From NCBI GenBank assembly GCA_963770835.1, contig CAVYRH010000003.1, forward strand, positions 1 through 64,000: a stretch of 64,000 nt of DNA. The letters run 5' to 3'. How positions within the stretch are numbered: position 1 is the stretch's first letter; each line of letters starts with the position of its first letter. This DNA is from an uncultured Pseudomonadota bacterium. GTDB lineage: Bacteria; Oederibacteriota; Muellerivitia; Muellerivitales; Muellerivitaceae. A program made the position numbers and the translations under genes. The notes beneath the pieces are model-generated. The model saw only the letters and a list, made by a program, of their open reading frames with translations, searched no databases and had not been told where the DNA came from. Positions 1 through 64,000 of the stretch are shown here, piece by piece.

Positions 1-807
1 CTGGAACACCAAAATATCCTGGGCAAAACCATTGAAAAAATCGCCTGGGAAAAAGCCGGGATTTTGAAGAAAGGCTGCCTGGCGGCAACCCTCCAGCCCC
101 ATTCCTCCGCGGCCCAAGTCATTGACCGGACGGCGCGGGAAAAAGGATCTTTGCTTTGGCTGGAAGGCCGTGATTTTACTTACCGAAAGACGCACCAATG
201 TTTTCATTGGGAAGGGCCCGGGCTTAGCCTGCATTTTAAAATGGCGGGTTTTCCGGAGTATCAAACCGCCAACGCATCGCTGGCCCTGGCGGGAATCCAA
301 TGTTTGAGGGCCTACGGTGTTCATGGGAGCGGCCAAGCTATCCGGGAGTCTTTTTCGAATACCCGCTGGCCCGGACGGTTGGAGGAAATCAGCCGGAAGC
401 CCCTCGTCATTTTGGACGGAGCCCATAATCCCGAGGCGGCCGGGGTTCTTTTAAGTTCCTTAAAAACGCGTTATCCCCGACGGAGATGGATTGTCTTAAA
501 CGGTTTTTTGACCGATAAGGATTATGGGGCTTTTGCGGGGATTCTGCGGCCTTTAAGCGACCTGTCCATCGTGACGGAACCCCAGAGTGAAAGGGCCGAG
601 GCCGCCCCAAAGGTTTTTAAGGCTTGGGAGGGGCAGGGGGTGCCGGCGTTATTAGTCAAAGACGGGGAGAAGGCCCTGAACTTGGCCCTTTCCAAATTGA
701 GCCAATATAAACAGGCCGCGGGCCTTTTGATCACGGGTTCCCTCTATTTAGTCGGGGCTTGCCGGAAACAGCTGGTGGGCCTCAAGGGATTGGCGCATTT
801 AAGCTAA
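1..807 (+). CDS. folC: Folylpolyglutamate synthase/dihydrofolate synthase, 5' part outside window
   Basis: Frame open from base 1 (EHQNILGKTIEKIAWEKAGILK); motifs WPGRLE, ILDGAHNP, ITGSLYLVG. Confidence 0.92.
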   Translation: MEHQNILGKTIEKIAWEKAGILKKGCLAATLQPHSSAAQVIDRTAREKGSLLWLEGRDFTYRKTHQCFHWEGPGLSLHFKMAGFPEYQTANASLALAGIQCLRAYGVHGSGQAIRESFSNTRWPGRLEEISRKPLVILDGAHNPEAAGVLLSSLKTRYPRRRWIVLNGFLTDKDYGAFAGILRPLSDLSIVTEPQSERAEAAPKVFKAWEGQGVPALLVKDGEKALNLALSKLSQYKQAAGLLITGSLYLVGACRKQLVGLKGLAHLS

Positions 808-874
808 GCCTTGTGAATTTGATCAAAGATTCCAGCGTAAAGATTTAAACTGGTCCCGCCACTGAGGGCCCAAA

Positions 875-1609
875 TTGAAAACCGCCTCCCGGAGGAATTC
901 GTTGCGAAAGAAAAACAGGCAACCGACGTTATCCATTATTGTCCCCGTCTTCAACGAGGAAAAAACCCTTTTGCACCTTTTGAAAAAGGTTCAAAAGGTA
1001 AAACTAAAGGGCTTGCGGAAGCAAATCGTGGTGGTGGACGACGGGTCAACCGACAAGACCCGGGCCTTGTTGAAGAAAATAAAAATGCCCAACGTCGAGA
1101 TTTATTACCATGAAAAAAACAAGGGGAAAGGCGCGGCCATCCGCACGGCCATCCCGCATACGACGGGGGATTATGTGGTTGTCCAGGACGCGGACCTTGA
1201 GTATGACCCCGCCGATTACGAGAAATTATTGGTTCCGCTCTTGGACGGCCTGGCGGACGTGGTTTACGGGTCGAGGTTCATGGGCACGCACCGGGCCTTC
1301 ATGTTCATGCACTATATGGGGAACATCTTCCTCAGTGTCGTGACTAGTGTCCTTTACGGGACCATCCTGACTGATATGGAAACCTGTTATAAGGTTTTCA
1401 AGGGCGACATCCTCCGGGGGCTCACCTTGCGCTCAAACCGGTTCGAGTTCGAGCCCGAGGTCACAGCCAAGCTTTTGAAGAAAAACTACAAGATTTTTGA
1501 AATGCCCATTTCCTACCGGGGAAGAAGTTTTTCCGAAGGAAAGAAGATCACCTGGCGGGACGGGATAACGGCCTTGGTGACGCTTATCCGCTACCGGTTC
1601 TCGGATTAA
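875..1609 (+). CDS. GT2 glycosyltransferase (DPM1-like)
   Basis: SIIVPVFNEE, VVDDGSTD, NKGKGAA, QDADLEYDP, DMETCYK. Confidence 0.9.
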   Translation: MKTASRRNSLRKKNRQPTLSIIVPVFNEEKTLLHLLKKVQKVKLKGLRKQIVVVDDGSTDKTRALLKKIKMPNVEIYYHEKNKGKGAAIRTAIPHTTGDYVVVQDADLEYDPADYEKLLVPLLDGLADVVYGSRFMGTHRAFMFMHYMGNIFLSVVTSVLYGTILTDMETCYKVFKGDILRGLTLRSNRFEFEPEVTAKLLKKNYKIFEMPISYRGRSFSEGKKITWRDGITALVTLIRYRFSD

Positions 1610-1720
1610 GAAGGTTCCCCGGGGGTAGGACTACGTTATTATTCACAAAGAAGGAAAAGCCTCAAATGGCATTTCCGTAATCCACTTCTCGGCTGGCCAT
1701 TAAAAAGTTTGTCCACGACG

Positions 1721-3661
1721 GTGCGTCCAGAAAAGGCAGGTGTGTTCAGCAAGAGATAGTCTTGCATGGGTAATAGCCAAAGCCCATTAGCTAGGATGGC
1801 AGGCAAGCGGGAAACCAAATGCCTGAAGCCCATCAACAAAGCCATCGAAAGGATGGTGAGCGAGTCGTCGGGCCGTAACGAAAGTAAATGCACAGGTGGC
1901 CCCGAAAACACTTGCCTCGGAGGCTGAGTCCGCCGTCGTGGGACGAAAGCATCATGGGACAGCGCGGAGAAATGGCTGAAGCGCTGGAACACTCCGACGG
2001 GGTGATAGCAACGGCACGAAGACAAGGACACGCCAAGCAACTGGAGAAACCCTCCTTGCCCCAGGCAGAAATGCTTGGAGAAAGGTAGGCCGTATAACCG
2101 TGACGCGGGAAAACGGTCGAAGGTGAGAGGGTTTAGGATGGGTTCATGGTAGCGATGAAGCGGGGTAATGCCCGTGGAGCGAAGGAACCCTGCTGTTGTT
2201 AAGTCCCTCGACAAAACGGAAGGCAGTGACGGTATGAAAAAGACGTCAATTAACCTGCAAGACCTGAGACGAGAGATATACGTCAAAGCGAAGGCTGAAA
2301 AGAACTGGAGTTTCTGGGGACTGTACACCCATGTTTGCAAGATGGAAACGCTTCAACAGGCTTACCGAATGGCTAAGGTAAATAACGGAGCCCCTGGAAT
2401 AGATGGGGTGACGTTTGATGCCATTGAGGAGGCCGGAGTGGAGTCGTTTCTGGAAAGCATCCGGGGTGAATTAGTTCAAGGCACGTATAAGCCCGTTCGA
2501 AACCGGAAGAAGGAAATACCCAAGGGAAATGGGAAGGTAAGAGTCCTTGGGATACCCAACATTCGGGATAGAGTAGTCCAGGGAGCACTGAAGTTTATTC
2601 TGGAACCGATTTTTGAGGCCGATTTTCAAGAAGGGTCCTATGGGTATCGACCCAAGCGGACCGCTCATGCGGCTGTGAACAGGGTAGCATCGGCAATCGT
2701 CTGTAGAAAAACCCGAGTCATTGATGTAGACCTCAAGGCATATTTCGACACGGTAAGGCACGACCTTCTGATGAAGAAAGTTGCCCGAAGGGTTGAGGAT
2801 GAAACGGTGTTGAGATTGTTGAGGATGATCCTGAAGGCCAGCGGCAAAAGAGGAGTCCCGCAGGGAGGGGTTATTTCCCCTCTTCTGGCTAATCTCTACC
2901 TCAACGAGGTGGATAAGATGCTGGAAAAGGCAAAAGAAGTGACTCGGCAAGGGAAGAACAACTATATCGAATATGCGAGGTTCGCTGACGATATGGTGAT
3001 CCTTGTTAATGGATATCCGCAATGGGAATGGTTGGCAAAGGCTGCCTACCGAAGGTTACTTGAAGAATTGACCAAGCTCGACTTGCAAATCAACACGGAC
3101 AAGACGCGGATAGCAGACTTAACGAAAGGTGAAAGTTTCGGGTTTCTGGGGTTTGACTTTCGACAGGTGAAAACCCGTCGAGGGAAATGGGGGGTGAAGT
3201 TCACGCCGAAAATGAAGGCGCGAGCAACACTTCTGGGTAAGCTCAAGGAAACATTTGGAAGCTTCCAATCTCAGCCGGTGCAGAGGGTGATTGAGATTAT
3301 CAATCCCAAACTGCGTGGGTGGGTGAATTACTTTCGGATAGGGAATTCTAGGCGCTGTTTTAACTACGTGGAAAGATGGGTCGAGAATAAAATCAGACGG
3401 CATATGATGCGTGCGAAGAAGCTCGACGGTTTTGGGCGGGATAGGTGGAGTAGGGAGTGGATATATAAGTATCTGGGGTTGTACAGAAGCTACCAAATAC
3501 GATATTACCAAGAACCGAAAGCGCTACCCGTCTGATAGGTCACATAAACTTTGACAGGAAAGCAACAGGTGAGCGTAGTGCGGGAAATCCGCACGCTACG
3601 TTCGAGGAGGCGGGGACTGGAAACGGAGCCAGAAGGCCACCGCACCAGTCCTCGACCCTAC
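1721..3661 (+). mobile_element. Group II intron family A, intact, inserted inside a 28-bp site
   Basis: 5' GTGCG at 1721; domain V-like GAGCGTAGTGCGGGAAATCCGCACGCTACGTTC; 3' end CGACCCTAC; flanks rejoin to TGTCCACGACG|GGGACCCATCGTGGACA. Confidence 0.92.
2234..3535 (+). CDS. ltrA: Group II intron reverse transcriptase/maturase, no obvious endonuclease domain (ATG 2234 preferred over 2168)
   Basis: GAPGIDG, LGIPNIRDRVVQ, SYGYRP, GVPQGGVISPLLANLYL, YARFADD, LRGWVNYF. Confidence 0.93.
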   Translation: MKKTSINLQDLRREIYVKAKAEKNWSFWGLYTHVCKMETLQQAYRMAKVNNGAPGIDGVTFDAIEEAGVESFLESIRGELVQGTYKPVRNRKKEIPKGNGKVRVLGIPNIRDRVVQGALKFILEPIFEADFQEGSYGYRPKRTAHAAVNRVASAIVCRKTRVIDVDLKAYFDTVRHDLLMKKVARRVEDETVLRLLRMILKASGKRGVPQGGVISPLLANLYLNEVDKMLEKAKEVTRQGKNNYIEYARFADDMVILVNGYPQWEWLAKAAYRRLLEELTKLDLQINTDKTRIADLTKGESFGFLGFDFRQVKTRRGKWGVKFTPKMKARATLLGKLKETFGSFQSQPVQRVIEIINPKLRGWVNYFRIGNSRRCFNYVERWVENKIRRHMMRAKKLDGFGRDRWSREWIYKYLGLYRSYQIRYYQEPKALPV

Positions 3662-3678
3662 GGGACCCATCGTGGACA

Positions 3679-4478
3679 TCGTGCCAGAGGAGGGTTTGCA
3701 GAGCCAGCAGGTGAGGGAGTAGGCCGATGAGGGTCAACCCAAGTCCTGACCAGGTAATCACCAGAGAGCCTGGAAGTCAGCCCCCGGCGTAGGATCGAGA
3801 GGTCCTGCCCGAAACGGGGTCATAAACCTCATTTAGTGAGGGAACAATCCAGCAGTCCGCAACATCAAGTGAATCCTGCCGCTTCGTGAATGGGACACCG
3901 AAAGGTGCAAGGGGATGCCGAGCCGCGTGTCTACTGGCGAAGGCCACGATCCCGCTGAAGAATCTGGTAGCAAGCGGGGCAAGTCCTCCGGAGTATGGGG
4001 AACGGAATGTTGGAAAGGCTATGCAAGCAAGCTGGGAGATCCTACCCGCCAAAAGACTTGCCGCTATAAGGCTAAAACCGAAAAGAGGCAAGGGTGGGAG
4101 GAAGTCGGAGGGGGTCACAGTACCGATGAAGGGGTGGACAACAAAACCACCCTGAGGGAAGGACCCCTGCTTCAACCATGTGTCTCAAAGAAGGTAGGCG
4201 CTGGAGCATGCCCCAAAAGGGCCAACAACTCTGTAGTACCAAAGCGCGAGGCCTTTGACAACAGGCACTATGCCGAGCGGCCAAGGGGGAAGTCGAACCT
4301 GTAAAGCCGCCGGAGGAGAGGTTGTCGGAAAGCCGTATGATCGAAAAGGTCACGTACGGTTTGACGAGGGGGCGCTGGAAACGAAGTGATGAGGGAACCT
4401 CGTTGGGGCACGGAACCGGAAACGGGGAAACAGATCAAGGAACCCTCTGCACACCATCGCGCCAGTGCTCTACTCTGC
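3679..4478 (+). mobile_element. ORF-less group II intron family B, copy 1 (800 bp)
   Basis: Domain V AAGCCGTATGATCGAAAAGGTCACGTACGGTT; homologous to both ends of the RT-bearing element at 39444-42944; same sequence at 38312-39111. Confidence 0.88.
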
Positions 4479-4539
4479 AGGGTTCGGGAAGGGAGAAGCA
4501 GTTTATAGATCCGGTACAAATGATTTGAAGTGCAGGTAA

Positions 4540-4711
4540 GGCCTTTATAGATAGTTTGAAGCGTGGGGTTAATCTCCCCTCGTTCAATGAAGCCGATTTG
4601 GCCGAAGTCCAAACCACAGCTTTCTCCAAATTCTTCCTGTGTCAGTTCTAATTTGAGGCGGTCGTCGCCTGACCCATTTGTTCCCAGGACTATTTTCTGT
4701 CGTAAGCCCAT
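4540..4711 (-). pseudogene. XRE-family helix-turn-helix remnant
   Basis: LTQEEFGESCGLDFGQIGFIERGEINPTLQTIYK; the ORF then runs into intron sequence. Confidence 0.55.
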
Positions 4712-4761
4712 CGAGGCATTTATACTTTAGCCGAAATTAATTTTTTGAAGCGAGAGAACGA

Positions 4762-5865
4762 ATGGCCTTTATCAGTAAAAACCAACTGCTCAAATTTGAA
4801 AAAAGTCTCAAACGGGAAAAAGTTTTAAAACAAGAAATCCTCATGTTTCAGCAAGTCGTGGAGGCCCTTCGCCTGGGTTTGAGCCAGGAAAATCTGTTCA
4901 AATTGATCCTTCGTTCCGTCACTAAGGGATTGGGTTTTAAACGGTGCGGCATTTTCCTTTTGGAACCCGGCAGCCGTTATATCAAATTGGTCTTGGGAAT
5001 TGATAAAAATGGGCGCTTTGAAAGAAACAAAGACCGGCTGCCACTTTACGGCCCCAAAGCGCACAATTTCTTTAAGAACATCGTCGTTGGCCGAAAAAAA
5101 TATTTCCTGAGCAATAACACTGACAAACGTATCCCCAAACAGTATCAATACCGAGTTCCGGTCATGAACAACGCTATGGTTCCAATCCAAGTAGGAAAAG
5201 GTCGAATCATTGGCACCTTGGCGGTGGACAACCTCAACACTTACCGCTTCATTTCCCGCTCGGACGTGGCCATGCTGACGAACTACGCCACGCAGGTGGG
5301 GCTGGCGATCCAATCACTGAAAACCCATACGGAAATGGCGAAAATGGCGACCATTGACGCTTTAACGGGCCTGCACAATCGCCGGTATTTCGACCAGACG
5401 TTGATCAGCGAATTTAAACGCTGCCAACGCTATGAACGGTGCTTCAGCCTGATCCTTGCCGATGTTGATTTTTTTAAACGTGTCAACGACACCTACGGCC
5501 ATTCTGCGGGGGACGCGATCTTGAAATGGCTGGCCACGCTGTTCCAGAATAACGTTCGAAACATGGACCTTGTGGCGCGGGTGGGAGGTGAGGAATTCGC
5601 CGTGTTATTGCCGGAAACACCGCCTAATGTCCTTTCGGTGGTTATCCGGCGTTTATTAAAAGCCGTGAGGGAAGGCATCCCTCCTGTCCCCGCGATGGTC
5701 TGCGAAAAGAAAGGGATCACCATCAGTTTGGGAATTGCCAGTTTTCGAAAGGGATCGACCACGGCCCAGCAAATCTACAAGCTGGCTGATCAAAGCCTTT
5801 ACCAGGCCAAAAATAAGGGCCGCAACCGCGCCGGCCGGGTTCTTACGGTCACTCCAAAAGGATAA
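4762..5865 (+). CDS. GAF-sensor diguanylate cyclase
   Basis: DALTGLHNRR, DVDFFKRVNDTYGH, RxxD I-site followed by GGEEF; N-terminal GAF-like region. Confidence 0.92.
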   Translation: MAFISKNQLLKFEKSLKREKVLKQEILMFQQVVEALRLGLSQENLFKLILRSVTKGLGFKRCGIFLLEPGSRYIKLVLGIDKNGRFERNKDRLPLYGPKAHNFFKNIVVGRKKYFLSNNTDKRIPKQYQYRVPVMNNAMVPIQVGKGRIIGTLAVDNLNTYRFISRSDVAMLTNYATQVGLAIQSLKTHTEMAKMATIDALTGLHNRRYFDQTLISEFKRCQRYERCFSLILADVDFFKRVNDTYGHSAGDAILKWLATLFQNNVRNMDLVARVGGEEFAVLLPETPPNVLSVVIRRLLKAVREGIPPVPAMVCEKKGITISLGIASFRKGSTTAQQIYKLADQSLYQAKNKGRNRAGRVLTVTPKG

Positions 5866-5903
5866 ATGCCGGTACAAATCTCTTTTTAATTAGGTCGGAA
5901 ACC

Positions 5904-5939
5904 TGTCCACGACTGGGAGGTGTAATGACCAGGTGGACA
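5904..5939 (+). repeat. Variant of the 28-bp site with an expanded centre
   Basis: TGTCCACGACT-GGGAGGTGTAATGACC-AGGTGGACA, 38 bp after the GGDEF stop. Confidence 0.6.
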
Positions 5940-6025
5940 ATGGGAGTCCAACCGATGGCTTATTCGTCCCTTCTTCAAAAAAGGGTTTGGGGGAACATAG
6001 TTAAAACCATTTCTCGGGAGCGGTC

Positions 6026-6931
6026 TTGAAAACAAATGCGCACAACCTCAGAATCCTAGTCACGGGAGTCACAGCCGACCCTCCCGGCGCGACTTATGGG
6101 CCCCGGGTAGCCAATAATTACGAATTGATATGGATTATGGAGGGCGAGGTCCATGCGACCTTTGGCCGGACGCTGATCCAGGGTAAAGAAGGTACGATTC
6201 TCTTCCGTTATCCCGGAGTCAGGGATTATTACGAATGGTCCAAACAGGGCCGGACAGTCCATGCCTATGTTCAATTCGAGATTCCTCAGAAAAACGGATT
6301 TGAGATCCCCCCCAAAGGAGTCCCCCTGTTCCGGCACATGCCGCCGAATGATGTGCTCAGGCCCTTGTTCGGTTATTTCTTGAGATTGGATGAGTTGAAA
6401 GGCAAAAAAATAAACGATTTGATGAGCGCGACTTTGGAGTTGATGTTGAATAGTTATTTTTCCGGAAAGATAGAAGTCAAAGCCCTGCTGCCATCGCAAT
6501 TTCCCGAATTGGTCGAGCGAACGATCGAATTCATCACCAGTCACAACGAAAAAGATCCGACCGGAAAATTCAATCTGACCGAATTATCCCGGTTGGTTCA
6601 TTCCTCGCCGGAAAATTTATGCCGTCTTTTCCAAAAGACACTCCATTTGGGTCCCCTTGAATACGTCAAAATGCTTCGGCTGGACAGGGCCGCCAATCTT
6701 TTGCGCCGTTCGAACCATAGTCTTAAAGAAATTGCCGCCCAGACCGGGTTCTATGATTCTTTCCATCTTTCCAAGAGTTTCAAGAAGGTTTATGGACTTT
6801 CGCCAAAGGATTTCAAAGTATCTCCCTTCAATGAATGGATCTGTCAAAAAAACCCCATCATCCGCACCCTTTACAGCCGGTCGGACCTCAAGGCCCTCAC
6901 CGCTTCCCAAGCCCATTCGGGAAAAAGCTGA
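6026..6931 (+). CDS. AraC-family transcriptional regulator
   Basis: C-terminal double HTH (LRLDRAANLL, IAAQTGFYDSFHLSKSFKKVYGLSP); cupin-like N terminus. Confidence 0.92.
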   Translation: MKTNAHNLRILVTGVTADPPGATYGPRVANNYELIWIMEGEVHATFGRTLIQGKEGTILFRYPGVRDYYEWSKQGRTVHAYVQFEIPQKNGFEIPPKGVPLFRHMPPNDVLRPLFGYFLRLDELKGKKINDLMSATLELMLNSYFSGKIEVKALLPSQFPELVERTIEFITSHNEKDPTGKFNLTELSRLVHSSPENLCRLFQKTLHLGPLEYVKMLRLDRAANLLRRSNHSLKEIAAQTGFYDSFHLSKSFKKVYGLSPKDFKVSPFNEWICQKNPIIRTLYSRSDLKALTASQAHSGKS

Positions 6932-7075
6932 ATATCGTTCTCTTTCTGGATGCCATCAAAATCTTCTATCCATTCGTCAGTCCTGTACATGGCCTAAACT
7001 CCAATACCCGATAAACTGAAACTGTTAGAGGCCGTCCTTACGGGGCCGGCTCAAAACAGTTTTGCGGGATGGCTT

Positions 7076-9922
7076 ATGTGGACTGAAATCCAGAAAAAAT
7101 CAAACTCTTTAAAGAGCCTCTTTCTCTTTTTTTTATTTTCCTCGTTGTTATCGTTATCTGTTCAACCCGCCTTGGCAGACCCGCAATGGACCATGGTATG
7201 GAATGATGAATTCAATGGCGCCGCCGGTTCCGCCCCCGACCCAACCCATTGGACTTATGACACGGGTGGTGGCGGCTGGGGAAACGGGGAATTAGAAACT
7301 TATACCAACACCACAGCGAACGCTTATCTGGACGGAAGCGGACATCTGGTCATTCAGGCTTTGGATAGTGGGGGCAATTATACTTCAGCCCGCATGAAGA
7401 CCCAGGGGGTCTTTGACCAGGCTTACGGCATGATCGAAGCTTCCATTCAACTTCCCGCGGGCGGCTCGGGCATTTGGCCGGCTTGGTGGATGCTGGGGCA
7501 AAATATTGGAACCGTCAGCTGGCCGGCTTGCGGTGAAATTGACATGCTGGAAGATGGGCTGCCCTGGTCCAACACCGTTATCGGAGAACATGTGCACGGC
7601 CCGGTAGGCGGCGGTGATTACAACGGTGGAGCGGGAGTGGGAAACAATTATTCGTTGCCCAGCGGAACGGTTAACAGCGGGTTTCATACTTACGGTGTGC
7701 AATGGAGTCCCAATCAGATCCAATTCTTCATCGACGGCACGATTGAACAGACCCTGACTCCCGGCTCTATTCCGGGCGGCGGTACGTACGTTTTTAACCA
7801 TCCTTTCTTTATGCTTTTGAACCTGGCGATCGGCGGCCCCTCGGGAAGCCCCGCGGGTGTTTCATTTCCCCAGCAGATGTTGGTGGATTATGTGCGTGTT
7901 TACAAGCTCACGGATAACGGCACTTCACCCTATGGCGGTACGGCGGCAGTCGTACCGGGAACTATTCAGGCGGAAAATTTTGATACCTATAACGACACCA
8001 ACGATCCGGTAGAGCCCGGCGAGGGTTTTGCTTACAACTCATTGCCAACTACCAACGTTAGCGGACAGTACCGCACAGGCGACGCCATTAGTGAGGAGGC
8101 CTGCAGTGATACGGGTGGCGGCTACGATGTGGACTATACCAGCCCGGGCCAATGGCTTCAGTACACGATTAATGTGACTCAAAGCGGAACCTATAATCTG
8201 GATGCCCGGGTGGCCAGCAGCGGCCAGGGCGGCACTTTCCATTTTGATTTGGACGGCAACGCCATTACGGGTGAGACGACCTGTCCCAATACGGGCGGAT
8301 GGCAGAGCTGGCAGGATGTGGTAGTTAATGTCGGAAACATCAACGCCGGTCAGCACGTTCTGCTTTTAGTTGAGGACACTATGGGGGCGGGTAATTTGGG
8401 CGTTTGTAATTTTAATTATGTCAATCTGAGCCTTGCCAACCCGCCCACGCCCACCCCCACCTTTACGCCGGTGGTTTCCGCCACTTGGCGGGTGAACGCG
8501 GGCGGTCCCAGTTATCTCGACACTCAGGGCAATACCTGGTCCGCGGATACTAATTACACAGGCGGTACGGGTAATACGATTGGCGGCGCCATTAGTGGAA
8601 CCGCGGACGCCACTCTTTACGACTCTCAGCGCTATGGTGCCAGCTTTAATTACATCTTTAATGTACCAGCGGGTTCTTATCAGGTTACGTTAAAGTTTGC
8701 CGAGACTTACTCAGGGGATTTCGGGGTGGGCGACAGGCTTTTCAACGTTTCCATTAATGGTACACAGGTTTTGTCAAACTTCGACATTTACGCCAAGGTA
8801 GGCGCTAACGCGGCATTGGATGAGATTTTCAATAACATTGCCCCCAGCGGGGGCGCCATTACCATCCAATTCAATGGTACAACCAGCCCGGATCCCATCG
8901 CGGTGATTGAAGCCATTGCGGTTATTCCGCAGCCCGCCACAGCCACCCCGACTTATACAGTGACTAATACAACTACCAATACGCCAGCCTATACGTTCAC
9001 GAATACGTCTACTAATACTCCAACTTCAACCGCGACCAATACAGTCACCAACACTTTCACAAAGACAGCGACCAATACCCCAACCAATACTCTGACCAAT
9101 ACCTCCACAGGAACCGCTCAACCCACCAACACTTTCACTAACACCGCTACTGAAACTTCTACAAATACGCCGACGGCAACCGCGACTAACATCGTGACCA
9201 ATACGGTTACGAACACGAACACAGGAACCGCTCAGCAAACGAATACAGCCACAAATACGCCGATGAACACTTATACTTTGACAGTGACAAATACTCCTAC
9301 CAATACCGCCACTAAAACAGACACCAATACATCCACTAATACGCCGACGAGCACTTCTACCTCGACGATGACCTACACGCCTACCAACACTCCCACTAAA
9401 ACCCTTACGAACACCCCAACCCATACGCCCACGGATACAACAACCTCAACACCGACCAATTCGCCCACCAGTACCCGCACTAATACTCTGACCAACACGG
9501 CGACGAATACCCCAACCGTTACAACAACTTTTACGAGAACCAATACATCCACAGCAACGTCAACCTTTACTTCTACCAGTACTTCTAGTCACACGAATAC
9601 TCTTACCATTACACCGACTTACACGCCGACGATCACCGAGAACATTGTGATCGCCGAGCCTTACCCAAATCCCTCCAGCGGATCGCCGATTACGTTTAAT
9701 GTTCAGGTGCCAGGTGAATCGACGGTGACGCTGGATGTGTTTACGCTGGCCTTCCGAAAAGTGTACACGGAAACAATTCGTGCTTACGGCCCTGTGACCC
9801 TTCAATGGGACTTAAGAGACGTTTCAGGAGCTCTGGTTTCGAACGGGGTTTATTATGCGCGTGTTCATGTCGCGGGCAGTCAATCGGCGACAAAAATTCT
9901 TAAAGTCCTCATCCTGAGATAA
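7076..9922 (+). CDS. Secreted GH16 beta-1,3-glucanase with CBM6-like and malectin-like modules, Thr/Pro linker and C-terminal sorting-like domain
   Basis: Signal peptide; WNDEF, GWGNGELE, YTSARM, GIWPAWW, catalytic EIDMLE; IQAENFD; RVNAGG and LKFAE; PYPNPS C-terminal domain. Confidence 0.88.
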   Translation: MWTEIQKKSNSLKSLFLFFLFSSLLSLSVQPALADPQWTMVWNDEFNGAAGSAPDPTHWTYDTGGGGWGNGELETYTNTTANAYLDGSGHLVIQALDSGGNYTSARMKTQGVFDQAYGMIEASIQLPAGGSGIWPAWWMLGQNIGTVSWPACGEIDMLEDGLPWSNTVIGEHVHGPVGGGDYNGGAGVGNNYSLPSGTVNSGFHTYGVQWSPNQIQFFIDGTIEQTLTPGSIPGGGTYVFNHPFFMLLNLAIGGPSGSPAGVSFPQQMLVDYVRVYKLTDNGTSPYGGTAAVVPGTIQAENFDTYNDTNDPVEPGEGFAYNSLPTTNVSGQYRTGDAISEEACSDTGGGYDVDYTSPGQWLQYTINVTQSGTYNLDARVASSGQGGTFHFDLDGNAITGETTCPNTGGWQSWQDVVVNVGNINAGQHVLLLVEDTMGAGNLGVCNFNYVNLSLANPPTPTPTFTPVVSATWRVNAGGPSYLDTQGNTWSADTNYTGGTGNTIGGAISGTADATLYDSQRYGASFNYIFNVPAGSYQVTLKFAETYSGDFGVGDRLFNVSINGTQVLSNFDIYAKVGANAALDEIFNNIAPSGGAITIQFNGTTSPDPIAVIEAIAVIPQPATATPTYTVTNTTTNTPAYTFTNTSTNTPTSTATNTVTNTFTKTATNTPTNTLTNTSTGTAQPTNTFTNTATETSTNTPTATATNIVTNTVTNTNTGTAQQTNTATNTPMNTYTLTVTNTPTNTATKTDTNTSTNTPTSTSTSTMTYTPTNTPTKTLTNTPTHTPTDTTTSTPTNSPTSTRTNTLTNTATNTPTVTTTFTRTNTSTATSTFTSTSTSSHTNTLTITPTYTPTITENIVIAEPYPNPSSGSPITFNVQVPGESTVTLDVFTLAFRKVYTETIRAYGPVTLQWDLRDVSGALVSNGVYYARVHVAGSQSATKILKVLILR

Positions 9923-9956
9923 AATTTATTTGGAAACAAAACGTCTGACCACCACC

Positions 9957-10008
9957 TGTCCAGAACGGGGAACGCCACGCACCGCAGCTTGACGCAGTGG
10001 CATTGGAC
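9957..10008 (+). repeat. Degenerate 28-bp site with an internal insertion
   Basis: TGTCCAGAACG-GGGAAC...ATTGGAC, at the same offset from its gene end as the intact site at 14921. Confidence 0.55.
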
Positions 10009-10183
10009 GAATTCTTATGATTCAAACCTGTCGTCAAAAATTGTCACTTTCAGTTTAGGTTTCTAGCCTTTCCTTAGCCTTGAGGCCACCATCAATTCCA
10101 TCCATTCCTTAGATAATTCCGTCCATTTTGTTTTTCCGGCAAAGGCAGTATTTTGTTTTTCAAGGAATTGGGCGGAGGGGGAA

Positions 10184-10546
10184 ATGCCGAAAACTAAAAT
10201 AGTCATTAACCGCAGGGTTAATCCCCGGGTTTTGATCAAGGTCCCCGTTAAATTCGTTCCGGCAGAAGATAAAAAAGTCTCCAAAAAGATCGAGGATTGG
10301 CGCGAATCCAAGAAATGTGGATTCACTCTTGATTTGAGCACTGGCGGCATGCAGCTTGCTGCGGACCATCACTTGACGGTCGGCAGCGTGTTGGAATTTA
10401 ACATTTACATCTTGGACAAGGTGAAGGTCGTGACCGTCTATGCCAAGGTGGTGTGGACGAATAAGAATAGCACCGGACTTCATTTCCTTCTGATTAAACC
10501 CGCCGAAATGGACGCCTTGACGTCTTTCCTTCAAAAGGCTTCTTAA
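10184..10546 (+). CDS. PilZ-domain protein (c-di-GMP receptor)
   Basis: RxxxR (RRVNPR) and DxSxGG (DLSTGG) motifs. Confidence 0.88.
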   Translation: MPKTKIVINRRVNPRVLIKVPVKFVPAEDKKVSKKIEDWRESKKCGFTLDLSTGGMQLAADHHLTVGSVLEFNIYILDKVKVVTVYAKVVWTNKNSTGLHFLLIKPAEMDALTSFLQKAS

Positions 10547-10712
10547 CGCAACGTTTATATAGTTTCTAACCCGATTTTTGACCCCGGTTAATCCCATCCA
10601 TCCTTTTGATAATTCCGTCAATTCTTATTAACGGACTTCTTTGCGATCATTACGTCACGGGTTGGTCCGAGGCCGTCTGAAAACGCTTCGGGCAAATGAT
10701 CGCAGGGGCGAA

Positions 10713-12872
10713 ATGAAAATGTTTTTGAATCAAAACTTTCTGAACCAAAGTTTGAATCGATTTCAAGTAAAAATCGTTTTATGTTCCGCGCGCCTTTTCA
10801 TTTTGATAGCGCTCTGGGGTTGTCTCCTTTTTCTTCCGGCCTCCAGGGTCCAGGCCCAGCCGCTCATCAACCTCAACGGCGGGGAAGTCATGACCTGCCA
10901 GTTTGTCAATAACACCACCGTGCCCAACAACCAGGTTTACATCTGTGTGCTGGCCAATAACGCCTACCTTACTCCGGGCGGTACGATGAACGCCATTGTG
11001 CCTGGGCAGAACGCCAGCAACTACACCATGACCTTGGCTCAGATCGACGCGTTGAGTCCCGCCGGGCTGCAGTTCCCCGTGATGGGCTCAGGCCGCATAT
11101 GGTTTTCTTTTTACTCGCCCCTGAACATGCCCATCGTGGCGGGGCCGGGCATTGTACAGCCCAACATCGGCAACCCGACCGACCCCAACATCAATACGGT
11201 CTTCGACTGGATGGAGTTCGACGAGGGCAGCGATTACATTTACTGCAACACCACCCAGGTGAATATGTTCGGCATTCCCTACACCATGGGTTTGTACAAC
11301 GTCGGCGGGGGGCTCAACGGCACCAGCGGCATCGCGGATTGCTACAGCGACATCGTGGCCAAGTACGAGGCTTATATGAATTCCATACCTGGCGCGTCCA
11401 TCTTCAACTCTCTGGTGGGGTCAGTGCGCATCGTGGCTCCTGCGGATGGCACTTTCGCGGCGGGCGCGGCCAACGGCACTTACTTTGACAGCTATATTTC
11501 CCAGCTCTGGACCGAGTACGCGTCTACGCCCTTGGTCATCAGCACGGGGGGCAATACCTACTCGGGCACCACGACGGGCCCGGGAAGCCAGATGACTTTT
11601 ACCGGCCCGGGCGGGCCATACACTGTGGGCTATCCCACCACGCAGGACGCGCTGGCCGCTTCCGGCGTCTTCGCCAACGGAAATCCCACGGAGCTGGGGT
11701 TGGAAGTGGTGATGGCCGCGGGCATTAACCGCCACGTTCTCGACAATGCCGCCAATCTCAACAACCCCGCGGCCTTTTATCAAACCGCCCCCAGCAATTA
11801 TTACGCGGCTTTCTGGCACTCGGTCAATCTTAACAACCTGGCCTATGGATTTCCCTATGACGATGATGACAATCAAAGCGACCTTCTGGTCAGCGCCAAC
11901 GCCCGTGCGTTGGCGATTACTTTCAGCGGCTGCAATTCCACGCCCACCAATACTTTTACGCCTTCTCCCACGGCTACCTTTACCAACAGCCCCACGGCCA
12001 CTAATACTTTCACCCATACCGCTACTTCCACCTTTACGCCTACTAACACCGCCACCAAGACCAGTACCAATACGGCAACCAACACTTCCACCAATAAAGC
12101 CACCCATACCACGACTTCCACCTCAACGCCGACCAATACCGCCACCAACACCAGTACCAACACTTCCACCTATACTTCCACCAACACAGCGACTTTCACT
12201 TTTACGCCGACTAACACCGCCACCAACACTCCTACCAATACAGCAACCAACACTTTCACCAATACTTCTACCAACACCGTGACTTCCACCTTTACGCCGA
12301 CTAGTACGGCCACCAACACCAGTACCTATACAGCAACGAACACTCCTACCAATACGGCAACCTATACTTCCGTCAATACCGCTACGACCACCGCTACAAA
12401 TACGCCGACCCCAACTTCAACGCGCACCGCCACTCCCACATCGATGAATACACCTACCGCGACATCGACTGTGACGCCCCTCAAAACACCCACCCCCGCC
12501 CTGACGCCGACGCCGTCAGCCACGGCCACCGTTACCCCGGTCAATACCCTTACGAACCTCTGGACTCCGACGGTTCCGGCGGATGTTTTCCAGATCTGCA
12601 AGAACGTTTTTAACGAAACCAGCGATGGGACGGTCTGCATCACGCTCTCATCTTCCCAATATCCCGGTCCGGTGGCTTTGAGGATTTACAACTCGGTGGG
12701 GGAGCACGTTAAAACGCTCTTCGAAGAACAGCTGACTCAGCCGCTCTCGCTCACGGTGGTGAATTGGGATGGAACCAACAAATTCGGCCAGAAAGTCGCC
12801 AGCGGTATTTACATTGTTTATCTCACGAAACCCACCAGCGTCGCCACCGGCCGACTGGTGGTTCTTCGTTGA
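10713..12872 (+). CDS. Secreted GH64-like beta-1,3-glucanase with Thr-rich linker and FlgD/CTD-like tail (ATG 10713 preferred)
   Basis: SGRIWFS, DPNINTVFDWMEF, NTTQVNMFGIP, NYYAAFWH, AYGFPYDD. Confidence 0.82.
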   Translation: MKMFLNQNFLNQSLNRFQVKIVLCSARLFILIALWGCLLFLPASRVQAQPLINLNGGEVMTCQFVNNTTVPNNQVYICVLANNAYLTPGGTMNAIVPGQNASNYTMTLAQIDALSPAGLQFPVMGSGRIWFSFYSPLNMPIVAGPGIVQPNIGNPTDPNINTVFDWMEFDEGSDYIYCNTTQVNMFGIPYTMGLYNVGGGLNGTSGIADCYSDIVAKYEAYMNSIPGASIFNSLVGSVRIVAPADGTFAAGAANGTYFDSYISQLWTEYASTPLVISTGGNTYSGTTTGPGSQMTFTGPGGPYTVGYPTTQDALAASGVFANGNPTELGLEVVMAAGINRHVLDNAANLNNPAAFYQTAPSNYYAAFWHSVNLNNLAYGFPYDDDDNQSDLLVSANARALAITFSGCNSTPTNTFTPSPTATFTNSPTATNTFTHTATSTFTPTNTATKTSTNTATNTSTNKATHTTTSTSTPTNTATNTSTNTSTYTSTNTATFTFTPTNTATNTPTNTATNTFTNTSTNTVTSTFTPTSTATNTSTYTATNTPTNTATYTSVNTATTTATNTPTPTSTRTATPTSMNTPTATSTVTPLKTPTPALTPTPSATATVTPVNTLTNLWTPTVPADVFQICKNVFNETSDGTVCITLSSSQYPGPVALRIYNSVGEHVKTLFEEQLTQPLSLTVVNWDGTNKFGQKVASGIYIVYLTKPTSVATGRLVVLR

Positions 12873-12909
12873 AACAGCATGAGGTTGAGGTCAACCATTT
12901 CAAGGGGAG

Positions 12910-14886
12910 TTGTCGGTGAAACAGTTATTTCTAAAATTCTCGAAATTTTTTTTAAACACGCCTTCCCGAATCGTTTCATTTACCGCCTTGTTTTTTCTGG
13001 CTCCTTCCGCCTGGGCCAAGCCCCCCTACCTCGTTTTCGGATATCTTCCGGATTACGACACCGTCACCTTAAGCGCCCTTTCCTGGGGCGACATGACCCA
13101 TGTGTTGGAAGCCTTCGCTGAGTTAGACGTAAATTACAACGTCACCTTTCCCTATGGCCAGAGGGCCAACCTGGTTTCCACCGCCCATTCCAACAACACG
13201 CGGTGCCTGCTTTCCTTCGGGGGGGAAGGTTCGGGCAGCGGCTACTGGCCCGCGCCCGGTGCCTCCATGATTACGGCAGTGAATAACATCATGGCGGTGG
13301 TCAACTCCAATGGTTACGACGGCGTGGATATCGACTGGGAATTTCCCACAGCGAGCAACGAATCCGACTTCATGGGTTTAATGACGGCGCTGGCCGGCGC
13401 TCTCCACGTCACGAACGGCTATGACGGCAAACCCCGGCAGCTGACCTTTACCATCAGCGCGGGCGCGAATATCTGCGGCATCAACTGGGCCACCATCGGG
13501 CAGTATGCCGATTTCGGAATTCTCATGGGGTACAGCTATGGATTGGACCAATTCAACGGTCCCATGATCGATACCGCCGAATACGGGGACTGCGCCGGCA
13601 ACTACAACATACTGGGCGACATTGTGGACTCGGTGAGGCGGGTGACGGGCTGGGGACTTTCCTCCGGTCAAATCATTCTGGCCTGTCCTCTCTATTCCAA
13701 CCAGGGGAACACGCTGACGACCATCCTTGCGGGTACTTTGACCAACTTTTACACTCCCCAGGACGAGGCCTCCTACAGCAGCGGCGACACCGGTGTGGAA
13801 AACGCGCAAACCTATTGCGATAAGATCAATTGGTGCGGGACGCAGTCGCCCCCGCTTCCTGGCATCGGACTATGGGAAATTTCCCAGGCCTATCCGCCTA
13901 CCGCCAACGCGGGGATATCCCAAGTATGGGCTGTGATCGGGGCGCGCAGTTCCTGCGTGACCTACGGCGGCGCCACCCCGACTCATACGGCTACCAATAC
14001 CGCCATCTCCACCGCCACTCAAACCTCCACCCATACCGCGACCAATAGCCCCACCAATACGTTTTTCCCCACGGGGACAAGTACTCCTACGGGTACCGCG
14101 ACAAACAAAACGACGAACACGCCTACGGTCACTCCAACTCCAACCACCACTCATACAGCGACCAATACAGCCAGTTCAACTGCGACTCAAACCTCCATGA
14201 GCATCGCGTCTTCAACAGCGACCCATACGTTGACGGCTACGCCGTCAAATACTCCTACGGGCACACCCACTTTAACCGCTACCTATACGCCAACTAGCAC
14301 ACCTGCGAAAACTTCTACCGATTCTCCAACGAATACGCCCTCGGACACACCGACTTCAACGAACACTCATACTTCTACCAACAGCCCGACCAATACCGCG
14401 ACCAATACGTTGTCCCTTACGGGGACAAGTACTCCTACGGGCACACCTACAGCCACAGCGACCAGCACTCGTACGAATACACGGACGATTACCTCCACCA
14501 GTAGCCCCACCGATACGGCGTCGAATACTTTGACGCCTTCGGCGACAGCGACCGTGACCCACACAGCCACTATTACTCCCACCGATACCGCGACGATCGC
14601 GTCGGTGGTTGTGATCTCCGCCCCCTATCCGAATCCTTCAAGGGGATTGCCTATTTCATTTAATGTCTCGGTGCCGGGTGAATCGACGTTGACGCTGGAT
14701 GTGTTTACCTTGGCTTTCCGCAAGATATACAGCGAAATGATCCAGGCTGATGGCTCTTTAACCCTTCGGTGGGATTTAAGGGATGTTTCGGGAATACAGG
14801 TGGCGAATGGGGTTTATTACGTTCGTATCCACGTCGCGGGCAGCCAATCGGCGACAAAAATTCTTAAAGTACTCATCCTGAGATAA
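12910..14886 (+). CDS. Secreted GH18 chitinase-like hydrolase with Thr-rich linker and C-terminal sorting-like domain
   Basis: LLSFGG and catalytic [11 protein letters not shown] (DxxDxDxE). Confidence 0.88.
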
Positions 14887-14920
14887 AATTCATTCTGAAA
14901 CAAAATATTCGACCACCGTC

Positions 14921-14948
14921 TGTCCACGACAGGGACCCGTCGTGGACG
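14921..14948 (+). repeat. 28-bp 11-6-11 site
   Basis: TGTCCACGACA-GGGACC-CGTCGTGGACG. Confidence 0.9.
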
Positions 14949-15028
14949 AAGGAAAAAGTAGAAGGGGGCGAAGCTTCCCGGGAGGCAAGAAGATAACCTG
15001 GCGTGACTAGATCACGGCTTAAGTGACC

Positions 15029-16231
15029 CTAATCCGGTACCGGTTCACGGACTGAAATCTTCCAAAGGCATAGTTGCAATCCCAAAAGGAAAAATTGGAC
15101 GTTCATGAATTGGTGGCTGAAAGTATATTCGGTTAATCCCCAGGCCAAAATGGCCGAAAAGACACTTAAAAAAGCCCAATTCAAATCCCTCCATTCCGGC
15201 CCTCCCCCCCTCATTTTTAATGCGGACCAGTAGTAGCTGAAAATCCAAAACAAGTAGGCGACTAACCCTATCCACCCGTTTTGGGCGGTAAGTTGGAGAA
15301 AATTATCGTGGAGATGCGGAACGGTGGGCTCGAAATAAATGAATTGCGAACGGTATTTTGGGTAAATTTTCTCGACATTTCCTTGGCCCACTCCCCAAGG
15401 ATAGTCCTTGATGATTTTGACGCCCGAGTCCCAAATGAGAATCCGGGTTTCACTGGCGTTGTCGATTCGGTGATCTTTAATACCAAAGTTAACATTAAAA
15501 ATGCTTTTTACACGCTCCCGCAATGCTTGCGGCATCAAAACATAAGAAACGAGCAGGGCGACGAAGCCGACCAGGAGCCACTTCTTTCCCAGGCGCCACA
15601 TTAAAATCAAAAAACCAAAAAGGAATCCGACCCAAGCCCCCCGGGTTTCGGTCAAAAGAAGGCCGAATCCAATCAAGGAAAAGGAAAGCCAATGCCACGG
15701 ATTTTTAGGTTCGTTTTTTAAGAAATATATTTGCAGGAGCATGGCCACCATCAACATCCCACCGAACACCATCTTGTCCCCAGAAAAAGAATTGATACGG
15801 TCTTCGTGCAGGAAAAAATGCTTGCCGATCCCGAAGAGGGCGCAAAAAGCCGCGCCGTAGGTAAAAAACAGTAAAAGTTTTTGAATCTCCTTGTACTGAA
15901 GGGTCATTGCGCTGATGGGGAAGATGAGCAGTAAAGTCAGGTATTTATGGACGGTATGAAAACTGTTGGCGGGATCGATTCCGGCCACGGCGCCAAGGAA
16001 AAAGGTGAAAAGAAAGAAAAGGGTCGCCCGGGGAAAAAGACCCTGGGGCCAATCGATTTTCCGGCGGTCCTTGAAGTGGGCGAACAAAAACAAGGCAACG
16101 GCCGGCCAGATCAATAGGTTTTGAAGGGCGATGGAAGCAACGGCAGAGGCGGCGAAGGCGAGAAGAATCCAAAAGAGCTGGCGGGAATAAGGAAGTTGGT
16201 TTTCCATGAAATGAATTATAAAGCGCTCCAT
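15029..16231 (-). CDS. O-antigen ligase family membrane protein (WaaL-like)
   Basis: Polytopic; LLTETRGAW, RILIW, PWGVGQGN, HLHDNFLQ. Confidence 0.85.
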   Translation of the reverse strand: MERFIIHFMENQLPYSRQLFWILLAFAASAVASIALQNLLIWPAVALFLFAHFKDRRKIDWPQGLFPRATLFFLFTFFLGAVAGIDPANSFHTVHKYLTLLLIFPISAMTLQYKEIQKLLLFFTYGAAFCALFGIGKHFFLHEDRINSFSGDKMVFGGMLMVAMLLQIYFLKNEPKNPWHWLSFSLIGFGLLLTETRGAWVGFLFGFLILMWRLGKKWLLVGFVALLVSYVLMPQALRERVKSIFNVNFGIKDHRIDNASETRILIWDSGVKIIKDYPWGVGQGNVEKIYPKYRSQFIYFEPTVPHLHDNFLQLTAQNGWIGLVAYLFWIFSYYWSALKMRGGGPEWRDLNWAFLSVFSAILAWGLTEYTFSHQFMNVQFFLLGLQLCLWKISVREPVPD

Positions 16232-16416
16232 TCCCTTTTCGACAAAAAACCCAGTAAAACCAACCTCTTGTTCGTTGACAGCCCTCCGCTTCGATGTTTA
16301 AATACCGATGCTTTTGGTCGCCTGACGGCGGAACGATGGGCCGGCGGCGAATTTGGTTCTGAGCGGTTCCCAAGATTTTCTGGGGCGGTTCGGTTCCTGG
16401 ACATGGAGGAATTTCA

Positions 16417-17523
16417 ATGTCGAAAGTGGTACTCAAGAACGTCAACAAGGTTTACGCGAACAACGTCGTCGCGGTCAACAACGTCAACATCGAGATCGCG
16501 GACAAAGAATTTTTAATCCTGGTGGGCCCCTCGGGTTGCGGCAAATCCACCACCCTGCGCATGGTGGCCGGGCTGGAGGAACTTTCCGGCGGCGAAATCC
16601 GCATCGATGACGTCCTCGTCAATGACGTCCCCCCCAAGGACCGGGATATCGCCATGGTATTCCAAAATTACGCCCTTTACCCCCACATGACGGTGTTCGA
16701 TAACATGGCTTTCGGGTTGAAACTGCGCAAGTACCCCAAAGAAGAGATCAAACAGCGCGTTTACGAAGCCGCCAATATCCTGGGCATCCAGGAGCTGCTG
16801 AACCGCCGCCCGAAGGAACTCTCCGGCGGCCAGCGCCAGCGCGTGGCCGTGGGCCGGGCCATCGTGCGCAAGCCCAAGGTGTTCCTCTTCGACGAACCCC
16901 TTTCCAACCTGGACGCCAAGCTGCGCGTGCAGATGAGGGCGGAAATCTCCAAGCTCCACACCCGCCTCCAGGCCACCATGATTTACGTGACCCACGACCA
17001 GTTGGAAGCCATGACCATGGGAGACCGCATCGCCGTCATGAAGGACGGTTACGTCCAGCAGATCGCCGACCCGATCACCCTTTACGAAAAGCCCGTCAAC
17101 AAGTTCGTGGCCGGGTTCATCGGCACCCCCGCCATGAATTTCATGGAAGGAAGCCTCAACAAAAAGCGCACGGGCATCTACTTCAACGAGGAAAACTTCG
17201 AGATCAAGCTGCCGGACAACTTCGCCCCCCAAGTGGAAAGCCACATCGGCCGGGACGTCATCCTGGGCGTGCGCCCGGAGGACATCCACGACAAGATGGA
17301 CGCCGCCAACGCGGGTCCGGACAACACCATCAGCGCCACGGTGGAGATCATCGAGCCCCTGGGCGCGGAAGCCTACCTCTACCTGACGACGGGCAAGAGC
17401 CCCTTCATCGCCAGGATCACCAACCACGAGCAGATCGAGATCAACCAGGACATCGAACTGGTCTTCAACATGCAAAAGGCCCACATCTTCGACAAGGAAA
17501 CGGAGAAGTGCCTTACCAACTGA
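16417..17523 (+). CDS. Carbohydrate ABC transporter ATP-binding protein (MalK/UgpC/MsmX family)
   Basis: GPSGCGKST, LSGGQRQR, FDEPLSNLD, YVTHDQ; C-terminal TOBE-like domain. Confidence 0.95.
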   Translation: MSKVVLKNVNKVYANNVVAVNNVNIEIADKEFLILVGPSGCGKSTTLRMVAGLEELSGGEIRIDDVLVNDVPPKDRDIAMVFQNYALYPHMTVFDNMAFGLKLRKYPKEEIKQRVYEAANILGIQELLNRRPKELSGGQRQRVAVGRAIVRKPKVFLFDEPLSNLDAKLRVQMRAEISKLHTRLQATMIYVTHDQLEAMTMGDRIAVMKDGYVQQIADPITLYEKPVNKFVAGFIGTPAMNFMEGSLNKKRTGIYFNEENFEIKLPDNFAPQVESHIGRDVILGVRPEDIHDKMDAANAGPDNTISATVEIIEPLGAEAYLYLTTGKSPFIARITNHEQIEINQDIELVFNMQKAHIFDKETEKCLTN

Positions 17524-17580
17524 AGGCAGTTCGCGGCTGACAGTTGGCAGCTGACAGGGAAAGCAAAACGAAAGTTGAAA

Positions 17581-17618
17581 AAAACCGGGGTGAAAAACCG
17601 CCCCGGTTTTTGTTTTTT
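17581..17618 (+). terminator. Rho-independent terminator, possibly bidirectional
   Basis: AAAACCGGGG-loop-CCCCGGTTTT followed by a T tract, downstream of the ATPase stop. Confidence 0.7.
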
Positions 17619-17750
17619 AGGTACAATCTTTTGGCCCGTGGTCCAAAGGCTGTGTTTTCCGGCGCTTGGCCACGGTACGGATAGGGTGGGTTGATTTTCC
17701 GGCTGCGAGCTGCCAGCTGTGAACCGCCAACTGACTTTTAAGGGGACATC

Positions 17751-19055
17751 ATGAAAATCGCGGTGGTAGGAACGGGCTACGTGGGCCTGGTGACCGGCGC
17801 CTGCTTCGCCGATCTGGGCAACGTGGTGACCTGCGTGGACGTGGACCGGGCGAAGGTCCTGAAGTTGAAAAAGGGCCTCGTGCCCATCTACGAACCCGGG
17901 CTGTCGGAAATCATCCACCGCAACCGCAGCAAGCGCCTTTCTTTCACCACGGACCTCTCCCGGGCGGTCCAAACCTCCGATTTCATCTTCATCGCCGTCA
18001 GCACCCCCCCGGGGGCGGACGGGGAAGCGGACATTTCCAACGTCAAGGCCGTGGCCCAGGGCATCGCCAAGGCCATCAACCGCTACAAGATCATCATCAA
18101 CAAAAGCACGGTTCCCATCGGCATGGGCGACGTCGTCACCCAGATCATCATCAAACACGGGCCTAAGGACGTTTCCTTCGACGTGGTTTCCAACCCCGAG
18201 TTCCTGCGGGAAGGCTCGGCGGTCTCCGACCTCCTGAAGCCGGACCGCATCGTGATCGGCGCCACCCGGCGCACCGCGGCGCAGAAGGTGGCCGAAATCT
18301 ACAAGCCCCTCCACAGCCCCATCCTCATCACGGACCTGAAGAGCGCGGAAATGATCAAATACGCCTCCAACGCCTTCCTGGCCACGAAGATCTCCTACAT
18401 CAACGAAATCGCCAACCTCTGCGACAAGGTGGGCGCGGACATCCTGCAAGTGACCCGGGGCATGAGCTACGACCCCCGCATCGGCGGGCAGTTCTTTAAC
18501 TCGGGCCTGGGCTTCGGCGGGAGCTGTTTCCCCAAGGACGTGGCGGCGCTGGTCCACATCGGCAAGGCCAACCGCTATCCCTTCCGCATCCTTCCCAACG
18601 TGCTGGCCGTCAACGACTACCAGCGCAAGCTCTTCGTGCAGAAAACACAAAAAGCCGTGGGAAGCCTGAAGGGGAAGACCCTGGCGGTTTGGGGCCTTTC
18701 CTTCAAGCCCAACACGGACGACATGCGGGAAGCCCCGGCCCTTACGATTATCCCGGCCTTAAGGGCCAAAGGCGCCAAACTCAAGCTTTACGACCCGGTA
18801 TCCATGGAGAAGGCCAAGGGGCTGTTCAAGGGCGTCAAATTCTCCAAGAATCCCTATGAGGCGGCCCAAGGGGCCGACGCGGTCCTGGTTTTGACCGACT
18901 GGAATGAATTCAAACAAATCGACTTCCAGAAACTCAAAAGCGTGGTCCGCCAGCCCTTGATGATCGACGGCCGGAACATGTACGAATCCCAGGAAATGGC
19001 CGAAAAAGGTTTCGTGTACCACGGCATCGGGCGGGGGGAAGTTTCCACATTCTGA
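17751..19055 (+). CDS. ugd: UDP-glucose 6-dehydrogenase
   Basis: GTGYVGL, KSTVP, SNPEFLREG, GFGGSCFPKD, FKPNTDDMRE. Confidence 0.95.
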   Translation: MKIAVVGTGYVGLVTGACFADLGNVVTCVDVDRAKVLKLKKGLVPIYEPGLSEIIHRNRSKRLSFTTDLSRAVQTSDFIFIAVSTPPGADGEADISNVKAVAQGIAKAINRYKIIINKSTVPIGMGDVVTQIIIKHGPKDVSFDVVSNPEFLREGSAVSDLLKPDRIVIGATRRTAAQKVAEIYKPLHSPILITDLKSAEMIKYASNAFLATKISYINEIANLCDKVGADILQVTRGMSYDPRIGGQFFNSGLGFGGSCFPKDVAALVHIGKANRYPFRILPNVLAVNDYQRKLFVQKTQKAVGSLKGKTLAVWGLSFKPNTDDMREAPALTIIPALRAKGAKLKLYDPVSMEKAKGLFKGVKFSKNPYEAAQGADAVLVLTDWNEFKQIDFQKLKSVVRQPLMIDGRNMYESQEMAEKGFVYHGIGRGEVSTF

Positions 19056-19207
19056 CGAATGTGGAGTGCGGAGTCCTAAGTGGTAAGTTTTGAGTTGTTG
19101 AATGTTTTTGAACCAGGGGTTCAAAACATACCTTCACTTAAAACTTCGAACTTCGCACTTCGAACCAAAATGACAGTTCGCTTATTATCCGCACAGTTGG
19201 TCCAGGA

Positions 19208-20086
19208 GTGTGGCACGTGAAGATAGCACTTTTAGGGGCCTCCGGCATGCTGGGCCATAAGATCACCGAAGCCTTCAAGGCCAAGGGGCAGGAACTGGTC
19301 ACCCCGGCCCATTCGGAAGCCGATTTAAACTCCCCCCATACGCTCGAGAAATTCTTCAATTCCAATGCCTTCGATGTCCTGGTCAATTGCGCGGCCTTCA
19401 CCCGGGTGGATGCCTGCGAGGAACCGTCGAAATTCTCCATGGTCCTCAACGTCAACGGCACCGCCGTGGGGTGGCTGGCCCAGCTTTGCAAAAAAACAAA
19501 CCGCACCCTGGTCCACTATTCCACGGATTACGTTTTCGACGGAAGCAAGGAAGAACCCTACCGGGAAACGGACCCGGTCTCCCCGATCAATACTTACGGG
19601 AGGACCAAAAGCCAGGGCGAGAAGCTCATTCCCATGGAAAACCCCTTCTATTACCTCATCCGGTCCTCCTGGGTTTACGGCCCCCATGGCCGGAATTTCG
19701 TCGACACGATGACGGGGCTCTTGAAAACCAAGAACCGCGTCGAAGTGGTGGATGACCAAATAGGGGGGCCGACCTATACCGGCGACTTGGCCCAATTCAC
19801 TTGGGACCTTTTGGAAAAAAAGGCCGCGCCCGGCACCTATCATTTCGCCAATTCGGGCTTCGTTTCCTGGTACGGTTTCGCCAAGGAAATCCAGAAACAA
19901 ACGGGGCTGAAAGGCTGCGAGATCGTTCCGGTCAGCAGCAGCCGTATTTTCAGGCCGGCCGAGCGCCCGGCCAATTCCCGCTTCGACTTGTCCAAAGCCG
20001 CCCAAGCCCTGGGCCAGGCCCCCCGCCCCTGGCCGGAAGCCCTGAGGGAATACTTGAGCAAGGAACTTCAAATTGAAGCGGCCTGA
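19208..20086 (+). CDS. rfbD: dTDP-4-dehydrorhamnose reductase
   Basis: GASGMLG, NCAAFTRVD, STDYVFDG, YGRTK, DDQIGGPT. Confidence 0.93.
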   Translation: MWHVKIALLGASGMLGHKITEAFKAKGQELVTPAHSEADLNSPHTLEKFFNSNAFDVLVNCAAFTRVDACEEPSKFSMVLNVNGTAVGWLAQLCKKTNRTLVHYSTDYVFDGSKEEPYRETDPVSPINTYGRTKSQGEKLIPMENPFYYLIRSSWVYGPHGRNFVDTMTGLLKTKNRVEVVDDQIGGPTYTGDLAQFTWDLLEKKAAPGTYHFANSGFVSWYGFAKEIQKQTGLKGCEIVPVSSSRIFRPAERPANSRFDLSKAAQALGQAPRPWPEALREYLSKELQIEAA

Positions 20087-20825
20087 GCTCTCCGTCGTCA
20101 TCCCCGTCTACAACGAGGAGGCCCGGATCGGGCCGACGCTGGGGGGCGCCTTGCGCTATTTAAAGGCCAAGAAGATCGCCGCGGAGATCCTGGTGGTGGA
20201 CGACGGCTCGAAGGATAAGACCTTGGAAGTGGTCGGCCGGTTCCAGAAGCAGGCTTCCGGGCGGCTTTCCCTCAAGATCCTGGGGCAGGGGAACAACAAG
20301 GGGAAGGGCGCGGCGGTTCGCATCGGCGCCCTGGCCGCCAAGGGCGAAGCGGTGCTTTACATGGACGGCGACAACGCCACGCCCCTTTCCGAATATGAGA
20401 AATTCAGGCCCGTTCTTAAAAGCGGCGTTCAGGTGGTGGTGGGGAGCCGGGCCGTGGACCGTTCCCAAGTGAAGATCGCCCAGCCCCTTTACCGCCAGGC
20501 CCTGGGCCGCCTGGCCAACCTCCTCATCCAGTTTATGGTGGTGCCCGGCATCTGGGACACCCAGTGCGGCTTCAAGGCCTTTTCCCGCAAGGCCGCCCTC
20601 AAGATTTTCCCCCGGCAGACCATCCAGCGGTTCGGGTTCGATTTCGAGCTTCTTTTCCTCGCCCACAAATACGGCTTCTCGATCAAGGAAGTGTCGGTGC
20701 AATGGTTCAATTCGCCCTTTTCCAAGGTGAGGCTGGGGGATTACCCGCACACCCTGTTCGAATTGTTTTTGATCCGGTGGAATGATTTGAAGGGGATTTA
20801 TGAGGGGAAAAAAGCAGAGAAATGA
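20073..20825 (+). CDS. GT2 dolichyl-phosphate beta-glucosyltransferase-like protein
   Basis: VIPVYNEE, DDGSKD, NKGKGAAV, DTQCGFKAF. Confidence 0.9.
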   Translation: MKRPELSVVIPVYNEEARIGPTLGGALRYLKAKKIAAEILVVDDGSKDKTLEVVGRFQKQASGRLSLKILGQGNNKGKGAAVRIGALAAKGEAVLYMDGDNATPLSEYEKFRPVLKSGVQVVVGSRAVDRSQVKIAQPLYRQALGRLANLLIQFMVVPGIWDTQCGFKAFSRKAALKIFPRQTIQRFGFDFELLFLAHKYGFSIKEVSVQWFNSPFSKVRLGDYPHTLFELFLIRWNDLKGIYEGKKAEK

Positions 20826-20948
20826 AAATGTCACCCAAAAGATAGGTTACTGTCCCACTGCAATCCCATTTTCTTTAATTGATCAGCGGTATTTAAAAGG
20901 CAATATTCATTAAAAAAGACACCAAGGTCATTCACCCACCGTAAATTA

Positions 20949-21629
20949 TTGGATATCAGTGTCGTCATTCCCTGCCTAAATGAGGAACAGACCGTAGGTG
21001 GCTGTGTCCACACGGCCAAGAATGCCATAGCCAGGATGCGGATCATCGGTGAGGTTTTGGTTGTGGATAACGGGTCGAGTGACCGGTCCATTCCGGAAGC
21101 TAGAAAAGCCGGTGGGCGGATAATCACCTGCACGGTCAAGGGGTACGGCGCGGCTCTTCGCAAAGGAATCAACCAAGCTAAAGGGCGCTGGATCGTCATC
21201 GGTGACGCCGACAACACCTATGATTTCAACGAGATTCCCAAATTGACCGCCCTGTTAGAAGAAGGGGCGGACTTTGTTATGGGAAGCCGCATTACGGGAA
21301 AAATCCATGAACAGGCTATGCCCTGGTTACATCGGTGGGTGGGCACTCCGTTTCTCACAACTTTGGTCAATTTTTTCTTCAAGTGCGATATCACGGATGT
21401 GAATTGCGGGTTTCGAGCCTTTACCCGGGATGCCGTTAGGCTTATGAATTTACAAAGTAACGGTATGGAATTTGCCACCGAGATGGTGATCAAGGCCGCG
21501 AACCTGAGGATGCGAATCAAGGAAACACCCATCCATTACCATCCACCTATAAAAGGCCGGGTATCCAAACTGAAGACCTTGCGAGACGGTTGGCGCCATT
21601 TCAGGTATGTGATGGCATCGGCTCGATAA
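20949..21629 (+). CDS. GT2 glycosyltransferase
   Basis: VIPCLNEE, DNGSSD, GYGAAL, GDADNTY, LRDGWRH. Confidence 0.9.
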   Translation: MDISVVIPCLNEEQTVGGCVHTAKNAIARMRIIGEVLVVDNGSSDRSIPEARKAGGRIITCTVKGYGAALRKGINQAKGRWIVIGDADNTYDFNEIPKLTALLEEGADFVMGSRITGKIHEQAMPWLHRWVGTPFLTTLVNFFFKCDITDVNCGFRAFTRDAVRLMNLQSNGMEFATEMVIKAANLRMRIKETPIHYHPPIKGRVSKLKTLRDGWRHFRYVMASAR

Positions 21630-21648
21630 GATGCTTTTAATAATTAAT

Positions 21649-23103
21649 TCACGATTTCTTTTCTAATGTTTTTTCATCGTATGGTTGAATTACATGATCC
21701 CAATCCTGGAATTTTGAGTTGTAAAGATATAACGACCTCCCGGGAAAGCGGGTAATGATTTCACGGTTTTTGTACACCCCGAGGTTTCTGACCAACAACA
21801 CTGGCCCGTTAAAATCCAACCCATTGCGGATGAAGTATTTTGGATATTGGGGGTCCTCGATGAAAACGATGGCATTTGACAGCCGATGAAAAGTTTCAAA
21901 TATCCTGACTTGGTTTTGAATTGTCTCGCGATAGATGGCGGTTTCGTTGACGAATTTGGAAATATTTAATAATAAAAAAACGGCTATCCCCAAGGGAATC
22001 CAGCGCTTAGTAATGAGCAGGCCCAATGCCGCAGGAATAAGAATCAACGAGAAAGATTCATACAGATACCTGGGCCCACATTGGGTAATCCCGCTTCCTG
22101 AATAGAAAAAGTAACCAGCGAGAAGACATAGAAACGGAACGCACAAGAGAAGCCCTTTCTTGTAATCCGAACCGAGCGTCCTCCCTTTCGACCAAAACAA
22201 TAGGAGGGATAGGGGCATCCATCCAGTCCATGTTGTCCAGTCCGCAACTCTTTCAAAGATATTCTGTTTTAGGCGGCCCCAATATTCATCCCCTGTATGG
22301 GTAAAAAAACCCAAACGTTCCCACGGAGCATAGACCTCAAAGGGTTGCACAAGTGGATGACCGGTTTGGGCGTAGTTATAAAACAGGTATAAAACAAAAA
22401 AAAACGAGGCAACTGGAACGGCGCCAATTGAGAAATTCTTGATCCAGAACCGGTCCCCTCGACGAATAGCCGAACCGACCGAGAAAAGAACCAGCGGCGC
22501 AAGAACCAATACCGCCGTAAAGGGCCGAATCAGGAACGAAAAACCTGAAGTCATACCCAAACCAAGGGCGGATTCCAAACTGAATTCCGCCACTAGAAGG
22601 AAATAGGCAGCTAAAGTCAAGAAAAGCAACCCGCTCGCATGAGACATGAGGCAAGCCGAATTGAAAATGAAATAGGGGCAAAAGAGGGTCATCGCCACTG
22701 TGATATTTGCCATTTGTGGCGAAAAGAGCGCCCGTGCCATCGCGAACAAAAGGATAAGGGTGAAGAGACCAAAAAACGGATTCACCCACCATTCCGCGCC
22801 CAAGTATTTTCCCAATGCGAGTAAGAGGGGCCAACCCGGCGGATATTTCCCGTAATAGGTTCCGTTGTTGACGATATTCGCCGAATCGAAAAATTCGCGC
22901 GGCTCGGGAGAAGGGATGTGAAGTCTTCCAGTTGAAAAGAGTTCCGCCGAAACCTGGTAAGAATATTCATCCGGGGAGGACGGAAAGTTTTGAAAGGTGA
23001 CATGGGTGGTATAGAGAATAAGACTGCCGTTAACCAGAATTGCCGCGTAAAGCCAGGCATAGGTTTTTGTGTTTAACCATCGACTGAAGAAACCTTCATC
23101 CAT
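21649..23103 (-). CDS. GT-C fold (ArnT/PMT-like) membrane glycosyltransferase
   Basis: PDEYSY acidic motif after TM1, KYPPGWP, many TM segments, GPRYLYE. Confidence 0.7.
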   Translation of the reverse strand: MDEGFFSRWLNTKTYAWLYAAILVNGSLILYTTHVTFQNFPSSPDEYSYQVSAELFSTGRLHIPSPEPREFFDSANIVNNGTYYGKYPPGWPLLLALGKYLGAEWWVNPFFGLFTLILLFAMARALFSPQMANITVAMTLFCPYFIFNSACLMSHASGLLFLTLAAYFLLVAEFSLESALGLGMTSGFSFLIRPFTAVLVLAPLVLFSVGSAIRRGDRFWIKNFSIGAVPVASFFFVLYLFYNYAQTGHPLVQPFEVYAPWERLGFFTHTGDEYWGRLKQNIFERVADWTTWTGWMPLSLLLFWSKGRTLGSDYKKGLLLCVPFLCLLAGYFFYSGSGITQCGPRYLYESFSLILIPAALGLLITKRWIPLGIAVFLLLNISKFVNETAIYRETIQNQVRIFETFHRLSNAIVFIEDPQYPKYFIRNGLDFNGPVLLVRNLGVYKNREIITRFPGRSLYLYNSKFQDWDHVIQPYDEKTLEKKS

Positions 23104-23288
23104 TTATCGACCCCGAATAACTAATAAGATTTTTTTCTTCCAGACACCTAAAAAACACATCATTTTCCGGACGTTTTAGGCCTATTCCATTTATCAGGTT
23201 GGTTGTATCATTTGTCCTTGGAATGATTCGTTTTCTCCTTGGAAAACGAAGAAATCGTATCAGCCATTTTAAACGAAAAGGTCGGCAT

Positions 23289-24149
23289 ATGAAAAAACTG
23301 ATGAGATTTATCGTTTTGGTTTGTTTAATGGTGATTGTAGTCGGGGTTTTGACTTTGTGTTCGGTGCTATCCCTAAGTTGCGGCAATAAAACCCCGGCGG
23401 TGCCGCAAAACCTAAATTCATCTCAATCCAAAGTTAGCGCAAAGGATACAACCTGTACTGACTTTTGCGGGAATCCATTTCCTTGTAATTGTTATCAAAT
23501 TTTTGATTCATCGGCTCCTAACCCCATTTGTACCATTGTTTGCCCCACACAGACACCTTGTGTGACTTGAGCGGCAATCCCGCCGGTGCACTATAAACAA
23601 AATGATCCCAGTTGGGCGGCTGAAGCCTTGGGTTTTGCCGATCTGAGTGTCCATCCCAAATGGACGATCGGAAAGAAGGGTTGCTTATTGACTTGCTGGG
23701 CGATGATCTATGGTGATACTCCTGCATACATGAATACCATATTTAAAGACGGAGACCCGGTTTTTGGCACTCCGCCGGCGTTCGACCAGCAAACCCACAG
23801 CTGTGACCTGAACCAGGTCATCGCCGGTGAGATTACCAGTATGGGTGTTGTTTGGGAGGGATTTTACGACAGCAACATTGAGGATATCCTTTGCCGTTTG
23901 TCCCATCCGGATACACCCCAATGGTGTATTTGCCATTGCAAACATAGGCACATCACAGCAGGCCAATTCGGGAACCACTTTACCCTGATTGTCCAACAAC
24001 AAAACGATCCTAATACCCAAAGATGCAGATGGGTTACGATGGATCCTGCGGAGAATAACCCACAATTCATCGATGATACGACAGTTTATGCATCTGTATT
24101 TCAAAACGACGGTCTCGAAGATATTTCACAATTAATCGATTCTCATTAA
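23289..24149 (+). pseudogene. Putative lipoprotein with peptidase C39-like domain, split by an in-frame TGA at 23568-23570
   Basis: Lipobox-like LSLSC; both ORFs share a frame (PCVT*AAIPPVHYKQNDPSW); motifs TIGKKGCLLTCWAM, HFTLI, MDP. Confidence 0.6.
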
Positions 24150-24170
24150 TTTATTACCCGGAGGAATAAA

Positions 24171-25019
24171 ATGAACCAATTATCAAAAATGACTGTGGGA
24201 GCCTTTTTGCTTTTCTTTCCGCTTTTCGCCATGGCGCAAAACACGGGTTTTACATTCAACCCACAAACCGATACGATCCTTACCATCGACTTGCACACTC
24301 CCCCGGCCCTTCTTTGGGTTGTTGATTCGAACGGCCTGATGACAGGGGCCAATCCAAACCTCCCCGTGGATGCCTATGGTATGCAGGAGTCAACTTATCC
24401 CAACGGACCCTTGACCCAGATCCCAAACTCTAATTCCATGCAAACTAACCTTGAAGACGACGATAACAACGATAATTCTATCTCGACATTTTGGGAAAAT
24501 GACTTTGTCGTCAATTCACCCCAAATCTATACGGTCAACTTACTGGGAATCACCACGGGGATCGCGCATTTCCGGGTCACCGGCTTCATCCCGCATCACC
24601 GCACGAATTTCGAAAACGTCAATATCCTTCTTCAGGCCGGGGCGACGCGCCAGATTACGGTCAACTTCAATACTCAACGAGATTCCCTGTCGGTTGACGA
24701 AGTGGTGGCACCCGGAGACTTGTTGAACGATGTGAAGATGGTTTGTTCCCTTGGATACGCCGACATCAGAAACTGCCGGCATCTTGAGGAATTGGCCGAG
24801 GCCATCACGGATGCCATCAATGACCACCACTGTGATAAGGAAAGATTGCTGATCCTTCAGTTCATCGATTCCTTGGATGGGTGTCGCGGCGATATTGATT
24901 TTCGCAGGCTTCCAGTAATAGAAGACGAATCCGCCCAGGAGATGGCTTTAAGAAACCTTATGGATGAAGCAAAGGCCCTTCTCGTAAGTCTGTCCGATTG
25001 TGGACAACAAAATAAATGA
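24171..25019 (+). CDS. Secreted hypothetical protein
   Basis: GGAGG RBS, signal peptide ending AMA, 282-aa ORF. Confidence 0.7.
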   Translation: MNQLSKMTVGAFLLFFPLFAMAQNTGFTFNPQTDTILTIDLHTPPALLWVVDSNGLMTGANPNLPVDAYGMQESTYPNGPLTQIPNSNSMQTNLEDDDNNDNSISTFWENDFVVNSPQIYTVNLLGITTGIAHFRVTGFIPHHRTNFENVNILLQAGATRQITVNFNTQRDSLSVDEVVAPGDLLNDVKMVCSLGYADIRNCRHLEELAEAITDAINDHHCDKERLLILQFIDSLDGCRGDIDFRRLPVIEDESAQEMALRNLMDEAKALLVSLSDCGQQNK

Positions 25020-25197
25020 TTTCTTAATTCCTTTAAAAAACGCCAACCGTTTTAATTAAAATTCAAAAAGCCGACTTGAATAGTGTGATAGGCGATATTC
25101 GCCCCACGGTTTTTCTTCCATTCTTCATGAACCGGCCTTTCGTATGCGTATAGCCCCTTTTGATATCTGAAATCGCCGGTGTTTAAAAGATGGGGGA

Positions 25198-25378
25198 CAT
25201 CCACCGGTTCGAGTTCGATTTCGAGCTTCTTTTCCTCGCCCACAAATACGGCTTTTCCATCAAGGAAGTGTCGGTGCAATGGTTCAATTCGCCCTTTTCT
25301 AAGGCGAGGCTGGGGGATTACCCGCATACCCTGTTTGAGCTTTTCGCCATCCGGTGGAATGATTTGAAGGGTCTTTAT
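25198..25378 (+). pseudogene. Diverged duplicate of the 3' end of the GT2 gene (20621-20801)
   Basis: 181-bp direct repeat encoding FDFELLFLAHKYGFSIKEVSVQWFNSPFSK. Confidence 0.88.
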
Positions 25379-25381
25379 CGA

Positions 25382-26956
25382 TCACACTGATGATTTGTGT
25401 TTGGCTACTTTTTTGTAGGGAATCCAACGGATAATTTCATTGAGACATGGTTCGCCGATCCGCTTATAAATTTGGCTGTTAAAAGCCACTTCTTCCTCAA
25501 TGGGGTCGCTTTTGTAGCCGATAAGAGCGATTTTTTCCGCTTGAGAAACCATATCAGGATATTGGGGAATGAGGTCCCCGTCACGTCCACCGATGATAAT
25601 CTCCTCGTTGCTCAAGGCATTAATACTGTAGTTGGGACCATAGTAGGAGATGCCCCGGTTAAGTCCCTCCTGTTTCATGGACTGAATCACCCACCGCAAT
25701 TCCCGCAAACCGTCCGGTCGTTTTAAAAAAATGTATTGGTGATAAGCGGCCCTGAGGGGAAAAAGAAAACTGATTCCGATTAAAGCCAATTTTAAATACC
25801 GGCTTTTTGCCTTTAGTAAATGAAAAGTGAAAAGGTATCCGGTAAGGAGGGAAAGAGTGATGGCTGAAGTATGAAGATACCTGCGGACGTTAAAAATATT
25901 TTGAACGGATTCCTTGCTGACCACCACCGCCCCGATATTCAGGAAAACAAGGGCCGCGAATAGAAAAAGTCCTGCGTTTTTTTCAGCGAAGGACCGCTTA
26001 AGGATTTGGTACGAAAAGATGAGGACTGCAAAACCTACAGCGGCAAATAAAAGGTCTATGGGCCCGGCACAGTGGACACCCCAATAAGGAATTGCATGAT
26101 AAAAATAAATATCAGTGGGAATCCGGGAAAAGGGATGGGCGTCGAAATAGGCAAAGAGGGCTTTTCGGCACTCTTTTAAATTGCCGAACATTCCCATGGG
26201 GGTCGCCAGATTGGAAAAGTCACGATAGTGGTCGTGCGTTGCCCGGTACAAAATTTCAGGCCAATATCCCAATAAAAATCCAAAAAGAGCCGGAAATCCC
26301 AATGAAGGGCGCAAAAGCCGGCGGATGTCACAGGCCGGGGTGCGGATGATGAACAAGGCCAAAAAAGAAGCGGCGACGGCCGGCAGGCATTGTTTCCCGA
26401 CGAACAGGCCGGTGCCAATCACGAAAGCGAACCAAAAAATGCGCCAAAGCGATGGGCCCTTTTCCAGGATAAAAAAGGCCTGCAGAAGGAGAAGCATGGT
26501 TATGAGAAAACTTCCTGGATAGCCGATATAAGGGACGGTTACATAGATGAGAGTGTAAGGAACGCCAATAGCGGCGATCAAACCCGCAAATATGCCGTGG
26601 AATTTTGAGGTGGAACGGATAAAAAGATAAACACCCAAAGCCACCGCGGTTGACCACAAGAACAGGCTTTGGGCGGCGGCCAAGGGTATGGAAGGGCCAA
26701 AAAGCTTAAAAAGCAGCGCCGTAAAATAAGATTCGGTCGCCCCCTGGTGGGTTTCCCCGTAAAAATAAAAAGGCCGGTCACCATGAAGGATGTGGCAGGG
26801 CATGAGATAACAAATCCCAGGATCGGATCCGAAAAAAAGATCGTACCGGAAAACAAAAGGGAGGCGTAAAAGGAAGGTTAGCCCGCCAAAAAGACAGGCT
26901 ATCATTTTCGGCGAATAGGGGCAGTCATCAAGGAAATTTTTAATTCTTTCTATCAT
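25382..26956 (-). CDS. Polytopic membrane protein, probable GT-C glycosyltransferase
   Basis: GSDPG and PFYFYGETHQG after TM1, more than 10 hydrophobic segments, RRYL. Confidence 0.65.
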   Translation of the reverse strand: MIERIKNFLDDCPYSPKMIACLFGGLTFLLRLPFVFRYDLFFGSDPGICYLMPCHILHGDRPFYFYGETHQGATESYFTALLFKLFGPSIPLAAAQSLFLWSTAVALGVYLFIRSTSKFHGIFAGLIAAIGVPYTLIYVTVPYIGYPGSFLITMLLLLQAFFILEKGPSLWRIFWFAFVIGTGLFVGKQCLPAVAASFLALFIIRTPACDIRRLLRPSLGFPALFGFLLGYWPEILYRATHDHYRDFSNLATPMGMFGNLKECRKALFAYFDAHPFSRIPTDIYFYHAIPYWGVHCAGPIDLLFAAVGFAVLIFSYQILKRSFAEKNAGLFLFAALVFLNIGAVVVSKESVQNIFNVRRYLHTSAITLSLLTGYLFTFHLLKAKSRYLKLALIGISFLFPLRAAYHQYIFLKRPDGLRELRWVIQSMKQEGLNRGISYYGPNYSINALSNEEIIIGGRDGDLIPQYPDMVSQAEKIALIGYKSDPIEEEVAFNSQIYKRIGEPCLNEIIRWIPYKKVAKHKSSV

Positions 26957-27101
26957 GAAAATCCTAGTCCGTTCGGGATTGATGCCGCGGGAGTCCAGAA
27001 AAACGCGATGTTTTTGAAAAAGGTTGGGATAGGCTAACTCAATATGGTTTTTCTGTCACGAAAAAGAGAATCGGTGTTAAAGTTTCAGCGCGGAATAAAT
27101 A

Positions 27102-28562
27102 ATGCCAGGGGATTTAATGAATCAGCCTGAGGGCCGTTCGCGGCGGGTAACCCACAATACTTTGTTCTTATACGGAGCCGAGGCGTCCGCCCGGCTGTTT
27201 TCTTGGATCCTGCTGGCTTATTTAACCCGCCATTGGACGGATGTCGGTACTTACGGTCAATATGCCCTTGCGATCAATTGGGTCTCCATCGTGGCTATTT
27301 TCAGTGACCTGGGATTGAACGTGTTGGTCGTCCGGGAAGTGGCCCACCGGCGGGAACAAGCTCTCTTTTACCTACGCTATGCCATCGCAATCCGCGTTGT
27401 TTTCTCCCTGGTTTTTTGGGCAGGGTTAATCGGCATCTCCTTCGCGCTTGGGTACGAGCCAATTCTGAAGATCGGAATGGCGGTTATGGGGCTTCGAATC
27501 CTTTTGGACTCCATCGCCGGAGGATATGTTTATCTTTTCCAGTCCCACGAAATAATGGGTTTTTATTCCTTGAGCAATGTTTTGTCCGCCGCGGTCCGGT
27601 TGCTGGGAATAGTGGTTGTGGTTGAAATGGGCGGGGGGGTTGTGGAAGCTTGCGCCATTTGGACCGTGGCTAGCGCGGTTACGCTTTTGGTTCTTATATG
27701 GAAGGGCCATCAATTGGGATGGAAACCCCAGTTTTCCCAGTTGCGCTTGGATGAGGCACTTTCCATATTGCGCCAGTCCATTCCACTGGCGACCTTTGGC
27801 TCCTTGCAAATGCTTTATTACAGGGTGGACTCGGTCATTTTGAAGAGCCTCTCGGGAAATGAGGCTGTTGGATATTATGATTTAGCCGCAAAGGTTATCT
27901 TTGTCGTCCTGGCTTTTTCCCAAATTTTTGGAACGGCCATTTTCCCGGTTTTTTCATCGGTCCGGGATGATGCGCGGGCTTTTGGCCGAATGTCCGAGAA
28001 GGCGATTAAATTCCTCCTCTTTTTGGGGGTTCCCGCAACCGTTGGGGGGATTTATTTAGCCAAACCCATCATTCTTTTAATTTCCGGACAAAAATATTTT
28101 CTATCCGTGCCGATGTTCGCCGTGCTTATGCTTTCGGTTAGTTCCTATTTTCTGAGCCACGTCTATGTGATTACATTGGCCATTTACAACGTTATTCGGC
28201 TCAACCTTCAATTCGCCCTTCTTTTTGTATTGAATGTGGCGTTGAATTTTATCCTTATCCCGCGAATGGGCGGGGTGGGGGCATCTTGGGCGACCGTCCT
28301 GTGCGAAATTTTCGGCTTAATATTGGGTTTTAGCTTGTCGGCCCCCTACCTAAAAGGCCTCCGCTGGCCATCCCTGGTGCGGCCTCTCCTGGCTTGCTTA
28401 ACCGCTTCAGCGATTATGGGCTTAGGAATATGGTGGGACAGCCGGCTCTACTGGTTGGCATTGGGACCCGTGGTGTATGGGCTCGGGCTTTGGGTCTTCC
28501 GCGCATTGGACCAGGATGATTGGAACAGCTTGAGGTCCATTGTCCGGCTGAAAAAGGCCTGA
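27102..28562 (+). CDS. Polysaccharide flippase (Wzx family)
   Basis: FSDLGL, LYYRVDSVIL, AVGYY, LIPRMGGVGASWAT; many TM segments. Confidence 0.9.
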   Translation: MPGDLMNQPEGRSRRVTHNTLFLYGAEASARLFSWILLAYLTRHWTDVGTYGQYALAINWVSIVAIFSDLGLNVLVVREVAHRREQALFYLRYAIAIRVVFSLVFWAGLIGISFALGYEPILKIGMAVMGLRILLDSIAGGYVYLFQSHEIMGFYSLSNVLSAAVRLLGIVVVVEMGGGVVEACAIWTVASAVTLLVLIWKGHQLGWKPQFSQLRLDEALSILRQSIPLATFGSLQMLYYRVDSVILKSLSGNEAVGYYDLAAKVIFVVLAFSQIFGTAIFPVFSSVRDDARAFGRMSEKAIKFLLFLGVPATVGGIYLAKPIILLISGQKYFLSVPMFAVLMLSVSSYFLSHVYVITLAIYNVIRLNLQFALLFVLNVALNFILIPRMGGVGASWATVLCEIFGLILGFSLSAPYLKGLRWPSLVRPLLACLTASAIMGLGIWWDSRLYWLALGPVVYGLGLWVFRALDQDDWNSLRSIVRLKKA

Positions 28563-28604
28563 CCCGATTATTGTTCGTGTTGTTTTTGATTTGGGTTTGC
28601 GGAT

Positions 28605-28683
28605 GTAGGGGCGATCCTCCGTGATCGCCCGGCCTTTGTTTTAATGTTTTTTACTTTGGGCAGCCACGGAGGGCTGCCCCTAC
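28605..28683. repeat. GTAG-family REP doublet (REPIN-like)
   Basis: GTAGGGGCGATCCTCCGTGATCGCCC followed by inverted partner GGGCAGCCACGGAGGGCTGCCCCTAC. Confidence 0.75.
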
Positions 28684-28722
28684 AAAAGCAATTTTTAACA
28701 TTCGTAAAAGTCGAGGCCTGAC

Positions 28723-29886
28723 TTGAAAACCCCGCTTCCTTCCTTCTTCGCCGTGAAACCGCCCGGCCCCTACGCTTTCAAGTCGCCCCTCAAGCGTGCC
28801 CTCGTCCACGGGATGGACGCCCTCGGTTCCTTGCTGATGCAACCCCCCCGGAAGCCCATTGATTGGCTCTTCGTCCAGCGCGTCGCGGTGCTGAGGCTGG
28901 ACCATTTGGGGGACGTGCTTTTGACCCTGCCAGCCTTGAAGGCCCTGCGCGAGGAACTGCCCCGGGCCCAAATCGACTTCATCACCGGGCCCTGGGGACT
29001 GGAAGCCGCCAAAATGGGGGGACAAGCGGACAGGGTTTTGGTATTCGAGGCCCCCTGGTTCGCGCGGCCCGCCCGGGCAGGGGTTTGGGGCGCCACGGAA
29101 GCCCTCTCCCGCCTTTTGAGGGCGGGCGGCTATGACGCGGTCATCGATTTTCGCGGGGACCTCCGCCACGCCTGGGCCGCCCGAAAGGCGGGCATCCCCC
29201 TCCGCATCGGACAAGCCCTGACGGGCGGGCGTTTTTTACTGACCCATCCCGCCCGGTATTACTCCAACCTCCATGAGATAGAACAAAACATCAGCCTTCT
29301 CCGGCAGGCCGGCCTCTTTCCGAGGGCCCTGCCCTCTTGGCCGGTCTTCAAGGCGGGGGAAGAAGATACCCGCACCGTGGAAAAGGTGAAAAGGGAACTG
29401 GGATTGGGCGAAAATTTCATCGTTCTCCATCCGCTTCCGGCGACCCCCGCCAAGCGGTGGATGGCGGAAAAGTGGGGCCAATTGATCGACGGCTTGCCCG
29501 GGGATTTTGACGTTGTCATGATCGGCGTCCAGACCGACGCGGCTTATTTAGAAGAGATCCAGAAGGGCTGCCGCCGGAAAGTTATTTCGGCGGCGGGGCT
29601 TTTCACCCTGCCCCAATTGGCGGCGTTCTTGGGGCAATGCCGCTTGTTCATCGGGGTGGATTCAGGCCCGGCCCATATCGCGGCGGCGGTGGGTGTGCCG
29701 GTGATTTCCCTTTTCTCGGGCACCAACCGCGTCTGTCAGTGGGCCCCCTGGGGCTCCCAGGTGACGGTCCTCCAGAAAGAGACGGAATGTTCGCCCTGCG
29801 AGCTTCAGGAATGCCCGTTTGGGAATGAGTGCATGAGAAGGATTGAGGTGGGTGAGGTTTTAAGTCTTGTGAAACCGTTTCTTTAA
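28723..29886 (+). CDS. GT9 ADP-heptose:LPS heptosyltransferase family
   Basis: RLDHLGDVLL, AKRW, FIGVDSGPAHIAAAVGVP, CSPC. Confidence 0.9.
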   Translation: MKTPLPSFFAVKPPGPYAFKSPLKRALVHGMDALGSLLMQPPRKPIDWLFVQRVAVLRLDHLGDVLLTLPALKALREELPRAQIDFITGPWGLEAAKMGGQADRVLVFEAPWFARPARAGVWGATEALSRLLRAGGYDAVIDFRGDLRHAWAARKAGIPLRIGQALTGGRFLLTHPARYYSNLHEIEQNISLLRQAGLFPRALPSWPVFKAGEEDTRTVEKVKRELGLGENFIVLHPLPATPAKRWMAEKWGQLIDGLPGDFDVVMIGVQTDAAYLEEIQKGCRRKVISAAGLFTLPQLAAFLGQCRLFIGVDSGPAHIAAAVGVPVISLFSGTNRVCQWAPWGSQVTVLQKETECSPCELQECPFGNECMRRIEVGEVLSLVKPFL

Positions 29887-30037
29887 CGAGAAAAAGCAAT
29901 ATTAAGGTTAAAAATTAAGCTTTAAAAGTTTTTAACAAAAACGTTGACCGACCAAAATTCAGTAATAGAATTAGTGCACTTTCGATTTGGAAGTCTATTA
30001 AAATTTTGTTTGTTTTCAAATTGGGCGTTGAAATACA

Positions 30038-30928
30038 TGAAAAAAAAATTCACACTTTTGCTGCCTTTTATTTTGTTTTCTTTTTCGGCGAGTTCTTGCA
30101 AAAATTCAGCATTAAGTTCCCCTGCCCCCGGCCCCACTTTTGTCCCATTAATTCCTTATAACTTTTCCAAGTTACTGGGTGGCAGTGTGACAGGAAACCG
30201 AACAATTGGCACCTGACCAGCCCCAAGTTGAAAAATTGAAGAAAATTATTCAGTCGGATTATTCGGATGTGCTGGTGAGCTTGGGCGTCCAAAAAGCCAA
30301 GGAACAATTCGACCAAGGGAACAATGAAATGGCCTTGGAGATTTTGGGGCATATCCTTGAAAACCCCCCCCAAAGTAAAGCGGCCCTTGAGTTGCAAAAT
30401 AAAATTAATGAATCGGAAGAAAAGGACAAGAAAGACATCGCCCACGCGGAATTGAACAAAGGACGGGATGAGGAAGAAAAAAACAATTTTCTTGATTCGA
30501 AAAAATGTTATGAGAACGCTTTGAAAGCTGATCCGGAAAATAAAGAAGCTTCCGAGGGGTTGAAGCGTGCTTCGGGCCTGGTCGATCCGGTAAAACAAAA
30601 GGAAAGAGAATTGGAAAAAAACATACAAACTAAACGGAAGGCCAAGGCGGAAGTTTGTTTGGAAGAGATAAAAACGATGTCGCCGGATTACCCGAGGCTG
30701 AAGTATTGGGAAAAAAGAATAGCAGAATTAAAAAACGACAATGAGCAATCTTACGATTCCCAAGCCGAGGCCGATGAAACATATAATTTGGGTCTTGAAA
30801 GCTATCGGAATGGAGATTTGGCCAATGCTGTCAAATTTTGGAAAGAAACCCTCAATTTCAACCCTAATCACGAACAGGCCAAAAGGAATTTGGACCGTCT
30901 TCTCCAAGAACACCCCGAGTTGAAGTAA
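30038..30928 (+). pseudogene. TPR-repeat protein; a lipoprotein-like N terminus lies in another frame (probably disrupted)
   Basis: TPR motifs YENALKADPEN and WKETLNFNPNH in 30206-30928; upstream MKKKFTLLL...SSC leader out of frame. Confidence 0.55.
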
Positions 30929-31030
30929 GCACCTTAAAAATACATTTTGCTCGTTCGCTATTTCTTCGGGAATGAGCCTAGGGACTGATTGTGATGGAGG
31001 CAGTTCTAATAGCCGATTCTGAGTTCCACG

Positions 31031-31403
31031 GGCTTGCCCGAGGGTTTTTGACGTTGTTATGATCGGCGTCCAAAGTGATCGGGCTTATTTGGAAGAGATC
31101 CAAAAAGGCTACCAATGGAAAACCCATTTGGCCGCGGGGCTTTTGAGCCTGCCGCAATTAGCGGCAGGCTTGAAACAATACCGGTTGTTCATCGGGGGGG
31201 ATCCGGGCCCGGCGCATATCGTGGTGGCGGTCGGTGTACCGGTGGTTTCGCTTTTCTCGGGCACTAACCGCGCCAGCCAGTGGGATCCCTGGGGCCTCCC
31301 GGGTGACGGTCCTCCGGGGGAAGACGGGGTGCTCGCCTTGCGAGTGGCAGGAATGCCCTTTTGAAAATGAGTGCATGGGAAAAATCGAAGCGCGGAAAGT
31401 TTT
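31031..31403 (+). pseudogene. Degenerate duplicate of the 3' end of the GT9 gene (29491-29861)
   Basis: Frameshifted copy encoding MIGVQSDRAYLEEIQKG...GPAHI...SLFSGTNR. Confidence 0.88.
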
Positions 31404-31437
31404 GCTGAATTCAGGGGCATTCTGAAGGGACATTCTG

Positions 31438-32361
31438 GTGAAATGGACAACTTGTGTCGCTATTCCAACCTATAACCGGGAAGAAATCCTGGTTAAAACA
31501 TTGGGGTCTGTGCTGGAAATGGATCCTCCGCCCGATGAAATATTAATTGTCGACCAAACGCTGGAACACGAAAAAAACACCGAGCAATTCCTGGAATCGG
31601 CCCAACAAAAAGGGCGTGTGCGGTTGATACGCCAGCAGCCTCCCAGCCTGACCGCCGCCCGCAACCGGGCGGTCATGGAGGCCAAAAGCGACATCCTTAT
31701 TTTTATTGATGACGATGTGGAATTGCCTAAGGATTTTGTCCTTACCCATTTACGGAATTATGGGGATGACCGGGTACAGGCCGTGGCGGGGAAGGTCCGG
31801 CAGGAAAATCAGCCGAGATACCCGGAACCCCCGCGGGGGGGGAAATGGCCGCGGCTCCTGGACTATAAATATTTCTCCGTGTACAGCCAACAAAGGACGG
31901 AAGACGTCGCGACTTTCATGGGTTGCAACCACTCGGCAAGAACGGCAATCCTAAGGCGGTTGGGGGGGTATGATACCAATTATATCGGCTCCGCTTTTAG
32001 GGAGGATACGGACATGGCCATCCGGATTTGGAAATCAGGCGGGTTGATCATTTTCGATCCGGAAGCTTGGCTGACTCATTTGGCGGCGCCGACGGGAGGG
32101 TGCCGCATCAACGCCCCAGTGAAGGCCAATCCGGAATGGTGGGTGCCCTTTAACCGCCTTTATTTCGCTTTCCGGCATCTTTTTCCCACGATGGAATTTT
32201 GGAAGAGCGTTTTTTTCGTGGATTTCCGCCAGACCGTCCTGCGAAAGGCCCATTTGTCCAGGCCGTGGAAGATACCCGGCGCCGCTTTTTCTTATTTTTA
32301 TTCGGCTTCCCGGGCCGTCCGGGCGGCTTTGGAAAAGGGCCGGCAGGAACGCGGGGCCTAG
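31438..32361 (+). CDS. GT2 glycosyltransferase
   Basis: IPTYNR, AARN, FIDDD, FREDTD. Confidence 0.9.
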   Translation: MKWTTCVAIPTYNREEILVKTLGSVLEMDPPPDEILIVDQTLEHEKNTEQFLESAQQKGRVRLIRQQPPSLTAARNRAVMEAKSDILIFIDDDVELPKDFVLTHLRNYGDDRVQAVAGKVRQENQPRYPEPPRGGKWPRLLDYKYFSVYSQQRTEDVATFMGCNHSARTAILRRLGGYDTNYIGSAFREDTDMAIRIWKSGGLIIFDPEAWLTHLAAPTGGCRINAPVKANPEWWVPFNRLYFAFRHLFPTMEFWKSVFFVDFRQTVLRKAHLSRPWKIPGAAFSYFYSASRAVRAALEKGRQERGA

Positions 32362-32421
32362 GGGCCCATCGCCTGGTTTTTCCCAACCCGAAAATGGAAT
32401 TTTCTGTAGAATCGGCGCACC

Positions 32422-33228
32422 ATGAAAAACAGTTTTGAGCTGGCCAAAACCCTCTCCGGGCGTTTTTCCATCCTCCTTGAGGCCGACCAAAGGGAGATTG
32501 ATAATCCGGATCCCCATCAACCCGCCTGCCGCAATTACATGGACCGCATCGAAAAGGTGGTGGACCTCGTCCAGGGGAGATTGCGCGAGGGCGGGACCGT
32601 GGCTGAAATCGGGTGCGCCCAAGGCAACATGAGCCTGTTATTGGCCGAAAGGGGTTACAAAGTCCGGGCCATCGACCTCAATCCCGAATTCCTCAATTAT
32701 TCAAGGTTGAAATATGAAAAAGGGGAAATGGAGTGGGTCCACTCCAATCTCCAGGACCTGGAGGCGGACGTCCGGTTTGATGCCATTATCCTGGCCGAGA
32801 TCATCGAGCATTGCGCCTGGCCGGAGAAGGTAATCCAAGGCGCCCTGGACCGCCTCCATCCGGGCGGGTTCCTCGTCGTCACCACCCCCAACGCCGAAAA
32901 GGTGGGGGAACACCTGCCGACTTTTTCGCGCTTCAACGGCGAGGAAAAACGGCGGGAACTGGAAAAGATGCAGTTCGGCCCGACGGGGGAGGACCACCTC
33001 TTCCTCTTTACCATGAAAGAAATGACGGGCCTGGTCCCGCAGGGCGCGGGTTTGGTGGAACAAGGTTACCTGGGCGGAAGCCTGGCCTTCAACAGCATCA
33101 CCCACCGGTTCTTCCGCTTCCTGCCCGTAAAAACCTACAAAGGCCTCATCCGGTCGCTGGCGGTGATACCGGTCTTCAACCGGTTCAGCTTCCATAACAT
33201 TTACATGGTCCTCCAAAAGCCGTCCTAG
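32422..33228 (+). CDS. Class I SAM-dependent methyltransferase
   Basis: EIGCAQG, FDAIILAEIIEH, LHPGGFLVVTTPN. Confidence 0.88.
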   Translation: MKNSFELAKTLSGRFSILLEADQREIDNPDPHQPACRNYMDRIEKVVDLVQGRLREGGTVAEIGCAQGNMSLLLAERGYKVRAIDLNPEFLNYSRLKYEKGEMEWVHSNLQDLEADVRFDAIILAEIIEHCAWPEKVIQGALDRLHPGGFLVVTTPNAEKVGEHLPTFSRFNGEEKRRELEKMQFGPTGEDHLFLFTMKEMTGLVPQGAGLVEQGYLGGSLAFNSITHRFFRFLPVKTYKGLIRSLAVIPVFNRFSFHNIYMVLQKPS

Positions 33229-33257
33229 GGCGGGCGTACAAAAGGAAAGGGAAAATC

Positions 33258-34799
33258 GTGGGAATTTTTGAAGGCCGCAAACAAAGCAGGATCTGGTTCG
33301 CTGGATTTCTCCTTTTTTACGCCGTCTTTGCCCTCGCCACTTTCCGCCAGTACGGAGACACCTGCGACGAGGTCGACTGTTATTCCGGCGGAGGGGTCAT
33401 GCTGAGATATTATGCGGGCCACAGCACGGAAGTCCTCAATCCCGAATGGGCCTCCCATAACTACATTTATCCGGCTTTTTTGCGCGTCCTCTCCCTCAAC
33501 AAAGGGATTATTTTAGAACGGCTTCACCTGCTCAACTTGCTGTTCGCGGCCCTGGTTTTTTGGGCCTTTTACGAGCTTTTGTTTTTATATTTAGGGGACG
33601 GCCGGTGGGCCCTGATGGGGCCGATAGCCCTTTTCCTCATGCCGCGGTTCCTGGGTGATATCCCCGCCAACCCCAAGGACGCCACCTTCGCGGTGATCTA
33701 TTTTTGTGGGTTGGCGGCCATGATCCTGGCCAAGGAATGGTTCCACAGGCCATGGGCCCGGATTCTCTTCCTGGGTTTGATTTTCGGTTTCGCCTTTTGC
33801 CACCGGGTCGTCGGCCTGACCTTGTTCCCCCTTTACGCCTTCTTCCGGATCTATGAGGAAGCGGCCATTGAGCGGAATATTCCCCGCATCGGCTGGAAGA
33901 GATGGTTGTTCGGTGAGATCGGTAATGGAGCGTTGATTTTCCTGGCTTCCCAGCTTTTAGCCTGCGCCTTTTGGCCCTACCTGGCCACGGATTATTTTGC
34001 CCATTTCCGGGAGGCCTTGGCGCAGGGCCAAAAGTTCGAATGGGACAGCCCCATCCTTTTTGGGGGCGGGTTTGTCCAGCCTTCCCACCTCCCCTGGACC
34101 TACCTGCCCGGGTGGATCGCCGTCACCACCCCTCTTTTCCTTTTGGCGTTCTTCCTGTGGCGGTTGTTGCGTTGGAAGGGGTTTTTGAAGGATAGGATAC
34201 TGGTCCTGATGACGGCGGCTTTTGTCTTCAACTTTTCCCTGTATCTTTTCCTGCGCCCCGTTATTTACAACGCCTACCGCCATTTCATGTACTTGGCCCC
34301 GATCCTTGTCTTCATTGCTTGTTTGGGGGCCGTGGATTTTTACCGGAGCGTCAGGAACGGACCCGCCCGTTGGGTGGTGGCCGGCTTGTTGGCGGTGAAC
34401 ATCCTGGTGGTGGCTTCCCATTTGGTGCGCCTTTGTCCCTATTTCTATGTTTATTTCAACGAGGTGGTCGGCGGCGTACCGGGGGCCAACGGGAAATTTG
34501 AAATGGATTATTGGGGGCAGAGCCTGCGGGAAGCCAGCCTTTGGATGAAAGACAATATTCCAAAGGTTCCGGGGAAAACCTACCAGGTCAAACTGGACGG
34601 AAGCCCGTGGCAGGAGACGAATTATTTCCCGGCGTATATGACCGGCGCCGTCAAACTCAAACCCGGGAACGCCGACTATTACGTGGTCTTGAACGGCCTG
34701 AAGGGGGCCGACCTGCCCGAGGGAGGACGGGTAATCCATATCGTGGAAAGGGAAGGCGTCCCCCTAACCTATGTCCTTCAAATGAAAGGGAAACGGTAA
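33258..34799 (+). CDS. GT-C (family 39-like) membrane glycosyltransferase
   Basis: YGDTCDE, PRFLG, NPKD, LPWTYLP, YVYFNE, DYWGQS. Confidence 0.72.
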   Translation: MGIFEGRKQSRIWFAGFLLFYAVFALATFRQYGDTCDEVDCYSGGGVMLRYYAGHSTEVLNPEWASHNYIYPAFLRVLSLNKGIILERLHLLNLLFAALVFWAFYELLFLYLGDGRWALMGPIALFLMPRFLGDIPANPKDATFAVIYFCGLAAMILAKEWFHRPWARILFLGLIFGFAFCHRVVGLTLFPLYAFFRIYEEAAIERNIPRIGWKRWLFGEIGNGALIFLASQLLACAFWPYLATDYFAHFREALAQGQKFEWDSPILFGGGFVQPSHLPWTYLPGWIAVTTPLFLLAFFLWRLLRWKGFLKDRILVLMTAAFVFNFSLYLFLRPVIYNAYRHFMYLAPILVFIACLGAVDFYRSVRNGPARWVVAGLLAVNILVVASHLVRLCPYFYVYFNEVVGGVPGANGKFEMDYWGQSLREASLWMKDNIPKVPGKTYQVKLDGSPWQETNYFPAYMTGAVKLKPGNADYYVVLNGLKGADLPEGGRVIHIVEREGVPLTYVLQMKGKR

Positions 34800-34807
34800 G
34801 AAACGGT

Positions 34808-35953
34808 TTAGGAGTGGCTCCCGTGGCCTGCCGATAGGTTCCTATAGATCCCGTAGATCTGGCCGGCGATCTTTTGATTGGTGTAAAGGCCCAAGACGCG
34901 CTTCCGGCCTTTGCGGCCTAGGGATTTCCGCAGCGTTGAGGAACCCGCCAGCTTTTTAAGCAATCCCGCCAATTTCAACACGTTGCCCTCGGGAAAGATC
35001 AGGCCCGCCTTATCAATCACTTCCGGGATGGCGCCCGAATCGGAGCCGATGACCGGCACCTCGCAGGCCTGGGCCTCGATGATGACCCTTCCAAACTGCT
35101 CCTTCCAGCGCTCCGTGGTGAGGGAAGGCAGGACCAGGACATCCATGCAGTTCAAGTAATCGGGAAGCTGGGGTTGGTTCATGGCCTTTACGAATCGGGT
35201 TTTATCCGCGATCCCCAGAGCCTTGGCTTTTTCCTCCAACTCCTCCCGCAGGGGGCCGTTGCCGATAATGAGCAGGTTCGAGGCGGGGCGGGCCAGTTTC
35301 GAGAAGGCCTCCAACAGGTGGCCGATGCCTTTTTCCGGGACCAGCCGGCCGACGTAGCCCACCGTGAAAGACCCCAAACCCAATTGTTTCTTGAGTTTCC
35401 GGGAATCCTTTTTTTGGAACAGCTTGGGGTTGACGCCGTATTGGGGGATCACCGAGGTGCGGGCCGGGGGATAACCGGCTTTCTTCAGCAATTGGGCGGC
35501 TTCCTGGTCGCCGGCGATGGCGTGGTCCGCGCGGCCAAGGACGTAGCCGCGGATATGCTGGTGGGGGAACTCGAAACGCTCCAGCAGGTTTTCCCAGGTG
35601 AAAAACACCAGCTTGGCCCGTAGTTTTTGGGCGGCGCGGGCGGCCTGCCAGGCCACAAGGCTGAAGGGTTCCTCCTCGACGTGGATGATGTCGGGCTTGG
35701 CATCCAGGACATGCGTGAAAAAGAAAGGGTAAAAATGGCGCTTGATGCGGCCCTCGAAGACGAGGGGGGCAGTGATGACGCGGAACCCCTCCGTTTCCGG
35801 CGGCTGGGGCTGGGGGAAAACCCTCTGCCCGGCCTCGGGCCAGGCCTTGGGCAGCAGGAGGGTCAATTCCACATCCCTCCTTTGGCAAAGAAGGCGCAGT
35901 TTTTCGCGGTAGGTGGGGATGACGGAGCTGTGGGAGATAAAAAATATCTTCAT
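34808..35953 (-). CDS. GT4 glycosyltransferase
   Basis: YVGRLVPEKG, EQFGRVIIEAQACEVPVIGS. Confidence 0.92.
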   Translation of the reverse strand: MKIFFISHSSVIPTYREKLRLLCQRRDVELTLLLPKAWPEAGQRVFPQPQPPETEGFRVITAPLVFEGRIKRHFYPFFFTHVLDAKPDIIHVEEEPFSLVAWQAARAAQKLRAKLVFFTWENLLERFEFPHQHIRGYVLGRADHAIAGDQEAAQLLKKAGYPPARTSVIPQYGVNPKLFQKKDSRKLKKQLGLGSFTVGYVGRLVPEKGIGHLLEAFSKLARPASNLLIIGNGPLREELEEKAKALGIADKTRFVKAMNQPQLPDYLNCMDVLVLPSLTTERWKEQFGRVIIEAQACEVPVIGSDSGAIPEVIDKAGLIFPEGNVLKLAGLLKKLAGSSTLRKSLGRKGRKRVLGLYTNQKIAGQIYGIYRNLSAGHGSHS

Positions 35954-36076
35954 GGGATGGTGATTGGATTATATTGAATGAACTTTTCAAATCCATTGAA
36001 ATTCGGGTGGCGTATCGGTTTGCCATTCCGAGCTTTGAACTGCGAAAAGGCAGGTAATACAGCGCAGGAACAACCA

Positions 36077-36155
36077 CCCTCATCCCAACCTTCTCCCCTT
36101 AAGGGAGAAGGAGCCAGTCTCCCTCGCCCCTTGGGGGAGAGGGTGGGGTGAGGGG
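36077..36155. repeat. Intergenic palindromic repeat of the CCCTCACCCC...GGGAGAGGG type
   Basis: Two inverted hairpin units: CCCTCATCCCAACCTTCTCCC..GGGAGAAGG and CCCTCGCCCC..GGGGAGAGGGTGGGGTGAGGGG. Confidence 0.7.
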
Positions 36156-36365
36156 TGCCTTGGAGGTTGTTCCTTAGTAAGGAAAAAAGTCGATAGGCTT
36201 GGTTTGCGACAAGCTTGTGGCGCGTTGGCCCAAAACGACGAAAAACCTGAGGTTGCCACGTCGGCAATCGCCCCGATTGGGGCGCCTCCTCGCAATGACA
36301 CCAATCATTACGACATGGTTCAAGGTTCTCGCAATGACAACTTAAATAAAAGGCAGGGAAGTGCC

Positions 36366-37376
36366 GTGAAAGTTCTCATTGTGAAAATCGCCGCGGTCGG
36401 GGACGTGGTCATGGCCCTTGCCATGCTGGAACCCTTCCTCCAAAAGGACCCGGACGCCCAAATTACCTGGGTTTGTGGCAAGACGGTTGAACCCCTCCTG
36501 CGGCAGGTTGGAAAAATACATGAACTCATCGTGGTGGATGAAGCCAAGCTGTTGAAGGGCGGGTTCATCCCAAAAGCCCTGGCCTTGGCCGGCGTTTGGG
36601 CCAAGCTTTTGGGGAGGCGGTTTGATTTGGCGGTGACGGGCCACTCGGACCCGCGCTACCGGCTTTTAAGCCTTCCGGCCTCCGCGGCAATCCGCCGGGG
36701 TTTCGGCAAACAAGCGGACGGAAGAACAGGGCCGGTGAGCGGACGGTATCACGCGGATGAATATGCCCGCCTGGCGACGGGGGCGGACGGCCCAACGGCG
36801 GTAAAAGCTTCCATCCCCATCCTTCGGCTGCCTTTACCGGCGGAGTTGGAACAGATTCTCCAGCCGGGAAAGAAAATCGTCGCCCTCGCCCCGGGCGGCG
36901 CCAGGAACATCCTGAGGGATGACGCCCTCAGGCGATGGCCGCTGGAAAATTACGCCCAATTGGCGGAAAAGTTCCTGCGGGACGGGTTTCAAGTGCTGGT
37001 GACGGGCTCTTTATCGGACTTTTGGATCAGGGAATCCTTCAAAAATATGGCCGTCACCGATTTAGTGGGCCAAACACCCCTTCCGGACTTGATCGCCCTT
37101 TATGGGAAATGCCATCTGGTGGTCACGCACGACAGCGGGCCGCTTCACCTGGCTGTCGCATCGGGCGTTCCGGTTTTAGCCCTCTTCGGCCCCACCGTTC
37201 CGATGGAGAAGGTTCCCGTCAGTGAAAAAGTCAGCGTGATTTGGGGCGGAGAACATTTGGCCTGCCGGCCCTGTTACGATGGAAAAAATTACGCCGATTG
37301 CAACGACAACCAGTGCCTGAAAAGCGTCGGGGTGGAACGGGTTTATGCCGAGGCCAGCCGGATGCTCCGCGGATAG
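36366..37376 (+). CDS. GT9 heptosyltransferase family (GTG 36366 preferred)
   Basis: KIAAVGDV, RRWP, VTHDSGPLHLA, LACRPC. Confidence 0.9.
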   Translation: MKVLIVKIAAVGDVVMALAMLEPFLQKDPDAQITWVCGKTVEPLLRQVGKIHELIVVDEAKLLKGGFIPKALALAGVWAKLLGRRFDLAVTGHSDPRYRLLSLPASAAIRRGFGKQADGRTGPVSGRYHADEYARLATGADGPTAVKASIPILRLPLPAELEQILQPGKKIVALAPGGARNILRDDALRRWPLENYAQLAEKFLRDGFQVLVTGSLSDFWIRESFKNMAVTDLVGQTPLPDLIALYGKCHLVVTHDSGPLHLAVASGVPVLALFGPTVPMEKVPVSEKVSVIWGGEHLACRPCYDGKNYADCNDNQCLKSVGVERVYAEASRMLRG

Positions 37377-37391
37377 GACCCGCATTGGACA
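37364..37391 (+). repeat. Degenerate 28-bp site at the left border of the array, overlapping the GT9 stop
   Basis: GCTCCGCGGAT-AGGACC-CGCATTGGACA. Confidence 0.55.
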
Positions 37392-37521
37392 GTCAAAAGT
37401 AAGTTGGAGTGGCATTTTGGAAAATCAAATTGACATAAAAGAGACCATGAAAGTCCTTTTGAACGCCTGGTGTGACCGTCGTTGCTTCCGTGCACTTCGG
37501 TTCATTTTACAAGGATGGCCG

Positions 37522-37668
37522 ATGCCCATGGGTTTGACTGACGATGTGAACAACTTATTAACCGCCCTGAAACACGTCCGGTCAATGGCAAGGGATGAGT
37601 TGACTGAAAAGGAGCTATATCAAGTTGACGCCATAGTGATTCAAGTTGAGAAAGCCTTAAACCGGTGA
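37522..37668 (+). CDS. Small hypothetical protein (48 aa)
   Basis: AAGGA RBS; ends 17 bp before a 28-bp site. Confidence 0.5.
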   Translation: MPMGLTDDVNNLLTALKHVRSMARDELTEKELYQVDAIVIQVEKALNR

Positions 37669-37685
37669 ATTGAACAATTTGAAGT

Positions 37686-37713
37686 TGTCCACGATAGGGA
37701 CCCGGATTGGACA
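37686..37713 (+). repeat. 28-bp 11-6-11 site
   Basis: TGTCCACGATA-GGGACC-CGGATTGGACA. Confidence 0.85.
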
Positions 37714-37762
37714 AGGAATCATGGTAAAGATAGAACCGTTTTAATAAGAAGAAGGAAAATCG

Positions 37763-38260
37763 ATGATTCGCTTGAGGGAACTGGTTGAGGGGGATGCGGA
37801 TATTCTTTTTCCCTTAATTTTTAAAACGCCTGTTACCGCTACCATATTGTGGGACGGACCCGATTCCATTGATTCTTACAGGAAAGCTATGGATTTGCGG
37901 CAAGCGCAGACACGGAACGGGGAAGCCCATTTTTTCGTCATCACTGAAGTAAGCACAAATAAACCTATCGGAACTATAACGATTCGCCCGGAAGAGAATA
38001 AGCTCCGGGGCGATATAGGACTTTGGATTGGGTTGCCCTTTCAGAGAAAGGGTTATGGTACCCAAGCCGTGAAAGATATTGTGAAATACGGTTTCGAAAA
38101 ATTAAGGCTTCAGAAAATTGAGGCGACAGTCTTTTTGGGTAATTTGGGCAGCCGAAGAATTTTCGAAAAAAACGGGTTCGTTTTAGAAGGAACAATCCGA
38201 AAGGCCTCATTAAAGCGTGGGAAGCTTATTGATGAATGGCTTTTAGGGATTGTTGAGTAA
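37763..38260 (+). CDS. GNAT N-acetyltransferase (RimJ/RimL family)
   Basis: IGLWIG, QRKGYGT, NLGSRRIFEKNGFVLEG. Confidence 0.9.
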   Translation: MIRLRELVEGDADILFPLIFKTPVTATILWDGPDSIDSYRKAMDLRQAQTRNGEAHFFVITEVSTNKPIGTITIRPEENKLRGDIGLWIGLPFQRKGYGTQAVKDIVKYGFEKLRLQKIEATVFLGNLGSRRIFEKNGFVLEGTIRKASLKRGKLIDEWLLGIVE

Positions 38261-38283
38261 ATATCTTTTCAATAGTCTAAGTT

Positions 38284-38311
38284 TGCCTACGACGGGGACC
38301 CAGAGTGGACA
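38284..38311 (+). repeat. 28-bp 11-6-11 site (intron target)
   Basis: TGCCTACGACG-GGGACC-CAGAGTGGACA. Confidence 0.85.
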
Positions 38312-39111
38312 TCGTGCCAGAGGAGGGTTTGCAGAGCCAGCAGGTGAGGGAGTAGGCCGATGAGGGTCAACCCAAGTCCTGACCAGGTAATCACCAGAGA
38401 GCCTGGAAGTCAGCCCCCGGCGTAGGATCGAGAGGTCCTGCCCGAAACGGGGTCATAAACCTCATTTAGTGAGGGAACAATCCAGCAGTCCGCAACATCA
38501 AGTGAATCCTGCCGCTTCGTGAATGGGACACCGAAAGGTGCAAGGGGATGCCGAGCCGCGTGTCTACTGGCGAAGGCCACGATCCCGCTGAAGAATCTGG
38601 TAGCAAGCGGGGCAAGTCCTCCGGAGTATGGGGAACGGAATGTTGGAAAGGCTATGCAAGCAAGCTGGGAGATCCTACCCGCCAAAAGACTTGCCGCTAT
38701 AAGGCTAAAACCGAAAAGAGGCAAGGGTGGGAGGAAGTCGGAGGGGGTCACAGTACCGATGAAGGGGTGGACAACAAAACCACCCTGAGGGAAGGACCCC
38801 TGCTTCAACCATGTGTCTCAAAGAAGGTAGGCGCTGGAGCATGCCCCAAAAGGGCCAACAACTCTGTAGTACCAAAGCGCGAGGCCTTTGACAACAGGCA
38901 CTATGCCGAGCGGCCAAGGGGGAAGTCGAACCTGTAAAGCCGCCGGAGGAGAGGTTGTCGGAAAGCCGTATGATCGAAAAGGTCACGTACGGTTTGACGA
39001 GGGGGCGCTGGAAACGAAGTGATGAGGGAACCTCGTTGGGGCACGGAACCGGAAACGGGGAAACAGATCAAGGAACCCTCTGCACACCATCGCGCCAGTG
39101 CTCTACTCTGC
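38312..39111 (+). mobile_element. ORF-less group II intron family B, copy 2
   Basis: 800 bp; no difference from 3679-4478 seen by eye. Confidence 0.88.
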
Positions 39112-39130
39112 AGCCTAGAAAGAGGAAACT

Positions 39131-39385
39131 ATGAAGAAATCTGTAACGCAGCCCTGGAACAAAAAGAAGGCCATCCAGGTCGGTGGTCCGCACACGGGCA
39201 TCGAATTCTTAAAAATCCCCAAGCCCGCGCAAAGGGCCCTTCTCAACAATGGCATCCGCACCATTGCCGATCTTTCAAAAAGAACAGTGGAAGAGGTGAA
39301 AAAGTTCCATGGAATCGGGCCTTCGACCTTTCTGGTTTTGAAACAAGCGCTTCGCCAGAACGGGATAACTTTTAAAGAGTCTTAA
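39131..39385 (+). CDS. Small helix-hairpin-helix DNA-binding protein (RNAP alpha-CTD-like)
   Basis: PAQRALLNNGIRTIADLS, FHGIGP. Confidence 0.78.
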   Translation: MKKSVTQPWNKKKAIQVGGPHTGIEFLKIPKPAQRALLNNGIRTIADLSKRTVEEVKKFHGIGPSTFLVLKQALRQNGITFKES

Positions 39386-39415
39386 TAACCTACCGTTTTA
39401 AACTGTCATGGAAGT

Positions 39416-39443
39416 TGTCCACGACGGGGACCCGTCGTGGACA
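39416..39443 (+). repeat. 28-bp 11-6-11 site, consensus copy (intron target)
   Basis: TGTCCACGACG-GGGACC-CGTCGTGGACA. Confidence 0.92.
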
Positions 39444-39990
39444 TCGTGCCAGCGAAGGTTTGTAGAGCCAGCAGGTGAGGGAGTAGGCCGAAGAGGGCCA
39501 GCCCAAATCCTGACCAGGTAATCGCCAGAGAGCCTGGAAGTCAGCCCCCGGCGTAGGATCGAGAGGTTCTGCCCGAAACGGGGTCATAAACCTCATGCAG
39601 TGAGGGAACCATCCAGCAGTCCGCAACATCAAGTGAATCCTGCCGCGTCGTGAATGGGACACCGAAAGGTGCAAGAGGATGCCGAGCCGCGTGTCTACCG
39701 GCGAAGGCCATGATCCCGCTGAAGAATCTGGAGCAAGCGGGGCAAGTCCTCCGGCGTACGGGGAACGGAATGTTGGAAAGGCTTTGCAGGCAACCTGGGA
39801 GATCCTACCCGCCAAAAGACTTGCCGCTATAAGGCTAAAACCGAAAAGGGGCAAGGGCGGGAGGAAGTCGGAGGGGGTCACAGTACCGTTGAAGGGTGGA
39901 CAACAAAACCACCTGGAGGGAAGGACCCCTGCTTCAACCAAGCAACCGGAAAAGGGAGGCGCTGGAGCATGCTCCAAAGGGCCAACAACT

Positions 39991-41513
39991 GATATGAATG
40001 AGCCAGTCAAGCCCGCTGGTTTTTCCTTTGGTTTTATCCTACTCTTTTCCACCTCAAGGCCCTGCGAAAAGCCCTGATCTCGAAAGCCCGGCTTGTTTCG
40101 ACGATGAATCAAACTGATATTCGCGTGTTAGACCCATTGCTGGTTCCAGGGACGCAAGATTTTCATTCGTCGGGAGCTGCCTCGATCTCTGATCGTGGGT
40201 CGTCGCAGGCTTAGGCCTTTGCGCCACAGAGTTGTACCGAGGGTTCTCCAAATCGTTGCCAAGCTTCCGGAAACAGGGTTCTTCCTTCATGACCTTGTTA
40301 AACCATTCCTGTTGTTTCCTGGGCGATGGCCCACACAAATCCAGCCAACTCCCGGGCTACGGCCACCACTACTTTTTGGATGGGCTTGTTACGTTGGGTC
40401 ATTTTTAGAAACTTTTTGTACAGACGATCCTGTGCTCTGCGGGCGATCTTTAAAATCTCCACCGGACAACCCTCCCGCCTTTTTTCTAAAACCACGCCGA
40501 CCGACTTCCCATGGCGGTAACTCCAAGCCGATTCCACAAGAATCCGTCTCAAATGGGCGTTCCCGGTCTTGGTGATTCCTCCCCGACGGATTTTTCCACC
40601 TGAACTGCTTTCACATATCCCCAAACCCGCGTAACCCATGAAATTACGAGCGCTCTCAAATCGCCTCAAATCTTGGCCTTCCACCGCCAAGGTCATGGCG
40701 CTCAAGGTATCAACCCCTTTCAGGCACCTCAAATGCTTGACCAGTTTCCTGTAGGGTTCTTGGCTGGCCATCTCCTCCACTCGGCTCGTCAAACTCCTCA
40801 ACCGCTCATCTGCCTCTTGCTTCCCGCGGACATATGCCTCGAAAGTCTCATGCAGTTCCAGAGGTTCGAACTTTTGGGTTTTCAGCCATGCCTCATGGGC
40901 TGATCTCCAATTCTTAGCTTCTCGAAAGATACGACCTTGCCGAAGAAAGAAATTCGACAACCGGTGCCGGGCCTTTTGCCGGTCTTCTAGGGCATCCTCA
41001 CGAACTCGAACCAGATCCCGACAGGCTTCCTCTTGGATGGTCGGAACCCGCACTTCCGTCAGCTCTCCCGCCCTCCAAAGACGGGCCAACTTTTCCGCAT
41101 CTCGGCGGTCTGTCTTCACCCGATCCCCGGCTTTCACTGGAATTTTCCCAGGGGCGATTACGACGCACTTCAACCCCTTTTGGGTTAATTGCCGGTGGAT
41201 GTCATATCCACAAGGGCCCGCCTCGTACACAAACGTTATTGACCCTCGTCCTTCGTACTTACCCAGCATTTTCCCCAATGCTTTTGGGGTGTTCTCGATT
41301 GTAAAAATATCCTTCACATTTTCGGCCCTAGCCGGCAGGACCGCACCTACCACCGTATCCTTATGGACATCCAACCCGACCACCGTGATATTATTTTCCA
41401 TGAGCCAGCCCTCCGTATGCGGATAGGCTCCCTCAAGGAGCAACCCGCGAATTAGGGCCCTTCAACAAGGCCCGTTTTATTTTACGCAGGCCGCTGGCTC
41501 ATTCATGTTATCT
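39991..41513 (-). mobile_element. IS110-family (IS1111-like) element 1
   Basis: 13-bp subterminal inverted repeats ATGAATGAGCCAG/CTGGCTCATTCAT; CT core at both junctions; about 300-bp non-coding region 3' of the transposase. Confidence 0.9.
40298..41443 (-). CDS. IS110-family DEDD transposase/recombinase
   Basis: VGLDVHK, YEAGPCG, KTDRRDA, SSGG, ITKTGNAHLR, VVAVAREL. Confidence 0.95.
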   Translation of the reverse strand: MLLEGAYPHTEGWLMENNITVVGLDVHKDTVVGAVLPARAENVKDIFTIENTPKALGKMLGKYEGRGSITFVYEAGPCGYDIHRQLTQKGLKCVVIAPGKIPVKAGDRVKTDRRDAEKLARLWRAGELTEVRVPTIQEEACRDLVRVREDALEDRQKARHRLSNFFLRQGRIFREAKNWRSAHEAWLKTQKFEPLELHETFEAYVRGKQEADERLRSLTSRVEEMASQEPYRKLVKHLRCLKGVDTLSAMTLAVEGQDLRRFESARNFMGYAGLGICESSSGGKIRRGGITKTGNAHLRRILVESAWSYRHGKSVGVVLEKRREGCPVEILKIARRAQDRLYKKFLKMTQRNKPIQKVVVAVARELAGFVWAIAQETTGMV

Positions 41514-42986
41514 CCGAAGACAAGGCGCGAACCCTTCAAAGGGCGCTATACCGAGCGGCCAAGAGGAGCCCAAGCCGAAGATTTCATGTACTGCATGACA
41601 GGATGACCCGATGGGATGTCCTGACAGCGGCATGGAAACAGGTGAAGGCTAATAAAGGCCAAGGAGGAGTGGACGGGGAAACGCTGGAATGGATTGAAGA
41701 GAAAGTGGGGACTATTCCATTCCTGAAGGGCATTCAGGAAGAACTCAAGGCTGGGAAGTATCTGCCTAAACCTGTGAGACGAGTGGAAATACCCAAACCC
41801 GATGGTAGCAAGAGGCCGTTGGGAATCCCGGTGATTCGGGATCGGGTAGTTCAAGCGGCTTGCCGGAAGTTGGTGGAACCCATCTTTGAGGCGGACTTTC
41901 TGGAAGGCTCGTTTGGATTTCGGCCAAAACGCGGAGCCCAACAGGCCCACCGGGAGATCAAGAAGTGGATCAACGGGGGGTACACATGGGTGGTCGATGG
42001 AGATATTAGGAAGTACTTCGATTCCATCGACCACGACAAACTGATGGTGCTTGTGCGCCAGAGGGTCAGTGATCGAAAGGTTCTGAAACTGATCCAAGGG
42101 TGGCTGAAGGCGGGTGTGTTTGAGGAAGGAAGGCTTACGCCGACTCTCCGAGGGACACCGCAAGGCGGGGTGATCTCACCGCTGTTATCCAATGTTTACC
42201 TTCACTTGCTGGACAAGGTTTGGAATAAGAGGCACAGGAAACTGGGTAGGCTGGTGCGCTACGCCGACGATTTTGTGGTGTTGTGCGGAAGCCAAGCCCA
42301 TGCGGAAAAGAGCCTGGAAGTCATCAAGGAATTGATGGGACGACTAGGGCTTGAACTGCACCCCGAAAAGACACGGCTGGTGGAAATGGGGCCTGGGAAG
42401 GAAGGGTTTGACTTCCTTGGGTTCCACTTTCGAGTAGGTATGCCGGTGGTAGGATTGGGTAAGACCTGTTGCCTGAGCTGGCCGAGCCGGAAGGCCATGA
42501 AGAAAATCGCCGAGAAAGTGAAGCAGATGACGGCGGGCCGAGAGCGGCTCTTATCTCCAATGGAGGATGTAGCGAAGGCTTTGAACCCGGTGTTAAGGGG
42601 GTGGGTCAACTATTTCCGAATTGGGGACAGCCAGCCATACTTTTCCAAGCTTCAATTTTACGTACTCGAAAGGCTGACTTTGTTCCGGAGGCGTAAGTAC
42701 GCCTGGGAAGGACGAACATGGTCGATCGAGGAAGTGAAACGCCTTGGTTTGAACTGGATTCCAGCTTTTGCCTTGAATGCTGCCGGTTGAAAGGTTGTCG
42801 GAAAGCCGTATGATCGAAAAGGTCACGTACGGTTTGATGAGGGGGCGCTGGAAACGTGGTGATGAGAGCCGGACTGAGGCCCAATCCGAAAGGGTTGGAT
42901 TCGCCACCGTACTCTAAGGCATACGCGCCAGCGCTCTACTCTGCGGTAGAAAAAGCTTACGAAGCCTCGAAGCATATGGGGGGGGG

Positions 42987-43450
42987 TGAATTCTTATCAT
43001 GAGGCGTTTGAATACAATGGAGATATTCCAGACATACTCATCGATAACACTTCTCTTGAGGACTGGAAACGGATGATGGAATACGCCCTTCGTTTTGGCG
43101 CACGACTTCATTTTCAAGCGGAAGGTGAAGACGAAGAAAAATCTATTTCAACCGATTTCAAATTTTTGTTCGGTCCGAAAAAACCCTATGTAGATATATT
43201 CATCGACTTCGATGAGATGGGGATAATCGGGCGTGCATTCTCTCCTGAATCAATTCTCATGGATGTGGACCTACGCGAAATTAATTCTTCTCAAAAAGAG
43301 GAAGCGTTCATCAAGTTTTTTCAGGGTTTAACCAATGCCCTCGGCAAAGAATGCGGCGTCAGCGAAAATGCCAATTATCCACCTTTTCTTAAATTCCTCC
43401 CCGGGGGAGACAATCCGATTTACGAACCTTCTTGTAAGATAAAACCGTAA
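42987..43450 (+). CDS. Hypothetical protein (154 aa, acidic); start approximate
   Basis: ORF fills the interval between the intron end and the next 28-bp site, which lies 3 bp after the stop. Confidence 0.65.
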
Positions 43451-43453
43451 ATT

Positions 43454-43481
43454 TGTCCACGACGGGGACCCGTCGTGGACA
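43454..43481 (+). repeat. 28-bp 11-6-11 site, consensus copy, unoccupied
   Basis: TGTCCACGACG-GGGACC-CGTCGTGGACA. Confidence 0.92.
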
Positions 43482-43612
43482 ACAAAGAATTGTAAAAAAG
43501 GTCATTTCAAAGGGTGCCCGCAACTCTCATGCCTCTTAAATTTGTATTTTGAGGTAATCTTTATTGGTCTCACGTCCTTAGGAACGTTAGTATTTCGAGA
43601 ATTATTGATTGG

Positions 43613-45292
43613 GTGACACCAGTGAAATGTCTGTCGCAAAAGAAAACCGTCGGCTTTTCGCGAAAATCGGTTTTAAAAACTTTAGCGTTTTCTTTTATAA
43701 CCTTTTGCCTATTGTTCGTCCATTCTTCAACCTGGGCCATCCCGACTTCTGGTACCAATTTCTGGCTGTGCTTTCCATATGCTGAACCTTCAGCCGAGCA
43801 ATACATTGTTTTGCTTCTCGCCAGCAATATCGCCACTACCGCTACTGTTTTGGATCCTACTGCGGGAACCGCAACTTATACCATCACACCCGGCTCTACG
43901 ACCGCGGTAACGCTTCTACTTGCCGACCAAATGAACCCGGCCAACGATGATACGGTCACGCACTTAGGGATCCAGGTTACATCCCTGGATGCTATTTCGG
44001 TCTATGGAATCAATTACATTCAATTTAACACGGACGGTTACCTAGCATTGCCGGTCAACGCCCTGGGAAACAGTTATATCGTGGTCAATTACGAATGTGA
44101 GGGAAGCGGCTTTGAAGTTCAAAGTGAATTTTCGATCGTTGGGACCCAAAACGCAACCAGCGTGACCATCACACCTTCCGCCGCCGCGGATTCCCAGACT
44201 GCGGGAATCCCTTACGTCATTGCCTTGAACCAGGGTGATACTTATGAATTGGGCACGACCATCATCGGTGATGACTTAACTGGAACCCTGATCCAGTCAA
44301 ACCAGCCCATCGCGGTCTTTGGGGATAATGCCGTAGCCCAGGTTCCCACTGCCTATCCTTCAGGAAACCAGTTACTTGAGGAGCTTTGGCCCGTCAACGA
44401 TTGGGGCACAAATTTCGTGACCCTCCCTTTGGCTACCCGGACAGGAGGAGACACCTTCCGATTCTTGGCTTCGGTCAACGGAACCACAGTGAACGTCAAT
44501 GGAACAGTTTTACCAGTGCTCAACCAGGGCCAATTCGCCGAGCAGATCATCGCGGCCCCGGGATGGATCACGGCCAACAATCCCATTTACGTCACCCAAT
44601 ATTCCAATAGCCACAGTTACGATTGCGGCCTTGGCCTTGTTTGTATGGATGCGGATCCTTTCATGATCACGGTCCCGCCGACGAGCCAATACGGGAACAA
44701 TTACTTGACCAGCGTTTTGCCCCCGAGTTTTGGATTCTCGCCCAATTATGAAAATTTACTCGTTCCCACCTCGGCGGTTGGCGCGGTCTCGCTGGATGGA
44801 GCAGCAATTCCAGCGGCCAGTTTCGTTCCTATCGGGGCTAGCGGTTATTCAGGTGCGGCTGTATCGGTTTCGGCGGCGGAACATGTGCTCGTAGGCGTGG
44901 CGCCTTTCGGCGCCTTGGTTTATGGATTCAATACCTCGGATGGGTATGGTTATCCCGCTGGGTCTTTGGTGAGTAGCGCCACCGCCACCGCGACCGTACT
45001 TCCTACTTCGATCCCCACGTCCCCCTGTGCCATCCATGTTTGGCCCGATCCCTTTAACCCCCAATATGCTATTGGCGGAACCTTAAAAGTCGGCTGTCTC
45101 CCGCCCGGGGCCACGGTGTCTTTTTATACTGTTTCGGGAGAACTGGTGAGCCAAGTGAACGAAGCCGGTGGAATGGCTCAATGGGCTGGAACCAACCGCC
45201 AGAACCTATTGGTTTCGTCGGGAATTTATTTCTACGTCATCCAAAACGGAAGTAATGTTCTGGGGCGGGGCAAGTTTCTGATTAACCGTTGA
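43613..45292 (+). CDS. Secreted IgGFc-binding-protein N-terminal-domain protein with FlgD/CTD-like tail
   Basis: GTNFWLCF, DGYLALPVNALGNSY, DLTGTLIQSNQPIAVF, ADPFM, YGYPAG; tail WPDPFNP...SSGIYFY. Confidence 0.75.
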   Translation: MTPVKCLSQKKTVGFSRKSVLKTLAFSFITFCLLFVHSSTWAIPTSGTNFWLCFPYAEPSAEQYIVLLLASNIATTATVLDPTAGTATYTITPGSTTAVTLLLADQMNPANDDTVTHLGIQVTSLDAISVYGINYIQFNTDGYLALPVNALGNSYIVVNYECEGSGFEVQSEFSIVGTQNATSVTITPSAAADSQTAGIPYVIALNQGDTYELGTTIIGDDLTGTLIQSNQPIAVFGDNAVAQVPTAYPSGNQLLEELWPVNDWGTNFVTLPLATRTGGDTFRFLASVNGTTVNVNGTVLPVLNQGQFAEQIIAAPGWITANNPIYVTQYSNSHSYDCGLGLVCMDADPFMITVPPTSQYGNNYLTSVLPPSFGFSPNYENLLVPTSAVGAVSLDGAAIPAASFVPIGASGYSGAAVSVSAAEHVLVGVAPFGALVYGFNTSDGYGYPAGSLVSSATATATVLPTSIPTSPCAIHVWPDPFNPQYAIGGTLKVGCLPPGATVSFYTVSGELVSQVNEAGGMAQWAGTNRQNLLVSSGIYFYVIQNGSNVLGRGKFLINR

Positions 45293-45299
45293 TTTTGGC

Positions 45300-45327
45300 T
45301 GTCCGCGACGGGGACCCATCGTGGACA
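45300..45327 (+). repeat. 28-bp 11-6-11 site (IS target)
   Basis: TGTCCGCGACG-GGGACC-CATCGTGGACA. Confidence 0.9.
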
Positions 45328-45395
45328 GGTAACATGATGGCCATTCCACCGCCGGGATTAAACTATTCCCGGTGAGTAGCCACTCATAAGGAGGA

Positions 45396-46472
45396 ATGAC
45401 CATGAAACAGATTAGCAAAAAAGGATTCCAAGGCAAGGAGGTATCCAAGCGGGACGCCGTGTTTGTGGGGCTCGATGTCCACAAACGAAGTATTTACGTA
45501 GCAATCAGGATCAATGGAAAGGAAACCGGAACCAAGTCTGTGCCCGCGGATTGGGAAGCTGTGGTGAAGGTTCTGGAGCCTTACCGAAAAGGGTTAAAAA
45601 AGGTCGTCTACGAGGCAGGACCTACTGGCTTTGGCTTGGCACGTCGCCTTCGGGAAGTGGGATACCCATTGGACGTCATCGCCCCGAACAAAACACCTCG
45701 TGTAGCTCAGTTGGAAACAAAATCCGACCGGTTGGACTGCCGCAAGCTGGCGGAGTACGCCGAAAAGGATCTCTTGCGGGCTGTGGCGATCCCAACCCTC
45801 CAGGAAGAAGCGGATCGGCAAGTGGTGCGTTTGAGAAACGCGATGGTGGAACAAAAACGCAAGGCCAAACAAAGGATCAAAAGCTTTTTCCTCCAATATG
45901 GATTCAAGGAACCTAGAGGGCTGGATTACTGGACCCACGAGGCCATCGGAGTTTTGCGGGATATGGAACTGCCGCCGGCCCTGAGATTCACGTTGGATAG
46001 CCTATTGGAAGATCTCTTTTACTTTGATAGGCAGCTTAAAGACGTGAACATACGTTTGCGGGTCATGATGAAGGACAAGGCCTACGAGAAAAAGGCTAAG
46101 ATCCTCAGGTCCCACCCGGGAGTGGGTGAAGTAACGACCCTGCAAATGTTAACGGAGATTTACCAGCCGGAGCGCTTTCAAAACGCCAAACAGGTGGCGG
46201 CTTACGTGGGGTTGGCCCCAAGGATCAGGCAAAGCGGAGAAACTCGAAAGGAAGGCCATTTGCAGAAGGCCGGAAAAGGAACCTTGAGGGCTACCTTAGT
46301 TGAAGCTGCCTGGTCATGGATTCAAAAGGATACCCAGGCCAACCGCGTTTTCCGCCGGTTCGTCCGTAATACGGGGCATGTCAACAAAGCGATTGTGGCA
46401 ATGGCTCACAAGCTTTTGATTCACCTTTGGACTATGTTGGTTCGAAAGGAAGTTTATCGGCCCATGCTCTAA
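45396..46472 (+). CDS. IS110-family DEDD transposase/recombinase
   Basis: VGLDVHK, YEAGPTG, KSDRLDC, PGVG, GLAPRIRQSG, AIVAMAHKL. Confidence 0.95.
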   Translation: MTMKQISKKGFQGKEVSKRDAVFVGLDVHKRSIYVAIRINGKETGTKSVPADWEAVVKVLEPYRKGLKKVVYEAGPTGFGLARRLREVGYPLDVIAPNKTPRVAQLETKSDRLDCRKLAEYAEKDLLRAVAIPTLQEEADRQVVRLRNAMVEQKRKAKQRIKSFFLQYGFKEPRGLDYWTHEAIGVLRDMELPPALRFTLDSLLEDLFYFDRQLKDVNIRLRVMMKDKAYEKKAKILRSHPGVGEVTTLQMLTEIYQPERFQNAKQVAAYVGLAPRIRQSGETRKEGHLQKAGKGTLRATLVEAAWSWIQKDTQANRVFRRFVRNTGHVNKAIVAMAHKLLIHLWTMLVRKEVYRPML

Positions 46473-46660
46473 AGAGGTTTCAGCCTCAGTTTCGTGATTC
46501 GACCCCTTAGGAATGACCACGAGTTTTAGCTGTGCCTTAGGCACGTTGGACAGGTGGTGGCTTCCCTCAGGATTATCGAATTCTTATCTTGTGCCTCGAG
46601 CACGAATAGCAGCGTGAATCCACGAAACCAAAAGGCTGACCGTAGGAGAAAATTGGACTT
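46473..46660 (+). ncRNA. Putative bridge/seek RNA of IS element 2
   Basis: Two repeated GTGC-N5-GCAC hairpins, each flanked by segments matching the target (TGGACAG) or donor junction (ATAGCAG). Confidence 0.7.
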
Positions 46661-46748
46661 GAGGAATGGCCTCATAGCAGGAATGGCCTCATAGCAGGTA
46701 AAATTGGCTCAGCTGGGGGTTGGTCAACATGACCTGGGGGGATAAAAA

Positions 46749-47144
46749 ATGGAAGATTTGAAAGAAATCGCCCAAACGATATGCCGGTACCCCCTCATAT
46801 CGGACAAATCGATTCAAGATTATTTAAAAGAATCCGGATTTATGGACCACCGGAAGAACATTTGTGTTGAAGACTTCAAAGAATATTTAGAAGGCCACAA
46901 GGATTTAATAGATAAATGGATTGGGTGGTCAGACAAACGAACGGATTTTGGGTGGACATTCAGCAGTTGGGGGCAGGATGGATATTATCGGATCACTGGA
47001 TATGGCATCAAAGATCCCAAACCGAATCTGGGCCATGAATTAACATTTAAAAGTTCAATTGATGCGGTTGCGACCTATATCAGTCTCGAAATGAATGCTT
47101 GGGCTCAGTTTAACGAAAATAAGCAACCCGGAAAATGGTGGTAA
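46749..47144 (+). CDS. Hypothetical protein (131 aa)
   Basis: G-rich RBS; ORF ends 22 bp before a 28-bp site. Confidence 0.68.
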   Translation: MEDLKEIAQTICRYPLISDKSIQDYLKESGFMDHRKNICVEDFKEYLEGHKDLIDKWIGWSDKRTDFGWTFSSWGQDGYYRITGYGIKDPKPNLGHELTFKSSIDAVATYISLEMNAWAQFNENKQPGKWW

Positions 47145-47166
47145 CGGATTTTTGATAGTTCATGGT

Positions 47167-47194
47167 TGTCCGCGACGGGGACCCTTCGTGAACA
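47167..47194 (+). repeat. 28-bp 11-6-11 site preceding cas1
   Basis: TGTCCGCGACG-GGGACC-CTTCGTGAACA. Confidence 0.85.
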
Positions 47195-47268
47195 ACGAAA
47201 ATAATGGATAATGGTATTCAGGCACTTTCAGCATAAAGATGGTTTACAAAATTTGGGGGGCAGACCAC

Positions 47269-48279
47269 ATGGACTTGCTTATTGATACTTACGGTACCAA
47301 GATCGGCGTAAATGGCGAGCGCATCGTCCTTTCTTTTCCGAAAGTTAAAGAGAAAAAAGAATACCCCATCCATAGACTGGAGAAAATAGTCATACTGCGG
47401 CCGGCCTCGCTCACGACTCACGCGGTTCAGCTCGCGATTGAGCACGATGTTGATATCGTCTATCTCGGTTCTTTTGGCAAGCCCATCGGAAGACTATTTT
47501 CAAGCGAACCAAAAGGGCTGGCGAGTCTTCGTAAAGCGCAACTGGAAGCGTCAACTTCGCTTGAGCGATCGTTCAAAATCGCGAAAGAATTAGTGCGGGG
47601 CAAATGCGCTAATCAGCTCGATCTACTCCGATATCTCGCGTACCGATATAAAAAGGATGTGGGGACCGAACTCTTACAAGCGCAGACCCTTTTTGATGTC
47701 TTGGACAATGTCCCGTGTTCGGAGAAAGGCAAGGAGCAACTCCTTGGTACGGAAGGATACATCGCGGACAAATATTTCAGCGGGTTAAAAAAATTCTATA
47801 GATTCCCGGGCCGAAAACCACAAGGCAGGGACCAGTTTAACAGCGTACTGAATTATGGTTAGGGCATCCTTTACAATGAAGTCGAACGGGCATGCCTTTA
47901 CGTCGGTCTTGATCCATATCTCGGCCTCTACCACAGTGAACGCTATGGTAAGCCTGCCCTCGTTCTCGATCTTGTCGAAGAATTCCGCGTACCAATCGTC
48001 GACTCGGTGCTTTTCCCGCTTTTCATAGAAAAGAAACTGAGCCAACGGAAATATTTTGAAAAAACCGCGGTTGGGCAATATCTGTTATCGCCTGAGGGAA
48101 AAAGCGTCGTGGTGGGGGCGATCATGAGGCGGTTGAATGAAACGACGGCATGGCGGGGGAAACAATATACTCTTAAGCAGATCATAGATAACCAGATTAG
48201 GGCGTTGGCACGTCACTTTGTCGAAAAGGAGGACAAGTACAACCCGTTTCGTGCGGAAAAACTTTTTTCGATATCATGA
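47269..48279 (+). pseudogene. cas1: CRISPR-associated integrase Cas1 with a premature TAG at 47860-47862
   Basis: LLGTEG, DQFNSVLNYG(Y)GILY, GLDPYLGLYH, LVLDLVEEFR; the second copy has TAC at the same codon. Confidence 0.92.
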
Positions 48280-48611
48280 ACAATTTCAATGCCATCACCC
48301 TAGTATCGTGGGAAACGCGCGACTGGCGGCATCGGGACAAGGCGGTTCTGTGGTGCAAGAATTATGGTCTCAAGCCGGTTTTCCGGAATATGTATATCGG
48401 AAAATTGTATTCAAAAGAACGGGAAAAACTCGAGAATAAATTCAAGGGGGCTTTCGCAAAGAAGACCGAAAAGTTTTTTATCAGTACGCTCTGTCGGTCG
48501 TGCTTTGAAGATTCGGTTTTCGGTGGTACGCTTAGTTCTAAGAAAGATGATGTCGACATTGAAACTGCGTTTGAACTTATCCAAATCACGCCGAATTCGG
48601 CGGAACGGTGA
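48276..48611 (+). CDS. cas2: Divergent Cas2-like protein
   Basis: Overlaps the cas1 stop (ATGA); Cas2-like pattern LVSWET, CKNYGLKPV, YIGKL, LCRSCF; canonical YDI replaced by WET. Confidence 0.72.
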   Translation: MNNFNAITLVSWETRDWRHRDKAVLWCKNYGLKPVFRNMYIGKLYSKEREKLENKFKGAFAKKTEKFFISTLCRSCFEDSVFGGTLSSKKDDVDIETAFELIQITPNSAER

Positions 48612-48633
48612 AAAACACCAATAATTGCAGGCT

Positions 48634-48670
48634 CCTGCACATGCCTGTCGCAAAAAGGATAGTGTGCAAC
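48634..48670 (+). CRISPR. CRISPR-like repeat 1 (37 bp)
   Basis: CCTGCACATGCCTGTCGCAAAAAGGATAGTGTGCAAC, 22 bp after cas2; TGCACA/TGTGCA terminal stem; three identical copies. Confidence 0.72.
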
Positions 48671-48815
48671 TAAGAGACTACCGAGATCGAAGGACGACTC
48701 TTAAAATTTTTGCGGGCAACTTACTTATGTAACAGAATCAGTCCTTGCCAGGGCCTTTCGCAAGAAACGAGTCCCCCAAACCCTGATTTTGAGAAATTTT
48801 CTTAAAAGAACTTAA

Positions 48816-49643
48816 ATGAAAACCAGAGAGAATATACAATTACAACCATTTTTAAAATGGGCTGGCGGTAAACGTTGGCTGGTTTCTAAATACTCAAAAA
48901 TATTTTTAAAACCGTTTAATACTTATTTTGAACCATTCCTGGGTAGTGGGGCGGTGTTTTTCCACTTAAAACCAAAAAAATCAGTTCTTTCAGATGTTAA
49001 TAAAGACTTAATCGATACGTTTCGTGCGATAAGGAATAATTGGAAAGGTGTTGTAAGTGAATTGAAGAAGCATAATTCGAAACATTCCACAAATTACTAT
49101 TACAAAATGAGAGATTGGAAGCCCAATTCCGCCAATAAAAAAGCTGCACTTTTTATTTATTTAAATCGCACTTGTTGGAATGCTTTGTATAGGGTTAATA
49201 AAGAGGGGAAGTTTAATGTCCCTATTGGAACGAAATTAAATGTTTTACTTGAAACGGATGATTTTGAAGCAGTTTCTAATGCCCTAAAAAATGTAACATT
49301 CAAAGACGGAGATTTTGAACATATTTTAGATACGGCAAAAAAAGGGGATTTCATTTACCTTGATCCGCCTTATACGGTTACACATTCAAATAACGGATTT
49401 ATTAAGTACAATAATCATATTTTCAAATGGGAAGATCAATGCCGACTAGCAAGTGTTTCAAAAGATTTGATAAACCGCGGCTGTGCAGTTGTTATAAGCA
49501 ATGCTTATCACAACAGTATCTTTGATTTATATAAAGGGTTTTACTATTTGGGTTTGAAACGCCACAGCCTTTTAGCCGCCGATCCAAGGAAAAGAGGAGA
49601 TTATAAAGAGTGCCTTTTTTCGTCTTTCCCAATCAAAATTTGA
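48816..49643 (+). CDS. Dam-family DNA adenine methyltransferase
   Basis: FLKWAGGK, EPFLGSGAV, FIYLDPPY. Confidence 0.93.
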   Translation: MKTRENIQLQPFLKWAGGKRWLVSKYSKIFLKPFNTYFEPFLGSGAVFFHLKPKKSVLSDVNKDLIDTFRAIRNNWKGVVSELKKHNSKHSTNYYYKMRDWKPNSANKKAALFIYLNRTCWNALYRVNKEGKFNVPIGTKLNVLLETDDFEAVSNALKNVTFKDGDFEHILDTAKKGDFIYLDPPYTVTHSNNGFIKYNNHIFKWEDQCRLASVSKDLINRGCAVVISNAYHNSIFDLYKGFYYLGLKRHSLLAADPRKRGDYKECLFSSFPIKI

Positions 49644-49655
49644 CGGGAGTTTACA

Positions 49656-50630
49656 ATGGCCGATGAAAATGTTTTTGGTGGATTCCTTTTACAAGAAAAA
49701 CCCCCAATTTATTTAGCTGCAATACCAGGAAAATGGTTGTTAAAACACACAACTCCTTCTTGGCGATTAGAAAATCCAGAAGAAGGTTTTCAAAGAGTTG
49801 TCCAAGAAAAAAGGGCTAGAGAAATAGCGACTGCTGTTTTAAATCAAAAACGAATATTTCCAAACGCAATTGTTTTAGCTACGGATATTCAAAATTTCGA
49901 GGCACGAAAAGGCGAGATAAGCATTGGAAATAGGATTAAATTTCTTGTTGTTGATGGGCAACATAGGTTGTGGGCTCAAAAATTTTCAGAATTTGAGGCT
50001 ATATATGCTTGCACCATTCATTGTGGCCTTGATGAAGTAAAAATGGCGGAATTATTTATCGAGATTAACAACAACCAGAAACGGGTTCCGTCTTCTCTTC
50101 GCTGGGATCTTGTTAGATTGGTTAGGCCGGATGAGGATCCATTTGGAATTGAAGCATCTGAACTTGTTTTTGAATTGGCGACAAATGAATCGAGCCCCTT
50201 ATATCAAAGGATTGATTTAACGGGAGAACAAAACGAAATCAGTTTGAAACAAGGTTCTATTGCTCCTGAATTCAAACATATTTTTTCTTTAAGAGATTCC
50301 CCATTCAAAGATTTAAATTTTGAAGTGGTTGTTGACAGCATCATTAAGTATTTGGCTGCAATTAAATCAATGGATGCTGATGGTTGGAAAAAAGGGAAAT
50401 CTGCTTTTTACCAGGCTAGGGTATTAAGGGTTTTAATAAAAATATTACCTGAGATCATTAAAAAAGAAGGAGTCGATGTTTCGAAAATAACAGCAATTTC
50501 CTATAAAAACCACTTGGAAAAAATTAAAGAGAATAAAATCACAAGAGAAGCTTTGACGGCTCAACATGGGAATTCGGGCATTAAAGCTATTTATGATGAG
50601 ATACATTCTCAAATATTTGGTAGAAGTTAA
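49656..50630 (+). CDS. DGQHR-domain protein (DndB/ParB-like)
   Basis: FQR, FPNAIVL, VVDGQHR, FIEINNNQK. Confidence 0.88.
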   Translation: MADENVFGGFLLQEKPPIYLAAIPGKWLLKHTTPSWRLENPEEGFQRVVQEKRAREIATAVLNQKRIFPNAIVLATDIQNFEARKGEISIGNRIKFLVVDGQHRLWAQKFSEFEAIYACTIHCGLDEVKMAELFIEINNNQKRVPSSLRWDLVRLVRPDEDPFGIEASELVFELATNESSPLYQRIDLTGEQNEISLKQGSIAPEFKHIFSLRDSPFKDLNFEVVVDSIIKYLAAIKSMDADGWKKGKSAFYQARVLRVLIKILPEIIKKEGVDVSKITAISYKNHLEKIKENKITREALTAQHGNSGIKAIYDEIHSQIFGRS

Positions 50631-51499
50631 TGAATTTATTTGATTTTTCTCAAGCGCAATATTTTTGTGGCAGTCATGTTTCGGCTTTGAGAAATCGGTC
50701 CGTTGGGCTGCGGAACTTCTTTGTGGCTCGGCCTAGAACCTTAAATTTATTAAGAGAGGGGACGCCTGAATATAATGAGTTTCGGGATGGTCTTTTGTGT
50801 GATATCGAAAGAAATTTATTTTTATCAATCTCACTTTATAGAAGATCTTTAGATTTAATGATGACCAGCTCGGCTAGTTGGGCTTTTGTTACCCTTTATT
50901 ACAGTTCGTTTCATGCAGCGTCAGCAATTATGGGGTTGTTCGGGGGAGTCTCAAAGGTTCCTGAATATATTGTCGATGTCGTTAGAGGAAACTCTGGGCG
51001 GCAAGAGCTGCGAATAATTAGAAATCTTGGTAATAATCAAAGGATATTAAGAAATTTTTCTGCATACAATGGTCCGCACAGAGTTTTTTGGGACATATTT
51101 TACCCATCAAGCGCTGGATTAACTGCATGGATTCCTGATCAAAGTTTACATATTGCATTGACCCCGGTTAGTAATGATCGGTTATGGCAAATTAACAATA
51201 GAAATGATTTGAATTATAACTCCCTTGATTCATTGGAGGTTTGCAAAAGTTTTGAGAATAACTTTAATTCCACAAATTTCCCCAGTTCCCTTCCTGGCGT
51301 TTTAAGTACCCAATTTTCAATAACTGAAGCAATGATTCTTACGGCTGTCTTTTTTTCTAAAGAATTTAATTTGGGAACCGACTCCTTGAAAAACCTTAAT
51401 CCTGCTGGCGCGAGAGAAACGAAATTGCGGAATTTAATCCGGGATGGTGTATTGCCTGATTTGGCACAGAAATCTAAAATCGCAGAAATGATATCTTGA
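50630..51499 (+). CDS. Hypothetical protein with HEPN-like motifs
   Basis: WAFVTLYYSSFHAASAI and RNDLNY. Confidence 0.55.
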   Translation: MNLFDFSQAQYFCGSHVSALRNRSVGLRNFFVARPRTLNLLREGTPEYNEFRDGLLCDIERNLFLSISLYRRSLDLMMTSSASWAFVTLYYSSFHAASAIMGLFGGVSKVPEYIVDVVRGNSGRQELRIIRNLGNNQRILRNFSAYNGPHRVFWDIFYPSSAGLTAWIPDQSLHIALTPVSNDRLWQINNRNDLNYNSLDSLEVCKSFENNFNSTNFPSSLPGVLSTQFSITEAMILTAVFFSKEFNLGTDSLKNLNPAGARETKLRNLIRDGVLPDLAQKSKIAEMIS

Positions 51500-51580
51500 A
51501 TTCTTAAAATTGGCTTCTAATTATTTAAGCCCATAATTATTTTAAATGATAAATGGTAATTTTTTCAAAAGGGGCAACCG

Positions 51581-52282
51581 ATGTGTGTCTCCTACCAACT
51601 AAACCTCCCCATTAAAGACATCGCCAAGACCTTTAAAGCGAAGCCCCCCAAGAAGATTCTCTGGGACCCCTCCAAATTAGAAAGAATCCGGCCTTCCCAC
51701 TTGGTCCCCATCATCATGGTCGACCCCGCAACAGGGGAGAGGGTCATCAAGGAAATGATTTGGGGAATGCCCTTTTTCGACTTCCTGAAAAAGAAGCTGG
51801 TCAGGCACCACCTTTTCAACGCAAAGGCCGAAACCATCACCGAAAAGAAAACCTTTAAGACCAACTTCCAAAAAAACCGCATCCTGGTCCCCATCAACCC
51901 GGCCTTCATCGAATGGAAAGACGTCGGCGGAAAGAAAAAACAACCCTACCTTATCGGCTTAAAACCCAAGGCCCCCTTCGCCTTTGCCGGCATTTGGGGG
52001 AAGTGGAACCTCACAGTTGAGGACGATAAGACGCTTGAAGCGAAGTTTAATGTGAACCCGAAATATGACCCTCCAAAGAAGGACTTTGAGTTTTACACCG
52101 TCATCACGACCACACCAAATGAGCTTATGGCCGACATTCACAACCGAATGCCTGTCATTCTGGACCCCAAGAACTACGACGCCTGGCTGGACCCTAATAT
52201 CCCGGACGCGGGGATCCTCAAAGGCCTATTAAAGCCCTACCCGGCCGCCAAGATGCAAGCCAAAGCCGCGGAGAAAGTTTAA
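51581..52282 (+). CDS. SOS response-associated peptidase (SRAP/YedK family)
   Basis: N-terminal Cys2, FNAKAET, FIEWK, AFAGIW, IHNRMPVIL. Confidence 0.92.
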   Translation: MCVSYQLNLPIKDIAKTFKAKPPKKILWDPSKLERIRPSHLVPIIMVDPATGERVIKEMIWGMPFFDFLKKKLVRHHLFNAKAETITEKKTFKTNFQKNRILVPINPAFIEWKDVGGKKKQPYLIGLKPKAPFAFAGIWGKWNLTVEDDKTLEAKFNVNPKYDPPKKDFEFYTVITTTPNELMADIHNRMPVILDPKNYDAWLDPNIPDAGILKGLLKPYPAAKMQAKAAEKV

Positions 52283-52755
52283 TGAAAAAACCGGAAACCT
52301 TACCCACAAGGCAAATAGGTAAACTCGGGGAACTTCTAGTCCAATACAAGTTACTCCAATATGGCATCGAATCCGCTCCTTTAACCACGGACGCAGGAAT
52401 AGACTTGGTGGCTTACGGCCCCAAAATCAAAAGGGCAATTACAATCCAGGTAAAAACAAACTTGAAGCCAAAGCCGGGGGGAGGAAAAGGAAAGCCCGCA
52501 ATAAATTGGTGGGTGGATGACGATAACCCGGCCCAAATTTACGCCTTTGTAGATATTTCCACCGAAAAAGTCTGGATATTTTCCAAAAAAGAATTCGAAA
52601 AGGTAGCCCAACAGCATTCGAGCGGCCGGCGGCAACTATATATGACCCTTTCTTCCGAATCAGAATTGAAAGGAAAAATTGGAAAGGCGGCTCAAATATT
52701 AAAATTTAACGACTACTTGTTAGTAAATCGAATAAGCACCTTAATAGGAAAATAA
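52282..52755 (+). CDS. PD-(D/E)XK nuclease-family protein
   Basis: GKLGE, GIDLVA, IQVKT. Confidence 0.7.
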   Translation: MKKPETLPTRQIGKLGELLVQYKLLQYGIESAPLTTDAGIDLVAYGPKIKRAITIQVKTNLKPKPGGGKGKPAINWWVDDDNPAQIYAFVDISTEKVWIFSKKEFEKVAQQHSSGRRQLYMTLSSESELKGKIGKAAQILKFNDYLLVNRISTLIGK

Positions 52756-52757
52756 AA

Positions 52758-53309
52758 ATGGACTCCTTCGAAAACGTCATCACAAGTCTCTTGGAGCGGG
52801 AAGGCTTCTGGACCCGTACATCCGTCAAGGTTGAATTAACAGATGTAGAAAAGAAGAAAATCGGATGGAAAACCAATCCCCGTCCGGAATTTGACATTGT
52901 GGCTTACAAAGGGAAAACGAATGAATTATGGCTCGTCGAATGCAAATCCTATCTCAACTCCGGGGGTGTAAATTATAGAGCCTTCAATGGAACGAACCCC
53001 GGTTTCGCCAAAAGATTTAAATTATTTAACAAACAAAAAAAATATAGGCTTGTAAGAAAGATTTTATTAGAAAAGTTGGTTGAGGCGGGTTTTTGCCGTC
53101 CAAACCCCAAGGTTAGCCTTGTATTAGTAGCGGGTAATGTCGTTGAAAGTCATCGTGAAAAATTAAAGTCGCATTTTGATAAAAAAGGCTGGATTTTGTG
53201 GGATGAAAAAGAATGGCACCCCAAGCTTAAGAAACTAGCCGGAGAAGGTTATGAAAACTCCATCGTTTCTGTAGTCAGTAAAATGCTTTTGCGAAGAACT
53301 GATAAATAG
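52758..53309 (+). CDS. PD-(D/E)XK restriction-endonuclease-like protein
   Basis: FE, EFDIVAY, LVECKS. Confidence 0.72.
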   Translation: MDSFENVITSLLEREGFWTRTSVKVELTDVEKKKIGWKTNPRPEFDIVAYKGKTNELWLVECKSYLNSGGVNYRAFNGTNPGFAKRFKLFNKQKKYRLVRKILLEKLVEAGFCRPNPKVSLVLVAGNVVESHREKLKSHFDKKGWILWDEKEWHPKLKKLAGEGYENSIVSVVSKMLLRRTDK

Positions 53310-53490
53310 ACAGGAGTTTTCTTTGCCCAAACCCTTCCTCAAATCCGACTTCCCTCCGCCTCGAATCAATTTTAACCAAACAAAATACATCCCTTTTCCT
53401 TCCTGCCCGGTTTTCACCCACCCCTGTTTAGTTTAACGACAAGGCGCTATTTCATTTACAACCTAACCCTCCGGGCGGACACTGATGTTG

Positions 53491-53584
53491 TTCGGTGTGG
53501 CAAGACCCAAAGGCCTACCACATTGGACCCCCGCGAAACGCGGATCTCCCCGGCATAGCGAGATCCCACCTCACCTAGGAGGTG
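53491..53584 (+). ncRNA. Putative structured 5' leader RNA, copy 1
   Basis: About 93-nt repeat with four hairpins, the last covering the Shine-Dalgarno; paralog at 54353. Confidence 0.55.
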
Positions 53585-53590
53585 TCCGTC

Positions 53591-54325
53591 ATGTCTAAAA
53601 GTCCCATTTATAATTATGTTCCAGCCTGGTTCACCCAACGAACCGTTGAAATTTACAAACCCATGCCACCTTATGGCAGCCCCAAGGTGGTACGCACTCA
53701 GGTAGTTCCGGAAGACGCACCCGATTTCGCCTGTCATTACTGCCTGGAACCCTTACCCCTGATTCAATTTGAATCCGCCGACGAGTACCGCGTTTGCCCC
53801 ATTTGCCGGCACCGGGTATTGGATGCTTTTCTTCAAACCCCGGTTCACCTTTTAACCCGGGCCCAACAGGTGGAAATGTTCATAGGGGAACTTATTTTCA
53901 TCAAACAATGGAGATCGGTATTGGATTTGAGTTTGGAATTCTTCGAGCATGCTTCCTACGAAAACGAAAACGAGAAAGCCGATTTTAAGGAAGCCTGGGA
54001 CTTTATCGTTTCCCAAAAAGAAGTTGTTCTCGCCATGAATGGGCGGGTGGAAGTGGACTTCTGCATGGTTTTTTTGGATTACAAAAAACCGAAAAGCAAT
54101 TTAAAGGTTTATCTCTATAAACCTCGGGATTTCTGGTTTGACGCCCATGTGCAGAGCCGTTTGGGGTGCAGGCCCATTGAAGTGAACGGGTTTCAACTGC
54201 GCCTGGTAACCGCCACCAATTGGGCCGCCTACGGCTACCCCCGCTGTGAACAAATGGCCGTGATCGGGCTTTTGAAATGCCGCGGCCAATTGGCGTGGGA
54301 CGAAGTCTACGGCAAAAAAGCCTAA
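53591..54325 (+). CDS. Hypothetical zinc-ribbon protein
   Basis: CHYC...CPIC; paralog of 55271-55990 (shared TPV...TRAQQ, GFQL). Confidence 0.7.
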   Translation: MSKSPIYNYVPAWFTQRTVEIYKPMPPYGSPKVVRTQVVPEDAPDFACHYCLEPLPLIQFESADEYRVCPICRHRVLDAFLQTPVHLLTRAQQVEMFIGELIFIKQWRSVLDLSLEFFEHASYENENEKADFKEAWDFIVSQKEVVLAMNGRVEVDFCMVFLDYKKPKSNLKVYLYKPRDFWFDAHVQSRLGCRPIEVNGFQLRLVTATNWAAYGYPRCEQMAVIGLLKCRGQLAWDEVYGKKA

Positions 54326-54352
54326 GAAGCCGAACATAAAAAGTTGGTTTGA

Positions 54353-54445
54353 TTCGGTGGGGCAAGACCCAAAGGCCTACCCCATTGACCCCCGCGAAAC
54401 GCGGATCTCCCCGGAATAGCGAGATCCCACCTCCTGAAAGAGGTG
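54353..54445 (+). ncRNA. Putative structured 5' leader RNA, copy 2
   Basis: Near-identical to 53491-53584 with a compensatory base-pair change. Confidence 0.55.
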
Positions 54446-54449
54446 AAAC

Positions 54450-55274
54450 ATGGAAAAATTATTCGGCGTTGTATTCTATTTAATTGGTGTCGTTCAATTT
54501 ATCGCGGTGGATATGGGGGCGGCCGGAAGTATCTTAGAAAACGAGGGGTGGCATTGGATTTACTTACCCATTCGGTTGGCCTCTTTCGTAATGATGCTTT
54601 GCTTAAACTGGTACATTTTTATTTGGGCTCCAGGACAATTTTACCTGGTTCAAGAAACCGTAGTCCCGCCTAAAAATTCTCCGCCTCTTCATCCAACGCC
54701 TGTCGTTCCCGTCGACCCAAAGCGAGAACTATTCAAACAACCCACTCTTAAACCAGAGGCAGTTCATTACCCAATAAGGAAAACAGTTGTACTCAAACCC
54801 CGAGGGGATTCCGCTTCCTATGAAGTTCCCGCCGCCAAGACACCACTAACGCCTGATGAAAAGAAGTTTGCCGCGATGGTATCGCGGTTGAAAGAATTAG
54901 ATAAAGAAGGCGTAAGTATTGACGAGAAGGCTGAAGAAATACGGCGTTTGGGGGGCGAATTAAAGCGGGTAAATGACAAAAACGGGAATGAGATATGGCC
55001 ATTGAGCGAGACCCAATGGGAAAGGGAAATAGCGGAAAGACTTAAGGGTATCCATTGCCCCAATTGCCGAGGGATAGATATTGGCATGATCCTTTACGGC
55101 CAGTTGCCTAGAGGGGATGGTCGGTTAAACCATCTGATTCGCATGAAGTTATTTATACCGGGCGGCGGCCTCTCGGGCCTCGAGAATCTTTACTGTAATG
55201 ACTGCGAGAGCTATTGGGTAAGTGATAAATATTTAAGTGAGACCCCTCCTCCAGCGAGAGGCGGTGAAAAATGA
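54450..55274 (+). CDS. Hypothetical membrane protein with C-terminal zinc ribbon
   Basis: Two N-terminal TM segments; CPNC...ILYG...CNDC. Confidence 0.65.
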   Translation: MEKLFGVVFYLIGVVQFIAVDMGAAGSILENEGWHWIYLPIRLASFVMMLCLNWYIFIWAPGQFYLVQETVVPPKNSPPLHPTPVVPVDPKRELFKQPTLKPEAVHYPIRKTVVLKPRGDSASYEVPAAKTPLTPDEKKFAAMVSRLKELDKEGVSIDEKAEEIRRLGGELKRVNDKNGNEIWPLSETQWEREIAERLKGIHCPNCRGIDIGMILYGQLPRGDGRLNHLIRMKLFIPGGGLSGLENLYCNDCESYWVSDKYLSETPPPARGGEK

Positions 55275-55990
55275 ATGACTTTCGTTCTTCTATTTTAGAT
55301 CCTCCCAGCAGTACGATTAACCACCCCCCAAAAACGGAACGGCCCTTGCGCCATAAGCGCCACCGGGACAAGCGGAAAAGATGCCCCTATTGCTTATGGG
55401 ATTTGACCGACTACGACCCGGAAGAAATTAAGGAACGGGGTAATCTATGCCCCCTTTGCCGCCACGGCATCCTGGAAAATCTTTTGTCCACCCCTGTCTA
55501 TGAATTTACCCGGGCCCAACAGTGGGATCTTTTGGCCAATGAAATGGAATATATCTGGGATGCGGAGCACCTTGACGTGGAAACCTACATCTTCGCAATG
55601 GGAAGTTATTACAACCCGGACTACGGCGAGGCCAAGGAAAGGTTGTGCGGCATGTTGGTGGAAAAGGAAGCGGTGTTGAGGCTGGAAGAGGAATTTATCG
55701 AGGCCGAGGGGGAATTGGACCTTCTTATCATCGCTTACTTGAATAAGTTGGCCGCGTGGAGGGGGGACATGGCCAGGCGGCTTTTCGTGGGGCGGCAATG
55801 GCGGCTTTCGGCCCGGCGGCTGAGCATGACCCATTTCAGTGAAAGGGAAGCGGTCGGGTTCCAACTGGGTTTCATACAGTCCTGTCCCTGGGGGGCCTTC
55901 GGGAGCCTGGACAAAAAGGAAAAGACCGTGGTCTATCTCGAGAAAATATTGGAGAAGCTTACTTGGGACCAGGGAAATATGGGGGCGTGA
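55271..55990 (+). CDS. Hypothetical zinc-ribbon protein
   Basis: CPYC...CPLC; overlaps the upstream stop; paralog of 53591-54325. Confidence 0.7.
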   Translation: MNDFRSSILDPPSSTINHPPKTERPLRHKRHRDKRKRCPYCLWDLTDYDPEEIKERGNLCPLCRHGILENLLSTPVYEFTRAQQWDLLANEMEYIWDAEHLDVETYIFAMGSYYNPDYGEAKERLCGMLVEKEAVLRLEEEFIEAEGELDLLIIAYLNKLAAWRGDMARRLFVGRQWRLSARRLSMTHFSEREAVGFQLGFIQSCPWGAFGSLDKKEKTVVYLEKILEKLTWDQGNMGA

Positions 55991-56360
55991 AATACAATCA
56001 GTAAAAAAGTGGGTCCAGCCCGAAATACCCCTGTAAAATATCCCATGCCCAAACCCTACAATAAATCCGACTTTACACCCGCCGTCAAAGATCCCAAAAC
56101 CGGCCAGGTTTGGACCGGTGAAGACCATAAGGAAGCGATAAATAAAGCCCACAACGAGGGAAATAAGAGTGTTTATTTTGAAAACACCGGCTTTCTTCAT
56201 AAGGACGGCATCTTTTTCACCCGTTCCCAAACCGAAAGGCAATGGGGCTTCAAAACCAGCGCCGATCTGCGCTGAAAACGTTTTTCCACCCCTCAAAATC
56301 CTCTTACCACTTTCCTCGTTTTTGTTCATAATACCGGCCATTCCAACTGGAGGTATTTGG

Positions 56361-57092
56361 ATGCGTAAATATTTGTCTTTCGTCCTCGTTTTTTTCGCCC
56401 TGGTATTCCTGAAAAACAACAACGCCTTCGCCGACGACTCGACCGCCAAAACAGCCCCTGGCGACGACAATGGCAAATTCTACGGCCAGCTCGTCGATTC
56501 CGGGGTGGAGGTCCGCAAGTGCATCCTCCAATATTTCGTGGACTACAAGAAATACCTTGTTGAAGGCAAGGAAAACAGGCCGGTTTCGTACGGGAAAAAG
56601 TTCCCGTGGAAATACTGGCCAGCCTATAAAAAAATGGACGCCGCCATCACCAGGATTGCCGGCAACAAGGAATATCCCGACTATTTCCTCACCTATGGGG
56701 CCAAAATCTTCCGCAAGCTCGAGGAGCCGGAGGTGAAGGCCTTTTATGGAACCCAATGGTCAAAAGAGGTGGAGGACGCCGTTCTTTCCCATTTCGAGCA
56801 GGACAGCCTTTCGGATTACAGCCTGGACGATTTCGACGCCAAGAAGGACGCCGGGCTCACTGAAACCCCGCTCCCCCTGCCCAAGGCCCAACCCCTCAAA
56901 CCCCTTGTCCTATATGACTCCTCGACCGACCCGGAGACCATGAAGGCACGGGCCACCCTGGGAATTTCCAACCCCCCGGACACCTCCGACGGCCAAGAGA
57001 ATGTACCGGCCCAACCGACCGCCACACCTAAACCCAAGGACGTGATCGGGGATGCTGCCGGCGATGCGGCCAAAAAAGTCTTTGGCTTTTGA
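56361..57092 (+). CDS. Secreted hypothetical protein
   Basis: GGAGG RBS before ATG 56361; signal peptide ending AFA. Confidence 0.7.
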   Translation: MRKYLSFVLVFFALVFLKNNNAFADDSTAKTAPGDDNGKFYGQLVDSGVEVRKCILQYFVDYKKYLVEGKENRPVSYGKKFPWKYWPAYKKMDAAITRIAGNKEYPDYFLTYGAKIFRKLEEPEVKAFYGTQWSKEVEDAVLSHFEQDSLSDYSLDDFDAKKDAGLTETPLPLPKAQPLKPLVLYDSSTDPETMKARATLGISNPPDTSDGQENVPAQPTATPKPKDVIGDAAGDAAKKVFGF

Positions 57093-57334
57093 TGAAAGAC
57101 CTCCCCTTCTGGCGCGGTGCCATCCACAACGCAAAGACGGTCCTCGTCCTGAAATCCGTCGGGGAAGACCTGGCCACCTTCAAGAACCAGGCCGACTTTA
57201 TCGGCGACAAGCCCAAGCTGAACGAGGCCCAGCTGGAAACCCTCCGTCTGGAATATTCCCTGAAAATGAAGAAGTTGACCGCCGAAGCCATGCCTCCACG
57301 GCCGCCCGGGAAGCCGAAATTTAAAAATGAGTGA
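57089..57334 (+). CDS. Hypothetical protein (81 aa)
   Basis: Translationally coupled to the upstream ORF. Confidence 0.55.
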   Translation: MMKDLPFWRGAIHNAKTVLVLKSVGEDLATFKNQADFIGDKPKLNEAQLETLRLEYSLKMKKLTAEAMPPRPPGKPKFKNE

Positions 57335-57383
57335 TTTTAAGAACCAGGATTTAAGGTAAAAAATAATATCAAAGGAGTCATTT

Positions 57384-58094
57384 ATGAAAATAATTCTTTA
57401 CCTTTGTTTGGTTTTTAGTGGTGCTTCACTTTTATTCGCAAAAGGGGCAATGGACACCATTAAATCAAACACGGTTGAAACGGCTCAAGACGATCCAAAC
57501 AAAGCAGAATCCGATTACCAAAGATACATTAAGGACAAAGCCGGGGATCTTATAATCGAAAAAGATAAATTCGAGAATCGAACAGTTATCAAAACCAATT
57601 TTGGTAGGGGTTGGGCGAATCGCAATGAATTAGAATTCTTTAAGCACAAAGGTGAAGATGGCTTTGACTTAGCTGGGGTTGAATTAAAAATAGAAGCTTC
57701 AATATTCGACAGTAAAAAGAACTCGGATCAATATGTTCTTTTGTTCAAAACAACTAATCCAGACACACCTTTTGGTGATAAAAAAATCGATGAAAAAAAC
57801 TTCAAATTCATGGACTGTAATGATTTTCATTGGCTGGTCGATGGAGCACCATTATCGTTTGTAAGTGAGAAATATTCTAATCATGTGGGGAAGGACTTAG
57901 TGGATACCATTGAAACTTTTACGGTTGTTTTAAACAAAAAACAATTTGAAAAGCTGGCTGTTGCATCAACCGTTGAATGCAAAATATGCGATACCCAATT
58001 TGTCTTTAACAAGAAGCACTTTTGGGTTTTGCGTTGGGTTATGGAGAGGGCTAAGGAATTACGGGCCACGAAGGAAACTAATACAAAAAATTGA
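57384..58094 (+). CDS. Secreted hypothetical protein, AT-rich
   Basis: AAGGAG RBS and signal peptide. Confidence 0.7.
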   Translation: MKIILYLCLVFSGASLLFAKGAMDTIKSNTVETAQDDPNKAESDYQRYIKDKAGDLIIEKDKFENRTVIKTNFGRGWANRNELEFFKHKGEDGFDLAGVELKIEASIFDSKKNSDQYVLLFKTTNPDTPFGDKKIDEKNFKFMDCNDFHWLVDGAPLSFVSEKYSNHVGKDLVDTIETFTVVLNKKQFEKLAVASTVECKICDTQFVFNKKHFWVLRWVMERAKELRATKETNTKN

Positions 58095-58218
58095 TCTAAA
58101 TTCCCTGAAAATTCGAGCTTTTCAAATTTGCCAAATCCCCAAAACTTGACCGATTCTCCCAGGAGGGCGTATATCTAAGGTATACCGATGTATACCTTTT
58201 CCCCTTTTTGGAGGTTTT

Positions 58219-58659
58219 ATGGCCACTCTCTACTTTTTGGGCCCGGCCCAGGAGATATTCAGGGACCTTTCCTTGCCCCTTATAGAACCTCCCGTGCCTG
58301 CAGGGGCTCCGGGCCCCCCGGAGGAATACAAAGAAAAGCGGATCGACCTGAACCGGCTTTTCAACTTCAACGCGTCCACTTTCACCTGGCTTGCCCAGGG
58401 CGATTCCATGATCGGCGCGGGGATCCACACGGGGGACATCCTGATCGTCGACCGGGCCCTCCAAGCGGCCCTGGGGGATATCGTCATAGCGGAAATCAAC
58501 CGGCAGCCCACGGTCAAGCGCCTTGGAAAAAACAACAACGCCCCGGCCCTGCTCCCCGAAAACGTGAACCACAAACCCATCCCCATCGACGAGGTCGAGG
58601 GCATCCGGGTTTGGGGGGTGGTTACGGGGGTCTTTCATCGCTTCAAGACCTATCGGTGA
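58219..58659 (+). CDS. umuD: UmuD-like S24 peptidase (Pol V accessory subunit)
   Basis: VPAG cleavage site, GDSMIGAGI, TVKRL, VWGVVT; upstream of umuC. Confidence 0.88.
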   Translation: MATLYFLGPAQEIFRDLSLPLIEPPVPAGAPGPPEEYKEKRIDLNRLFNFNASTFTWLAQGDSMIGAGIHTGDILIVDRALQAALGDIVIAEINRQPTVKRLGKNNNAPALLPENVNHKPIPIDEVEGIRVWGVVTGVFHRFKTYR

Positions 58660-58829
58660 GTGTTTTTAAAAATATCTTTCACGCTACAGCCCCGGATTTC
58701 GACGATGAACTCCCCGACCCGTACTCGGATACCCCCTCTTTGGAGGCTTTCATGCCCCGCAACTCGAAAGGAATTTTATGACGCGCGGGGCGATACCATT
58801 TTCAATAAACGGTTTATAGGAGAAATGGG

Positions 58830-60101
58830 ATGGACAAAATCTTCGCCTTGGTCGACTGCAACAACTTCTACGTTTCCTGCGAAAGGGTCTTTGATTTCAC
58901 CCTCCGCGACCGCCCTGTAGTGGTTCTTTCCAACAACGACGGCCTGGTAATTGCCCGTTCCAACGAGGCGAAGGCGCTCGGTTTCAAAATGGGCGACGCC
59001 GTTTTCCAGATGCAGGAAGCCATCAAGGAGAACCAAGTCGTCGTAATGTCCTCCAACTACGCTCTCTACTTCGACATGCGCGACCGCGTCCGGGAGGTGC
59101 TTTCCAATTTCACCCCCCGTTTGGAAAAATACAGCATCGACGAATGTTTCCTCGACTTCACCGGGATTCCGAAGGACGAGTTAGAAGATTACGGCCGCAG
59201 GATAAAAGCAAAGGTTGAAAAGTGGACCGGGATTCCTGTTTCGGTCGGAATCGGATCGACAAAGTGTCTCTCGAAACTCGCCAATAAGCTTGCGAAGAAA
59301 TCCGAGAAGGCCCGAGGGGTGCTGGACATCTACAAATCCCCGCACCTGGACAAAGCTTTGGAAGCAACGGACGTTGGCGACCTTTGGGGTGTGGGCCAGG
59401 CCTATGAAGGGATGCTTAAATCCAACGGCATCAACAACGCCCAGCAGTTCCGGGACGCACCGGAGCATTGGGTCCGATCCAGGATGACCGTCGTCGGAGC
59501 CCGGATTCAATCTGAGCTAAAAGGGGTGTCATGTATTGCTCTTAAAGAAATCCCTGATCCTCAACAAATGGTCGGCACCGCCCAGGGATTCGGTGTCCCC
59601 ATCGAAACGATTGAGGAACTAAGGGAGGCGGCCGCCACCTATGCCAACAAGGAAGCCGTCAAACTTCGCCAGCAAAAACAATGCGTCAAGGAGCTGGTTG
59701 TTTGGGTCCAAACCAACCCTTTCGGGAGGGACCCCCAATACGGAAACAAGGCCGAGATCGTTTTTCCCGTGGCCACGAATGACCCCTCGCTCATCATAAA
59801 GAAAGTGGTAAACGCCGTGGAAATGCTTTATAAAAAAGGATATCGGTACAAACGAATCGGGCTCAACGCGACCAAGCTGGAACTGGAGGATTGCGTCCAG
59901 GAGCACCTTTTCGTGAAGCCAGAGGACACCAAACGGCAGAATCTTTTACGGGTGGTGGACCAATTGAACGAGGTCAGCGGAGCCGGCACGGTCCGGACCG
60001 CCTCCGTTGTGATCGACGCCCGTTGGATGACCCGTTTCTCGAAACAGTCACCCCACTACACCACTAAAGTTAGCGATATTCCAATTGCCCGGGTGGGGTA
60101 G
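58830..60101 (+). CDS. umuC: Y-family DNA polymerase UmuC
   Basis: [37 protein letters not shown]. Confidence 0.94.
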
Positions 60102-60135
60102 GAAAAACCAGAGAACACAAAGATCCACACCCAAC

Positions 60136-60504
60136 TTATGGTTTTGATTTTGGAAAATAGGTCGTGGCCTCGCCCGCCACTTGCCCATTTACGACCACAT
60201 AAACCTTCACGTTCTTTTTGGCTTTCGGAAATGGAACTTCGATTGATTTTGCCTTTTCCGAGACAATTTGGCCGCAGGGTCCATCCTTGTGCGTAAATTC
60301 AAAGGTCAGGTATTCGGTATCTGGATCTTCGACCTTACCGGGTGGAATGCCGACCTTGAGTTCTCCCGGGACATAACAAGTATCCAATGTGGTAACCGTC
60401 ACATGAATGCCATAAATATCGCCATGTAGCCAGGCCATCCCAATTTTTGCCCCCAGATGAAACACCATATCGTTTGGCATAATCCAAATCCTTTCCGATC
60501 CCAA
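60136..60504 (-). CDS. Hypothetical protein
   Basis: 122-aa ORF convergent on umuC; start uncertain. Confidence 0.5.
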   Translation of the reverse strand: MGSERIWIMPNDMVFHLGAKIGMAWLHGDIYGIHVTVTTLDTCYVPGELKVGIPPGKVEDPDTEYLTFEFTHKDGPCGQIVSEKAKSIEVPFPKAKKNVKVYVVVNGQVAGEATTYFPKSKP

Positions 60505-60720
60505 TATTTGAGTTGTTTCTTTTCATATTTCTTTCCGGGAAACAATCCCAAGTAATTTATCATTTTAAAACTGGTGGATAACTAAAAAAGCCAACCTCTT
60601 CAGGAACTGGGCGTCGTTATTTTAATGATAAACTTTCAATTATTTTTCGTAATAGCGTTTTTATTGTTTAAAAAGTGTCTTTTATTATTTTGGTAAAAAT
60701 TATTTTGACCCCCTTAAATT

Positions 60721-60757
60721 CCTGCACATGCCTGTCGCAAAAAGGATAGTGTGCAAC
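60721..60757 (+). CRISPR. CRISPR-like repeat 2
   Basis: Exact copy of the 37-mer, joined directly to mid-cas1 sequence. Confidence 0.72.
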
Positions 60758-61484
60758 AACTTCGCTTGAGCGATCGTTCAAAATCGCGAAAGAATTAGTG
60801 CGGGGCAAATGCGCTAATCAGCTCGATCTACTCCGATATCTCGCGTACCGATATAAAAAGGATGTGGGGACCGAACTCTTACAAGCGCAGACCCTTTTTG
60901 ATGTCTTGGACAATGTCCCGTGTTCGGAGAAAGGCAAGGAGCAACTCCTTGGTACGGAAGGATACATCGCGGACAAATATTTCAGCGGGTTAAAAAAATT
61001 CTATAGATTCCCGGGCCGAAAACCACAAGGCAGGGACCAGTTTAACAGCGTACTGAATTATGGTTACGGCATCCTTTACAATGAAGTCGAACGGGCATGC
61101 CTTTACGTCGGTCTTGATCCATATCTCGGCCTCTACCACAGTGAACGCTATGGTAAGCCTGCCCTCGTTCTCGATCTTGTCGAAGAATTCCGCGTACCAA
61201 TCGTCGACTCGGTGCTTTTCCCGCTTTTCATAGAAAAGAAACTGAGCCAACGGAAATATTTTGAAAAAACCGCGGTTGGGCAATATCTGTTATCGCCTGA
61301 GGGAAAAAGCGTCGTGGTGGGGGCGATCATGAGGCGGTTGAATGAAACGACGGCATGGCGGGGGAAACAATATACTCTTAAGCAGATCATAGATAACCAG
61401 ATTAGGGCGTTGGCACGTCACTTTGTCGAAAAGGAGGACAAGTACAACCCGTTTCGTGCGGAAAAACTTTTTTCGATATCATGA
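60758..61484 (+). pseudogene. cas1: 5'-truncated duplicate of cas1 without the nonsense codon
   Basis: Matches 47553-48279 except TAC versus TAG; lacks the first ~95 codons. Confidence 0.9.
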
Positions 61485-61816
61485 ACAATTTCAATGCCAT
61501 CACCCTAGTATCGTGGGAAACGCGCGACTGGCGGCATCGGGACAAGGCGGTTCTGTGGTGCAAGAATTATGGTCTCAAGCCGGTTTTCCGGAATATGTAT
61601 ATCGGAAAATTGTATTCAAAAGAACGGGAAAAACTCGAGAATAAATTCAAGGGGGCTTTCGCAAAGAAGACCGAAAAGTTTTTTATCAGTACGCTCTGTC
61701 GGTCGTGCTTTGAAGATTCGGTTTTCGGTGGTACGCTTAGTTCTAAGAAAGATGATGTCGACATTGAAACTGCGTTTGAACTTATCCAAATCACGCCGAA
61801 TTCGGCGGAACGGTGA
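61481..61816 (+). CDS. cas2: Duplicate Cas2-like gene
   Basis: Identical translation to 48276-48611. Confidence 0.72.
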   Translation: MNNFNAITLVSWETRDWRHRDKAVLWCKNYGLKPVFRNMYIGKLYSKEREKLENKFKGAFAKKTEKFFISTLCRSCFEDSVFGGTLSSKKDDVDIETAFELIQITPNSAER

Positions 61817-61838
61817 AAAACACCAATAATTGCAGGCT

Positions 61839-61875
61839 CCTGCACATGCCTGTCGCAAAAAGGATAGTGTGCAAC
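61839..61875 (+). CRISPR. CRISPR-like repeat 3
   Basis: Exact copy of the 37-mer. Confidence 0.72.
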
Positions 61876-62962
61876 ACTCACGGCCTTAAATTTGGGTGGG
61901 CCGGTGACGAACTTAAATCAACTTTCAGGTGCAGCCACGGTCTCGGGCAAGACTTATGTGTGGTGTGGGAACAGGATTTGTGAGGAAAGAGACGCAACAG
62001 GCAAACAGGTACTCAAAAGGTTCTTTTCCAACGGCGAGCAAGACAATGGACAAAACCTGTACTATACAAAGGACCATCTGGGAAGTGTTCGTGAGGTGAT
62101 GGATGCTTCCGGAAACATCCAAGGTCAGTTTGATTATGATCCGTGGGGCAGGCAGACCCAAATAGCCGGAACTATGCAGCCTTCGTTTGGCTACACTGGT
62201 CATTTTCAGGAACCGACGACAGGGTTACTGCTTTCCAAATATCGTGTCTATAACGCGGATATGGGAAGGTGGACATCGGGAGACCCAAAAGGGCAGGTCG
62301 CGGGAGCAAACATTTATTCTTATGTAAGGAACAATCCTCTAAACACAAGAGACACATTAGGCCTTTATGATTCGAATTCCTTTATAGATAACTGGTTGTA
62401 TAACCCTGATTCTGTATCTGATTTTATCGATCCTGACTATTTTGATTGGTTTACTCCGCAAGTAGCCAATACAGCTGAAAGAGTTGCCCAAGGGGCTGCG
62501 ATTGTAGGTGGTACCGTTGGCGGTATTTCCACACTTGCAGGGGCCGGAACATTGCTCTACTGCGGTTATGATGTTTTAGCTTCCGGGTCTTCTGCTTACA
62601 CTTCATTCGCAATTGGCAATGTACTTACTGGCGCTGCCCAGACGGGTTTGGGTCTGTTCGGGGGAGCACAAATCATAAATCAAGGTTATCAATTCTTCAC
62701 CAATCCAAATCCTGCATACAGTGAAGGTCAACCACTTTTCCAACAAAATGCTTTAACGACCGCATTGGATCTCGCAGGTGGCTTTGTAGGAAGTTCGACG
62801 ATGGATTTATTAAATGGAGCTGCGAGCGCGACCTCAGATTATTCTGACATGGATCAGCAACAGGAGTCAGGGGACCCGACTAATCAAGCAACGGATACTG
62901 CCCCAGCTTCAACCGATAACTGGTATTGGCAAGAAATTGATTTAAATCCAGATGGGACATGA
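61876..62962 (+). pseudogene. N-terminally truncated RHS-core protein with variable C-terminal tip
   Basis: DHLGSVR, YDPWG, FGYTG, YRVYNADMGRWTSGDP, NIYSYVRNNPL, DTLGL; frame open from the repeat junction, no ATG or RBS. Confidence 0.82.
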
Positions 62963-62969
62963 CTTTTAG

Positions 62970-63526
62970 ATAAACCCTGCCAGCTAACCCCAGGCTTCAG
63001 CCTGGGGGCGAATGGCAGCCCGGAGGGCCGACTGAGTTTGTCGGCCCGAAGGCAAGGAACTGTGGAATGCTCTGGTCATGGGAAAATATTGGTCAGGCGC
63101 ACATACCAGACACCGACTGCAATATCACCTCGTTTGGATACCCAAGTATCGGAAACGAGTCTTGCTTGGCAAAGTTGCCGTCCGCCTGCAAGAGCTGTTT
63201 AGAGAGGCGGCCCACGTCAACCGTTGGGTAATCCACGAATTGAATATTCAGCGAGACCACGTGCATATGCTGATCCAGGTTGAGCCAAAGGTGAGTGTGG
63301 CTAAAGTGGTGCAGGTGCTAAAAGGCGGTACAAGCACCAAGATCAGGCGTGAGTACCCTGAACTTGAGGAGTTTCTCTGGGGGGATAGTTTTTGGGCGGA
63401 CGGCTACTTTGCGGAAAGTATAGGCACTGTGCAGGAGGAGATGATCCGCAAATATATCCGCGAGCAACAGCATGACCAGAGTATGCCGAAAGGTAGAAAC
63501 CCCGGGCTTTAGCCCGGGGAGATTCA
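62970..63526 (+). mobile_element. IS200-group element (tnpA only); ends approximate
   Basis: Terminal hairpins CCCCAGGCTTCAGCCTGGGG (62988-63007) and CCCCGGGCTTTAGCCCGGGG (63500-63519). Confidence 0.85.
63078..63512 (+). CDS. tnpA: IS200/IS605 HUH (Y1) transposase
   Basis: YHLVWIPKYR, DHVH, LKGGTS, FWADGYF, IRKYIREQ. Confidence 0.95.
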   Translation: MGKYWSGAHTRHRLQYHLVWIPKYRKRVLLGKVAVRLQELFREAAHVNRWVIHELNIQRDHVHMLIQVEPKVSVAKVVQVLKGGTSTKIRREYPELEEFLWGDSFWADGYFAESIGTVQEEMIRKYIREQQHDQSMPKGRNPGL

Positions 63527-63614
63527 TTAGCAAATAAACTAACTTTCTTGAATCGAACCTTTTTGGGGGATAATTACCAAACAAGTTTCTTGTCCAATAA
63601 TTTTGGGAGTGAAA

Positions 63615-63896
63615 ATGGCCGATAAGAAAAGAATTATTGTGAATGTTTTTTTTGTGCTGACAGTACTATTGGCGGGAATTGCAGCTCTCTTTTTATTTTT
63701 TTTAATGCCGGTAATACATTCTAAGTTTGCAATTTTCCATGAATATGGATTTTTGTGGCCTCTTTTTTACATTCTTTTTATTGTTTTATACTTTTTTGTT
63801 TTTTTTAAGTTGATCATTTGGTTATTAATCAAGTTTGTATATATGAAAATTATTGCTTGGATTGACAGAACAGACCCCCAAAGAAAAATCCCTTGA
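63615..63896 (+). CDS. Small two-TM membrane protein, possible RHS immunity protein
   Basis: AT-rich, hydrophobic, downstream of the RHS tip; start approximate. Confidence 0.5.
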   Translation: MADKKRIIVNVFFVLTVLLAGIAALFLFFLMPVIHSKFAIFHEYGFLWPLFYILFIVLYFFVFFKLIIWLLIKFVYMKIIAWIDRTDPQRKIP

Positions 63897-64000
63897 GGGT
63901 TCGAGGTTCAAAAACGCTTTTCCAGAGGAAGTTAATTGAATAACACTTTTAAAATACTGGGATTCTTTTTTCTTTCTACGGCCCTGTTCTTTATTCAGAA

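Follow-up and report, generated by a model that had tools for sequence, protein, structure and literature searches.

We consider it likely that a 28-bp palindrome repeated across the genome of an uncultured soil bacterium is the crossover site of mobile gene cassettes, probably run by a short serine recombinase, and that it is targeted by three RNA-guided elements. The bacterium belongs to a family in the candidate phylum FCPU426. The stretch of DNA analysed here (64,000 nucleotides, hereafter the window) is part of the metagenome assembly G000, which is 96% complete with 3.65% contamination; some duplicates may therefore be strain mixtures. A survey of the open-licence literature (main texts) yielded no description of the site, the enzyme, or the array, nor, in the papers found there, of the mobile-element biology of the phylum.

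The 28-bp site and its cassette arrays

The consensus of the site is a 13-GA-13 palindrome with an asymmetric central dinucleotide. With intron A removed in silico, G000 contains 98 copies, while the reversed-genome control gave 0 at a score of at least 9. The site was present in 27 of the 30 other family genomes (28/31 counting G000), and a stricter pattern matched in 15/24 genomes of the family and in 0/16 outside it. Both the outer arm and the left inner arm are conserved, while the mirror positions of the latter (19-22) are variable; this asymmetry, which a symmetric dimer leaves unexplained, counts against the explanation we prefer. The following sites lie in the window, all on the forward strand.

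1710..1720 (+): left-hand 11 bp of the 28-bp site split by intron A; includes IBS1 CACGACG
3662..3678 (+): remainder of the same site, namely core and right arm; holds IBS1/IBS2 of intron B
5904..5931 (+): degenerate 28-bp site (score 12.5), closes the cassette of a GGDEF gene
14921..14948 (+): 28-bp site, end of the first array, after three glycoside-hydrolase genes
37364..37391 (+): right-half-only site at which the second array starts; overlaps a GT9 glycosyltransferase gene at its stop codon
37686..37713 (+): 28-bp site
38284..38311 (+): 28-bp site
39416..39443 (+): 28-bp site, consensus (13-GA-13)
43454..43481 (+): 28-bp site, consensus
45300..45327 (+): 28-bp site
47167..47194 (+): 28-bp site, opens a cas1-cas2 cassette that recurs at two further sites of G000

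Neighbouring sites less than 9 kb apart in G000 were in direct orientation in 67/67 pairs and in opposite orientation in 0/67. They typically enclose one or two genes, and the longest ORF was co-oriented in 49 of the 51 cassettes scored. An identical 891-bp cassette occurs four times in G000 with different neighbours, and the cas1-cas2 cassette likewise has different neighbours at its three positions. Half-sites were found at the edges of arrays. These arrangements show, on the level of sequence, that the 28-bp site separates co-oriented gene cassettes which recur in new orders.

For mapping of the crossover, 457 distinct sites were compared by shared flank. The 21 pairs with a common left flank displayed 11 differences in positions 1-13, none in 14-15, and 43 in 16-28; the corresponding numbers for the 27 pairs with a common right flank were 26, 0, and 13. 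Left and right halves of the site each segregate with their own flank, and the variation at positions 16-18 (14%, 4%, and 5%) goes with the right flank. As read from these comparisons, the cassette crossover falls between positions 11 and 16. It was assigned to 12-15 rather than to a dinucleotide, because 14-15 are no more conserved than 12-13. The direct repeats, the recurrence with new neighbours, and the segregating halves bear out the proposal of the initial annotation that the site bounds mobile cassettes. Each cassette would consist of a right half-site, the gene or genes, and a left half-site, arranged head to tail in many arrays, and would be excised and re-inserted through exchange at or beside the central GA.

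Of the relatives that possess the gene lying upstream of the site at 1710, 4/4 have another gene in place of the site, with no site in the 330 nt examined. An empty allele of the second array was sought in five genomes, none of which contained a GT9 orthologue at a threshold of E 1e-60. Excision joints were sought in contigs from other samples (each covering at most 0.21 of the stretch), and none of the four joints listed was site-to-site. Contigs that end at sites may simply reflect assembly breaks at repeats.

RNA-guided elements at the site

The window contains two group II intron types and two IS1111-type elements with the following features.

1721..3661 (+): group II intron A; RT and maturase ORF 2234-3535, D5 with AGC triad near 3569
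1904..1909 (+): candidate EBS2 of intron A, GAAAAC; would pair at target positions -13 to -8 (weaker support)
1934..1940 (+): EBS1 of intron A, CGTCGTG, in a stem loop with compensatory changes
3679..4478 (+): intron B1, ORF-less 800-nt derivative; EBS2 ATGGG at 3890-3894, EBS1 TGTCTAC at 3928-3934
38312..39111 (+): intron B2, ORF-less 800-nt derivative, identical to B1 over the aligned length; TGTCTAC at 38561-38567
39444..42944 (+): intron B3, full-length 93% relative of B1; EBS1 TGTCTAC at 39692-39698; IEP ORF from 39969, resuming after IS1 up to 42790
39991..41513 (-): IS1, IS1111-type, inserted in the IEP gene of intron B at its start
45329..46697 (+): IS2, IS1111-type; transposase 45396-46472, sub-terminal inverted repeats, 3' non-coding region
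46524..46532 (+): seekRNA guide 1 of IS2, TTTTAGCTG, complementary to the core and to bases right of the site
46547..46553 (+): seekRNA guide 2 of IS2, TGGACAG, matches the end of the right arm

The guide motifs CGTCGTG, TGTCTAC (in B1 and B3), and TGGACAG were confirmed at the places given in the initial annotation, as were the insertion points of intron A at the border of arm and core (after site position 11) and of all three B copies at the end of the right arm (after position 28). The B copies are not identical elements. IS2 lies at the same end in the window, with a duplicated CA(G) core, which agrees with its earlier placement; half of its target, however, lies outside the site. The elements had also been called unrelated, which is incorrect for introns A and B: they are homologous, with 39-40% identical IEPs and matches to Rfam RF02003. 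Their assignment to the group II introns is based on RF02003 and RF00029, Pfam RVT_1 and GIIM, and EBS1-IBS1 covariation, with the D5 of intron A scoring 39.9 against a gathering score of 40. An En domain was not found in the ORF of intron A. Plasmid hits reached 64% and carried no label other than ltrA. IS2 has the DEDD and Transposase_20 domains, sub-terminal inverted repeats, and guides in the 3' non-coding region in the order T then B, as reported for IS1111.

Insertions throughout G000 substantiated the claimed preference for the site. Intron A has 12 copies, ten of which are at the 28-bp site; these represent at least eight independent loci, because the copies on C3 and C24 share flanks and those at the end of C4 and the start of C11 may be one locus. 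The other two share a single position within an IS whose ORF resembles a DDE-type transposase. The B family comprises 20 copies: 16 at sites, two at right-arm look-alikes, both outside arrays, and two elsewhere with a different guide. For IS2, 4/5 copies with a readable left junction were at the site, two of these on the bottom strand. The sites account for only 8.5% of the matches to the guide complement of intron A in G000, 13.1% for B, and 9.9% for IS2. Against these backgrounds, the binomial p values were 1e-9, 9e-13, and 4e-4, respectively; the value for B counts 16 on-site copies among the 18 whose guide matches the site, and copies are not all independent. IS1, a parasite of the parasite, resides within B introns in 6/6 copies.

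Relatives with different guide loops sit at correspondingly different targets, which supports the earlier view that the loops act as guides. A relative of intron A with the loop GAAGGG was inserted at CCCTTC, and B introns with TGTCTTA at TATGACA instead of the 28-bp site. The EBS2 variants of B also follow their targets (ATGGG with CCCAT or CCCGT, AAGGG with CCCTT, ACACC with GGTGT), and IS2 relatives carrying other guides were located at matching other targets. A relative of intron A with the same EBS1 sits off-site in G024, and one junction in G043 is displaced by 4 nt. Guide 1 of the G043 IS2 matches 3-4 bases only. Natural covariation supports the assignment of the EBS1 loops, the EBS2 of B, and both seekRNA guides as putative targeting guides, with the chemistry assumed from known families.

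Folding had been suggested as a check of EBS1. Isolated EBS1 hairpins did not single out the guides, as their stability did not exceed that of shuffles (z -0.10 to -0.82), and the motif was not in a loop in the minimum-energy fold of B1. In the stem of intron A, 4/7 pairs had changed on both sides, a score reached by 0/500 shuffles. The two guides of IS2 paired with each other in its fold, and covariation of the seekRNA stems was not significant (reached by 126/500 shuffles; four sequences).

The guides of the three elements are probably matched to the site because it is abundant, conserved, and intergenic. Judging by sequence and covariation, the EBS1 of intron A pairs with positions 5-11, and the insertion splits the site. 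Intron A consequently breaks the recombination site and fuses two cassettes, so that the 'safe harbour' of the initial annotation applies to host genes but not to the site itself. On the same grounds, intron B pairs with 22-28 through EBS1 and with 16-20 through EBS2 and lands just outside, and in IS2 one guide pairs with 23-29 and the other from 27 into the cassette leader. B and IS2 spare the site and could travel with the downstream cassette. The hitch-hiking postulated earlier is unsupported, as the 3' neighbours differ among all B insertions whose 3' end is readable (17/17 different).

The candidate recombinase and alternative explanations

Cassette movement at the site is probably best ascribed to a short serine recombinase encoded outside the window (G000:C17:12078-12905). 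It belongs to 19 proteins of 275-283 aa with 68-100% identity, the next relatives being at 59% or less. The short form keeps the catalytic and recombinase domains (Pfam), YxRVSS and DRL are invariant, and all 19 end just before the zinc-ribbon motif; zinc-ribbon and coiled-coil domains were absent, and the site is of one type only. They form one branch in a quick tree limited to the first 60 of the 120 hits (SH-aLRT 99), with dN/dS of 0.03-0.16 where computable. In 10/10 family loci, the stop codon is followed or overlapped by a site at a distance of no more than about 40 bp, versus 0/9 other loci. In metagenomes, 4/5 short forms adjoin a full site and the fifth contig ends within a site-like stretch, compared to 0/75 for more distant, mostly long relatives. 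In each of the five genomes richest in sites the gene is present, whole or partial, and the rank test gave p = 0.0007, which overstates the association because kin are not independent.

Foldseek returned Bxb1 as the best match (E 1e-13). The AlphaFold model has a pLDDT of 77, yet its domain orientation is unreliable given a pTM of 0.47, and a PDB sequence search gave matches to the catalytic domain only. LI integrase touches positions 9-11 with its recombinase domain and 16-24 with its zinc ribbon (excerpts of PMC3783163). A recombinase with neither zinc ribbon nor coiled coil would presumably read only about 13 bp on each side of the centre, and its reaction between identical sites would lack directionality.

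The cassettes might instead be real and moved by another enzyme, the host's XerC/D-like tyrosine recombinase reading 11-6-11 or an unrecognised one, with the short recombinase belonging to an ArdC/RadC-type element that merely shares the site. We regard this as unlikely, although several observations favour it. A length of 28 bp fits 11-6-11, intron A cuts exactly at 11|12, and G000 encodes one Xer-like protein (G000:C11:156053). Furthermore, the search used here did not recover the short recombinase in 24/31 family genomes, among them the site-rich G002 (42 pattern matches, 98% complete), G041 (40), G023 (37), and G012 (24, 99% complete). It adjoins ArdC or RadC genes in three of five full-length loci examined (Pfam for G000) and may therefore be the integrase of a fourth site-seeking element. 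Yet the recombinase of such an element must itself recombine the site, which would move cassettes too. Variable positions 16-18 that go with the right flank fit a 6-bp homology spacer poorly, and pdif sites are inversely repeated (excerpts of bioRxiv 10.1101/2022.12.17.520857), unlike the uniformly direct sites here. An integron integrase was not found in G000 either (TIGR02249, best 44.6 bits versus a cut-off of 265). None of its 12 tyrosine recombinases reaches the IntI cut-off; by eye, most are island integrases next to tRNA-like sequence, belong to a cluster of three genes, or are the Xer-like protein.

It is improbable that the introns build the cassettes, with a B copy at a site recombining with one located at a look-alike ahead of a new gene and the intron then being lost. 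The two B copies at look-alikes outside arrays fit this idea, which has been stated for integrons and IIC-attC introns (excerpts of PMC3001079). Against it, intron A occurs in 9/31 family genomes (one being a 37-nt match) and intron B in 8/31, whereas sites occur in 28/31; no intermediate was found, and the shuffling is left unexplained. Such building would be compatible with the recombinase explanation. We give very little credence to a self-spreading REP-like or terminator-like intergenic hairpin, targeted as ISPa11 targets REPs, in arrays that do not recombine there. The site does fold as a perfect hairpin (z -4.9), IS1111 members targeting REPs are known (excerpts of PMC11187229), and G000 has Y1 transposase genes. 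Right-arm variants, however, disrupt the hairpin in many copies, and neither the strict orientation with one or two genes between sites, nor identical cassettes in new orders, edge half-sites, and halves segregating with their flanks would be expected. Y1/RAYT transposases had no fixed link to sites in the array maps listed.

Returning to the recombinase, we lean towards an independently evolved mode of gene capture, in which a serine integrase minus its directionality module became a symmetric shuffler of 28-bp sites; encoded by a mobile gene that closes some arrays on their downstream side, it would serve entire genomes in trans. The site would have drawn a nested group of parasites programmed by RNA (both intron lineages, one IS1111 element, and another IS1111 element targeting an intron), repeating the history of integron attC. 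If so, cassette capture re-evolved from different parts, and attC-based scans would miss such systems. With 275 aa and a 28-bp site, such an enzyme would have roughly half the size of Bxb1-type tools and be testable within days. The locus also provides a natural data set on reprogramming, in which matched guide-target changes (EBS1, EBS2, both seekRNA guides) yield pairing rules, and it contrasts one site-destroying element with two site-sparing ones.

Comparison with known systems

As in integron arrays, co-oriented one-gene cassettes are divided by a repeated recombination site (excerpts of PMC3001079, PMC7923331, and PMC11187229), and in the same excerpts attC, too, is hit by group II introns as well as IS1111-family elements. 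Unlike in integrons, no IntI was found in G000, and the site is a short perfect palindrome. The consensus of the 457 sites has neither an R'' (RYYYAAC-type) nor an R' (GTTRRRY) box, which together with the L boxes define attC (excerpts of PMC7923331). The earlier likening to IIC-attC introns did not withstand scrutiny: IIC introns have a CGC triad, an EBS1 of 3-4 bp plus a hairpin, and no EBS2, whereas the introns described here have AGC triads (both A and B), a 6-7-nt EBS1, and, in B, a covarying EBS2. Parasites of attC insert antisense, while site insertions were sense in 10/10 cases for A and in 25 of the 28 counted for B, and two intron lineages use two different positions of the site.

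The pdif/xrs modules resemble the present arrays in having 28-bp sites around one or few genes and an IS beside the site. According to excerpts of bioRxiv 10.1101/2022.12.17.520857, IS1202-family elements (ISAba32 subgroup) target pdif/xrs, a 'safe haven' is proposed, and the targeting mechanism is called speculative. The pdif sites in those excerpts are inverted repeats read by XerC/D, unlike the direct sites and the apparent targeting by RNA pairing found here.

IS2 is similar to the IS1111 seekRNA elements ISEc11, ISKpn4, and ISPa11 in its DEDD transposase, sub-terminal inverted repeats, 3' non-coding region, and top-strand guide located 5' of the bottom-strand guide (order according to excerpts of PMC11187229). 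It differs in its new target, only about half of which is inside the repeated site.

With the large serine integrases (LI/A118, Bxb1, phiC31), the short recombinase shares the catalytic and recombinase domains (excerpts of PMC3783163 and PMC5499577), the position of its gene beside a presumed att site, and, judging from such excerpts, an asymmetric central dinucleotide that would fix orientation. Large serine integrases, as described there, use distinct attP and attB of 40-50 bp, in contrast to the single 28-bp site type. The short form lacks the zinc ribbon and coiled coil, and there are about a hundred sites per genome.

The 28-bp site and its cassettes

The site is a 28-bp palindrome, TGTCCACGACGGG GA CCCGTCGTGGACA, in which the arms of a 13-bp inverted repeat enclose an asymmetric GA. 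In the window's 4.58-Mb genome (G000), a weight matrix located 87 intact copies, and 98 once intron A had been excised in silico; the reversed genome gave none at the same score. Across 457 sites, the inner left arm (positions 7-10) is kept at 75-95%, and its mirror (positions 19-22) is variable (56-75%). Within the host family, a looser pattern was detected in 27 of 30 genomes, and a stricter one in 15 of 24 genomes, compared with 0 of 16 outside the family. Among 80 listed records of the 165 bearing the site pattern, most are titled candidate division FCPU426, and the remaining titles are uncultured bacterium, uncultured proteobacterium, and Firestonebacteria. The window contains the following features:

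First array: sites at 1710, 5904, and 14921
Second array: sites at 37364 (right half only), 37686, 38284, 39416, 43454, 45300, and 47167
1721-3661: intron A, a group II intron
3679-4478, 38312-39111, and 39444-42944: group II intron B, copies B1, B2, and B3
39991-41513, minus strand: IS1, an IS1111-type element
45329-46697: IS2, an IS1111-type element

In G000, neighbouring sites less than 9 kb apart were direct repeats in all 67 pairs, with a median spacing of 1.2 kb; of the 51 cassettes scored, 49 contained a co-oriented ORF. The same cassettes were found beside new neighbours, both within G000 and between genomes, and the array edges carry half-sites. Thus, the site very probably bounds mobile cassettes, as the initial annotation had proposed. 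We then compared sites sharing a single flank, excluding pairs with intron B or IS2 attached. Pairs with only the left flank in common showed 43 differences at positions 16-28 versus 11 in the left part, and those with only the right flank in common showed 26 differences at positions 1-13 versus 13 in the right part. Positions 14-15 did not differ in either set; position 11 goes with the left flank and position 16 with the right.

Two cassette contents are described here. One cassette, present at three sites (window 47239-48670 and 60721-61875; contigs C3, C15, and C16 of G000), consists of a cas1-cas2-like pair and, after it, a 37-nt repeat. In the window, its cas1 has an internal stop and the second ORF lacks a Pfam match. 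The 27 copies of the repeat are 0.15-12 kb apart, and the interval at 60758-61838, one of the "spacers", duplicates the cas1-cas2 region. Between two other sites (7076-14886) lie three secreted-type glycoside hydrolases (GH16, GH64, and GH18) with long Thr-rich repeats.

Insertion points and guide segments

The guide and target sequences quoted in the initial annotation were all located at the positions it gives, and insertion at the same site extends beyond the window. Of 12 near-identical intron A copies in G000, 10 lie exactly 3′ of site position 11, at no fewer than eight independent loci; the other two share one position within another IS, whose target has TGTC..CGACG in common with the site. 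The B family comprises 20 copies, 16 of them directly after position 28, two at right-arm look-alikes, and two elsewhere; an empty allele in the relative G004 places the insertion point after A28. IS2 is represented by four complete copies, a 5′ fragment, and a 3′ fragment at a contig edge; of the five left junctions that could be read, four coincide with a site end, two per strand. Sites hold 8.5% (A), 13.1% (B), and 9.9% (IS2) of the guide-complementary words, and the binomial probabilities of the observed site insertions were 1e-9, 9e-13, and 4e-4, respectively, for copies that are not all independent.

Hairpins folded in isolation did not single out the proposed guide loops (z of -0.10 to -0.82), whereas natural variants do point to them. 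We inspected 10 further intron A 5′ ends from relatives. Six have the loop CGTCGTG and lie at a site (one shifted by 4 nt), one is a second copy preceded by an intron end, one has CGTCGTG yet lies off-site, one combines the loop GAAGGG with the target CCCTTC, and one has a different loop on a contig without the 5′ exon. In the stem below the loop, 98% of cells are paired (22-51% in slid controls) and both sides changed in four of seven pairs; its covariation score was reached by 0 of 500 shuffles, a result based on seven related sequences and thus not a probability. B loops TGTCTAC and TGTCCAC occur with the target GTGGACA, and both copies with TGTCTTA occur at TATGACA, outside any site. A second B segment acts as EBS2, pairing with site positions 16-20. 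In G000, 12 of 14 copies with EBS2 ATGGG lie at CCCAT or CCCGT, one at ACCAT, one at CCCAG, and none at CCCTT, where one copy was found in the related genome G043. Both copies with AAGGG lie at CCCTT, and one with ACACC at a GGTGT variant. These matched loop and target changes make it highly probable that targeting occurs by RNA pairing.

In four related IS2-type non-coding regions, two variable segments are set in a constant scaffold. The segments TGGACAG, TGGACAG, CCCATTAG, and TTTGTTAG correspond to left flanks with the ends GGACAG, GGACA, GAATTAG, and ACTTAG, respectively. The segments upstream of these are complementary to the right flanks (TTTTAGCTG with CAGCTAAAA; CTAATTCC with GGAATTAG), more weakly in G043. 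This order is the one given for IS1111 seekRNAs in PMC11187229. Because its two guides match the left and right flanks, the target of IS2 consists of half a site and half a cassette leader. The 63% relatives of IS2 target other sequences.

Relationships of the elements and effects on the site

The three elements had been regarded as unrelated, but introns A and B are homologous: their intron-encoded proteins (IEPs) are 39-40% identical and they belong to the same Rfam family. Nor did the suggested likeness to IIC-attC introns hold, as triad, EBS1 length, and orientation all place both outside IIC, following criteria in PMC7923331 and PMC3001079. The first bases of B introns (window 3679, 39444, and 4478) are UCGUG or GCGUG, and the last are mostly GC, in place of GUGYG...AY.

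Intron A parts the left arm from the core and should therefore inactivate the site; B and IS2 insertions keep all 28 bp whole. Hitch-hiking of B introns with cassettes, as previously suggested, was not seen, since all 17 readable 3′ flanks differ. B1 and B2 are ORF-less, and the IEP gene of B3 is broken after codon 7 by IS1; a B relative at G000:C11:107425 is intact. All six IS1 copies lie inside B introns, namely all three full-length B3-type and three ORF-less copies, and the IS1 non-coding region contains a 9-nt complement of its target in the B3 IEP start. IS1 thus incapacitates an element that itself parasitizes the cassette system.

Two further arrangements involve intron A. A stretch with a GT2 gene, a site, and introns A and B (window 221-4478 region) recurs with small indels at G000:C24:21450-24799, reflecting either segmental duplication or strain mixture. 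At G043:C3:169456-169972 (L066), an intron A relative without its own initial G follows a left half-site plus GGGA, as if joined at the central GA of the site.

Candidate recombinase and comparison with known systems

No integron integrase scored above the profile cut-off in G000. Its sole Resolvase-family match, encoded at C17:12078-12905 outside the window, is 275 aa long and has both a Resolvase and a Recombinase domain; the stop codon of its gene is 15 bp away from a site. This protein is one of 19, each 275-283 aa long, that form a single branch, are under purifying selection, and end where the zinc ribbon of longer relatives starts. In the family, a site adjoins the gene at all 10 places, of which five hold 5′-truncated or frameshifted remnants, versus 0 of 9 other loci. 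In metagenomes, it does so at four of five short-form loci, the fifth being cut by a contig end, versus 0 of 75 comparison loci; among these five, one is closely related to G020, and another has its site at a distance of 111 bp in the other orientation. In 24 of 31 family genomes, several of them site-rich and nearly complete, no copy of the gene was detected, and it often lies beside ArdC/RadC genes, which counts against it as the mover. On this genomic association, the short serine recombinase is probably the enzyme that would move the cassettes.

The crossover sites of small resolvases have a similar length of about 28 bp. Having neither zinc ribbon nor coiled coil, the short recombinase should act on a short symmetric site, and in both directions. 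In LI integrase, counted from the centre, positions 9-11 are touched by the recombinase domain and positions 16-24 by the zinc ribbon (PMC3783163), and the coiled coil within the zinc ribbon imposes direction (PMC5499577).

Five damaged recombinase copies (L069, L072, L073, L048, and L054) retain the 3′ end and the adjoining site; their breakpoints differ and carry no half-site. G000 also encodes six paralogous tyrosine integrases of 356-371 aa (C1, C2, C5, C10, and C26), with 55-80% identity among those compared; wherever the flanks are complete, tRNA-like sequence is adjacent.

Targeting of attC cassette sites by both introns and IS1111 elements is already known (PMC3001079, PMC7923331, PMC11187229), as is that of pdif sites by IS1202 elements (bioRxiv 10.1101/2022.12.17.520857). 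The site-parasite ecology itself is therefore not a new kind. Titles and listings of the open-licence literature searched yielded no description of the present system. By their defining features, the host system qualifies neither as an integron nor as a pdif module, and yet it works like an integron.

What the first reader, a model, noticed from the sequence alone, without database searches (positions are those of the whole stretch)
37364..47194. Integron-like gene cassette array delimited by 28-bp 11-6-11 sites that are not attC
Seen: seven directly oriented sites (37364, 37686, 38284, 39416, 43454, 45300, 47167). Ignoring inserted introns and IS elements, each interval holds one plus-strand gene (small ORF, GNAT, HhH protein, hypothetical, IgGFc-like protein, hypothetical), and the next site lies 3-30 bp after the stop. 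The central GGGACC is invariant in the six good copies, while the arms drift and lose pairing (37686, 38284). Known: inverted 11-bp arms around an asymmetric 6-bp core is the geometry of tyrosine-recombinase sites such as dif. Inference: a recombinase-driven cassette system with the enzyme encoded elsewhere. cas1-cas2 follows the last site and may itself be cargo.
Basis: partly seen in the sequence, partly recalled or inferred. Interest (0 to 1): 0.9.

Follow-up and report, generated by a model that had tools for sequence, protein, structure and literature searches.

The report
Serine-recombinase gene-cassette arrays
An uncultured soil bacterium keeps rows of swappable single-gene packets joined by one 28-base palindrome at whose centre DNA has been exchanged, and the likeliest, still untested, enzyme is a shortened serine recombinase, which would make this an integron-like gene-collecting system built from different parts.

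Summary
The seven sites are real: 89 copies genome-wide against 0 in the reversed control, and the pattern occurs in 19 of 24 same-family genomes and 0 of 16 others. They delimit mobile cassettes. Three window units recur in other genera, joined at a site to other neighbours, and each arm travels with its own flank. The symmetry is 13-GA-13, not 11-6-11, and exchange maps to positions 12-15. The genome's only serine recombinase (contig C17, 275 aa, catalytic plus recombinase domain, no zinc ribbon) ends 14 bp from a site. All 11 protein-found members of this short clade have a site at their end (one intron-split); 0 of 22 long relatives do. The host Xer has its own, unrelated dif-like site, and there is no IntI. 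The window shows the first 10 kb of a 73.5-kb island. Against: no circles were seen, activity is untested, engineered integrases lacking these domains integrate poorly, and several site-rich genomes lack the enzyme. I found no paper describing this system in the searches run. The scan noted it before on other genomes; I saw those notes after forming this reading. The cas1-cas2 unit is cargo and carries a CRISPR-like repeat with kilobase spacers.

The parts
36366..37376 (+). Host heptosyltransferase (GT9) gene, left anchor of the island; its last codons form the left half of site 1
   Evidence: PF01075; 6 of 6 orthologous loci lack a site here
37364..37391 (+). Site 1: hybrid of gene end + GA + right arm; left end of a 73.5-kb island that ends at site C3:110839
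37447..37668 (+). Cassette 1 gene, 73 aa, no family hit
37686..37713 (+). Site 2
37763..38260 (+). Cassette 2 gene, GNAT acetyltransferase
   Evidence: PF13302
38284..38311 (+). Site 3
38312..39111 (+). ORF-less group II intron (family B) inserted at the right edge of site 3
   Evidence: Rfam RF02003, RF00029; intron-free allele joins 38311 to 39112 in run X1
39131..39385 (+). Cassette 3 gene, helix-hairpin-helix protein; 85% identical, intron-free, site-bounded copy in G020
   Evidence: L311
39416..39443 (+). Site 4 (consensus)
39444..42944 (+). Group II intron (family B) with reverse transcriptase 41603-42790, interrupted by an IS110-family element (about 39976-41511, transposase on the minus strand)
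42986..43450 (+). Cassette 4 gene, 154 aa, no family hit
43454..43481 (+). Site 5 (consensus)
43613..45292 (+). Cassette 5 gene, IgGFc-binding-like protein with a weak CHU_C-like tail hit (below cut-off)
   Evidence: PF17517
45300..45327 (+). Site 6
45328..46696 (+). IS110-family element inserted at the right edge of site 6 (ends approximate, 7 ambiguous bases)
   Evidence: IS-free joint 45325 to 46695 in run X1
46749..47144 (+). Cassette 6 gene, 131 aa, no family hit; whole cassette 99.8% identical, IS-free and site-bounded with other neighbours in G043
   Evidence: L331
47167..47194 (+). Site 7; its right-arm variant is shared by all copies of the cas1-cas2 unit seen
47239..48611 (+). cas1 (premature stop at 47860-47862 here; intact 346 aa on contig C15) and a cas2-like ORF 48276-48611 with no family hit; cargo unit
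48634..48670 (+). 37-bp CRISPR-like repeat closing the cas unit; first of a series with kilobase spacers
14921..14948 (+). Isolated good copy of the site outside the finding

Best explanation
The 28-bp 13-GA-13 palindrome is the crossover site of a naturally shortened large serine recombinase (about 275 aa: catalytic domain, helix E and recombinase domain; no zinc ribbon or coiled coil). A cassette is right arm - gene - left arm, joined to its neighbours at the GA. SHOWN: cassettes move as units with breakpoints inside the site; the crossover lies between positions 11 and 16; the short recombinase always has a site at its 3' end and is under purifying selection. INFERRED from serine-recombinase chemistry: one subunit binds each 13-bp arm, cuts leave a 2-nt GA overhang, and the non-palindromic GA forces head-to-tail joining, so two sites excise the cassette between them as a circle and a circle can enter any site, restoring a site at both ends. 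Without the domains that tell attP from attB, all sites are equivalent, so arrays grow, shrink and reorder by tandem accretion. The enzyme rides on a mobile unit (with ArdC, and RadC nearby, in three genomes) that uses the same site and acts in trans on enzyme-less arrays like this one. How cassettes are first made is not shown.
For: Arm linkage in 588 distinct sites: groups sharing the downstream flank have identical right arms in 12 of 13 (random pairs 5%); groups sharing the upstream flank have identical left arms in 14 of 19 (random 25%) but identical right arms in only 4 of 19. Bounds: position 11 differs in a same-downstream pair; positions 16, 17 and 18 differ in same-upstream pairs; conservation is 0.97-0.99 at positions 12-15 and 0.84 at 16. 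Of 31 left-arm-only junctions 22 continue with GA (7 of the other 9 look like intron-split sites read on the other strand), and only 5 of those 22 have the consensus C at 16. Within the genome an 863-bp cassette occurs 4 times with 3 different upstream and 2 different downstream neighbours. Window cassettes 3 and 6 and the cas unit recur in G020, G043 and G004. Only one PF00239 protein in the genome, ending 14 bp from a site. Protein-found loci: 10 of 11 short-clade ends have a scored site within 34 bp and the 11th has an intron-split one; 0 of 22 long relatives have one within 300 bp; G043 was a test made after the prediction. Clade of 19 proteins, 68-100% identical, all 275-283 aa; R16, S18, D87, R88, R91 invariant; dN/dS 0.02-0.06 in the catalytic part and 0.10-0.30 in the recombinase domain where dS was computable. 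Top fold matches are serine integrases. In the Listeria integrase structure the recombinase domain has a 13-bp contact area and the zinc ribbon binds positions 16-24 (PMC3783163 section 12), which fits a 13+2+13 site for an enzyme lacking the ribbon.
Against: No activity was tested. No cassette-skipping or circle joint appeared in the contigs of 4 runs (contigs drop rare variants). Listeria integrase without its zinc ribbon binds about 25-fold more weakly, and without its coiled coil it excises promiscuously but gave only background intermolecular integration in E. coli (PMC3783163 section 13) and small amounts in vitro (PMC5499577 section 17), so insertion of circles by this architecture is not a given; no separate zinc-ribbon gene was found in the genome. 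No PF00239 protein was found in site-bearing G003, G012, G018, G023, G041 or G002; remnants of the gene end occur in G002, G003 and G023, none in G012, G018, G041, G044. Linkage has exceptions: 5 of 19 same-upstream groups differ in the left arm and 1 of 13 same-downstream groups differs in the right arm. The position 16-17 bound rests on one clean pair, and the half-site filter is biased against C at 16-18. Adjacency alone would also fit a recombinase unit that is a passenger.
Confidence: 0.73

Rival explanations
1. The cassettes do exchange at the site, but the short serine recombinase is only part of the story: it excises or is a passenger, and an unidentified partner or a different enzyme carries out insertion.
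For: Weak integration by engineered integrases lacking these domains; several site-rich genomes have no trace of the gene; the gene lies tail-to-tail with the array like an incoming unit, and remnants of its 3' end start ordinary-looking cassettes.
Against: The site follows the gene in all 11 short-clade loci across genera; site length matches the domain content; purifying selection on both domains; closest long relatives also end in their apparent target, tRNA-like sequence read by eye.
Confidence: 0.13
2. One reading: a tyrosine recombinase (host Xer, or the multi-copy integrase family of this lineage) acts on an 11-6-11 site with a 6-bp overlap.
For: The 28-bp length equals that of dif; the Xer-like gene is in 23 of 24 family genomes, so it is present in nearly all genomes with arrays; one integrase copy on C26 has a perfect site about 850 bp upstream; one intron family inserts between positions 11 and 12.
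Against: Xer has its own dif-like 11-6-11 site beside its gene in 8 of 8 genomes examined, with unrelated sequence, including genomes without the cassette site; only 1 of 30 integrase loci has a site within 1.5 kb; positions 16-17 of the supposed overlap vary and travel with one flank; no integron integrase over cut-off, best 44.6 against 265 bits.
Confidence: 0.07
3. The palindrome is a passive repeat (REP-like or terminator hairpin) that attracts introns and IS; flank swaps come from homologous recombination at the repeat or from assembly errors.
For: The consensus folds strongly (z -5.1); sites follow stop codons; two intron families and an IS110 element target them.
Against: 4 of 7 window sites fold no better than shuffles; inner arm pairs are complementary in only 49-69% of 588 sites with little excess of compensatory change, and a T run follows in only 58 of 588; the terminator scan lists none of the sites; a 99.8% identical cassette sits between sites in another genus; the island separates two genes that are 35-45 bp apart in 3 of 6 orthologous loci.
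Confidence: 0.04
4. Arrays grow by duplication of the site on insertion, as in CRISPR or transposon target duplication, driven by Cas1-Cas2 or the intron reverse transcriptase.
For: cas1-cas2 lies next to site 7; four consecutive C3 sites share a left-arm variant; neighbours share minor variants at positions 9 and 16 at about twice the shuffled mean.
Against: Arms are inherited with opposite flanks, which duplication does not give; Cas1-Cas2 has its own near-invariant 37-bp repeat whose spacers often cut through genes; that repeat was found in 3 of 24 family genomes against 19 of 24 for the site; the shuffle ran across genomes, so genome-specific variant frequencies can explain the excess.
Confidence: 0.03

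Closest known systems
Integrons and integrase-less attC clusters (IntI, attI, attC)
   Same: Directly repeated sites after mostly single, co-oriented genes (44 of 45 intervals); cargo rich in toxin-antitoxin pairs, GNATs and unknowns; sites targeted by group II introns and IS110/IS1111-type elements, as reported for attC (PMC3001079, passages).
   Different: No IntI; site is a 28-bp near-invariant palindrome, not a folded single-strand attC; crossover is central; candidate enzyme is a serine recombinase lying tail-to-tail at the downstream end; arrays are spread over many loci.
Large serine integrases (Listeria/A118 Int, Bxb1, SPbeta, TndX of Tn5397)
   Same: Catalytic and recombinase domains; central dinucleotide; GA is also the core of TndX targets (PMC4430133, passage); site next to the gene's 3' end.
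   Different: No zinc ribbon or coiled coil in the whole clade; no attP/attB distinction; many equivalent sites per genome, nearly all flanking enzyme-less one-gene cassettes.
SCC/SCCmec composite islands (CcrA/B/C)
   Same: Serine recombinase, tandem accretion at a gene's 3' end, enzyme-less units between repeats (recalled, and named in earlier scan notes); weak profile hits to CcrA/B far below cut-off.
   Different: Ccr are 440-560-aa enzymes acting at one chromosomal site on large elements (lengths, rest recalled); here a 275-aa enzyme, many loci and gene-sized cassettes.
pdif modules of Acinetobacter plasmids (XerC/D)
   Same: 28-bp sites bounding small mobile gene modules found in different contexts, with IS targeting the sites (PMC6160057, passages).
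   Different: pdif sites usually alternate in orientation and use host Xer; here sites are co-oriented (60 of 62) and unrelated to this host's dif-like site.

Membership tests
Integron | Integron integrase IntI | tested here: not met
   TIGR02249 best 44.6 bits against cut-off 265, 12 weak matches
Integron | attC: longer imperfect hairpin with R and L boxes, selected as a folded single strand (definition recalled) | tested here: not met
   28-bp site; 4 of 7 copies fold no better than shuffles; little compensatory change
Integron | Array of co-oriented, mostly single-gene mobile cassettes | tested here: met
Integron | attI and Pc promoter beside the integrase, upstream of the array | tested here: inconclusive
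   Recombinase lies downstream, tail-to-tail; its adjacent site often has a distinct right arm; promoter scan of the window array uninformative, 4 found against 9.6 expected
Xer/dif and pdif modules | Site is the host's dif-type 11-6-11 Xer site | tested here: not met
   A different dif-like site lies beside the xer gene in 8 of 8 genomes
Xer/dif and pdif modules | Modules flanked by inversely oriented sites | tested here: not met
   60 of 62 neighbouring pairs co-oriented; rule from PMC6160057
Large serine integrase system | Serine catalytic domain with intact active site plus recombinase domain | tested here: met
   PF00239 and PF07508; invariant R16, S18, D87, R88, R91; fold matches
Large serine integrase system | Zinc ribbon and coiled coil | tested here: not met
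   Absent in 19 of 19 clade members; no PF13408 in the genome
Large serine integrase system | Distinct attP and attB with directional recombination | tested here: not met
   One site class; arms recombine freely
Large serine integrase system | 2-bp central crossover | tested here: inconclusive
   Bounded to positions 12-15; GA kept in 22 of 31 left-arm hybrids; cut sites not shown
Large serine integrase system | Demonstrated recombination activity | not testable with these tools
   Needs an assay
REP/RAYT | Hairpin repeats with a GTAG-type foot beside a Y1 (RAYT) transposase (definition recalled) | tested here: not met
   No such foot in the matrix; of 11 Y1 genes only one lies inside an array interval, and it is one of six identical-scoring copies

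The most novel reading that the evidence does not exclude
A lineage-wide gene-cassette platform that is an independent invention of the integron idea: a 275-aa serine recombinase that lost its directionality domains recombines any two identical 28-bp sites without helpers, excising and inserting one-gene cassettes that move between genera. One cassette carries Cas1-Cas2, which appears to file kilobase DNA pieces, including pieces of these arrays, between its own repeats, so two capture systems are nested in one island.
Probability: 0.6. Interest if true: 0.92.

Novelty: categorically new. Interest (0 to 1): 0.82.

Why it matters
Integrons are the textbook route by which bacteria collect and shuffle single genes, and they rest on a tyrosine recombinase and folded single-strand sites (established knowledge). 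A parallel system run by a serine recombinase on a short double-stranded palindrome would be missed by integron finders and would mean the cassette gene pool is larger than counted. Both enzyme and site are named here, so the claim can be tested in one reporter assay. A natural 275-aa integrase derivative that works without zinc ribbon and coiled coil would also address how these enzymes pair sites and choose direction, and would be a compact, Cre-like tool of the serine class.

Tried and rejected
Tyrosine recombinases: 12 PF00589 genes examined; Xer and the six-copy integrase family rejected as above. Target-duplication model: neighbour test weak. Hairpin or terminator role: rejected. Reads: no RNA holder listed. 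Contigs of 4 of 13 listed runs showed intron-free and IS-free alleles but no cassette skip or circle; cassette 5 had no cover in X2-X4, which is no evidence at that depth. IMG/VR: 0 pattern matches. The right end of the cas1-cas2 unit could not be fixed, because sites downstream of it lie inside repeat-bounded spacers. The AlphaFold model (pLDDT 78, pTM 0.51) supports the two domains only, not their arrangement. Literature searches for the system listed 2, 13, 0 and 0 papers, none describing it by title or abstract start; the search on kilobase spacers listed one unrelated paper. The library lacks most subscription journals, and no supplements were read.
Full report
OBSERVATION. The seven sites are at the stated positions, each 3-30 bp after the stop of a co-oriented gene. 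The window is the start of contig C3 of a 4.58-Mb genome. A matrix scan found 89 sites and none in the reversed genome; 60 of 62 neighbouring pairs within 8 kb are co-oriented. The exact pattern occurs in 19 of 24 same-family genomes and 0 of 16 genomes of other families, and a slightly looser one in 4 of 5 further family genomes (G041, G043, G044, G046; not G045). The consensus is a 13-bp inverted repeat around GA, with a pyrimidine before it in 535 and a purine after it in 522 of 588 sites. Site 37364 has only GA and the right arm; its left half is the end of the heptosyltransferase gene.

THE INTERVALS ARE MOBILE CASSETTES. Of 45 distinct intervals up to 2.6 kb in this genome, 44 have their largest ORF on the site's strand; the stop lies within 51 bp of the next site in 38 (median 22), and mean GC is 0.45 against 0.52-0.56 for the large contigs. 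Of 41 cargo proteins scanned (of 69 listed; intron and IS ORFs, those scanned earlier and a few others left out), 19 have no Pfam hit; the rest include toxin-antitoxin pairs, GNATs and membrane or secreted proteins. An 863-bp cassette occurs four times with three upstream and two downstream neighbours, and a two-cassette block sits in two contexts. Window cassette 6 is 99.8% identical, IS-free and bounded by sites with other neighbours in G043, another genus; cassette 3 is 85% identical and intron-free between sites in G020; the cas1-cas2 unit is 98.7% identical behind the same right arm in G004. No site follows the heptosyltransferase gene in 6 of 6 orthologous loci. In 3 of the 6 it lies 35-45 bp from a convergent gene which in this genome is 73.5 kb away, with site 37364 at one end and site C3:110839 26 bp from that gene's stop at the other. 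The finding is therefore the first 10 kb of a site-bounded island.

WHERE THE EXCHANGE HAPPENS. Among 588 distinct sites with flanks, those followed or preceded by an intron or IS were set aside. Groups sharing at least 96% of 50 downstream bases but not the upstream ones have identical right arms in 12 of 13 and identical left arms in 6 of 13; groups sharing the upstream bases have identical left arms in 14 of 19 and identical right arms in 4 of 19; random pairs match at 25% (left) and 5% (right). Position 11 differs in a same-downstream pair, and 16, 17 and 18 differ in same-upstream pairs, which bounds the crossover to positions 12-15. Conservation is 0.97-0.99 there and 0.84 at 16. When only the left 13 bases are scored and the right arm is required to be poor, 22 of 31 junctions continue with GA; 7 of the other 9 look like intron-split sites read on the opposite strand; only 5 of the 22 keep C at 16 (the filter is biased against C at 16-18 but neutral on GA). 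This is what a 2-bp serine-type overlap predicts. A 6-bp overlap is not strictly excluded but would have to tolerate mismatches. The exceptions are 5 left-arm differences among same-upstream groups and one right-arm difference among same-downstream groups.

THE ENZYME. The genome has one PF00239 gene, C17:12078-12905, 275 aa, with catalytic and recombinase domains only; its stop is 14 bp from a site on the opposite strand, at the downstream end of an array, with ArdC, a toxin-antitoxin pair and RadC on the other side. It heads a clade of 19 proteins, 68-100% identical and all 275-283 aa; the next relatives are at most 59% identical and many carry the zinc ribbon. In loci found by protein search, 10 of 11 short-clade ends have a scored site within 34 bp and the eleventh has the right half of a site behind an intron; 0 of 22 long relatives have one within 300 bp; 16 further loci lacked room or fitted neither class. 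G043 was fetched after the prediction and fitted. Active-site residues are invariant, dN/dS is 0.02-0.06 in the catalytic part and 0.10-0.30 in the recombinase domain, and the model's top matches are serine integrases. In the Listeria integrase the recombinase domain has a 13-bp contact area and the zinc ribbon binds positions 16-24 (PMC3783163, section 12 read), so an enzyme without the ribbon should read 13+2+13 bases. Loss of the coiled coil makes that integrase excise all site pairs (section 13 read; PMC5499577, abstract and section 17 read). The same texts give the main objection: 25-fold weaker binding without the ribbon and poor intermolecular integration without the coil. Several site-rich genomes lack the intact gene; remnants of its 3' end joined to a site or half-site occur in G002, G003, G004, G014, G020, G021, G023, G043 and G046, none in G012, G018, G041 or G044 (that query included the site, so it favours joined forms).

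TYROSINE ALTERNATIVE. No integron integrase passes cut-off. The Xer-like gene is in 23 of 24 family genomes, including those without the site, and has its own dif-like 11-6-11 palindrome at its 5' end in 8 of 8 genomes examined, unrelated in sequence. The multi-copy integrase family has a site within 1.5 kb in 1 of 30 loci. A hairpin role is unlikely: 4 of 7 window sites fold no better than shuffles and arm changes are mostly uncompensated.

PARASITES AND CARGO. One intron family ends at site position 12 in 10 of 12 copies, a second starts at the site's right edge (18 site-adjacent starts against 17 total starts counted with a stricter pattern), and one IS110 element abuts a site end in 4 of 5 copies; run X1 holds intron-free and IS-free alleles. 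This parallels attC-targeting introns and IS1111 elements (PMC3001079, passages). The cas1-cas2 unit ends in a 37-bp repeat present 27 times, separated by 0.2-12 kb pieces that often begin or end inside ORFs and sometimes contain runs of the 28-bp site; it is a separate system, which may also help spread the arrays.

COMPARISON AND VERDICT. It works like an integron cassette array but is not an integron, a pdif array or a standard serine integrase system, each failing a defining test. The nearest mechanistic kin are serine-recombinase tandem islands such as SCC (recalled). Four searches of the open library found no description; other papers were seen as passages only (PMC6160057; PMC4430133; bioRxiv 10.1101/2021.11.05.467528). 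The scan's own notes describe the same system in other genomes (seen after my reading was noted); they are not independent support. I put exchange of cassettes at the site's centre at about 0.93, the short serine recombinase as the enzyme at about 0.78, and the whole mechanism at 0.73. Interest 0.82.

Noticed in passing
window 48634-48670, 60721, 61839; G000 C3 60-102 kb and 383-401 kb, C15, C16: A 37-bp CRISPR-like repeat (27 copies, nearly all identical) follows cas1-cas2 and encloses 0.2-12 kb pieces, many cutting through ORFs; one piece is a copy of the 3' part of cas1-cas2 itself. Also in G004, G014, G023, where some spacers are 30-68 bp. Looks like Cas1-Cas2 storing kilobase spacers; noted earlier by the scan on other genomes.
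   Followed up: partly
L183:6014-6041 (G000 C11, about 156013): A dif-like 11-6-11 palindrome directly upstream of the Xer-like gene, conserved in 8 of 8 genomes examined: probably the chromosome dimer resolution site of a single-Xer system in this lineage.
   Followed up: partly
window 38312-39111 and 39444-42944: The intron-free allele in run X1 implies that intron family B carries 2 extra bases before its GUGCC-like start and 5 extra bases after its usual end, an unusual boundary for a group II intron.
   Followed up: no
window about 1700-3670: A site split between positions 11 and 12 by intron family A and followed at once by intron family B: two intron families stacked on one site.
   Followed up: partly
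L247, L248, L304, L309, L337: Short remnants of the recombinase gene's 3' end form the start of otherwise ordinary cassettes, hinting that some cassettes descend from the recombinase-bearing unit by deletion or gene replacement.
   Followed up: partly
L215:about 1190-1230: In a metagenome contig the recombinase gene is cut at its 5' end by the 37-bp repeat, as if captured as a giant spacer.
   Followed up: no
L189, L190, L204, L219, L220, L223: Long relatives of the recombinase (49-55% identical) end in or at tRNA-like sequence (read by eye, not scanned), suggesting a tRNA-targeting ancestor.
   Followed up: no
G000 C1, C2, C5 (two), C10, C26: A six-copy tyrosine integrase family, present in 25 of 30 family genomes with up to 9 copies; targets not examined.
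   Followed up: partly
window 47860-47862: cas1 carries a premature stop in this copy, whereas the C15 copy is intact (346 aa).
   Followed up: yes
window 8900-14600: Long threonine/proline-rich repeat coding tracts (12-bp period), typical of this lineage's surface proteins per earlier scan notes.
   Followed up: no
window about 36070-36160: A short GC-rich repeat just upstream of the heptosyltransferase gene draws very high contig depth and go-back joints in three runs: another abundant repeat family.
   Followed up: no

Follow-up and report, generated by a model that had tools for sequence, protein, structure and literature searches.

The insertion sequence and its transposase

The window analysed here, a stretch of 64,000 nucleotides, carries an insertion sequence of the IS1111 type whose protein-coding and terminal parts are located as follows.

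45327-46695, plus strand: IS1111-type insertion sequence, 1,369 bp with the AG of its left end counted in
45334-45347, plus strand: left subterminal inverted repeat, 7 bp in from the left end
45396-46472, plus strand: gene for an IS110-family RNA-guided transposase of 358 aa, or 356 aa from the ATG at 45402
46659-46664, plus strand: TTGAGG, a -35-like hexamer recognized by eye, its TTGA kept in homologue ends
46663-46696, plus strand: right end duplicated in tandem, with 17-bp units at 46663-46679 and 46680-46696
46680-46692 with the 3-bp extension AGC: outer right-end unit, adjoining the target

The transposase combines the N-terminal DEDD domain (PF01548) and the C-terminal domain (PF02371) expected of the IS110 family, both above cut-off, and scores 239.8 bits against a cut-off of 140 with NF033542, the NCBIfam model for IS110 RNA-guided transposases. 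Its motif residues are D27, E73, D111, D114 and S280, the last within GLAPRIRQSG, so that the GL-P----S(t)G motif of IS1111 is present; at 356-358 aa the protein slightly exceeds the quoted range of 330-350 aa. Among solved structures it matches ISCro4 and IS621 only. Downstream of the gene lies a non-coding span of 223 bp, against 69 bp upstream, as expected of IS1111 elements.

The two ends share a 13-bp match, the left copy with one extra base, which falls within the 11-13 bp of IS1111 subterminal inverted repeats. The terminal extensions measure 7 bp on the left (AGGTAAC) and 3 bp on the right (AGC), in agreement with the IS1111 rule given in the accessible text of PMC11187229 (repeats set in by 7 bp on the left and by 3 bp on the right); the same spacing recurs in homologues, where it also served as the anchor for locating their ends.

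In the genome the element occurs in four copies that encode a complete transposase, identical in all of them, and in two that are partial. All five recovered left ends start AG-GTAAC, preceded by TGGAC in four cases and by AAGAC in one, and the right flanks following ATAGC are AGGTAAAA in the window, AGCTATAT and AGCTAAAA, the fourth copy having a shortened outer right end. The 17-bp right-end duplication occurs in all four complete copies, with the outer unit partly missing in one, and is absent from two 92%-identical elements (L022 and L023), the closest named records, which carry the name candidate division FCPU426. No excision footprints were found at the inner right end, since all seven unit copies in the genome sit in element ends.

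The duplication also bears on expression. The distance from TTGAGG to the TAACAT of the left end would be 17 nt only in a circle closed at the inner right end; with the outer right end in use it would be 34 nt. The duplication would displace the hexamer by 17 bp from the junction, for which a simple junction-promoter step does not account. A promoter scan of the linear form did not detect TTGAGG, and promoter and terminator counts were at chance level. For IS621, read-through is able to supply functional RNA, according to the accessible part of PMC13626964.

A second IS110-family element occupies 39991-41513 on the minus strand. Its 381-aa ORF is 30% identical to the transposase of the first element and has seven matches at 100% identity, and six right ends and five left ends were recovered; the element has a perfect 13-bp subterminal repeat, its core is AG and its right flank does not vary (AGTTGTTGG). 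In the window it lies inside a group II intron, and guide-like segments can be seen by eye downstream of it.

Insertion site and cassette rows

The sequences bordering the element in the window are the following.

45300-45327, unstranded: 28-bp palindrome (11+6+11), one of 84 in the genome, its right arm forming the left half of the target
45322-45328, plus strand: left target flank TGGAC and AG core, identified from the sequence and from the single-AG empty site in genome G027
46696-46703, plus strand: AG core and right flank GTAAAA, the start of the next cassette, likewise identified from the sequence and from G027

AG is found at both junctions of the window copy. In G027 the downstream cassette is present twice, at 99.2% identity over 500 bases and at 93.9% (loci L069 and L071), and both cassettes are preceded by an uninterrupted TGGAC-AG-GTAAAA, that is, by an empty target with one AG. 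This empty allele shows insertion around a short core without true target duplication, as in IS110 elements. The cassette itself (46696-47167) has other neighbours in G027, where the junction falls inside the palindrome.

The palindromes stand in rows between single genes, and within the window they are found at 14922, 37687, 38285, 39417, 43455, 45301 and 47168. Four of the five left ends adjoin a palindrome, on either arm, leaving its 28 bp intact, and the elements at L001, L022 and L023 are likewise inserted beside one. No preference for palindromes beyond sequence was detected among empty sites matching at least 9/11 positions outside long ORFs: nine lie in palindromes (13 minus the four occupied junctions) and 21 do not, and a binomial computed by hand for four of five insertions at palindromes, given the available sites, yields approximately 0.07. 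The only 11/11 target site in the genome is empty and lies within an ORF. We also considered the palindrome as an integron attC and rejected this assignment: the genome contains no integron integrase above cut-off, and inspection by eye revealed no attC-type ends. The sole match to PF00239 (resolvase domain) in the genome ends beside one palindrome copy. Six similar tyrosine recombinases of 360-375 aa and of one type are encoded on contigs C1, C2, C5 (two), C10 and C26 of genome G000, none of them above the integron-integrase cut-off.

Several further features share these gene rows. An imperfect hairpin of 36-37 bp, with 27 copies on three contigs (in the window at 48633, 60720, 61838 and beyond), is interleaved with the 28-bp palindrome. 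At many sites group II introns begin three bases past the GTGGAC of the palindrome; in the window they are found from 38311 onward, from 39443 onward and at 3662-4478, two of the window copies being short. At 47239-48611, between both kinds of repeat and cassette-like in arrangement, lie a piece of a Cas1 gene (207 aa, the rest apparently in another frame) and a 111-aa ORF without family match; part of this segment recurs at 60757, and the start of its cassette also follows palindromes on contigs C15 and C16. A Dam-type methyltransferase, a DGQHR-domain protein and an unknown 289-aa ORF follow in a defence-like row at 48816-51499. At position 21013 of contig C16 (G000) a palindrome is followed by AG-GTTACATGAAGGGG, which resembles another IS1111-type left end at the equivalent position.

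Guide-like segments downstream of the transposase

An earlier note on this DNA had proposed a bridge-RNA architecture in the region 46473-46660, with a target module composed of TTTTAGCT (46524-46531), the hairpin GTGCCTTAGGCAC (46532-46544) and TGGACAG (46547-46553), and a donor module composed of TTATCT (46584-46589), the hairpin GTGCCTCGAGCAC (46591-46603) and ATAGCAG (46606-46612). All six motifs are where that note placed them, and the matches it counted, 7/8 to the right flank and 5/6 to the left end, were reproduced. TGGACAG recurs at 45322-45328 as the left flank plus AG, and ATAGCAG recurs at 46674-46680 and 46691-46697; the identification of the latter with the right end of the element is correct, with the qualification that the tandem duplication makes this end present twice. 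The second hairpin is corrected here to a stem of 4-5 bp with a 5-nt loop. After refinement against homologues, we assign the parts of the candidate RNA as follows.

46480-46639, plus strand: predicted bridge RNA of approximately 160 nt, with outer stems pairing 46480-46496 and 46621-46639 and approximate ends
46508-46567, plus strand: target-binding arm, with stems 46508-46513/46562-46567 and 46517-46520/46557-46560 around two guides and a hairpin
46524-46530, plus strand: guide A, complementary to top-strand bases on the right side of the insertion point, predicting GCTAAAA with the second core base included
46532-46544, plus strand: target-loop hairpin, from the sequence and the alignment consensus
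46547-46553, plus strand: guide B, same sequence as left flank and AG, would pair with the bottom strand
46554-46555, plus strand: predicted target-loop handshake bases, GT, equal to the left end of the element in the two bases after AG
46584-46588, plus strand: guide C, complement of the left end of the element with one G-U wobble
46590-46604, plus strand: donor-module hairpin, near-invariant among homologues
46606-46612, plus strand: guide D, identical to the right end of the element plus AG
46613, plus strand: predicted donor-module handshake base, C, the first post-core target base at matching sites

Guide A lies 5′ of guide B, so that the top-strand match comes first, which is the order of IS1111 elements. 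Since guide A predicts AGCTAAAA, the single mismatch in the 7/8 count belongs to the insertion site of the window copy and not to the guide; the copy on contig C26 is flanked by AGCTAAAA and matches at 8/8.

Chance resemblance was assessed with 20,000 dinucleotide-preserving shuffles of 46473-46660. Taken singly, the four guide-like segments were found in 2242, 359, 11,717 and 140 of the 20,000 shuffles, and jointly in none. A match at the level of TTATCT arises in 11,717 of them, and TTATCT alone is therefore no evidence.

Predicted RNA structure

Folded as a single sequence, the region shows a modest gain in stability over shuffled versions (z = -1.93; 10/200). An alignment of 15 distinct elements yields a consensus consisting of the target arm, with two stems and the hairpin, and the donor hairpin, where conservation in the alignment is highest. 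In the resulting 19-pair structure 90% of alignment cells are paired, and eight of the 19 pairs have changed on both sides. Its covariation score is 0.264, compared with 0.139 for shuffled and at most 0.085 for slid controls; these controls keep relatedness, and the structure was derived from the alignment on which it was scored. Most single folds contain the outer stem (approximately 46480-46496 paired to 46621-46639), which would place the donor guides in a junction. For the stems closing the donor module there are two alternative pairings, neither of which is fixed by covariation. No Rfam family matches the region 46473-46660. In two other IS110-family loci right-end segments are duplicated: L056 repeats the RNA region in tandem over a long stretch, and L008 has an extra right end just upstream of its left end.

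Covariation of predicted target guides with insertion sites

Of the 56 homologous loci gathered, thirty were tested; the others were incomplete matches, a pair identical to L022 and L023, and loci whose transposases are distant (approximately 36% identity or less) and whose ends differ. Four of the thirty dropped out as truncated, and the remaining 26 form 18 groups defined by identical target guides. For each guide, the agreement with the cognate flank was compared with the agreement with the flanks of other groups, and the groups were permuted 100,000 times.

Guide A agrees with the six bases right of the core at a mean of 5.44 positions for cognate and 2.56 for non-cognate flanks (17 groups; 0/100,000 permutations), and guide B with the five bases left of the core at 3.50 and 2.16, respectively (17 groups; 0/100,000). 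In sets thinned by hand the counts are 0/100,000 for guide A (12 groups) and 23/100,000 for guide B (11 groups). The groups are related to one another, and the permutation counts consequently overstate the case. Controls with swapped flanks are flat (58,598 and 11,128 of 100,000), the one for guide B having been run at an offset that differs from that of the final test.

Repeated insertions of one element conform to the same pattern. In genome G002, nine right flanks match guide A at 7/7 positions in five cases and at 6/7 in four, three of these through a G-T wobble, and six left flanks match guide B at 5/5 in five cases and at 2/5 in one. Poor fits are also present: the left flank at L002 matches at 1/5, guide A matches L022 at 5/7 and L023 at 4/7, and the window's own site has at +1 a mismatch to guide A as well as to the donor handshake base. 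In two groups (L002 and L022/L023) the G of the right-junction AG is replaced by A, and guide A shifts accordingly.

As far as the sequences tell, the predicted target loop displays the defining property of a bridge RNA, two guides that covary with both target strands. The comparison of guide segments and flanks across homologues, which the earlier note had proposed as a check, hence came out in favour of guiding. Together with the several insertion sites per element and the empty site of a relative, it also bears out the division into target and donor modules, their order and their IS1111-type location.

Putative donor guides and handshake bases

Guide C agrees with the left end at 3.79 positions for cognate and 2.59 for non-cognate pairs (14 groups; 0/100,000 permutations). 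The first post-core base is often mismatched or wobble-paired, and 12 of the 14 groups show pairing at positions +2 to +4. All 18 representatives have RNA and DNA in agreement at left-end position +4, and on the protein tree of these 18 there are four changes in the RNA and four in the DNA, all four of them joint. Guide D and the right end also agree in 18/18, with a single change on the tree (1475/100,000 permutations). The putative donor guides covary with the element ends, clearly so for guide C and on one tree change for guide D.

In IS621, once strands have been exchanged, the bases next to the core-binding guides on their 3′ side form pairs with the other DNA, according to the accessible text of PMC11208158. 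In the elements studied here, the base following the AG of guide B equals left-end position +1 in 16 of 18 groups (0/100,000 permutations), and the base following the AG of guide D equals target position +1 with a mean of 0.87 for cognate against 0.27 for non-cognate pairs (0/100,000); thinning the sets gives 22 and 11 of 100,000, respectively. On the tree, where the host genome is represented by its best-matching copy (L053) and the window copy mismatches, the donor-module base and target +1 undergo nine and eight changes, nine jointly. Within one nine-member clade the two agree in 9/9 members over three different bases, as happens in 1/756 arrangements. No covariation was detected at the second handshake position of the donor module (0.18 vs 0.24), and at that of the target loop T stands against T in the 25 loci read, so that there is no variation. 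The base after each AG thus appears to behave like the handshake guides of IS621, at the first position and in both loops.

Interpretation

The right end of this IS1111-type element likely makes a two-module bridge RNA of approximately 160 nt, with four guides for target and donor strands. Each strand of the target, and each strand of the joined element ends, would be paired by one of these short guides. By analogy with IS621 and IS1111 elements, as described in the accessible portions of PMC11208158, PMC11208160 and PMC11187229, the element would excise as a circle with the junction ATAGC-AG-GTAAC, and transposase and RNA would be co-transcribed. The target loop would open sites resembling TGGAC-AG-CTAAAA, the donor module would hold the circle junction, and the DEDD and serine active sites would cut beside the core and exchange the strands one pair per turn. 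Following the first exchange, the base after each AG may then pair with the strand coming in, a handshake favouring insertion.

Under the seekRNA model the target arm alone (approximately 46505-46570, as a processed RNA of 70-100 nt) would guide the reaction; recognition of the ends by the transposase would rely on the subterminal repeats, with a donor module that is dispensable or serves excision only. The finding that ISEc11 transposition needed only a short, target-only RNA (PMC11187229, accessible text) speaks for such an arrangement, the long subterminal repeats it calls for are present in the window element, and the donor covariation is built on few changes, four at one position and one for guide D. 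We nevertheless consider it improbable, given that guide C and left-end +4 change jointly on all four tree changes, that a donor-module base follows the target base in all nine members of one clade, and that no part of the alignment is better conserved than the donor hairpin.

The remaining accounts dispense with a guide RNA altogether. That the matches work at the DNA level or are leftovers, being duplicates of end and flank bases inside the element that stem from earlier insertions or that serve as protein-binding sites, would be in line with the weak single-sequence fold (z = -1.93) and with the one real local duplication at the right end; it is hard to reconcile with guides that are opposite in orientation (identical or complementary) and in fixed register around two hairpins, that predict the flanks of many independent insertions and whose mismatches are recurrently of the G-T wobble type, or with stems that keep pairing through double changes, and we regard it as very unlikely. 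Chance resemblance of short motifs, to which the frequency of TTATCT-level matches in shuffled sequence lends some colour, is refuted by the absence of any shuffle with all four segments and by the covariation tests on homologues, and its probability is close to nil.

A broader reading, to which we give even chances, holds that the IS621 mechanism operates in full in this IS1111-type clade, with both donor loop and handshake, and that in this host the element is programmed onto a non-integron cassette recombination site. If so, each natural retargeting would alter the target guide and, separately, one donor-module base; the view that IS1111 elements need RNA for the target only would be overturned; and the element would, as an RNA-guided parasite, be a counterpart of those IS1111 elements for which attC is the target. 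More modestly, the two-module bridge RNA favoured here offers natural evidence that IS1111-type RNAs pair with the donor as well. The clade is divergent (<38% identity to a plasmid collection) and brings 18 naturally reprogrammed guide sets, which would make it a new recombinase scaffold with a candidate design rule: a 7-nt guide A, a 5+2-nt guide B and the handshake bases. It also makes a live dispute testable, namely whether the donor half is needed (bridge model) or the target half suffices (seekRNA model). Describing the region as a compact candidate for reprogramming, as the earlier note did, is fair, without being special to it, for a transposase of 356-358 aa and a predicted RNA of approximately 160 nt are usual in the published group (PMC11187229).

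Comparison with known systems

Compared with named elements of the plasmid collection, the transposase belongs to the same protein family, with 34.0% identity to that of ISSfr2 (over 294 aa), 30.8% to ISHvo10, 29.7% to ISRel9, 28.9% to ISSso6, 27.7% to IS4321 and 26.0% to IS1000B. The best match of any kind in that collection is at 37.7% identity, and by these comparisons the window element is a copy of none of the six. In a tree of 25 proteins that includes them the deep forks are weak (70/40), with long branches leading to IS4321, IS1000B and ISRel9.

The element displays every IS1111-group sequence feature tested, and we classify it as a new divergent member of the known right-end bridge/seek RNA kind, whose mechanism is already published. 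Bridge RNAs have been predicted at the right end of 93% of IS1111 elements, such as ISCARN28, ISAzs32 and ISPa11 (PMC11208160, accessible text), often with the donor bases in a multi-loop, which is where the fold of the window RNA places them. The end and guide motifs of the present clade were not found in the searchable portion of the supplements to PMC11208160. In the literature accessible to us, donor-loop and handshake experiments concern IS621, with none found for IS1111, and bridge-recombinase papers of 2025-26 may cover the latter.

With ISEc11, ISKpn4, ISPst6 and ISPa11, as described in the accessible text of PMC11187229, the window element has in common the subterminal repeats extended by 7 and 3 bp, the downstream non-coding region, the top-strand match 5′ of the bottom-strand match and the GL-P----SG motif, the likeness being one of features and not of compared proteins. 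The long seekRNA of that group measures 145-170 nt, and approximately 160 nt are predicted here. Just as ISKpn4 and ISPst6 insert into attC and ISPa11 into REP palindromes, the window element targets a palindrome that bounds cassettes, although the target itself is a different one. In that text only target matches are described for the group; in the present element one can also read donor guides and handshake bases.

The transposases of IS621 and ISCro4 (PDB 8WT6-9 and 9T56) are distantly alike (E = 1.2e-19 and 9e-16). As judged from the accessible parts of PMC11208160 and PMC11208158, these systems resemble the predicted RNA in having a two-guide target loop and a two-guide donor module, in handshake bases that adjoin the core-binding guide on its 3′ side, and in the DEDD and Ser residues. 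IS1111 RNAs have the guide order reversed relative to the IS621 type (PMC11187229, accessible text); read on the opposite strand, the core of the window element is CT and its guide order is that of IS621. The T of this core is fixed and the C variable in the window clade, much as in IS621, whose C is the less conserved (PMC11208158, accessible text). Unlike IS621 and ISCro4, the window element has its RNA in the right end, a target reversed relative to the gene and long subterminal repeats; a short GUGC..GCAC hairpin divides each of its loops, and a multi-way junction is the likely place of its donor module.

Follow-up and report, generated by a model that had tools for sequence, protein, structure and literature searches.

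Sequence comparison suggests a natural pair of enzymes that would paste DNA at a single fixed site with hardly any restriction on its length or sequence. The locus, found in the window (the whole 64,000-nucleotide stretch analysed here, part of contig C3 of source genome G000), is very probably a CRISPR adaptation module that has lost Cas4 and its effector and in which insert length is no longer limited. Ordinary CRISPR spacers are virus snippets of about 35 bases, and their length is thought to be set by the architecture of Cas1-Cas2. In the window, cas1 (47269..48279, 336 codons), a divergent cas2 (48276..48611, 111 amino acids), a minimal leader formed by the 22-bp gap after the cas2 stop (48612..48633) and three identical 37-bp repeats with a terminal TGCA...TGCA stem (48634..48670, 60721..60757 and 61839..61875) all lie on the forward strand, with intervals of 12,050 and 1,081 bp between the repeats. 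An earlier note on this DNA had reported this arrangement, and its positions and intervals were reproduced. Searching for the 37-mer beyond the window showed that the array continues to C3:101992, with 11 repeats at intervals of 1.1-12 kb, and that G000 carries 27 copies in four groups (search to 11 mismatches, none between 6 and 11); a reversed-pattern control gave 0 matches in 99 genomes. Many of these repeats are far from any cas gene and some are solo. A crude k-mer scan of G000 for an ordinary CRISPR array gave only a threonine-rich coding repeat, and an Rfam scan gave only group II introns, located upstream. The host is a soil bacterium.

Cas1 was recognised by TIGR00287 (250.9 bits against a cut-off of 71.7), and its E172/H232/E247 metal-binding triad was invariant in 26 sequences. 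The window copy of cas1 is interrupted by a TAG at 47860-47862, and intact cas1-cas2 copies are present on two further contigs of G000, C15 and C16, so that, as in CRISPR adaptation, a Cas1 with an intact triad is encoded next to a Cas2. Homology among the three copies begins at a 28-bp palindromic site with an 11-6-11 layout (47167..47194, forward strand), which belongs to a separate, cassette-like system. The window Cas2 was unrecognised by Pfam and NCBIfam and its YD catalytic motif is changed to WE, but it has a Cas2 fold: a profile of 43 sequences matched 12 PDB sequences, most of them labelled Cas2 (best E 0.0013), a structural model (pLDDT 79.7) had Cas2 as its top Foldseek matches, and PADLOC assigned it to Cas2b (E 2e-7). 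It also keeps a CxxC motif, present in 42 of the 43 clade sequences. This motif was considered as a clade innovation and rejected, since all six outgroup Cas2 proteins examined carry it. The predicted Cas1-Cas2 complex scored 0.67 and the best of 3 controls 0.01, against a mark reached by 116 of 157 solved pairs and 2 of 215 mismatched pairs, with at least 86% of contacts common to the model runs and a partner pLDDT of at least 81; Cas1-Cas2 is a textbook pair, and the model score may pass by likeness.

The layout marks one clade of Cas1, from Patescibacteria and FCPU426. A repeat lies directly 3' of cas2 in 44 of 57 scorable loci (Cas1 identity of at least 38%), a count that is partly circular because the repeat matrix was seeded on 16 of the 44; the other 13 had no well-scoring repeat. 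Seventeen of the 44 loci have further copies, defining 39 intervals of 140-7,672 bp, and 27 have a single copy in the DNA examined. FCPU426 genomes contributed 67 intervals of 30-26,097 bp (median 1,798 bp, 57 of at least 500 bp). Ordinary-sized intervals were limited to two of these 67 (30 and 38 bp) and none of the 39 (50 bp or less), and thus the near-constant 20-50-bp spacers of CRISPR-Cas were not found. No insert series was common to different genomes, and the sequencing runs found to contain the system include no RNA run.

In G000 (96% complete), no match was found to the five families searched (RAMP, the Cas12f/TnpB finger, Cas3 HD, Cas4 and HNH_4), and no Cas effector was encoded in 86 upstream ORFs of 26 clade loci or in 14 ORFs of L058 and L059. 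The earlier note called the locus effector-less and proposed checking whether its nearest Cas1 homologues also lack effectors and have long intervals; this holds for the relatives, with neither effector nor crRNA-processing genes among the families and ORFs searched. One generic RecD-like helicase was seen in L102. No viral carrier was found among viral_contigs. The nearest Cas1 outgroups are ordinary V-F and III-A CRISPR loci. The proposed link to type V-F is backed by the nearest outgroup loci, although the Cas1 phylogeny, a quick tree, does not fix the sister group.

The first interval, insert A1 (48671..60720, 45% GC), encodes a Dam-type methyltransferase (48816), a DGQHR/DndB-like protein (49656), SRAP (51581), UmuD (58219) and UmuC (58830) among otherwise unknown ORFs. 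None of the 16 ORFs scanned against Pfam matched an integrase or transposase, in line with the earlier note's statement that the 12-kb segment has no integrase of its own, and the insert has no 28-bp site. Insert A2 (60758..61838, forward strand) is a copy of the 3' part of cas1, cas2 and the leader. It is 99.9% identical to 47553-48633 and 100% identical to the C15 copy, ends exactly at the leader-repeat junction, and has TAC where the window cas1 has TAG. The description of the spacers as kilobase-sized and gene-bearing is right as to the gene-sized intervals, but the 1,081-bp one is a copy of self DNA. Insert A3 (2,460 bp, forward strand, 61876..64000 in the window and ending at C3:64335) contains an RHS gene cut at its 5' end (to 62962) and an IS200 tnpA (63078-63512). 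An uncut allele of the RHS gene lies inside a 934-aa RHS ORF at G000:C3:100262, which bears out the reported cut at the third repeat.

Other inserts differ in content. Insert A9 holds IS elements and an intron, which may be later arrivals. The 7.5-kb insert D1 carries a further spoIID-queA-yfhO-tgt cluster whose identity to that of the host is 70-74% and whose spoIID is truncated at the repeat; it is a foreign duplicate of the host cluster. Two intervals in G004, of 24.7 and 26 kb, include 28-bp sites as well as backbone that is also present in G000:C16, and long intervals thus need not be single captures. Insert B2 was considered as a chimera made by Cas1, which was rejected in favour of a cas1 piece already bearing an IS3 element. 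The coding strand is the repeat strand in 30 of 37 ORF-bearing FCPU426 inserts and in 13 of 30 in other loci. Expression from a cas promoter was rejected as the reason, because contig C3 itself has about 80% of its ORFs (160 of 196) on the plus strand, and no such excess is seen in the other loci, so host strand bias explains the match.

The junctions are clean and fall within genes. An uncut allele was found elsewhere for 27 of 211 repeat flanks, with cuts inside cas1, RHS, IS3 and spoIID genes; the other 184 had none in the DNA examined (13 of them are cas2-leader copies). Microhomology at the 27 cuts was 0 nt in 20, 1 in 5 and 2 in 2, a mean of 0.33 against 0.36 expected by chance, and no base bias was seen at the six positions outside these cuts, so that no PAM of the CRISPR-Cas kind was found at the source. 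Three inserts could each be traced in full, including both ends, to a single uninterrupted source: a 559-bp insert in G027 corresponds to G000:C17:6972-7530, the 885-bp insert B7 is found inside a G004 insert, and a 379-bp insert in G023 inside G027:C8. Insert ends are A/T-rich at positions 2-7 (0.76 versus 0.55 for 54 left flanks, 0.66 versus 0.57 for 64 right flanks), and the bias recurred in hold-out data (0.65 versus 0.56, 35 flanks, p=0.004; 0.70 versus 0.54, 40 flanks, p=1e-4). In Patescibacteria it was less marked (p=0.09 for left flanks, p=0.006 for right flanks). Among the sources, cas1, array DNA and IS elements were over-represented, as PMC5737086 reports for ordinary adaptation. 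As in CRISPR adaptation, each unique insert is bounded on either side by a complete, identical copy of the repeat. Two-ended capture by Cas1-Cas2 fits the PAM-less mid-gene cuts, chance-level microhomology, whole-source inserts and A/T-rich ends, and the same data argue against an att-site recombinase.

Such a recombinase, with the 37-mer as its att site and the intervals as integrative elements or cassettes, has candidates in G000, which has 12 tyrosine-recombinase matches as well as the roughly 85 members of the separate 28-bp site family. None of the 12 is on C3, C15 or C16, however, the uncut alleles carry no core in common with the repeat, cuts fall inside genes, the repeat tracks cas2 across the clade, and A1, of whose 12 kb each search took in about 7.8, matched only umuC fragments in 67 plasmids and had no phage match. 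This alternative, which the earlier note had itself raised with A1 as a known integrative element, is largely refuted and very unlikely. Dispersed solo copies in G027, G014 and G030 could suggest that the repeat is instead a miniature mobile element inserting into resident DNA, with the intervals being host DNA between insertions. This is scarcely credible given that source flanks were contiguous at none of the four repeats with both flanks traced (60721, 61839, C3:75250 and G030:C72:8199) and that D1 is foreign.

Somewhat more room, though still little, is left for one-ended joining, in which Cas1-Cas2 would attach single broken ends to one repeat edge, recombination or repair would complete the join, and the intervals would be rearrangement products. 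Solo repeats are consistent with it, as are a one-sided insertion in G004:C2, where 58 bp of the target is missing, and the inverted terminal repeats seen in G000, G030 and L052, but the three inserts traced at both ends and arrays of up to 11 co-oriented repeats make it improbable as the general explanation; it is likely a minor route beside full-site capture. Nested capture or recombination is needed where neighbouring repeats differ in sequence (B2, G027:C3). Misassembly around a repeat would agree with the Logan contigs of four of 20 listed runs, compared with 48600-64000, none of which bridges any of the window's three junctions, with the near-exact duplicate A2, and with interval A10, where a fragmented RHS gene and a poly-T/poly-A stretch of about 1 kb show a local assembly error. 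In all four runs, however, the repeat is joined to other DNA (one contig of run X1 runs beyond 60720 into non-repeat DNA), and the layout recurs, with different inserts, at 17 further loci and in six further FCPU426 genomes. The chance that misassembly made the layout is very slim, although A2 alone could be an artefact.

Full-site capture by Cas1-Cas2 could proceed as follows. The pair would bind two free DNA ends, with a few bases frayed at each, and join one 3' end to each edge of the 37-bp repeat, which would be duplicated by fill-in. Both ends may come from one long, looped-out molecule, which would allow inserts from about 30 bp to more than 10 kb with no PAM. Substrates would be any linear DNA present, such as DNA broken near the array or near IS elements, fragments of other arrays and material from related bacteria. 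With no effector, self DNA would not be lethal, and inserts would persist with their genes. The proposal that Cas1-Cas2 is an integrase storing large fragments is supported by layout, clade and junctions, and needs qualifying for the second interval, which is self DNA, and for occasional ordinary-sized spacers. A broader reading, which we regard as plausible but somewhat short of probable, is that memory-writing enzymes of CRISPR were domesticated for sequence-independent gene capture and passed from Patescibacteria to FCPU426 as a cassette of the 28-bp-site system. Naturally taken-up DNA of any origin would then be placed at a fixed site with neither homology nor att sites, and the cargo would include whole operons (a nitric-oxide reductase cluster), restriction-modification genes and foreign housekeeping alleles.

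No description of such a system was found in the literature, with subscription papers and preprint supplements outside the scope of the search. If the inserts are neutral by-products, it is a variant of CRISPR adaptation. If the capture reading is true, it represents a route of horizontal transfer independent of homology and cassette signals in lineages with poorly understood gene uptake, and offers a tool for insertion and molecular recording, a two-protein, 450-residue integrase that accepts arbitrary linear DNA and places it at a 37-bp site. A natural clade integrating from 30 bp to more than 10 kb also makes the Cas1-Cas2 ruler directly testable.

The system is assembled from known parts, and it lacks what defines CRISPR immunity, casposons and integrons. 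An integron (IntI, attI/attC) is a fixed platform gathering gene-bearing DNA in tandem, and the same accumulation is seen here with no need of IntI or attC; inserts are cut mid-gene and not recognisable by sequence, and neither a core shared by donor and target nor an adjacent recombinase was found. The nearest outgroup Cas1 proteins, 35-39% identical, are from V-F loci (Cas14a/b, Cas12f; cas1-cas2-cas4), with Cas4 in all four of the loci scanned and Cas12f in three of them; L123, a III-A locus, is about as close. Loci L115 and L117 have a 37-nt TGCA...TGCAAC repeat, and the outgroup Cas2 proteins share the CxxC with the clade. Outgroups keep Cas4, an effector, the Cas2 YD and RVQKS motifs and a period of about 73 bp, whereas in the clade all of these are gone and intervals run from 30 bp to more than 10 kb. 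Casposons, as described in PMC6977970, use a Cas1-family integrase that puts long DNA into a preferred site and duplicates the target. They carry terminal inverted repeats and polB, make a duplication of 14-15 bp and lack Cas2. In the present system 37 bp are duplicated, Cas2 accompanies Cas1, inserts end at arbitrary cuts, PolB had no match in the 16 A1 ORFs or in 101 ORFs from other array regions, and the casposon combination of features was not found; the system looks like a return towards a casposase-type ancestor. According to PMC9419969, on adaptation in types V-A and V-B, PAM selection disappears when Cas4 is lost and V-A spacers become longer, with their mode still at 29 nt. The median in this clade is 1.8 kb, and loss of Cas4 alone thus does not explain kilobase intervals.

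All three 37-bp repeats reported for the window (48634, 60721 and 61839) are real and identical over their full length, and the intervals of 12,050 and 1,081 bp were confirmed, as was the 22-bp gap that separates repeat 1 from the cas2 stop codon. When the search was carried beyond the window, as the earlier note had proposed, and up to 11 mismatches were tolerated, 27 copies came to light in the genome (4.58 Mb in 26 contigs, of which contig C3 opens with the window), and the lengths between copies were tabulated. Array A (C3:48634-101992) holds 11 copies at intervals of 1,081-12,145 bp, array B (C3:383301-400905) has nine, the last one inverted, and is without a cas gene, and contigs C15 and C16 have four and three. 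The genome carries cas1-cas2 three times, with the same leader and repeat behind each. The units on C15 and C16 are intact, and the window cas1 has a TAG (47860-47862) unique to that copy, at which position contigs of all four sequencing runs read an intact codon in the duplicate; the TAG is either a true mutation or a consensus error. No independent contig from the four runs bridges the window junctions. About 1 kb of poly-T/poly-A adjoining a fragmented RHS gene (C3:97310-98370, L004) is a local assembly error that inflates interval A10.

The same layout was evident in related loci. Among 134 fetched loci, 67 had a Cas1 with at least 38% identity that reached the C-terminus; 10 of these ended too soon, and 44 of the remaining 57 had a well-scoring 37-mer after cas2, 16 of them having seeded the matrix. 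Further copies in 17 loci gave 39 intervals of 140-7,672 bp, and ordinary arrays with a period of about 73 bp lie beside more distant Cas1. On a quick tree of 114 Cas1 sequences, one branch (SH-aLRT 98; no bootstrap, midpoint root) parts 21 long-interval rows, among them L029 with a single repeat in its 10 kb and the mutually identical L052 and L086 with an inverted pair, from 26 short-interval rows. The 100 ORFs scanned beside 28 clade loci yielded no Cas effector. On the earlier note's question about relatives, these lack effectors and have long intervals. The nearest outgroup loci encode Cas4 with Cas12f (V-F) or Cas10/Csm (III-A); these loci support the suggested V-F link, with a III-A locus (L123) similarly close.

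FCPU426 Cas1 sequences are nested among those of Patescibacteria, and FCPU426-labelled relatives carry Cas1 96-100% identical to that studied here, which suggests that this genome belongs to the FCPU426 lineage. The repeat family occurs in seven of 99 genomes of the phylum, all in one family. Cas1 is 97-100% identical in four of 60 relatives, from three other genera, and none was found with our query in three same-genus genomes, which by sequence comparison argues that the unit spread horizontally and recently. The 67 FCPU426 intervals span 30-26,097 bp (median 1,798), and two, both in G023, are of ordinary size (30 and 38 bp). One contig of that genome (G023:C12, L179) has eight repeats at intervals of 30-3,422 bp, and our query found no close Cas1 in this assembly (90% complete).

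Cas1 scored 250.9 bits against the general Cas1 model (cut-off 71.7) and passed none of the subtype models; E172, H232 and E247 are kept in all 26 aligned homologues. The small ORF is Cas2: a profile of 43 sequences retrieved 12 PDB sequences, the majority labelled Cas2, and its predicted structure (pLDDT 79.7) resembles known Cas2 structures. Other residues stand in place of the YD and RVQKS motifs that six outgroup Cas2 carry. The modeled complex scored 0.67 (best of three controls, 0.01). This is a level, roughly applicable to Cas1-Cas2 here, that 116 of 157 solved pairs attain and 2 of 215 mismatched ones; runs share at least 86% of contacts, with partner pLDDT of at least 81. The model supports predicted binding of Cas1 through the Cas2 C-terminal strand, although this is a textbook pair that may pass by likeness. 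Across the genome (96% complete), searches that covered five families, namely RAMP, Cas12f/TnpB finger, Cas3 HD, Cas4 and HNH_4, found nothing, which extends the effector absence noted for the window to these families.

Fragments of genes make up many of the inserts, but whole operons are retained too, and the genes are conserved across the clade. The 12,050-bp insert, A1, encodes a methyltransferase, a DGQHR/DndB-like gene, SRAP and umuDC. None of the 16 ORFs scanned against Pfam matched an integrase, as first described, and nothing beyond umuC matched known plasmids and phages in searches that each covered about 7.8 kb of the 12 kb, which speaks against a known integrative element. A contig of run X1 runs on past its right end into other DNA. 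An 82-bp direct repeat (95%) surrounds one 247-aa ORF in A1 (window 53491-53584 and 54353-54445). The right half of A1, umuDC included, has a 65-77% similar counterpart in the 6.6-kb contig C6, a relative of the element that gave A1. In D1, of 7.5 kb, the repeat truncates the spoIID of an additional spoIID-queA-yfhO-tgt cluster that is 70-74% identical to the one native to the host on C5; this is a relative's chromosomal DNA. B3 contains a full nitric-oxide reductase, hemerythrin and Crp cluster. It is bounded by two repeats whose variant type is found in G027, and the best reading makes it a nested part of the array of another cell. Of this genome's 27 inserts, two begin within cas1, a gene that makes up 0.07% of the genome (p about 1.5e-4, a post hoc observation), and several more overlap with array or IS DNA. 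In Pyrococcus, ordinary adaptation is reported to likewise favor CRISPR loci and active transposons (PMC5737086). The genome has a ComEC match, which makes uptake of free DNA plausible.

What this genome adds is evidence from flanks and junctions. The comparison took in 211 repeat flanks, from this genome and from the stretches fetched for six relatives. For 27 of them an uncut allele exists elsewhere, at 93% identity or more over 35 bp, and 13 more match other cas2 leaders only. The traced cuts lie inside cas1, RHS, IS3 and cassette genes. Source and repeat edge overlap by 0 nt in 20 cuts, by 1 in five and by 2 in two, a mean of 0.33 nt versus 0.36 nt at random positions, and no motif was found at six positions outside the 27 cuts. 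Three inserts match one uninterrupted source at both ends: a 559-bp insert of G027 (G000:C17:6972-7530 in the genome under study), the 885-bp B7 (C3:399838-400722, L005; within a G004 insert), and a 379-bp insert of G023 (within G027:C8). B7 corresponds, in inverted orientation, to the inside of a 971-bp insert (G004:C4, L165:8850-9820) and stops exactly 43 bp short of it at each end, a single case. For none of the four repeats with both flanks traced were the flanks contiguous in the source. Positions 2-7 of insert ends were A/T-rich in the first set (0.76 versus 0.55, n=54; 0.66 versus 0.57, n=64) and again in a later hold-out set (0.65 versus 0.56, n=35; 0.70 versus 0.54, n=40), and more weakly in Patescibacteria (p=0.09 and 0.006), which may reflect end fraying by Cas1.

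We consider it likely that Cas1-Cas2 takes two free DNA ends, frays both and attaches one to each edge of the repeat; fill-in would then duplicate the repeat, and long molecules would loop out. The 30- and 38-bp spacers suggest that an old minimum span survives. Loss of Cas4 would take away PAM choice and trimming, but because its loss in V-A is reported to shift spacer lengths only slightly (PMC9419969), an altered surface of Cas2 would more plausibly account for the lost length ruler; in the proposal of Hickman et al., Cas2 guides one short DNA between the active sites (PMC6977970). One-ended joining is probably a minor route beside this two-ended capture. The 1,081-bp interval, A2, is self DNA, in which the 3' part of cas1 is copied together with cas2 and the leader. 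It ends at the exact point where leader-side integration nicks the array, and may therefore have arisen as a by-product of the reaction or in a one-ended event. The picture is also made untidy by repeats that stand alone, by a one-sided insertion that lost 58 bp and by inverted terminal repeats. Facing inverted pairs at array ends, 109-145 bp apart (C3:400723-400905; G030:C170:52252-52469) or 1.4 kb apart (L052), may mark inversions or one-ended events. Intervals of 24-26 kb in G004 are probably composite.

A 28-bp palindromic site, distinct from the repeat, starts cas1-cas2 in all three copies here. G004 and G014 have it at this place as well; G027 and G030 do not. Laid out 11-6-11 with a fixed asymmetric core, it occurs in the window (37685-47194) and genome-wide in about 85 copies (median spacing 991 bp; 56 of 56 close neighbors co-oriented) that flank single genes at about 1-kb spacing. 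Across the phylum it is present in 28 genomes out of 99, of which 27 belong to the same family. From these sequences it looks like a putative separate recombinase cassette system that moved the cas1-cas2 unit, resembling an undescribed dif/lox-type system. Group II introns and IS110 are inserted at such sites. Nested mobile elements lie upstream (window 38283-46472), several beginning at 28-bp sites, with group II introns (Rfam matches at 38368, 39495, 38961 and 42801), an intron reverse transcriptase (41603-42790) and IS110 transposases (40298-41443 and 45396-46472). Long threonine/proline-rich repeat genes (window 8940-14500) are typical of the lineage's surface proteins.

No description of a long-interval cas1-cas2 layout was found in the literature within reach, which excluded subscription papers and preprint supplements. 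The system works like CRISPR adaptation, but fails the tests for CRISPR-Cas on spacer length, effector and PAM, as well as the defining tests for casposons and for integrons.

Follow-up and report, generated by a model that had tools for sequence, protein, structure and literature searches.

A truncated second cas1-cas2 copy in an array of kilobase inserts, and a mobile Cas1-Cas2 cassette that may act as a DNA end-joining integrase

Introduction

Cas1-Cas2 is thought to measure out some 30–40 bp of DNA. In the window, the 64,000-nucleotide stretch of DNA analysed here, a cas1-cas2 locus heads an array of 37-bp repeats, and most of that same locus recurs further down the array as a kilobase-sized insert between two full repeats. 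How this second copy came to stand there, and whether the enzyme it partly encodes may have written it, are the questions raised by the locus. The window lies on contig C3 and shares its numbering; C5, C15, C16 and C17 are further contigs of the same genome (G000).

The cas1-cas2-leader module

All window features given below lie on the forward strand. The module begins at a 28-bp palindromic site (11-6-11; 47167..47194), measures 1,504 bp and holds cas1 and cas2 only. The cas1 gene (47269..48279, 336 codons) is recognised by PF01867 and TIGR00287; the best solved match of its product is 4n06 (E 1e-34), and the best PADLOC models are generic Cas1/Cas1b. Residues E162, H222 and E237, which we take to be the catalytic Glu-His-acid triad, align with conserved positions in 4n06 and 7cr6. 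A TAG at 47860-47862 (codon 198) stops the window cas1 before H222, the copy at 60758-61838 is devoid of residues 1–94, and the C15 and C16 modules have an uninterrupted cas1; should the stop be genuine, Cas1 activity would come from one of those two copies. The adjoining cas2 (48276..48611, 111 amino acids) is divergent. Its product has no Pfam or NCBIfam match, PADLOC Cas2 models recognise it at E 2e-7, and a profile of 20 members of its clade matches 12 solved chains at E≤1 (best 3e-4), nine of which are named Cas2. YD is the usual Cas2 motif; most clade members have no acidic residue at that position, and a CxxC is invariant.

Between cas2 and the first repeat lies a 22-bp leader (48612..48633), conserved together with the cas2 3' end and kept in relatives, including module copies that have no cas1. 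An AT-rich stretch before the second repeat was considered as a leader and set aside, as it actually closes the first spacer, the conserved leader being the one next to cas2. Likewise rejected was the notion of the module as a transposon with a matching right end, no conserved sequence being found beyond the last repeat. No sigma-70-like promoter was detected in 47100-48900, and an Rfam scan returned group II introns only.

A truncated second copy with one new junction

According to the original prediction, 60758-61838 equals 47553-48633. Sequence comparison finds the two identical at 1080 of 1081 positions; the sole mismatch, overlooked at first, is the G at 47862, which creates the TAG at codon 198 of the upstream cas1 where the copy has TAC (Tyr). 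Widened to include one chance base at the left, the match extends over 1119 bp (47552-48670 = 60757-61875), and counted with the following 37-bp repeat alone the direct repeat is 1,118 bp long, with an offset between the copies of 13,205 bp. The self-derived insert itself (60758..61838, 1,081 bp) comprises cas1 codons 95–336, the whole of cas2 (61481-61816) and the leader (61817-61838). The abrupt start inside cas1 directly after a full repeat and the end one base before the next repeat were confirmed in the assembly, as was the lack of extended homology at the repeat-to-cas1 junction: the left edge falls in cas1 codon 95, immediately after the full 37-bp repeat, with a strict overlap of one base, and on the right the copy ends with the base that abuts the next repeat. 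There the native leader-repeat border has simply travelled with the fragment, so that repeat 3 (61839..61875), behind the copied leader, has an inherited native junction, and a single new joint, at the 3' end of repeat 2 (60721..60757), is enough to account for the copy.

Compared with the modules of the genome, the copy is 100% identical to the C15 cas1-cas2 locus and 99.8–99.9% identical to those on C3 and C16, from which it differs at one and two positions, respectively. The mismatch at 47862 may have arisen by mutation afterwards or be a fault in the consensus, and with this possibility the argument for a donor at another locus falls away. Recombination between the two copies to the left of the stop at 47860-47862 would putatively restore an uninterrupted cas1.

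Partial modules are found in relatives as well. Of 13 truncated cas2-leader-repeat copies there, the 12 whose loci were read are preceded by the 28-bp site, an IS-like end or other DNA, and none begins directly after a repeat; the expectation that similar self-fragments would appear at homologous loci was thus not borne out by any exact parallel among these 12. In seven loci (L057, L064, L075, L048, L077, L145, L146) cas1 has been lost, and 33–280 bp of the cas2 3' end, the leader and the repeat are kept, often at the head of an array. Such cas1-less modules are candidate non-autonomous landing pads that would bound the minimal leader. In the present genome, a second repeat-to-cas1 junction occurs at C3:384203, where 23 bp of cas1 are followed by an IS.

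Repeat arrays and their contents

The 37-bp repeat has inverted arms and is present in 27 copies in the genome, 27 of 27 being full length with exact borders, and full repeats flank the inserts. Eleven mutually identical copies form the window array (C3:48634-102028, starting with repeat 1 at 48634..48670), nine lie at C3:383-401 kb, four on C15 and three on C16. The first spacer and the self-derived insert therefore share an 11-repeat array that reaches C3:102028, the other 16 repeats being located elsewhere in the genome. The 281 kb separating the two C3 arrays was considered as one giant spacer, and this was judged unlikely because the second array lies in a mobile element shared with G004 and G014.

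A scan of the genome found no ordinary CRISPR array. Same-strand gaps below 30 kb span 213–12,145 bp in this genome (n=22, median 2,481 bp; one is inflated by ~1 kb by an artefact) and 30–26,097 bp in relatives (n=47, median 1,305 bp). In the pooled neighbour gaps below 30 kb (n=69) the median is 1,798 bp and two gaps are 50 bp or shorter, so that uniform spacers of ~30–45 bp are not a feature of these arrays. Nor is the duplication an isolated mishap in an otherwise ordinary CRISPR array, inserts of kilobase size being usual in these arrays. The arrays are also mosaics. Among the 112 repeats examined (27 here and 85 of the 92 in relatives) a leader precedes 16, and arrays often have no leader or closing repeat. 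Unlike repeats stand on the two sides of 12 of the 66 complete spacers, and some arrays that are uniform apart from this enclose repeats of a deviating type (C3:385264/393106, L056, L066). Some repeats form convergent inverted pairs, 109 and 144 bp apart and in one case ~1.4 kb apart (C3:400723-400905, L081:5253-5470, L086).

Inserts begin and end inside genes, and both host and self DNA are found among them. Spacer 1 (48671..60720, 12,050 bp) consists of mobile-element DNA encoding a Dam methylase, a DGQHR protein, SRAP and umuD/umuC; it has homologs at 65–92% in 21 of 30 other family genomes, and is a piece of a mobile-element type found across the family. It also contains an 82–86-bp direct repeat (53488-53572 and 54349-54433) before two similar unknown genes. 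Spacer 3 (61876..64000 in the window, running on to C3:64335) starts inside an Rhs core gene and holds an IS200 transposase, and overlapping pieces of one Rhs-IS200 region adjoin repeats at four positions, in spacer 3 and three others. On C16, a 7.5-kb spacer (C16:21562-29110) carries a queA-tgt block (genes named from translations) that is 70–74% identical to the genome's own C5 copy and 78–80% to G001, and that consists of core genes from another species. A 7.8-kb spacer between two variant repeats (C3:385301-393105) holds putative nitric oxide reductase, hemerythrin and Crp/Fnr genes, again named from translations. A tract of short ATACC-type repeats is found at C3:382930-383300, L153 and L078, near-identical in G014; the array repeat interrupts this tract in G000 and in G030, not at the same place in the two.

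Donor junctions and end bias

Visible donors illuminate how inserts are joined. For three of the 66 complete spacers a contiguous donor, not flanked by a repeat, is 100% identical over the full length: an 885-bp spacer at C3:399838-400722 (donor in G004, inverted), a 379-bp spacer of G023 (donor DNA seen in G027) and a 559-bp spacer of G027 (donor DNA seen on C17 of this genome and in G004). These matches establish that two-ended capture without a fixed length occurs. The 885-bp spacer is itself nested, inverted, in a 971-bp G004 spacer (L047:6851-7821), with exactly 43 bp missing at each end. Single ends with an uninterrupted copy elsewhere in this genome number 13 (IS elements, Rhs, cas1 and mobile DNA; 89–100% identity), and of 153 ends tested in relatives 15 have one in the DNA searched, three self-matches of degenerate repeats being left out. 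At these 28 donor junctions microhomology is nil in 21, one base in five and two bases in two, any overlap in 7 of 28 being the chance level. Inspection by eye of the flanks of the 13 donors here and the 15 in relatives gave no common motif that could serve as a PAM.

These junctions bear on a duplication that needed no Cas1, made by template switching or microhomology joining. The last four bases of the repeat do occur at 47552-47555, and the 37-bp repeats permit recombination on the other side. However, joining through this four-base match would not account for the three additional bases seen, the strict overlap of one base falls within what chance produces across the 28 junctions, and the exact borders of all 27 repeats would be left unexplained, which makes this route very improbable.

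The ends of inserts share a weak but consistent composition. Counted back from the 3' end that is joined, the 200 ends (89 on the leader side, 111 on the spacer side) have C at −3 in 8 cases, G at −4 in 18 and A at −5 in 97, and the scarcity of C at −3 recurs in separate sets, with 2 of 50 in this genome and 6 of 150 in relatives. Leader-side and spacer-side profiles correlate with r=0.77, as opposed to 0.03±0.10 for interior windows (maximum 0.25) and 0.12 for a complement control; being relatives that hold the module through recent transfer, the genomes are not independent. A bias common to both spacer ends is what would be expected if one enzyme joins both, and one active site handling both insert ends would be its simplest reading. 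Scored against this bias, the left end of the copy lies at the median of real insert ends, a level reached by 18% of interior windows. Its right, leader end has a score that only 4 of the 200 real ends match or undercut, and 16% of interior windows score as low.

The original prediction stressed that the copy ends exactly at the leader-repeat border. To read this as a second processed end or a special coincidence is not supported, the border being a native junction that scores below 196 of the 200 real ends. With it recedes the literal acquisition of a 1,081-bp fragment cut on its right by Cas1 at that border. Cas1 attacks the leader-repeat border in known systems, and the segment C16:29148-37438 likewise ends with a module at such a border; the C16 case, however, is explained by a module at a 28-bp site inside that segment, and the right end of the copy is unlike a joined end and requires no event at all. 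Acquisition in this literal form is hardly to be expected.

Reads and assembly quality

Could the junction be an error, stemming from a chimera in a long read or from a wrong connection between the four modules, which are nearly identical? The C3 contig does hold uncorrected read errors. At C3:97310-98370, inside a spacer ~35 kb downstream of the copy, ~970 consecutive T are followed by A/T runs, a read artefact, and Rhs frames near the T run in the same array are broken; together the T run and these frameshifted Rhs pieces indicate uncorrected read error in the array that houses the copy, which favours an artefact. Moreover, among contigs of 4 out of 20 read runs (depth ~2–15) over 48671-64000, none listed has repeat followed by cas1, and all have native cas1 upstream of 60757, although these runs are shallow and fragmented, may contain other strains, and neither confirm nor refute the repeat-to-cas1 junction. 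The TAG at 47862 is likewise in no listed contig from those four runs.

Several observations speak against an error at this position. A one-base overlap cannot come from a graph mis-join, and a random chimera is unlikely to fall at the exact last base of the repeat. The left end fits the family-wide end bias, and the contig resolves longer repeats, such as 1.4-kb IS110 copies with different flanks. Similar junctions to the genome's own DNA are found in short-read contigs of run X3, in one contig each: a repeat joined to IS200 at 63129, with 27 letters on the short side, and an inverted variant repeat joined to cas2 at 61692. An artefact is thus improbable, though less so than the Cas1-independent route. 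The suggested loop-out of a 13.2-kb unit between the direct repeats is geometrically possible given the offset, and was seen in no listed contig from the four shallow, fragmented runs.

How the copy may have been written

Linkage and the junction statistics point to Cas1 as the very probable maker of the repeat-to-cas1 junction, whichever route was taken. The proposal that a repeat end was joined to unrelated DNA at single-base precision is upheld, and self-derived inserts recur in the genome. As to the choice originally offered between self-acquisition and a half-site duplication, Cas1 as the agent holds up well and the half-site retains some standing; acquisition of the bare 1,081-bp fragment has hardly any.

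The reading to which we incline, by a slight preference over doubt, is that Cas1-Cas2 captured a longer piece of DNA, extending past the repeat of the module itself, and that the copy is the leading portion of this piece. Long double-stranded DNA would have each of its ends bound in a Cas1 active site, and these ends would be joined to the two borders of one repeat, which would be duplicated as in CRISPR adaptation but with neither a length ruler nor a PAM. One end would stem from a break in codon 95 of cas1 in another module copy. Behind it would follow cas2, the leader, repeat 3 and, as a minimum, spacer 3, and the other end would now lie at some repeat border further downstream. Insertion of the 12-kb spacer 1 at the leader repeat would be a later event, for which C15 or C16, where cas1 is uninterrupted, would have provided the enzyme should the local stop be real. 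In a system that has no effector, capturing its own DNA would not kill the cell. Fragments that carry internal repeats would be expected to leave unlike repeats around some spacers, as around 12 of 66, and odd repeats nested in arrays.

A one-ended event would also produce the copy. Here a broken end inside the cas1 of a sister chromosome would be joined to the spacer-side border of the first repeat, and repair would yield a tandem duplication of truncated cas1, cas2, leader and repeat, between whose copies spacer 1 would later be placed. This route requires only the single new junction, and PMC8390005 describes one-ended insertions as the commonest product of S. pyogenes Cas1-Cas2 in vitro, which may mature via repair. 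Arrays without a leader or closing repeat and the convergent inverted pairs (C3:400723/400869, L081, L086) are in keeping with it, as is the absence from the genome of a second repeat-preceded spacer 3 copy, which capture from the same locus would first yield. On the other hand, two-ended capture is directly seen and one-ended events are not; leaderless and inverted repeats can also result from the capture of array pieces and from movement at 28-bp sites; and as the copy matches C15 and not its neighbour, the stop codon would have to be later or an error. The half-site event is therefore rather unlikely, though the most credible alternative to capture of a longer fragment.

Distribution and mobility of the module

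Of 98 other genomes in the phylum, 8 have the repeat pattern; they belong to a single family and to five genera. Cas1 at 96–100% identity is found in 4 of 60 other genomes, all of other genera, and this Cas1 is absent from the three same-genus genomes searched; this combination argues for lateral movement of the module. Named database records that carry this Cas1 are titled candidate division FCPU426 or uncultured proteobacterium, the next Cas1 relatives (62–71%) are mostly from Patescibacteria, and no relative was found in viral contigs. Among 35 more distant loci a similar repeat follows cas2 in 27; none of these 27 shows a gap of 60 bp or less, and only four show further copies, with gaps of 140–7,672 bp.

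The vehicle of this movement is likely the 28-bp palindrome. At three loci here and in G004 and G014 the module starts at the same first base of the site, of which the genome has ~83 copies in co-oriented arrays between single genes; it is also present in 24 of 30 other family genomes. Six copies lie in the window (37686, 38284, 39416, 43454, 45300 and 47167) and ~77 more in the remainder of G000. Copies of IS110 and of a group II intron also start at the 28-bp site, and cas1-cas2 is one cassette among those found at such sites, which would likely explain both the mobility of the module and leaderless repeats. No tyrosine recombinase is encoded on C3, C15 or C16, the 12 PF00589 matches of the genome all lying elsewhere.

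Significance

Taken together, we consider it fairly probable that this mobile two-gene Cas1-Cas2 cassette is a sequence-independent DNA end-joining integrase that fastens any DNA end to a 37-bp repeat and stores pieces of 30 bp to tens of kb, among them core genes from sister species and parts of the cassette itself. It would thereby form a system of gene capture and genome rearrangement, a functional return to transposase ancestry. The significance rests on the system and its junction rules more than on the duplication alone. If this is true, kilobase insertion at a short site with no required end sequence would constitute a new route of gene transfer, as for the 7.5-kb queA-tgt block, and a candidate tool for the site-specific writing or recording of long DNA. 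It would also put directly to the test the idea that a two-end transposase became a short-spacer integrase through the binding of Cas2, and visible donors make this genome one in which the junction rules can be read and tested. No description of kilobase-spacer Cas1-Cas2 arrays was found in the literature searched, which lay outside subscription papers and preprint supplements, and the accessible part of PMC6509639 has no mention of a 'long spacer'.

Comparison with known systems

The module resembles a CRISPR adaptation module in its Cas1 with conserved motifs, its Cas2, its short leader, and its 37-bp repeat with inverted arms, full repeats flanking each insert. It departs from one in the size of its inserts (30 bp to 26 kb), in the lack of a visible PAM, in a Cas2 without the acidic YD residue, in the host and self DNA among the inserts, and in the lack of Cas4 or an effector among the five families searched: no RAMP, Cas4, Cas3-HD, Cas9 or Cas12f/TnpB match was obtained in the 96% complete genome (PF03787, PF18019, TIGR01865, PF07282, PF01930). 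Effector-less loci with Cas1-Cas2 only are described in PMC6990116 as able to accumulate self DNA free of counter-selection, but the self-targeting spacers in question are of normal length, unlike the present inserts.

The outcome resembles that of a casposase (PMC6977970), a Cas1-family enzyme by which a long DNA is attached through both its ends at a fixed site and this site becomes duplicated, as it would be by the present enzyme; the same paper proposes that Cas2 binding turned such two-end integration into short-spacer integration. In contrast to casposons, no terminal inverted repeats are present, the 200 insert ends being unrelated save for the weak bias, ends are arbitrary, and donors are cut in mid-gene. 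Cas2 is present, the duplication is of 37 rather than 14 bp, arrays accumulate, and no family B polymerase (polB) was found among the 26 window proteins scanned.

Integrons and CALINs accumulate gene-sized foreign DNA serially at a fixed locus, and so do these arrays. Unlike integron cassettes, the inserts carry no recombination site (attC) and have their boundaries within genes, and the enzyme encoded alongside is Cas1 and not a tyrosine recombinase (IntI). The system thus appears to lack the defining features of CRISPR immunity, casposons and integrons alike, and, as far as its sequence reveals, to combine a chemistry like that of CRISPR adaptation with an outcome like that of a casposase or an integron.
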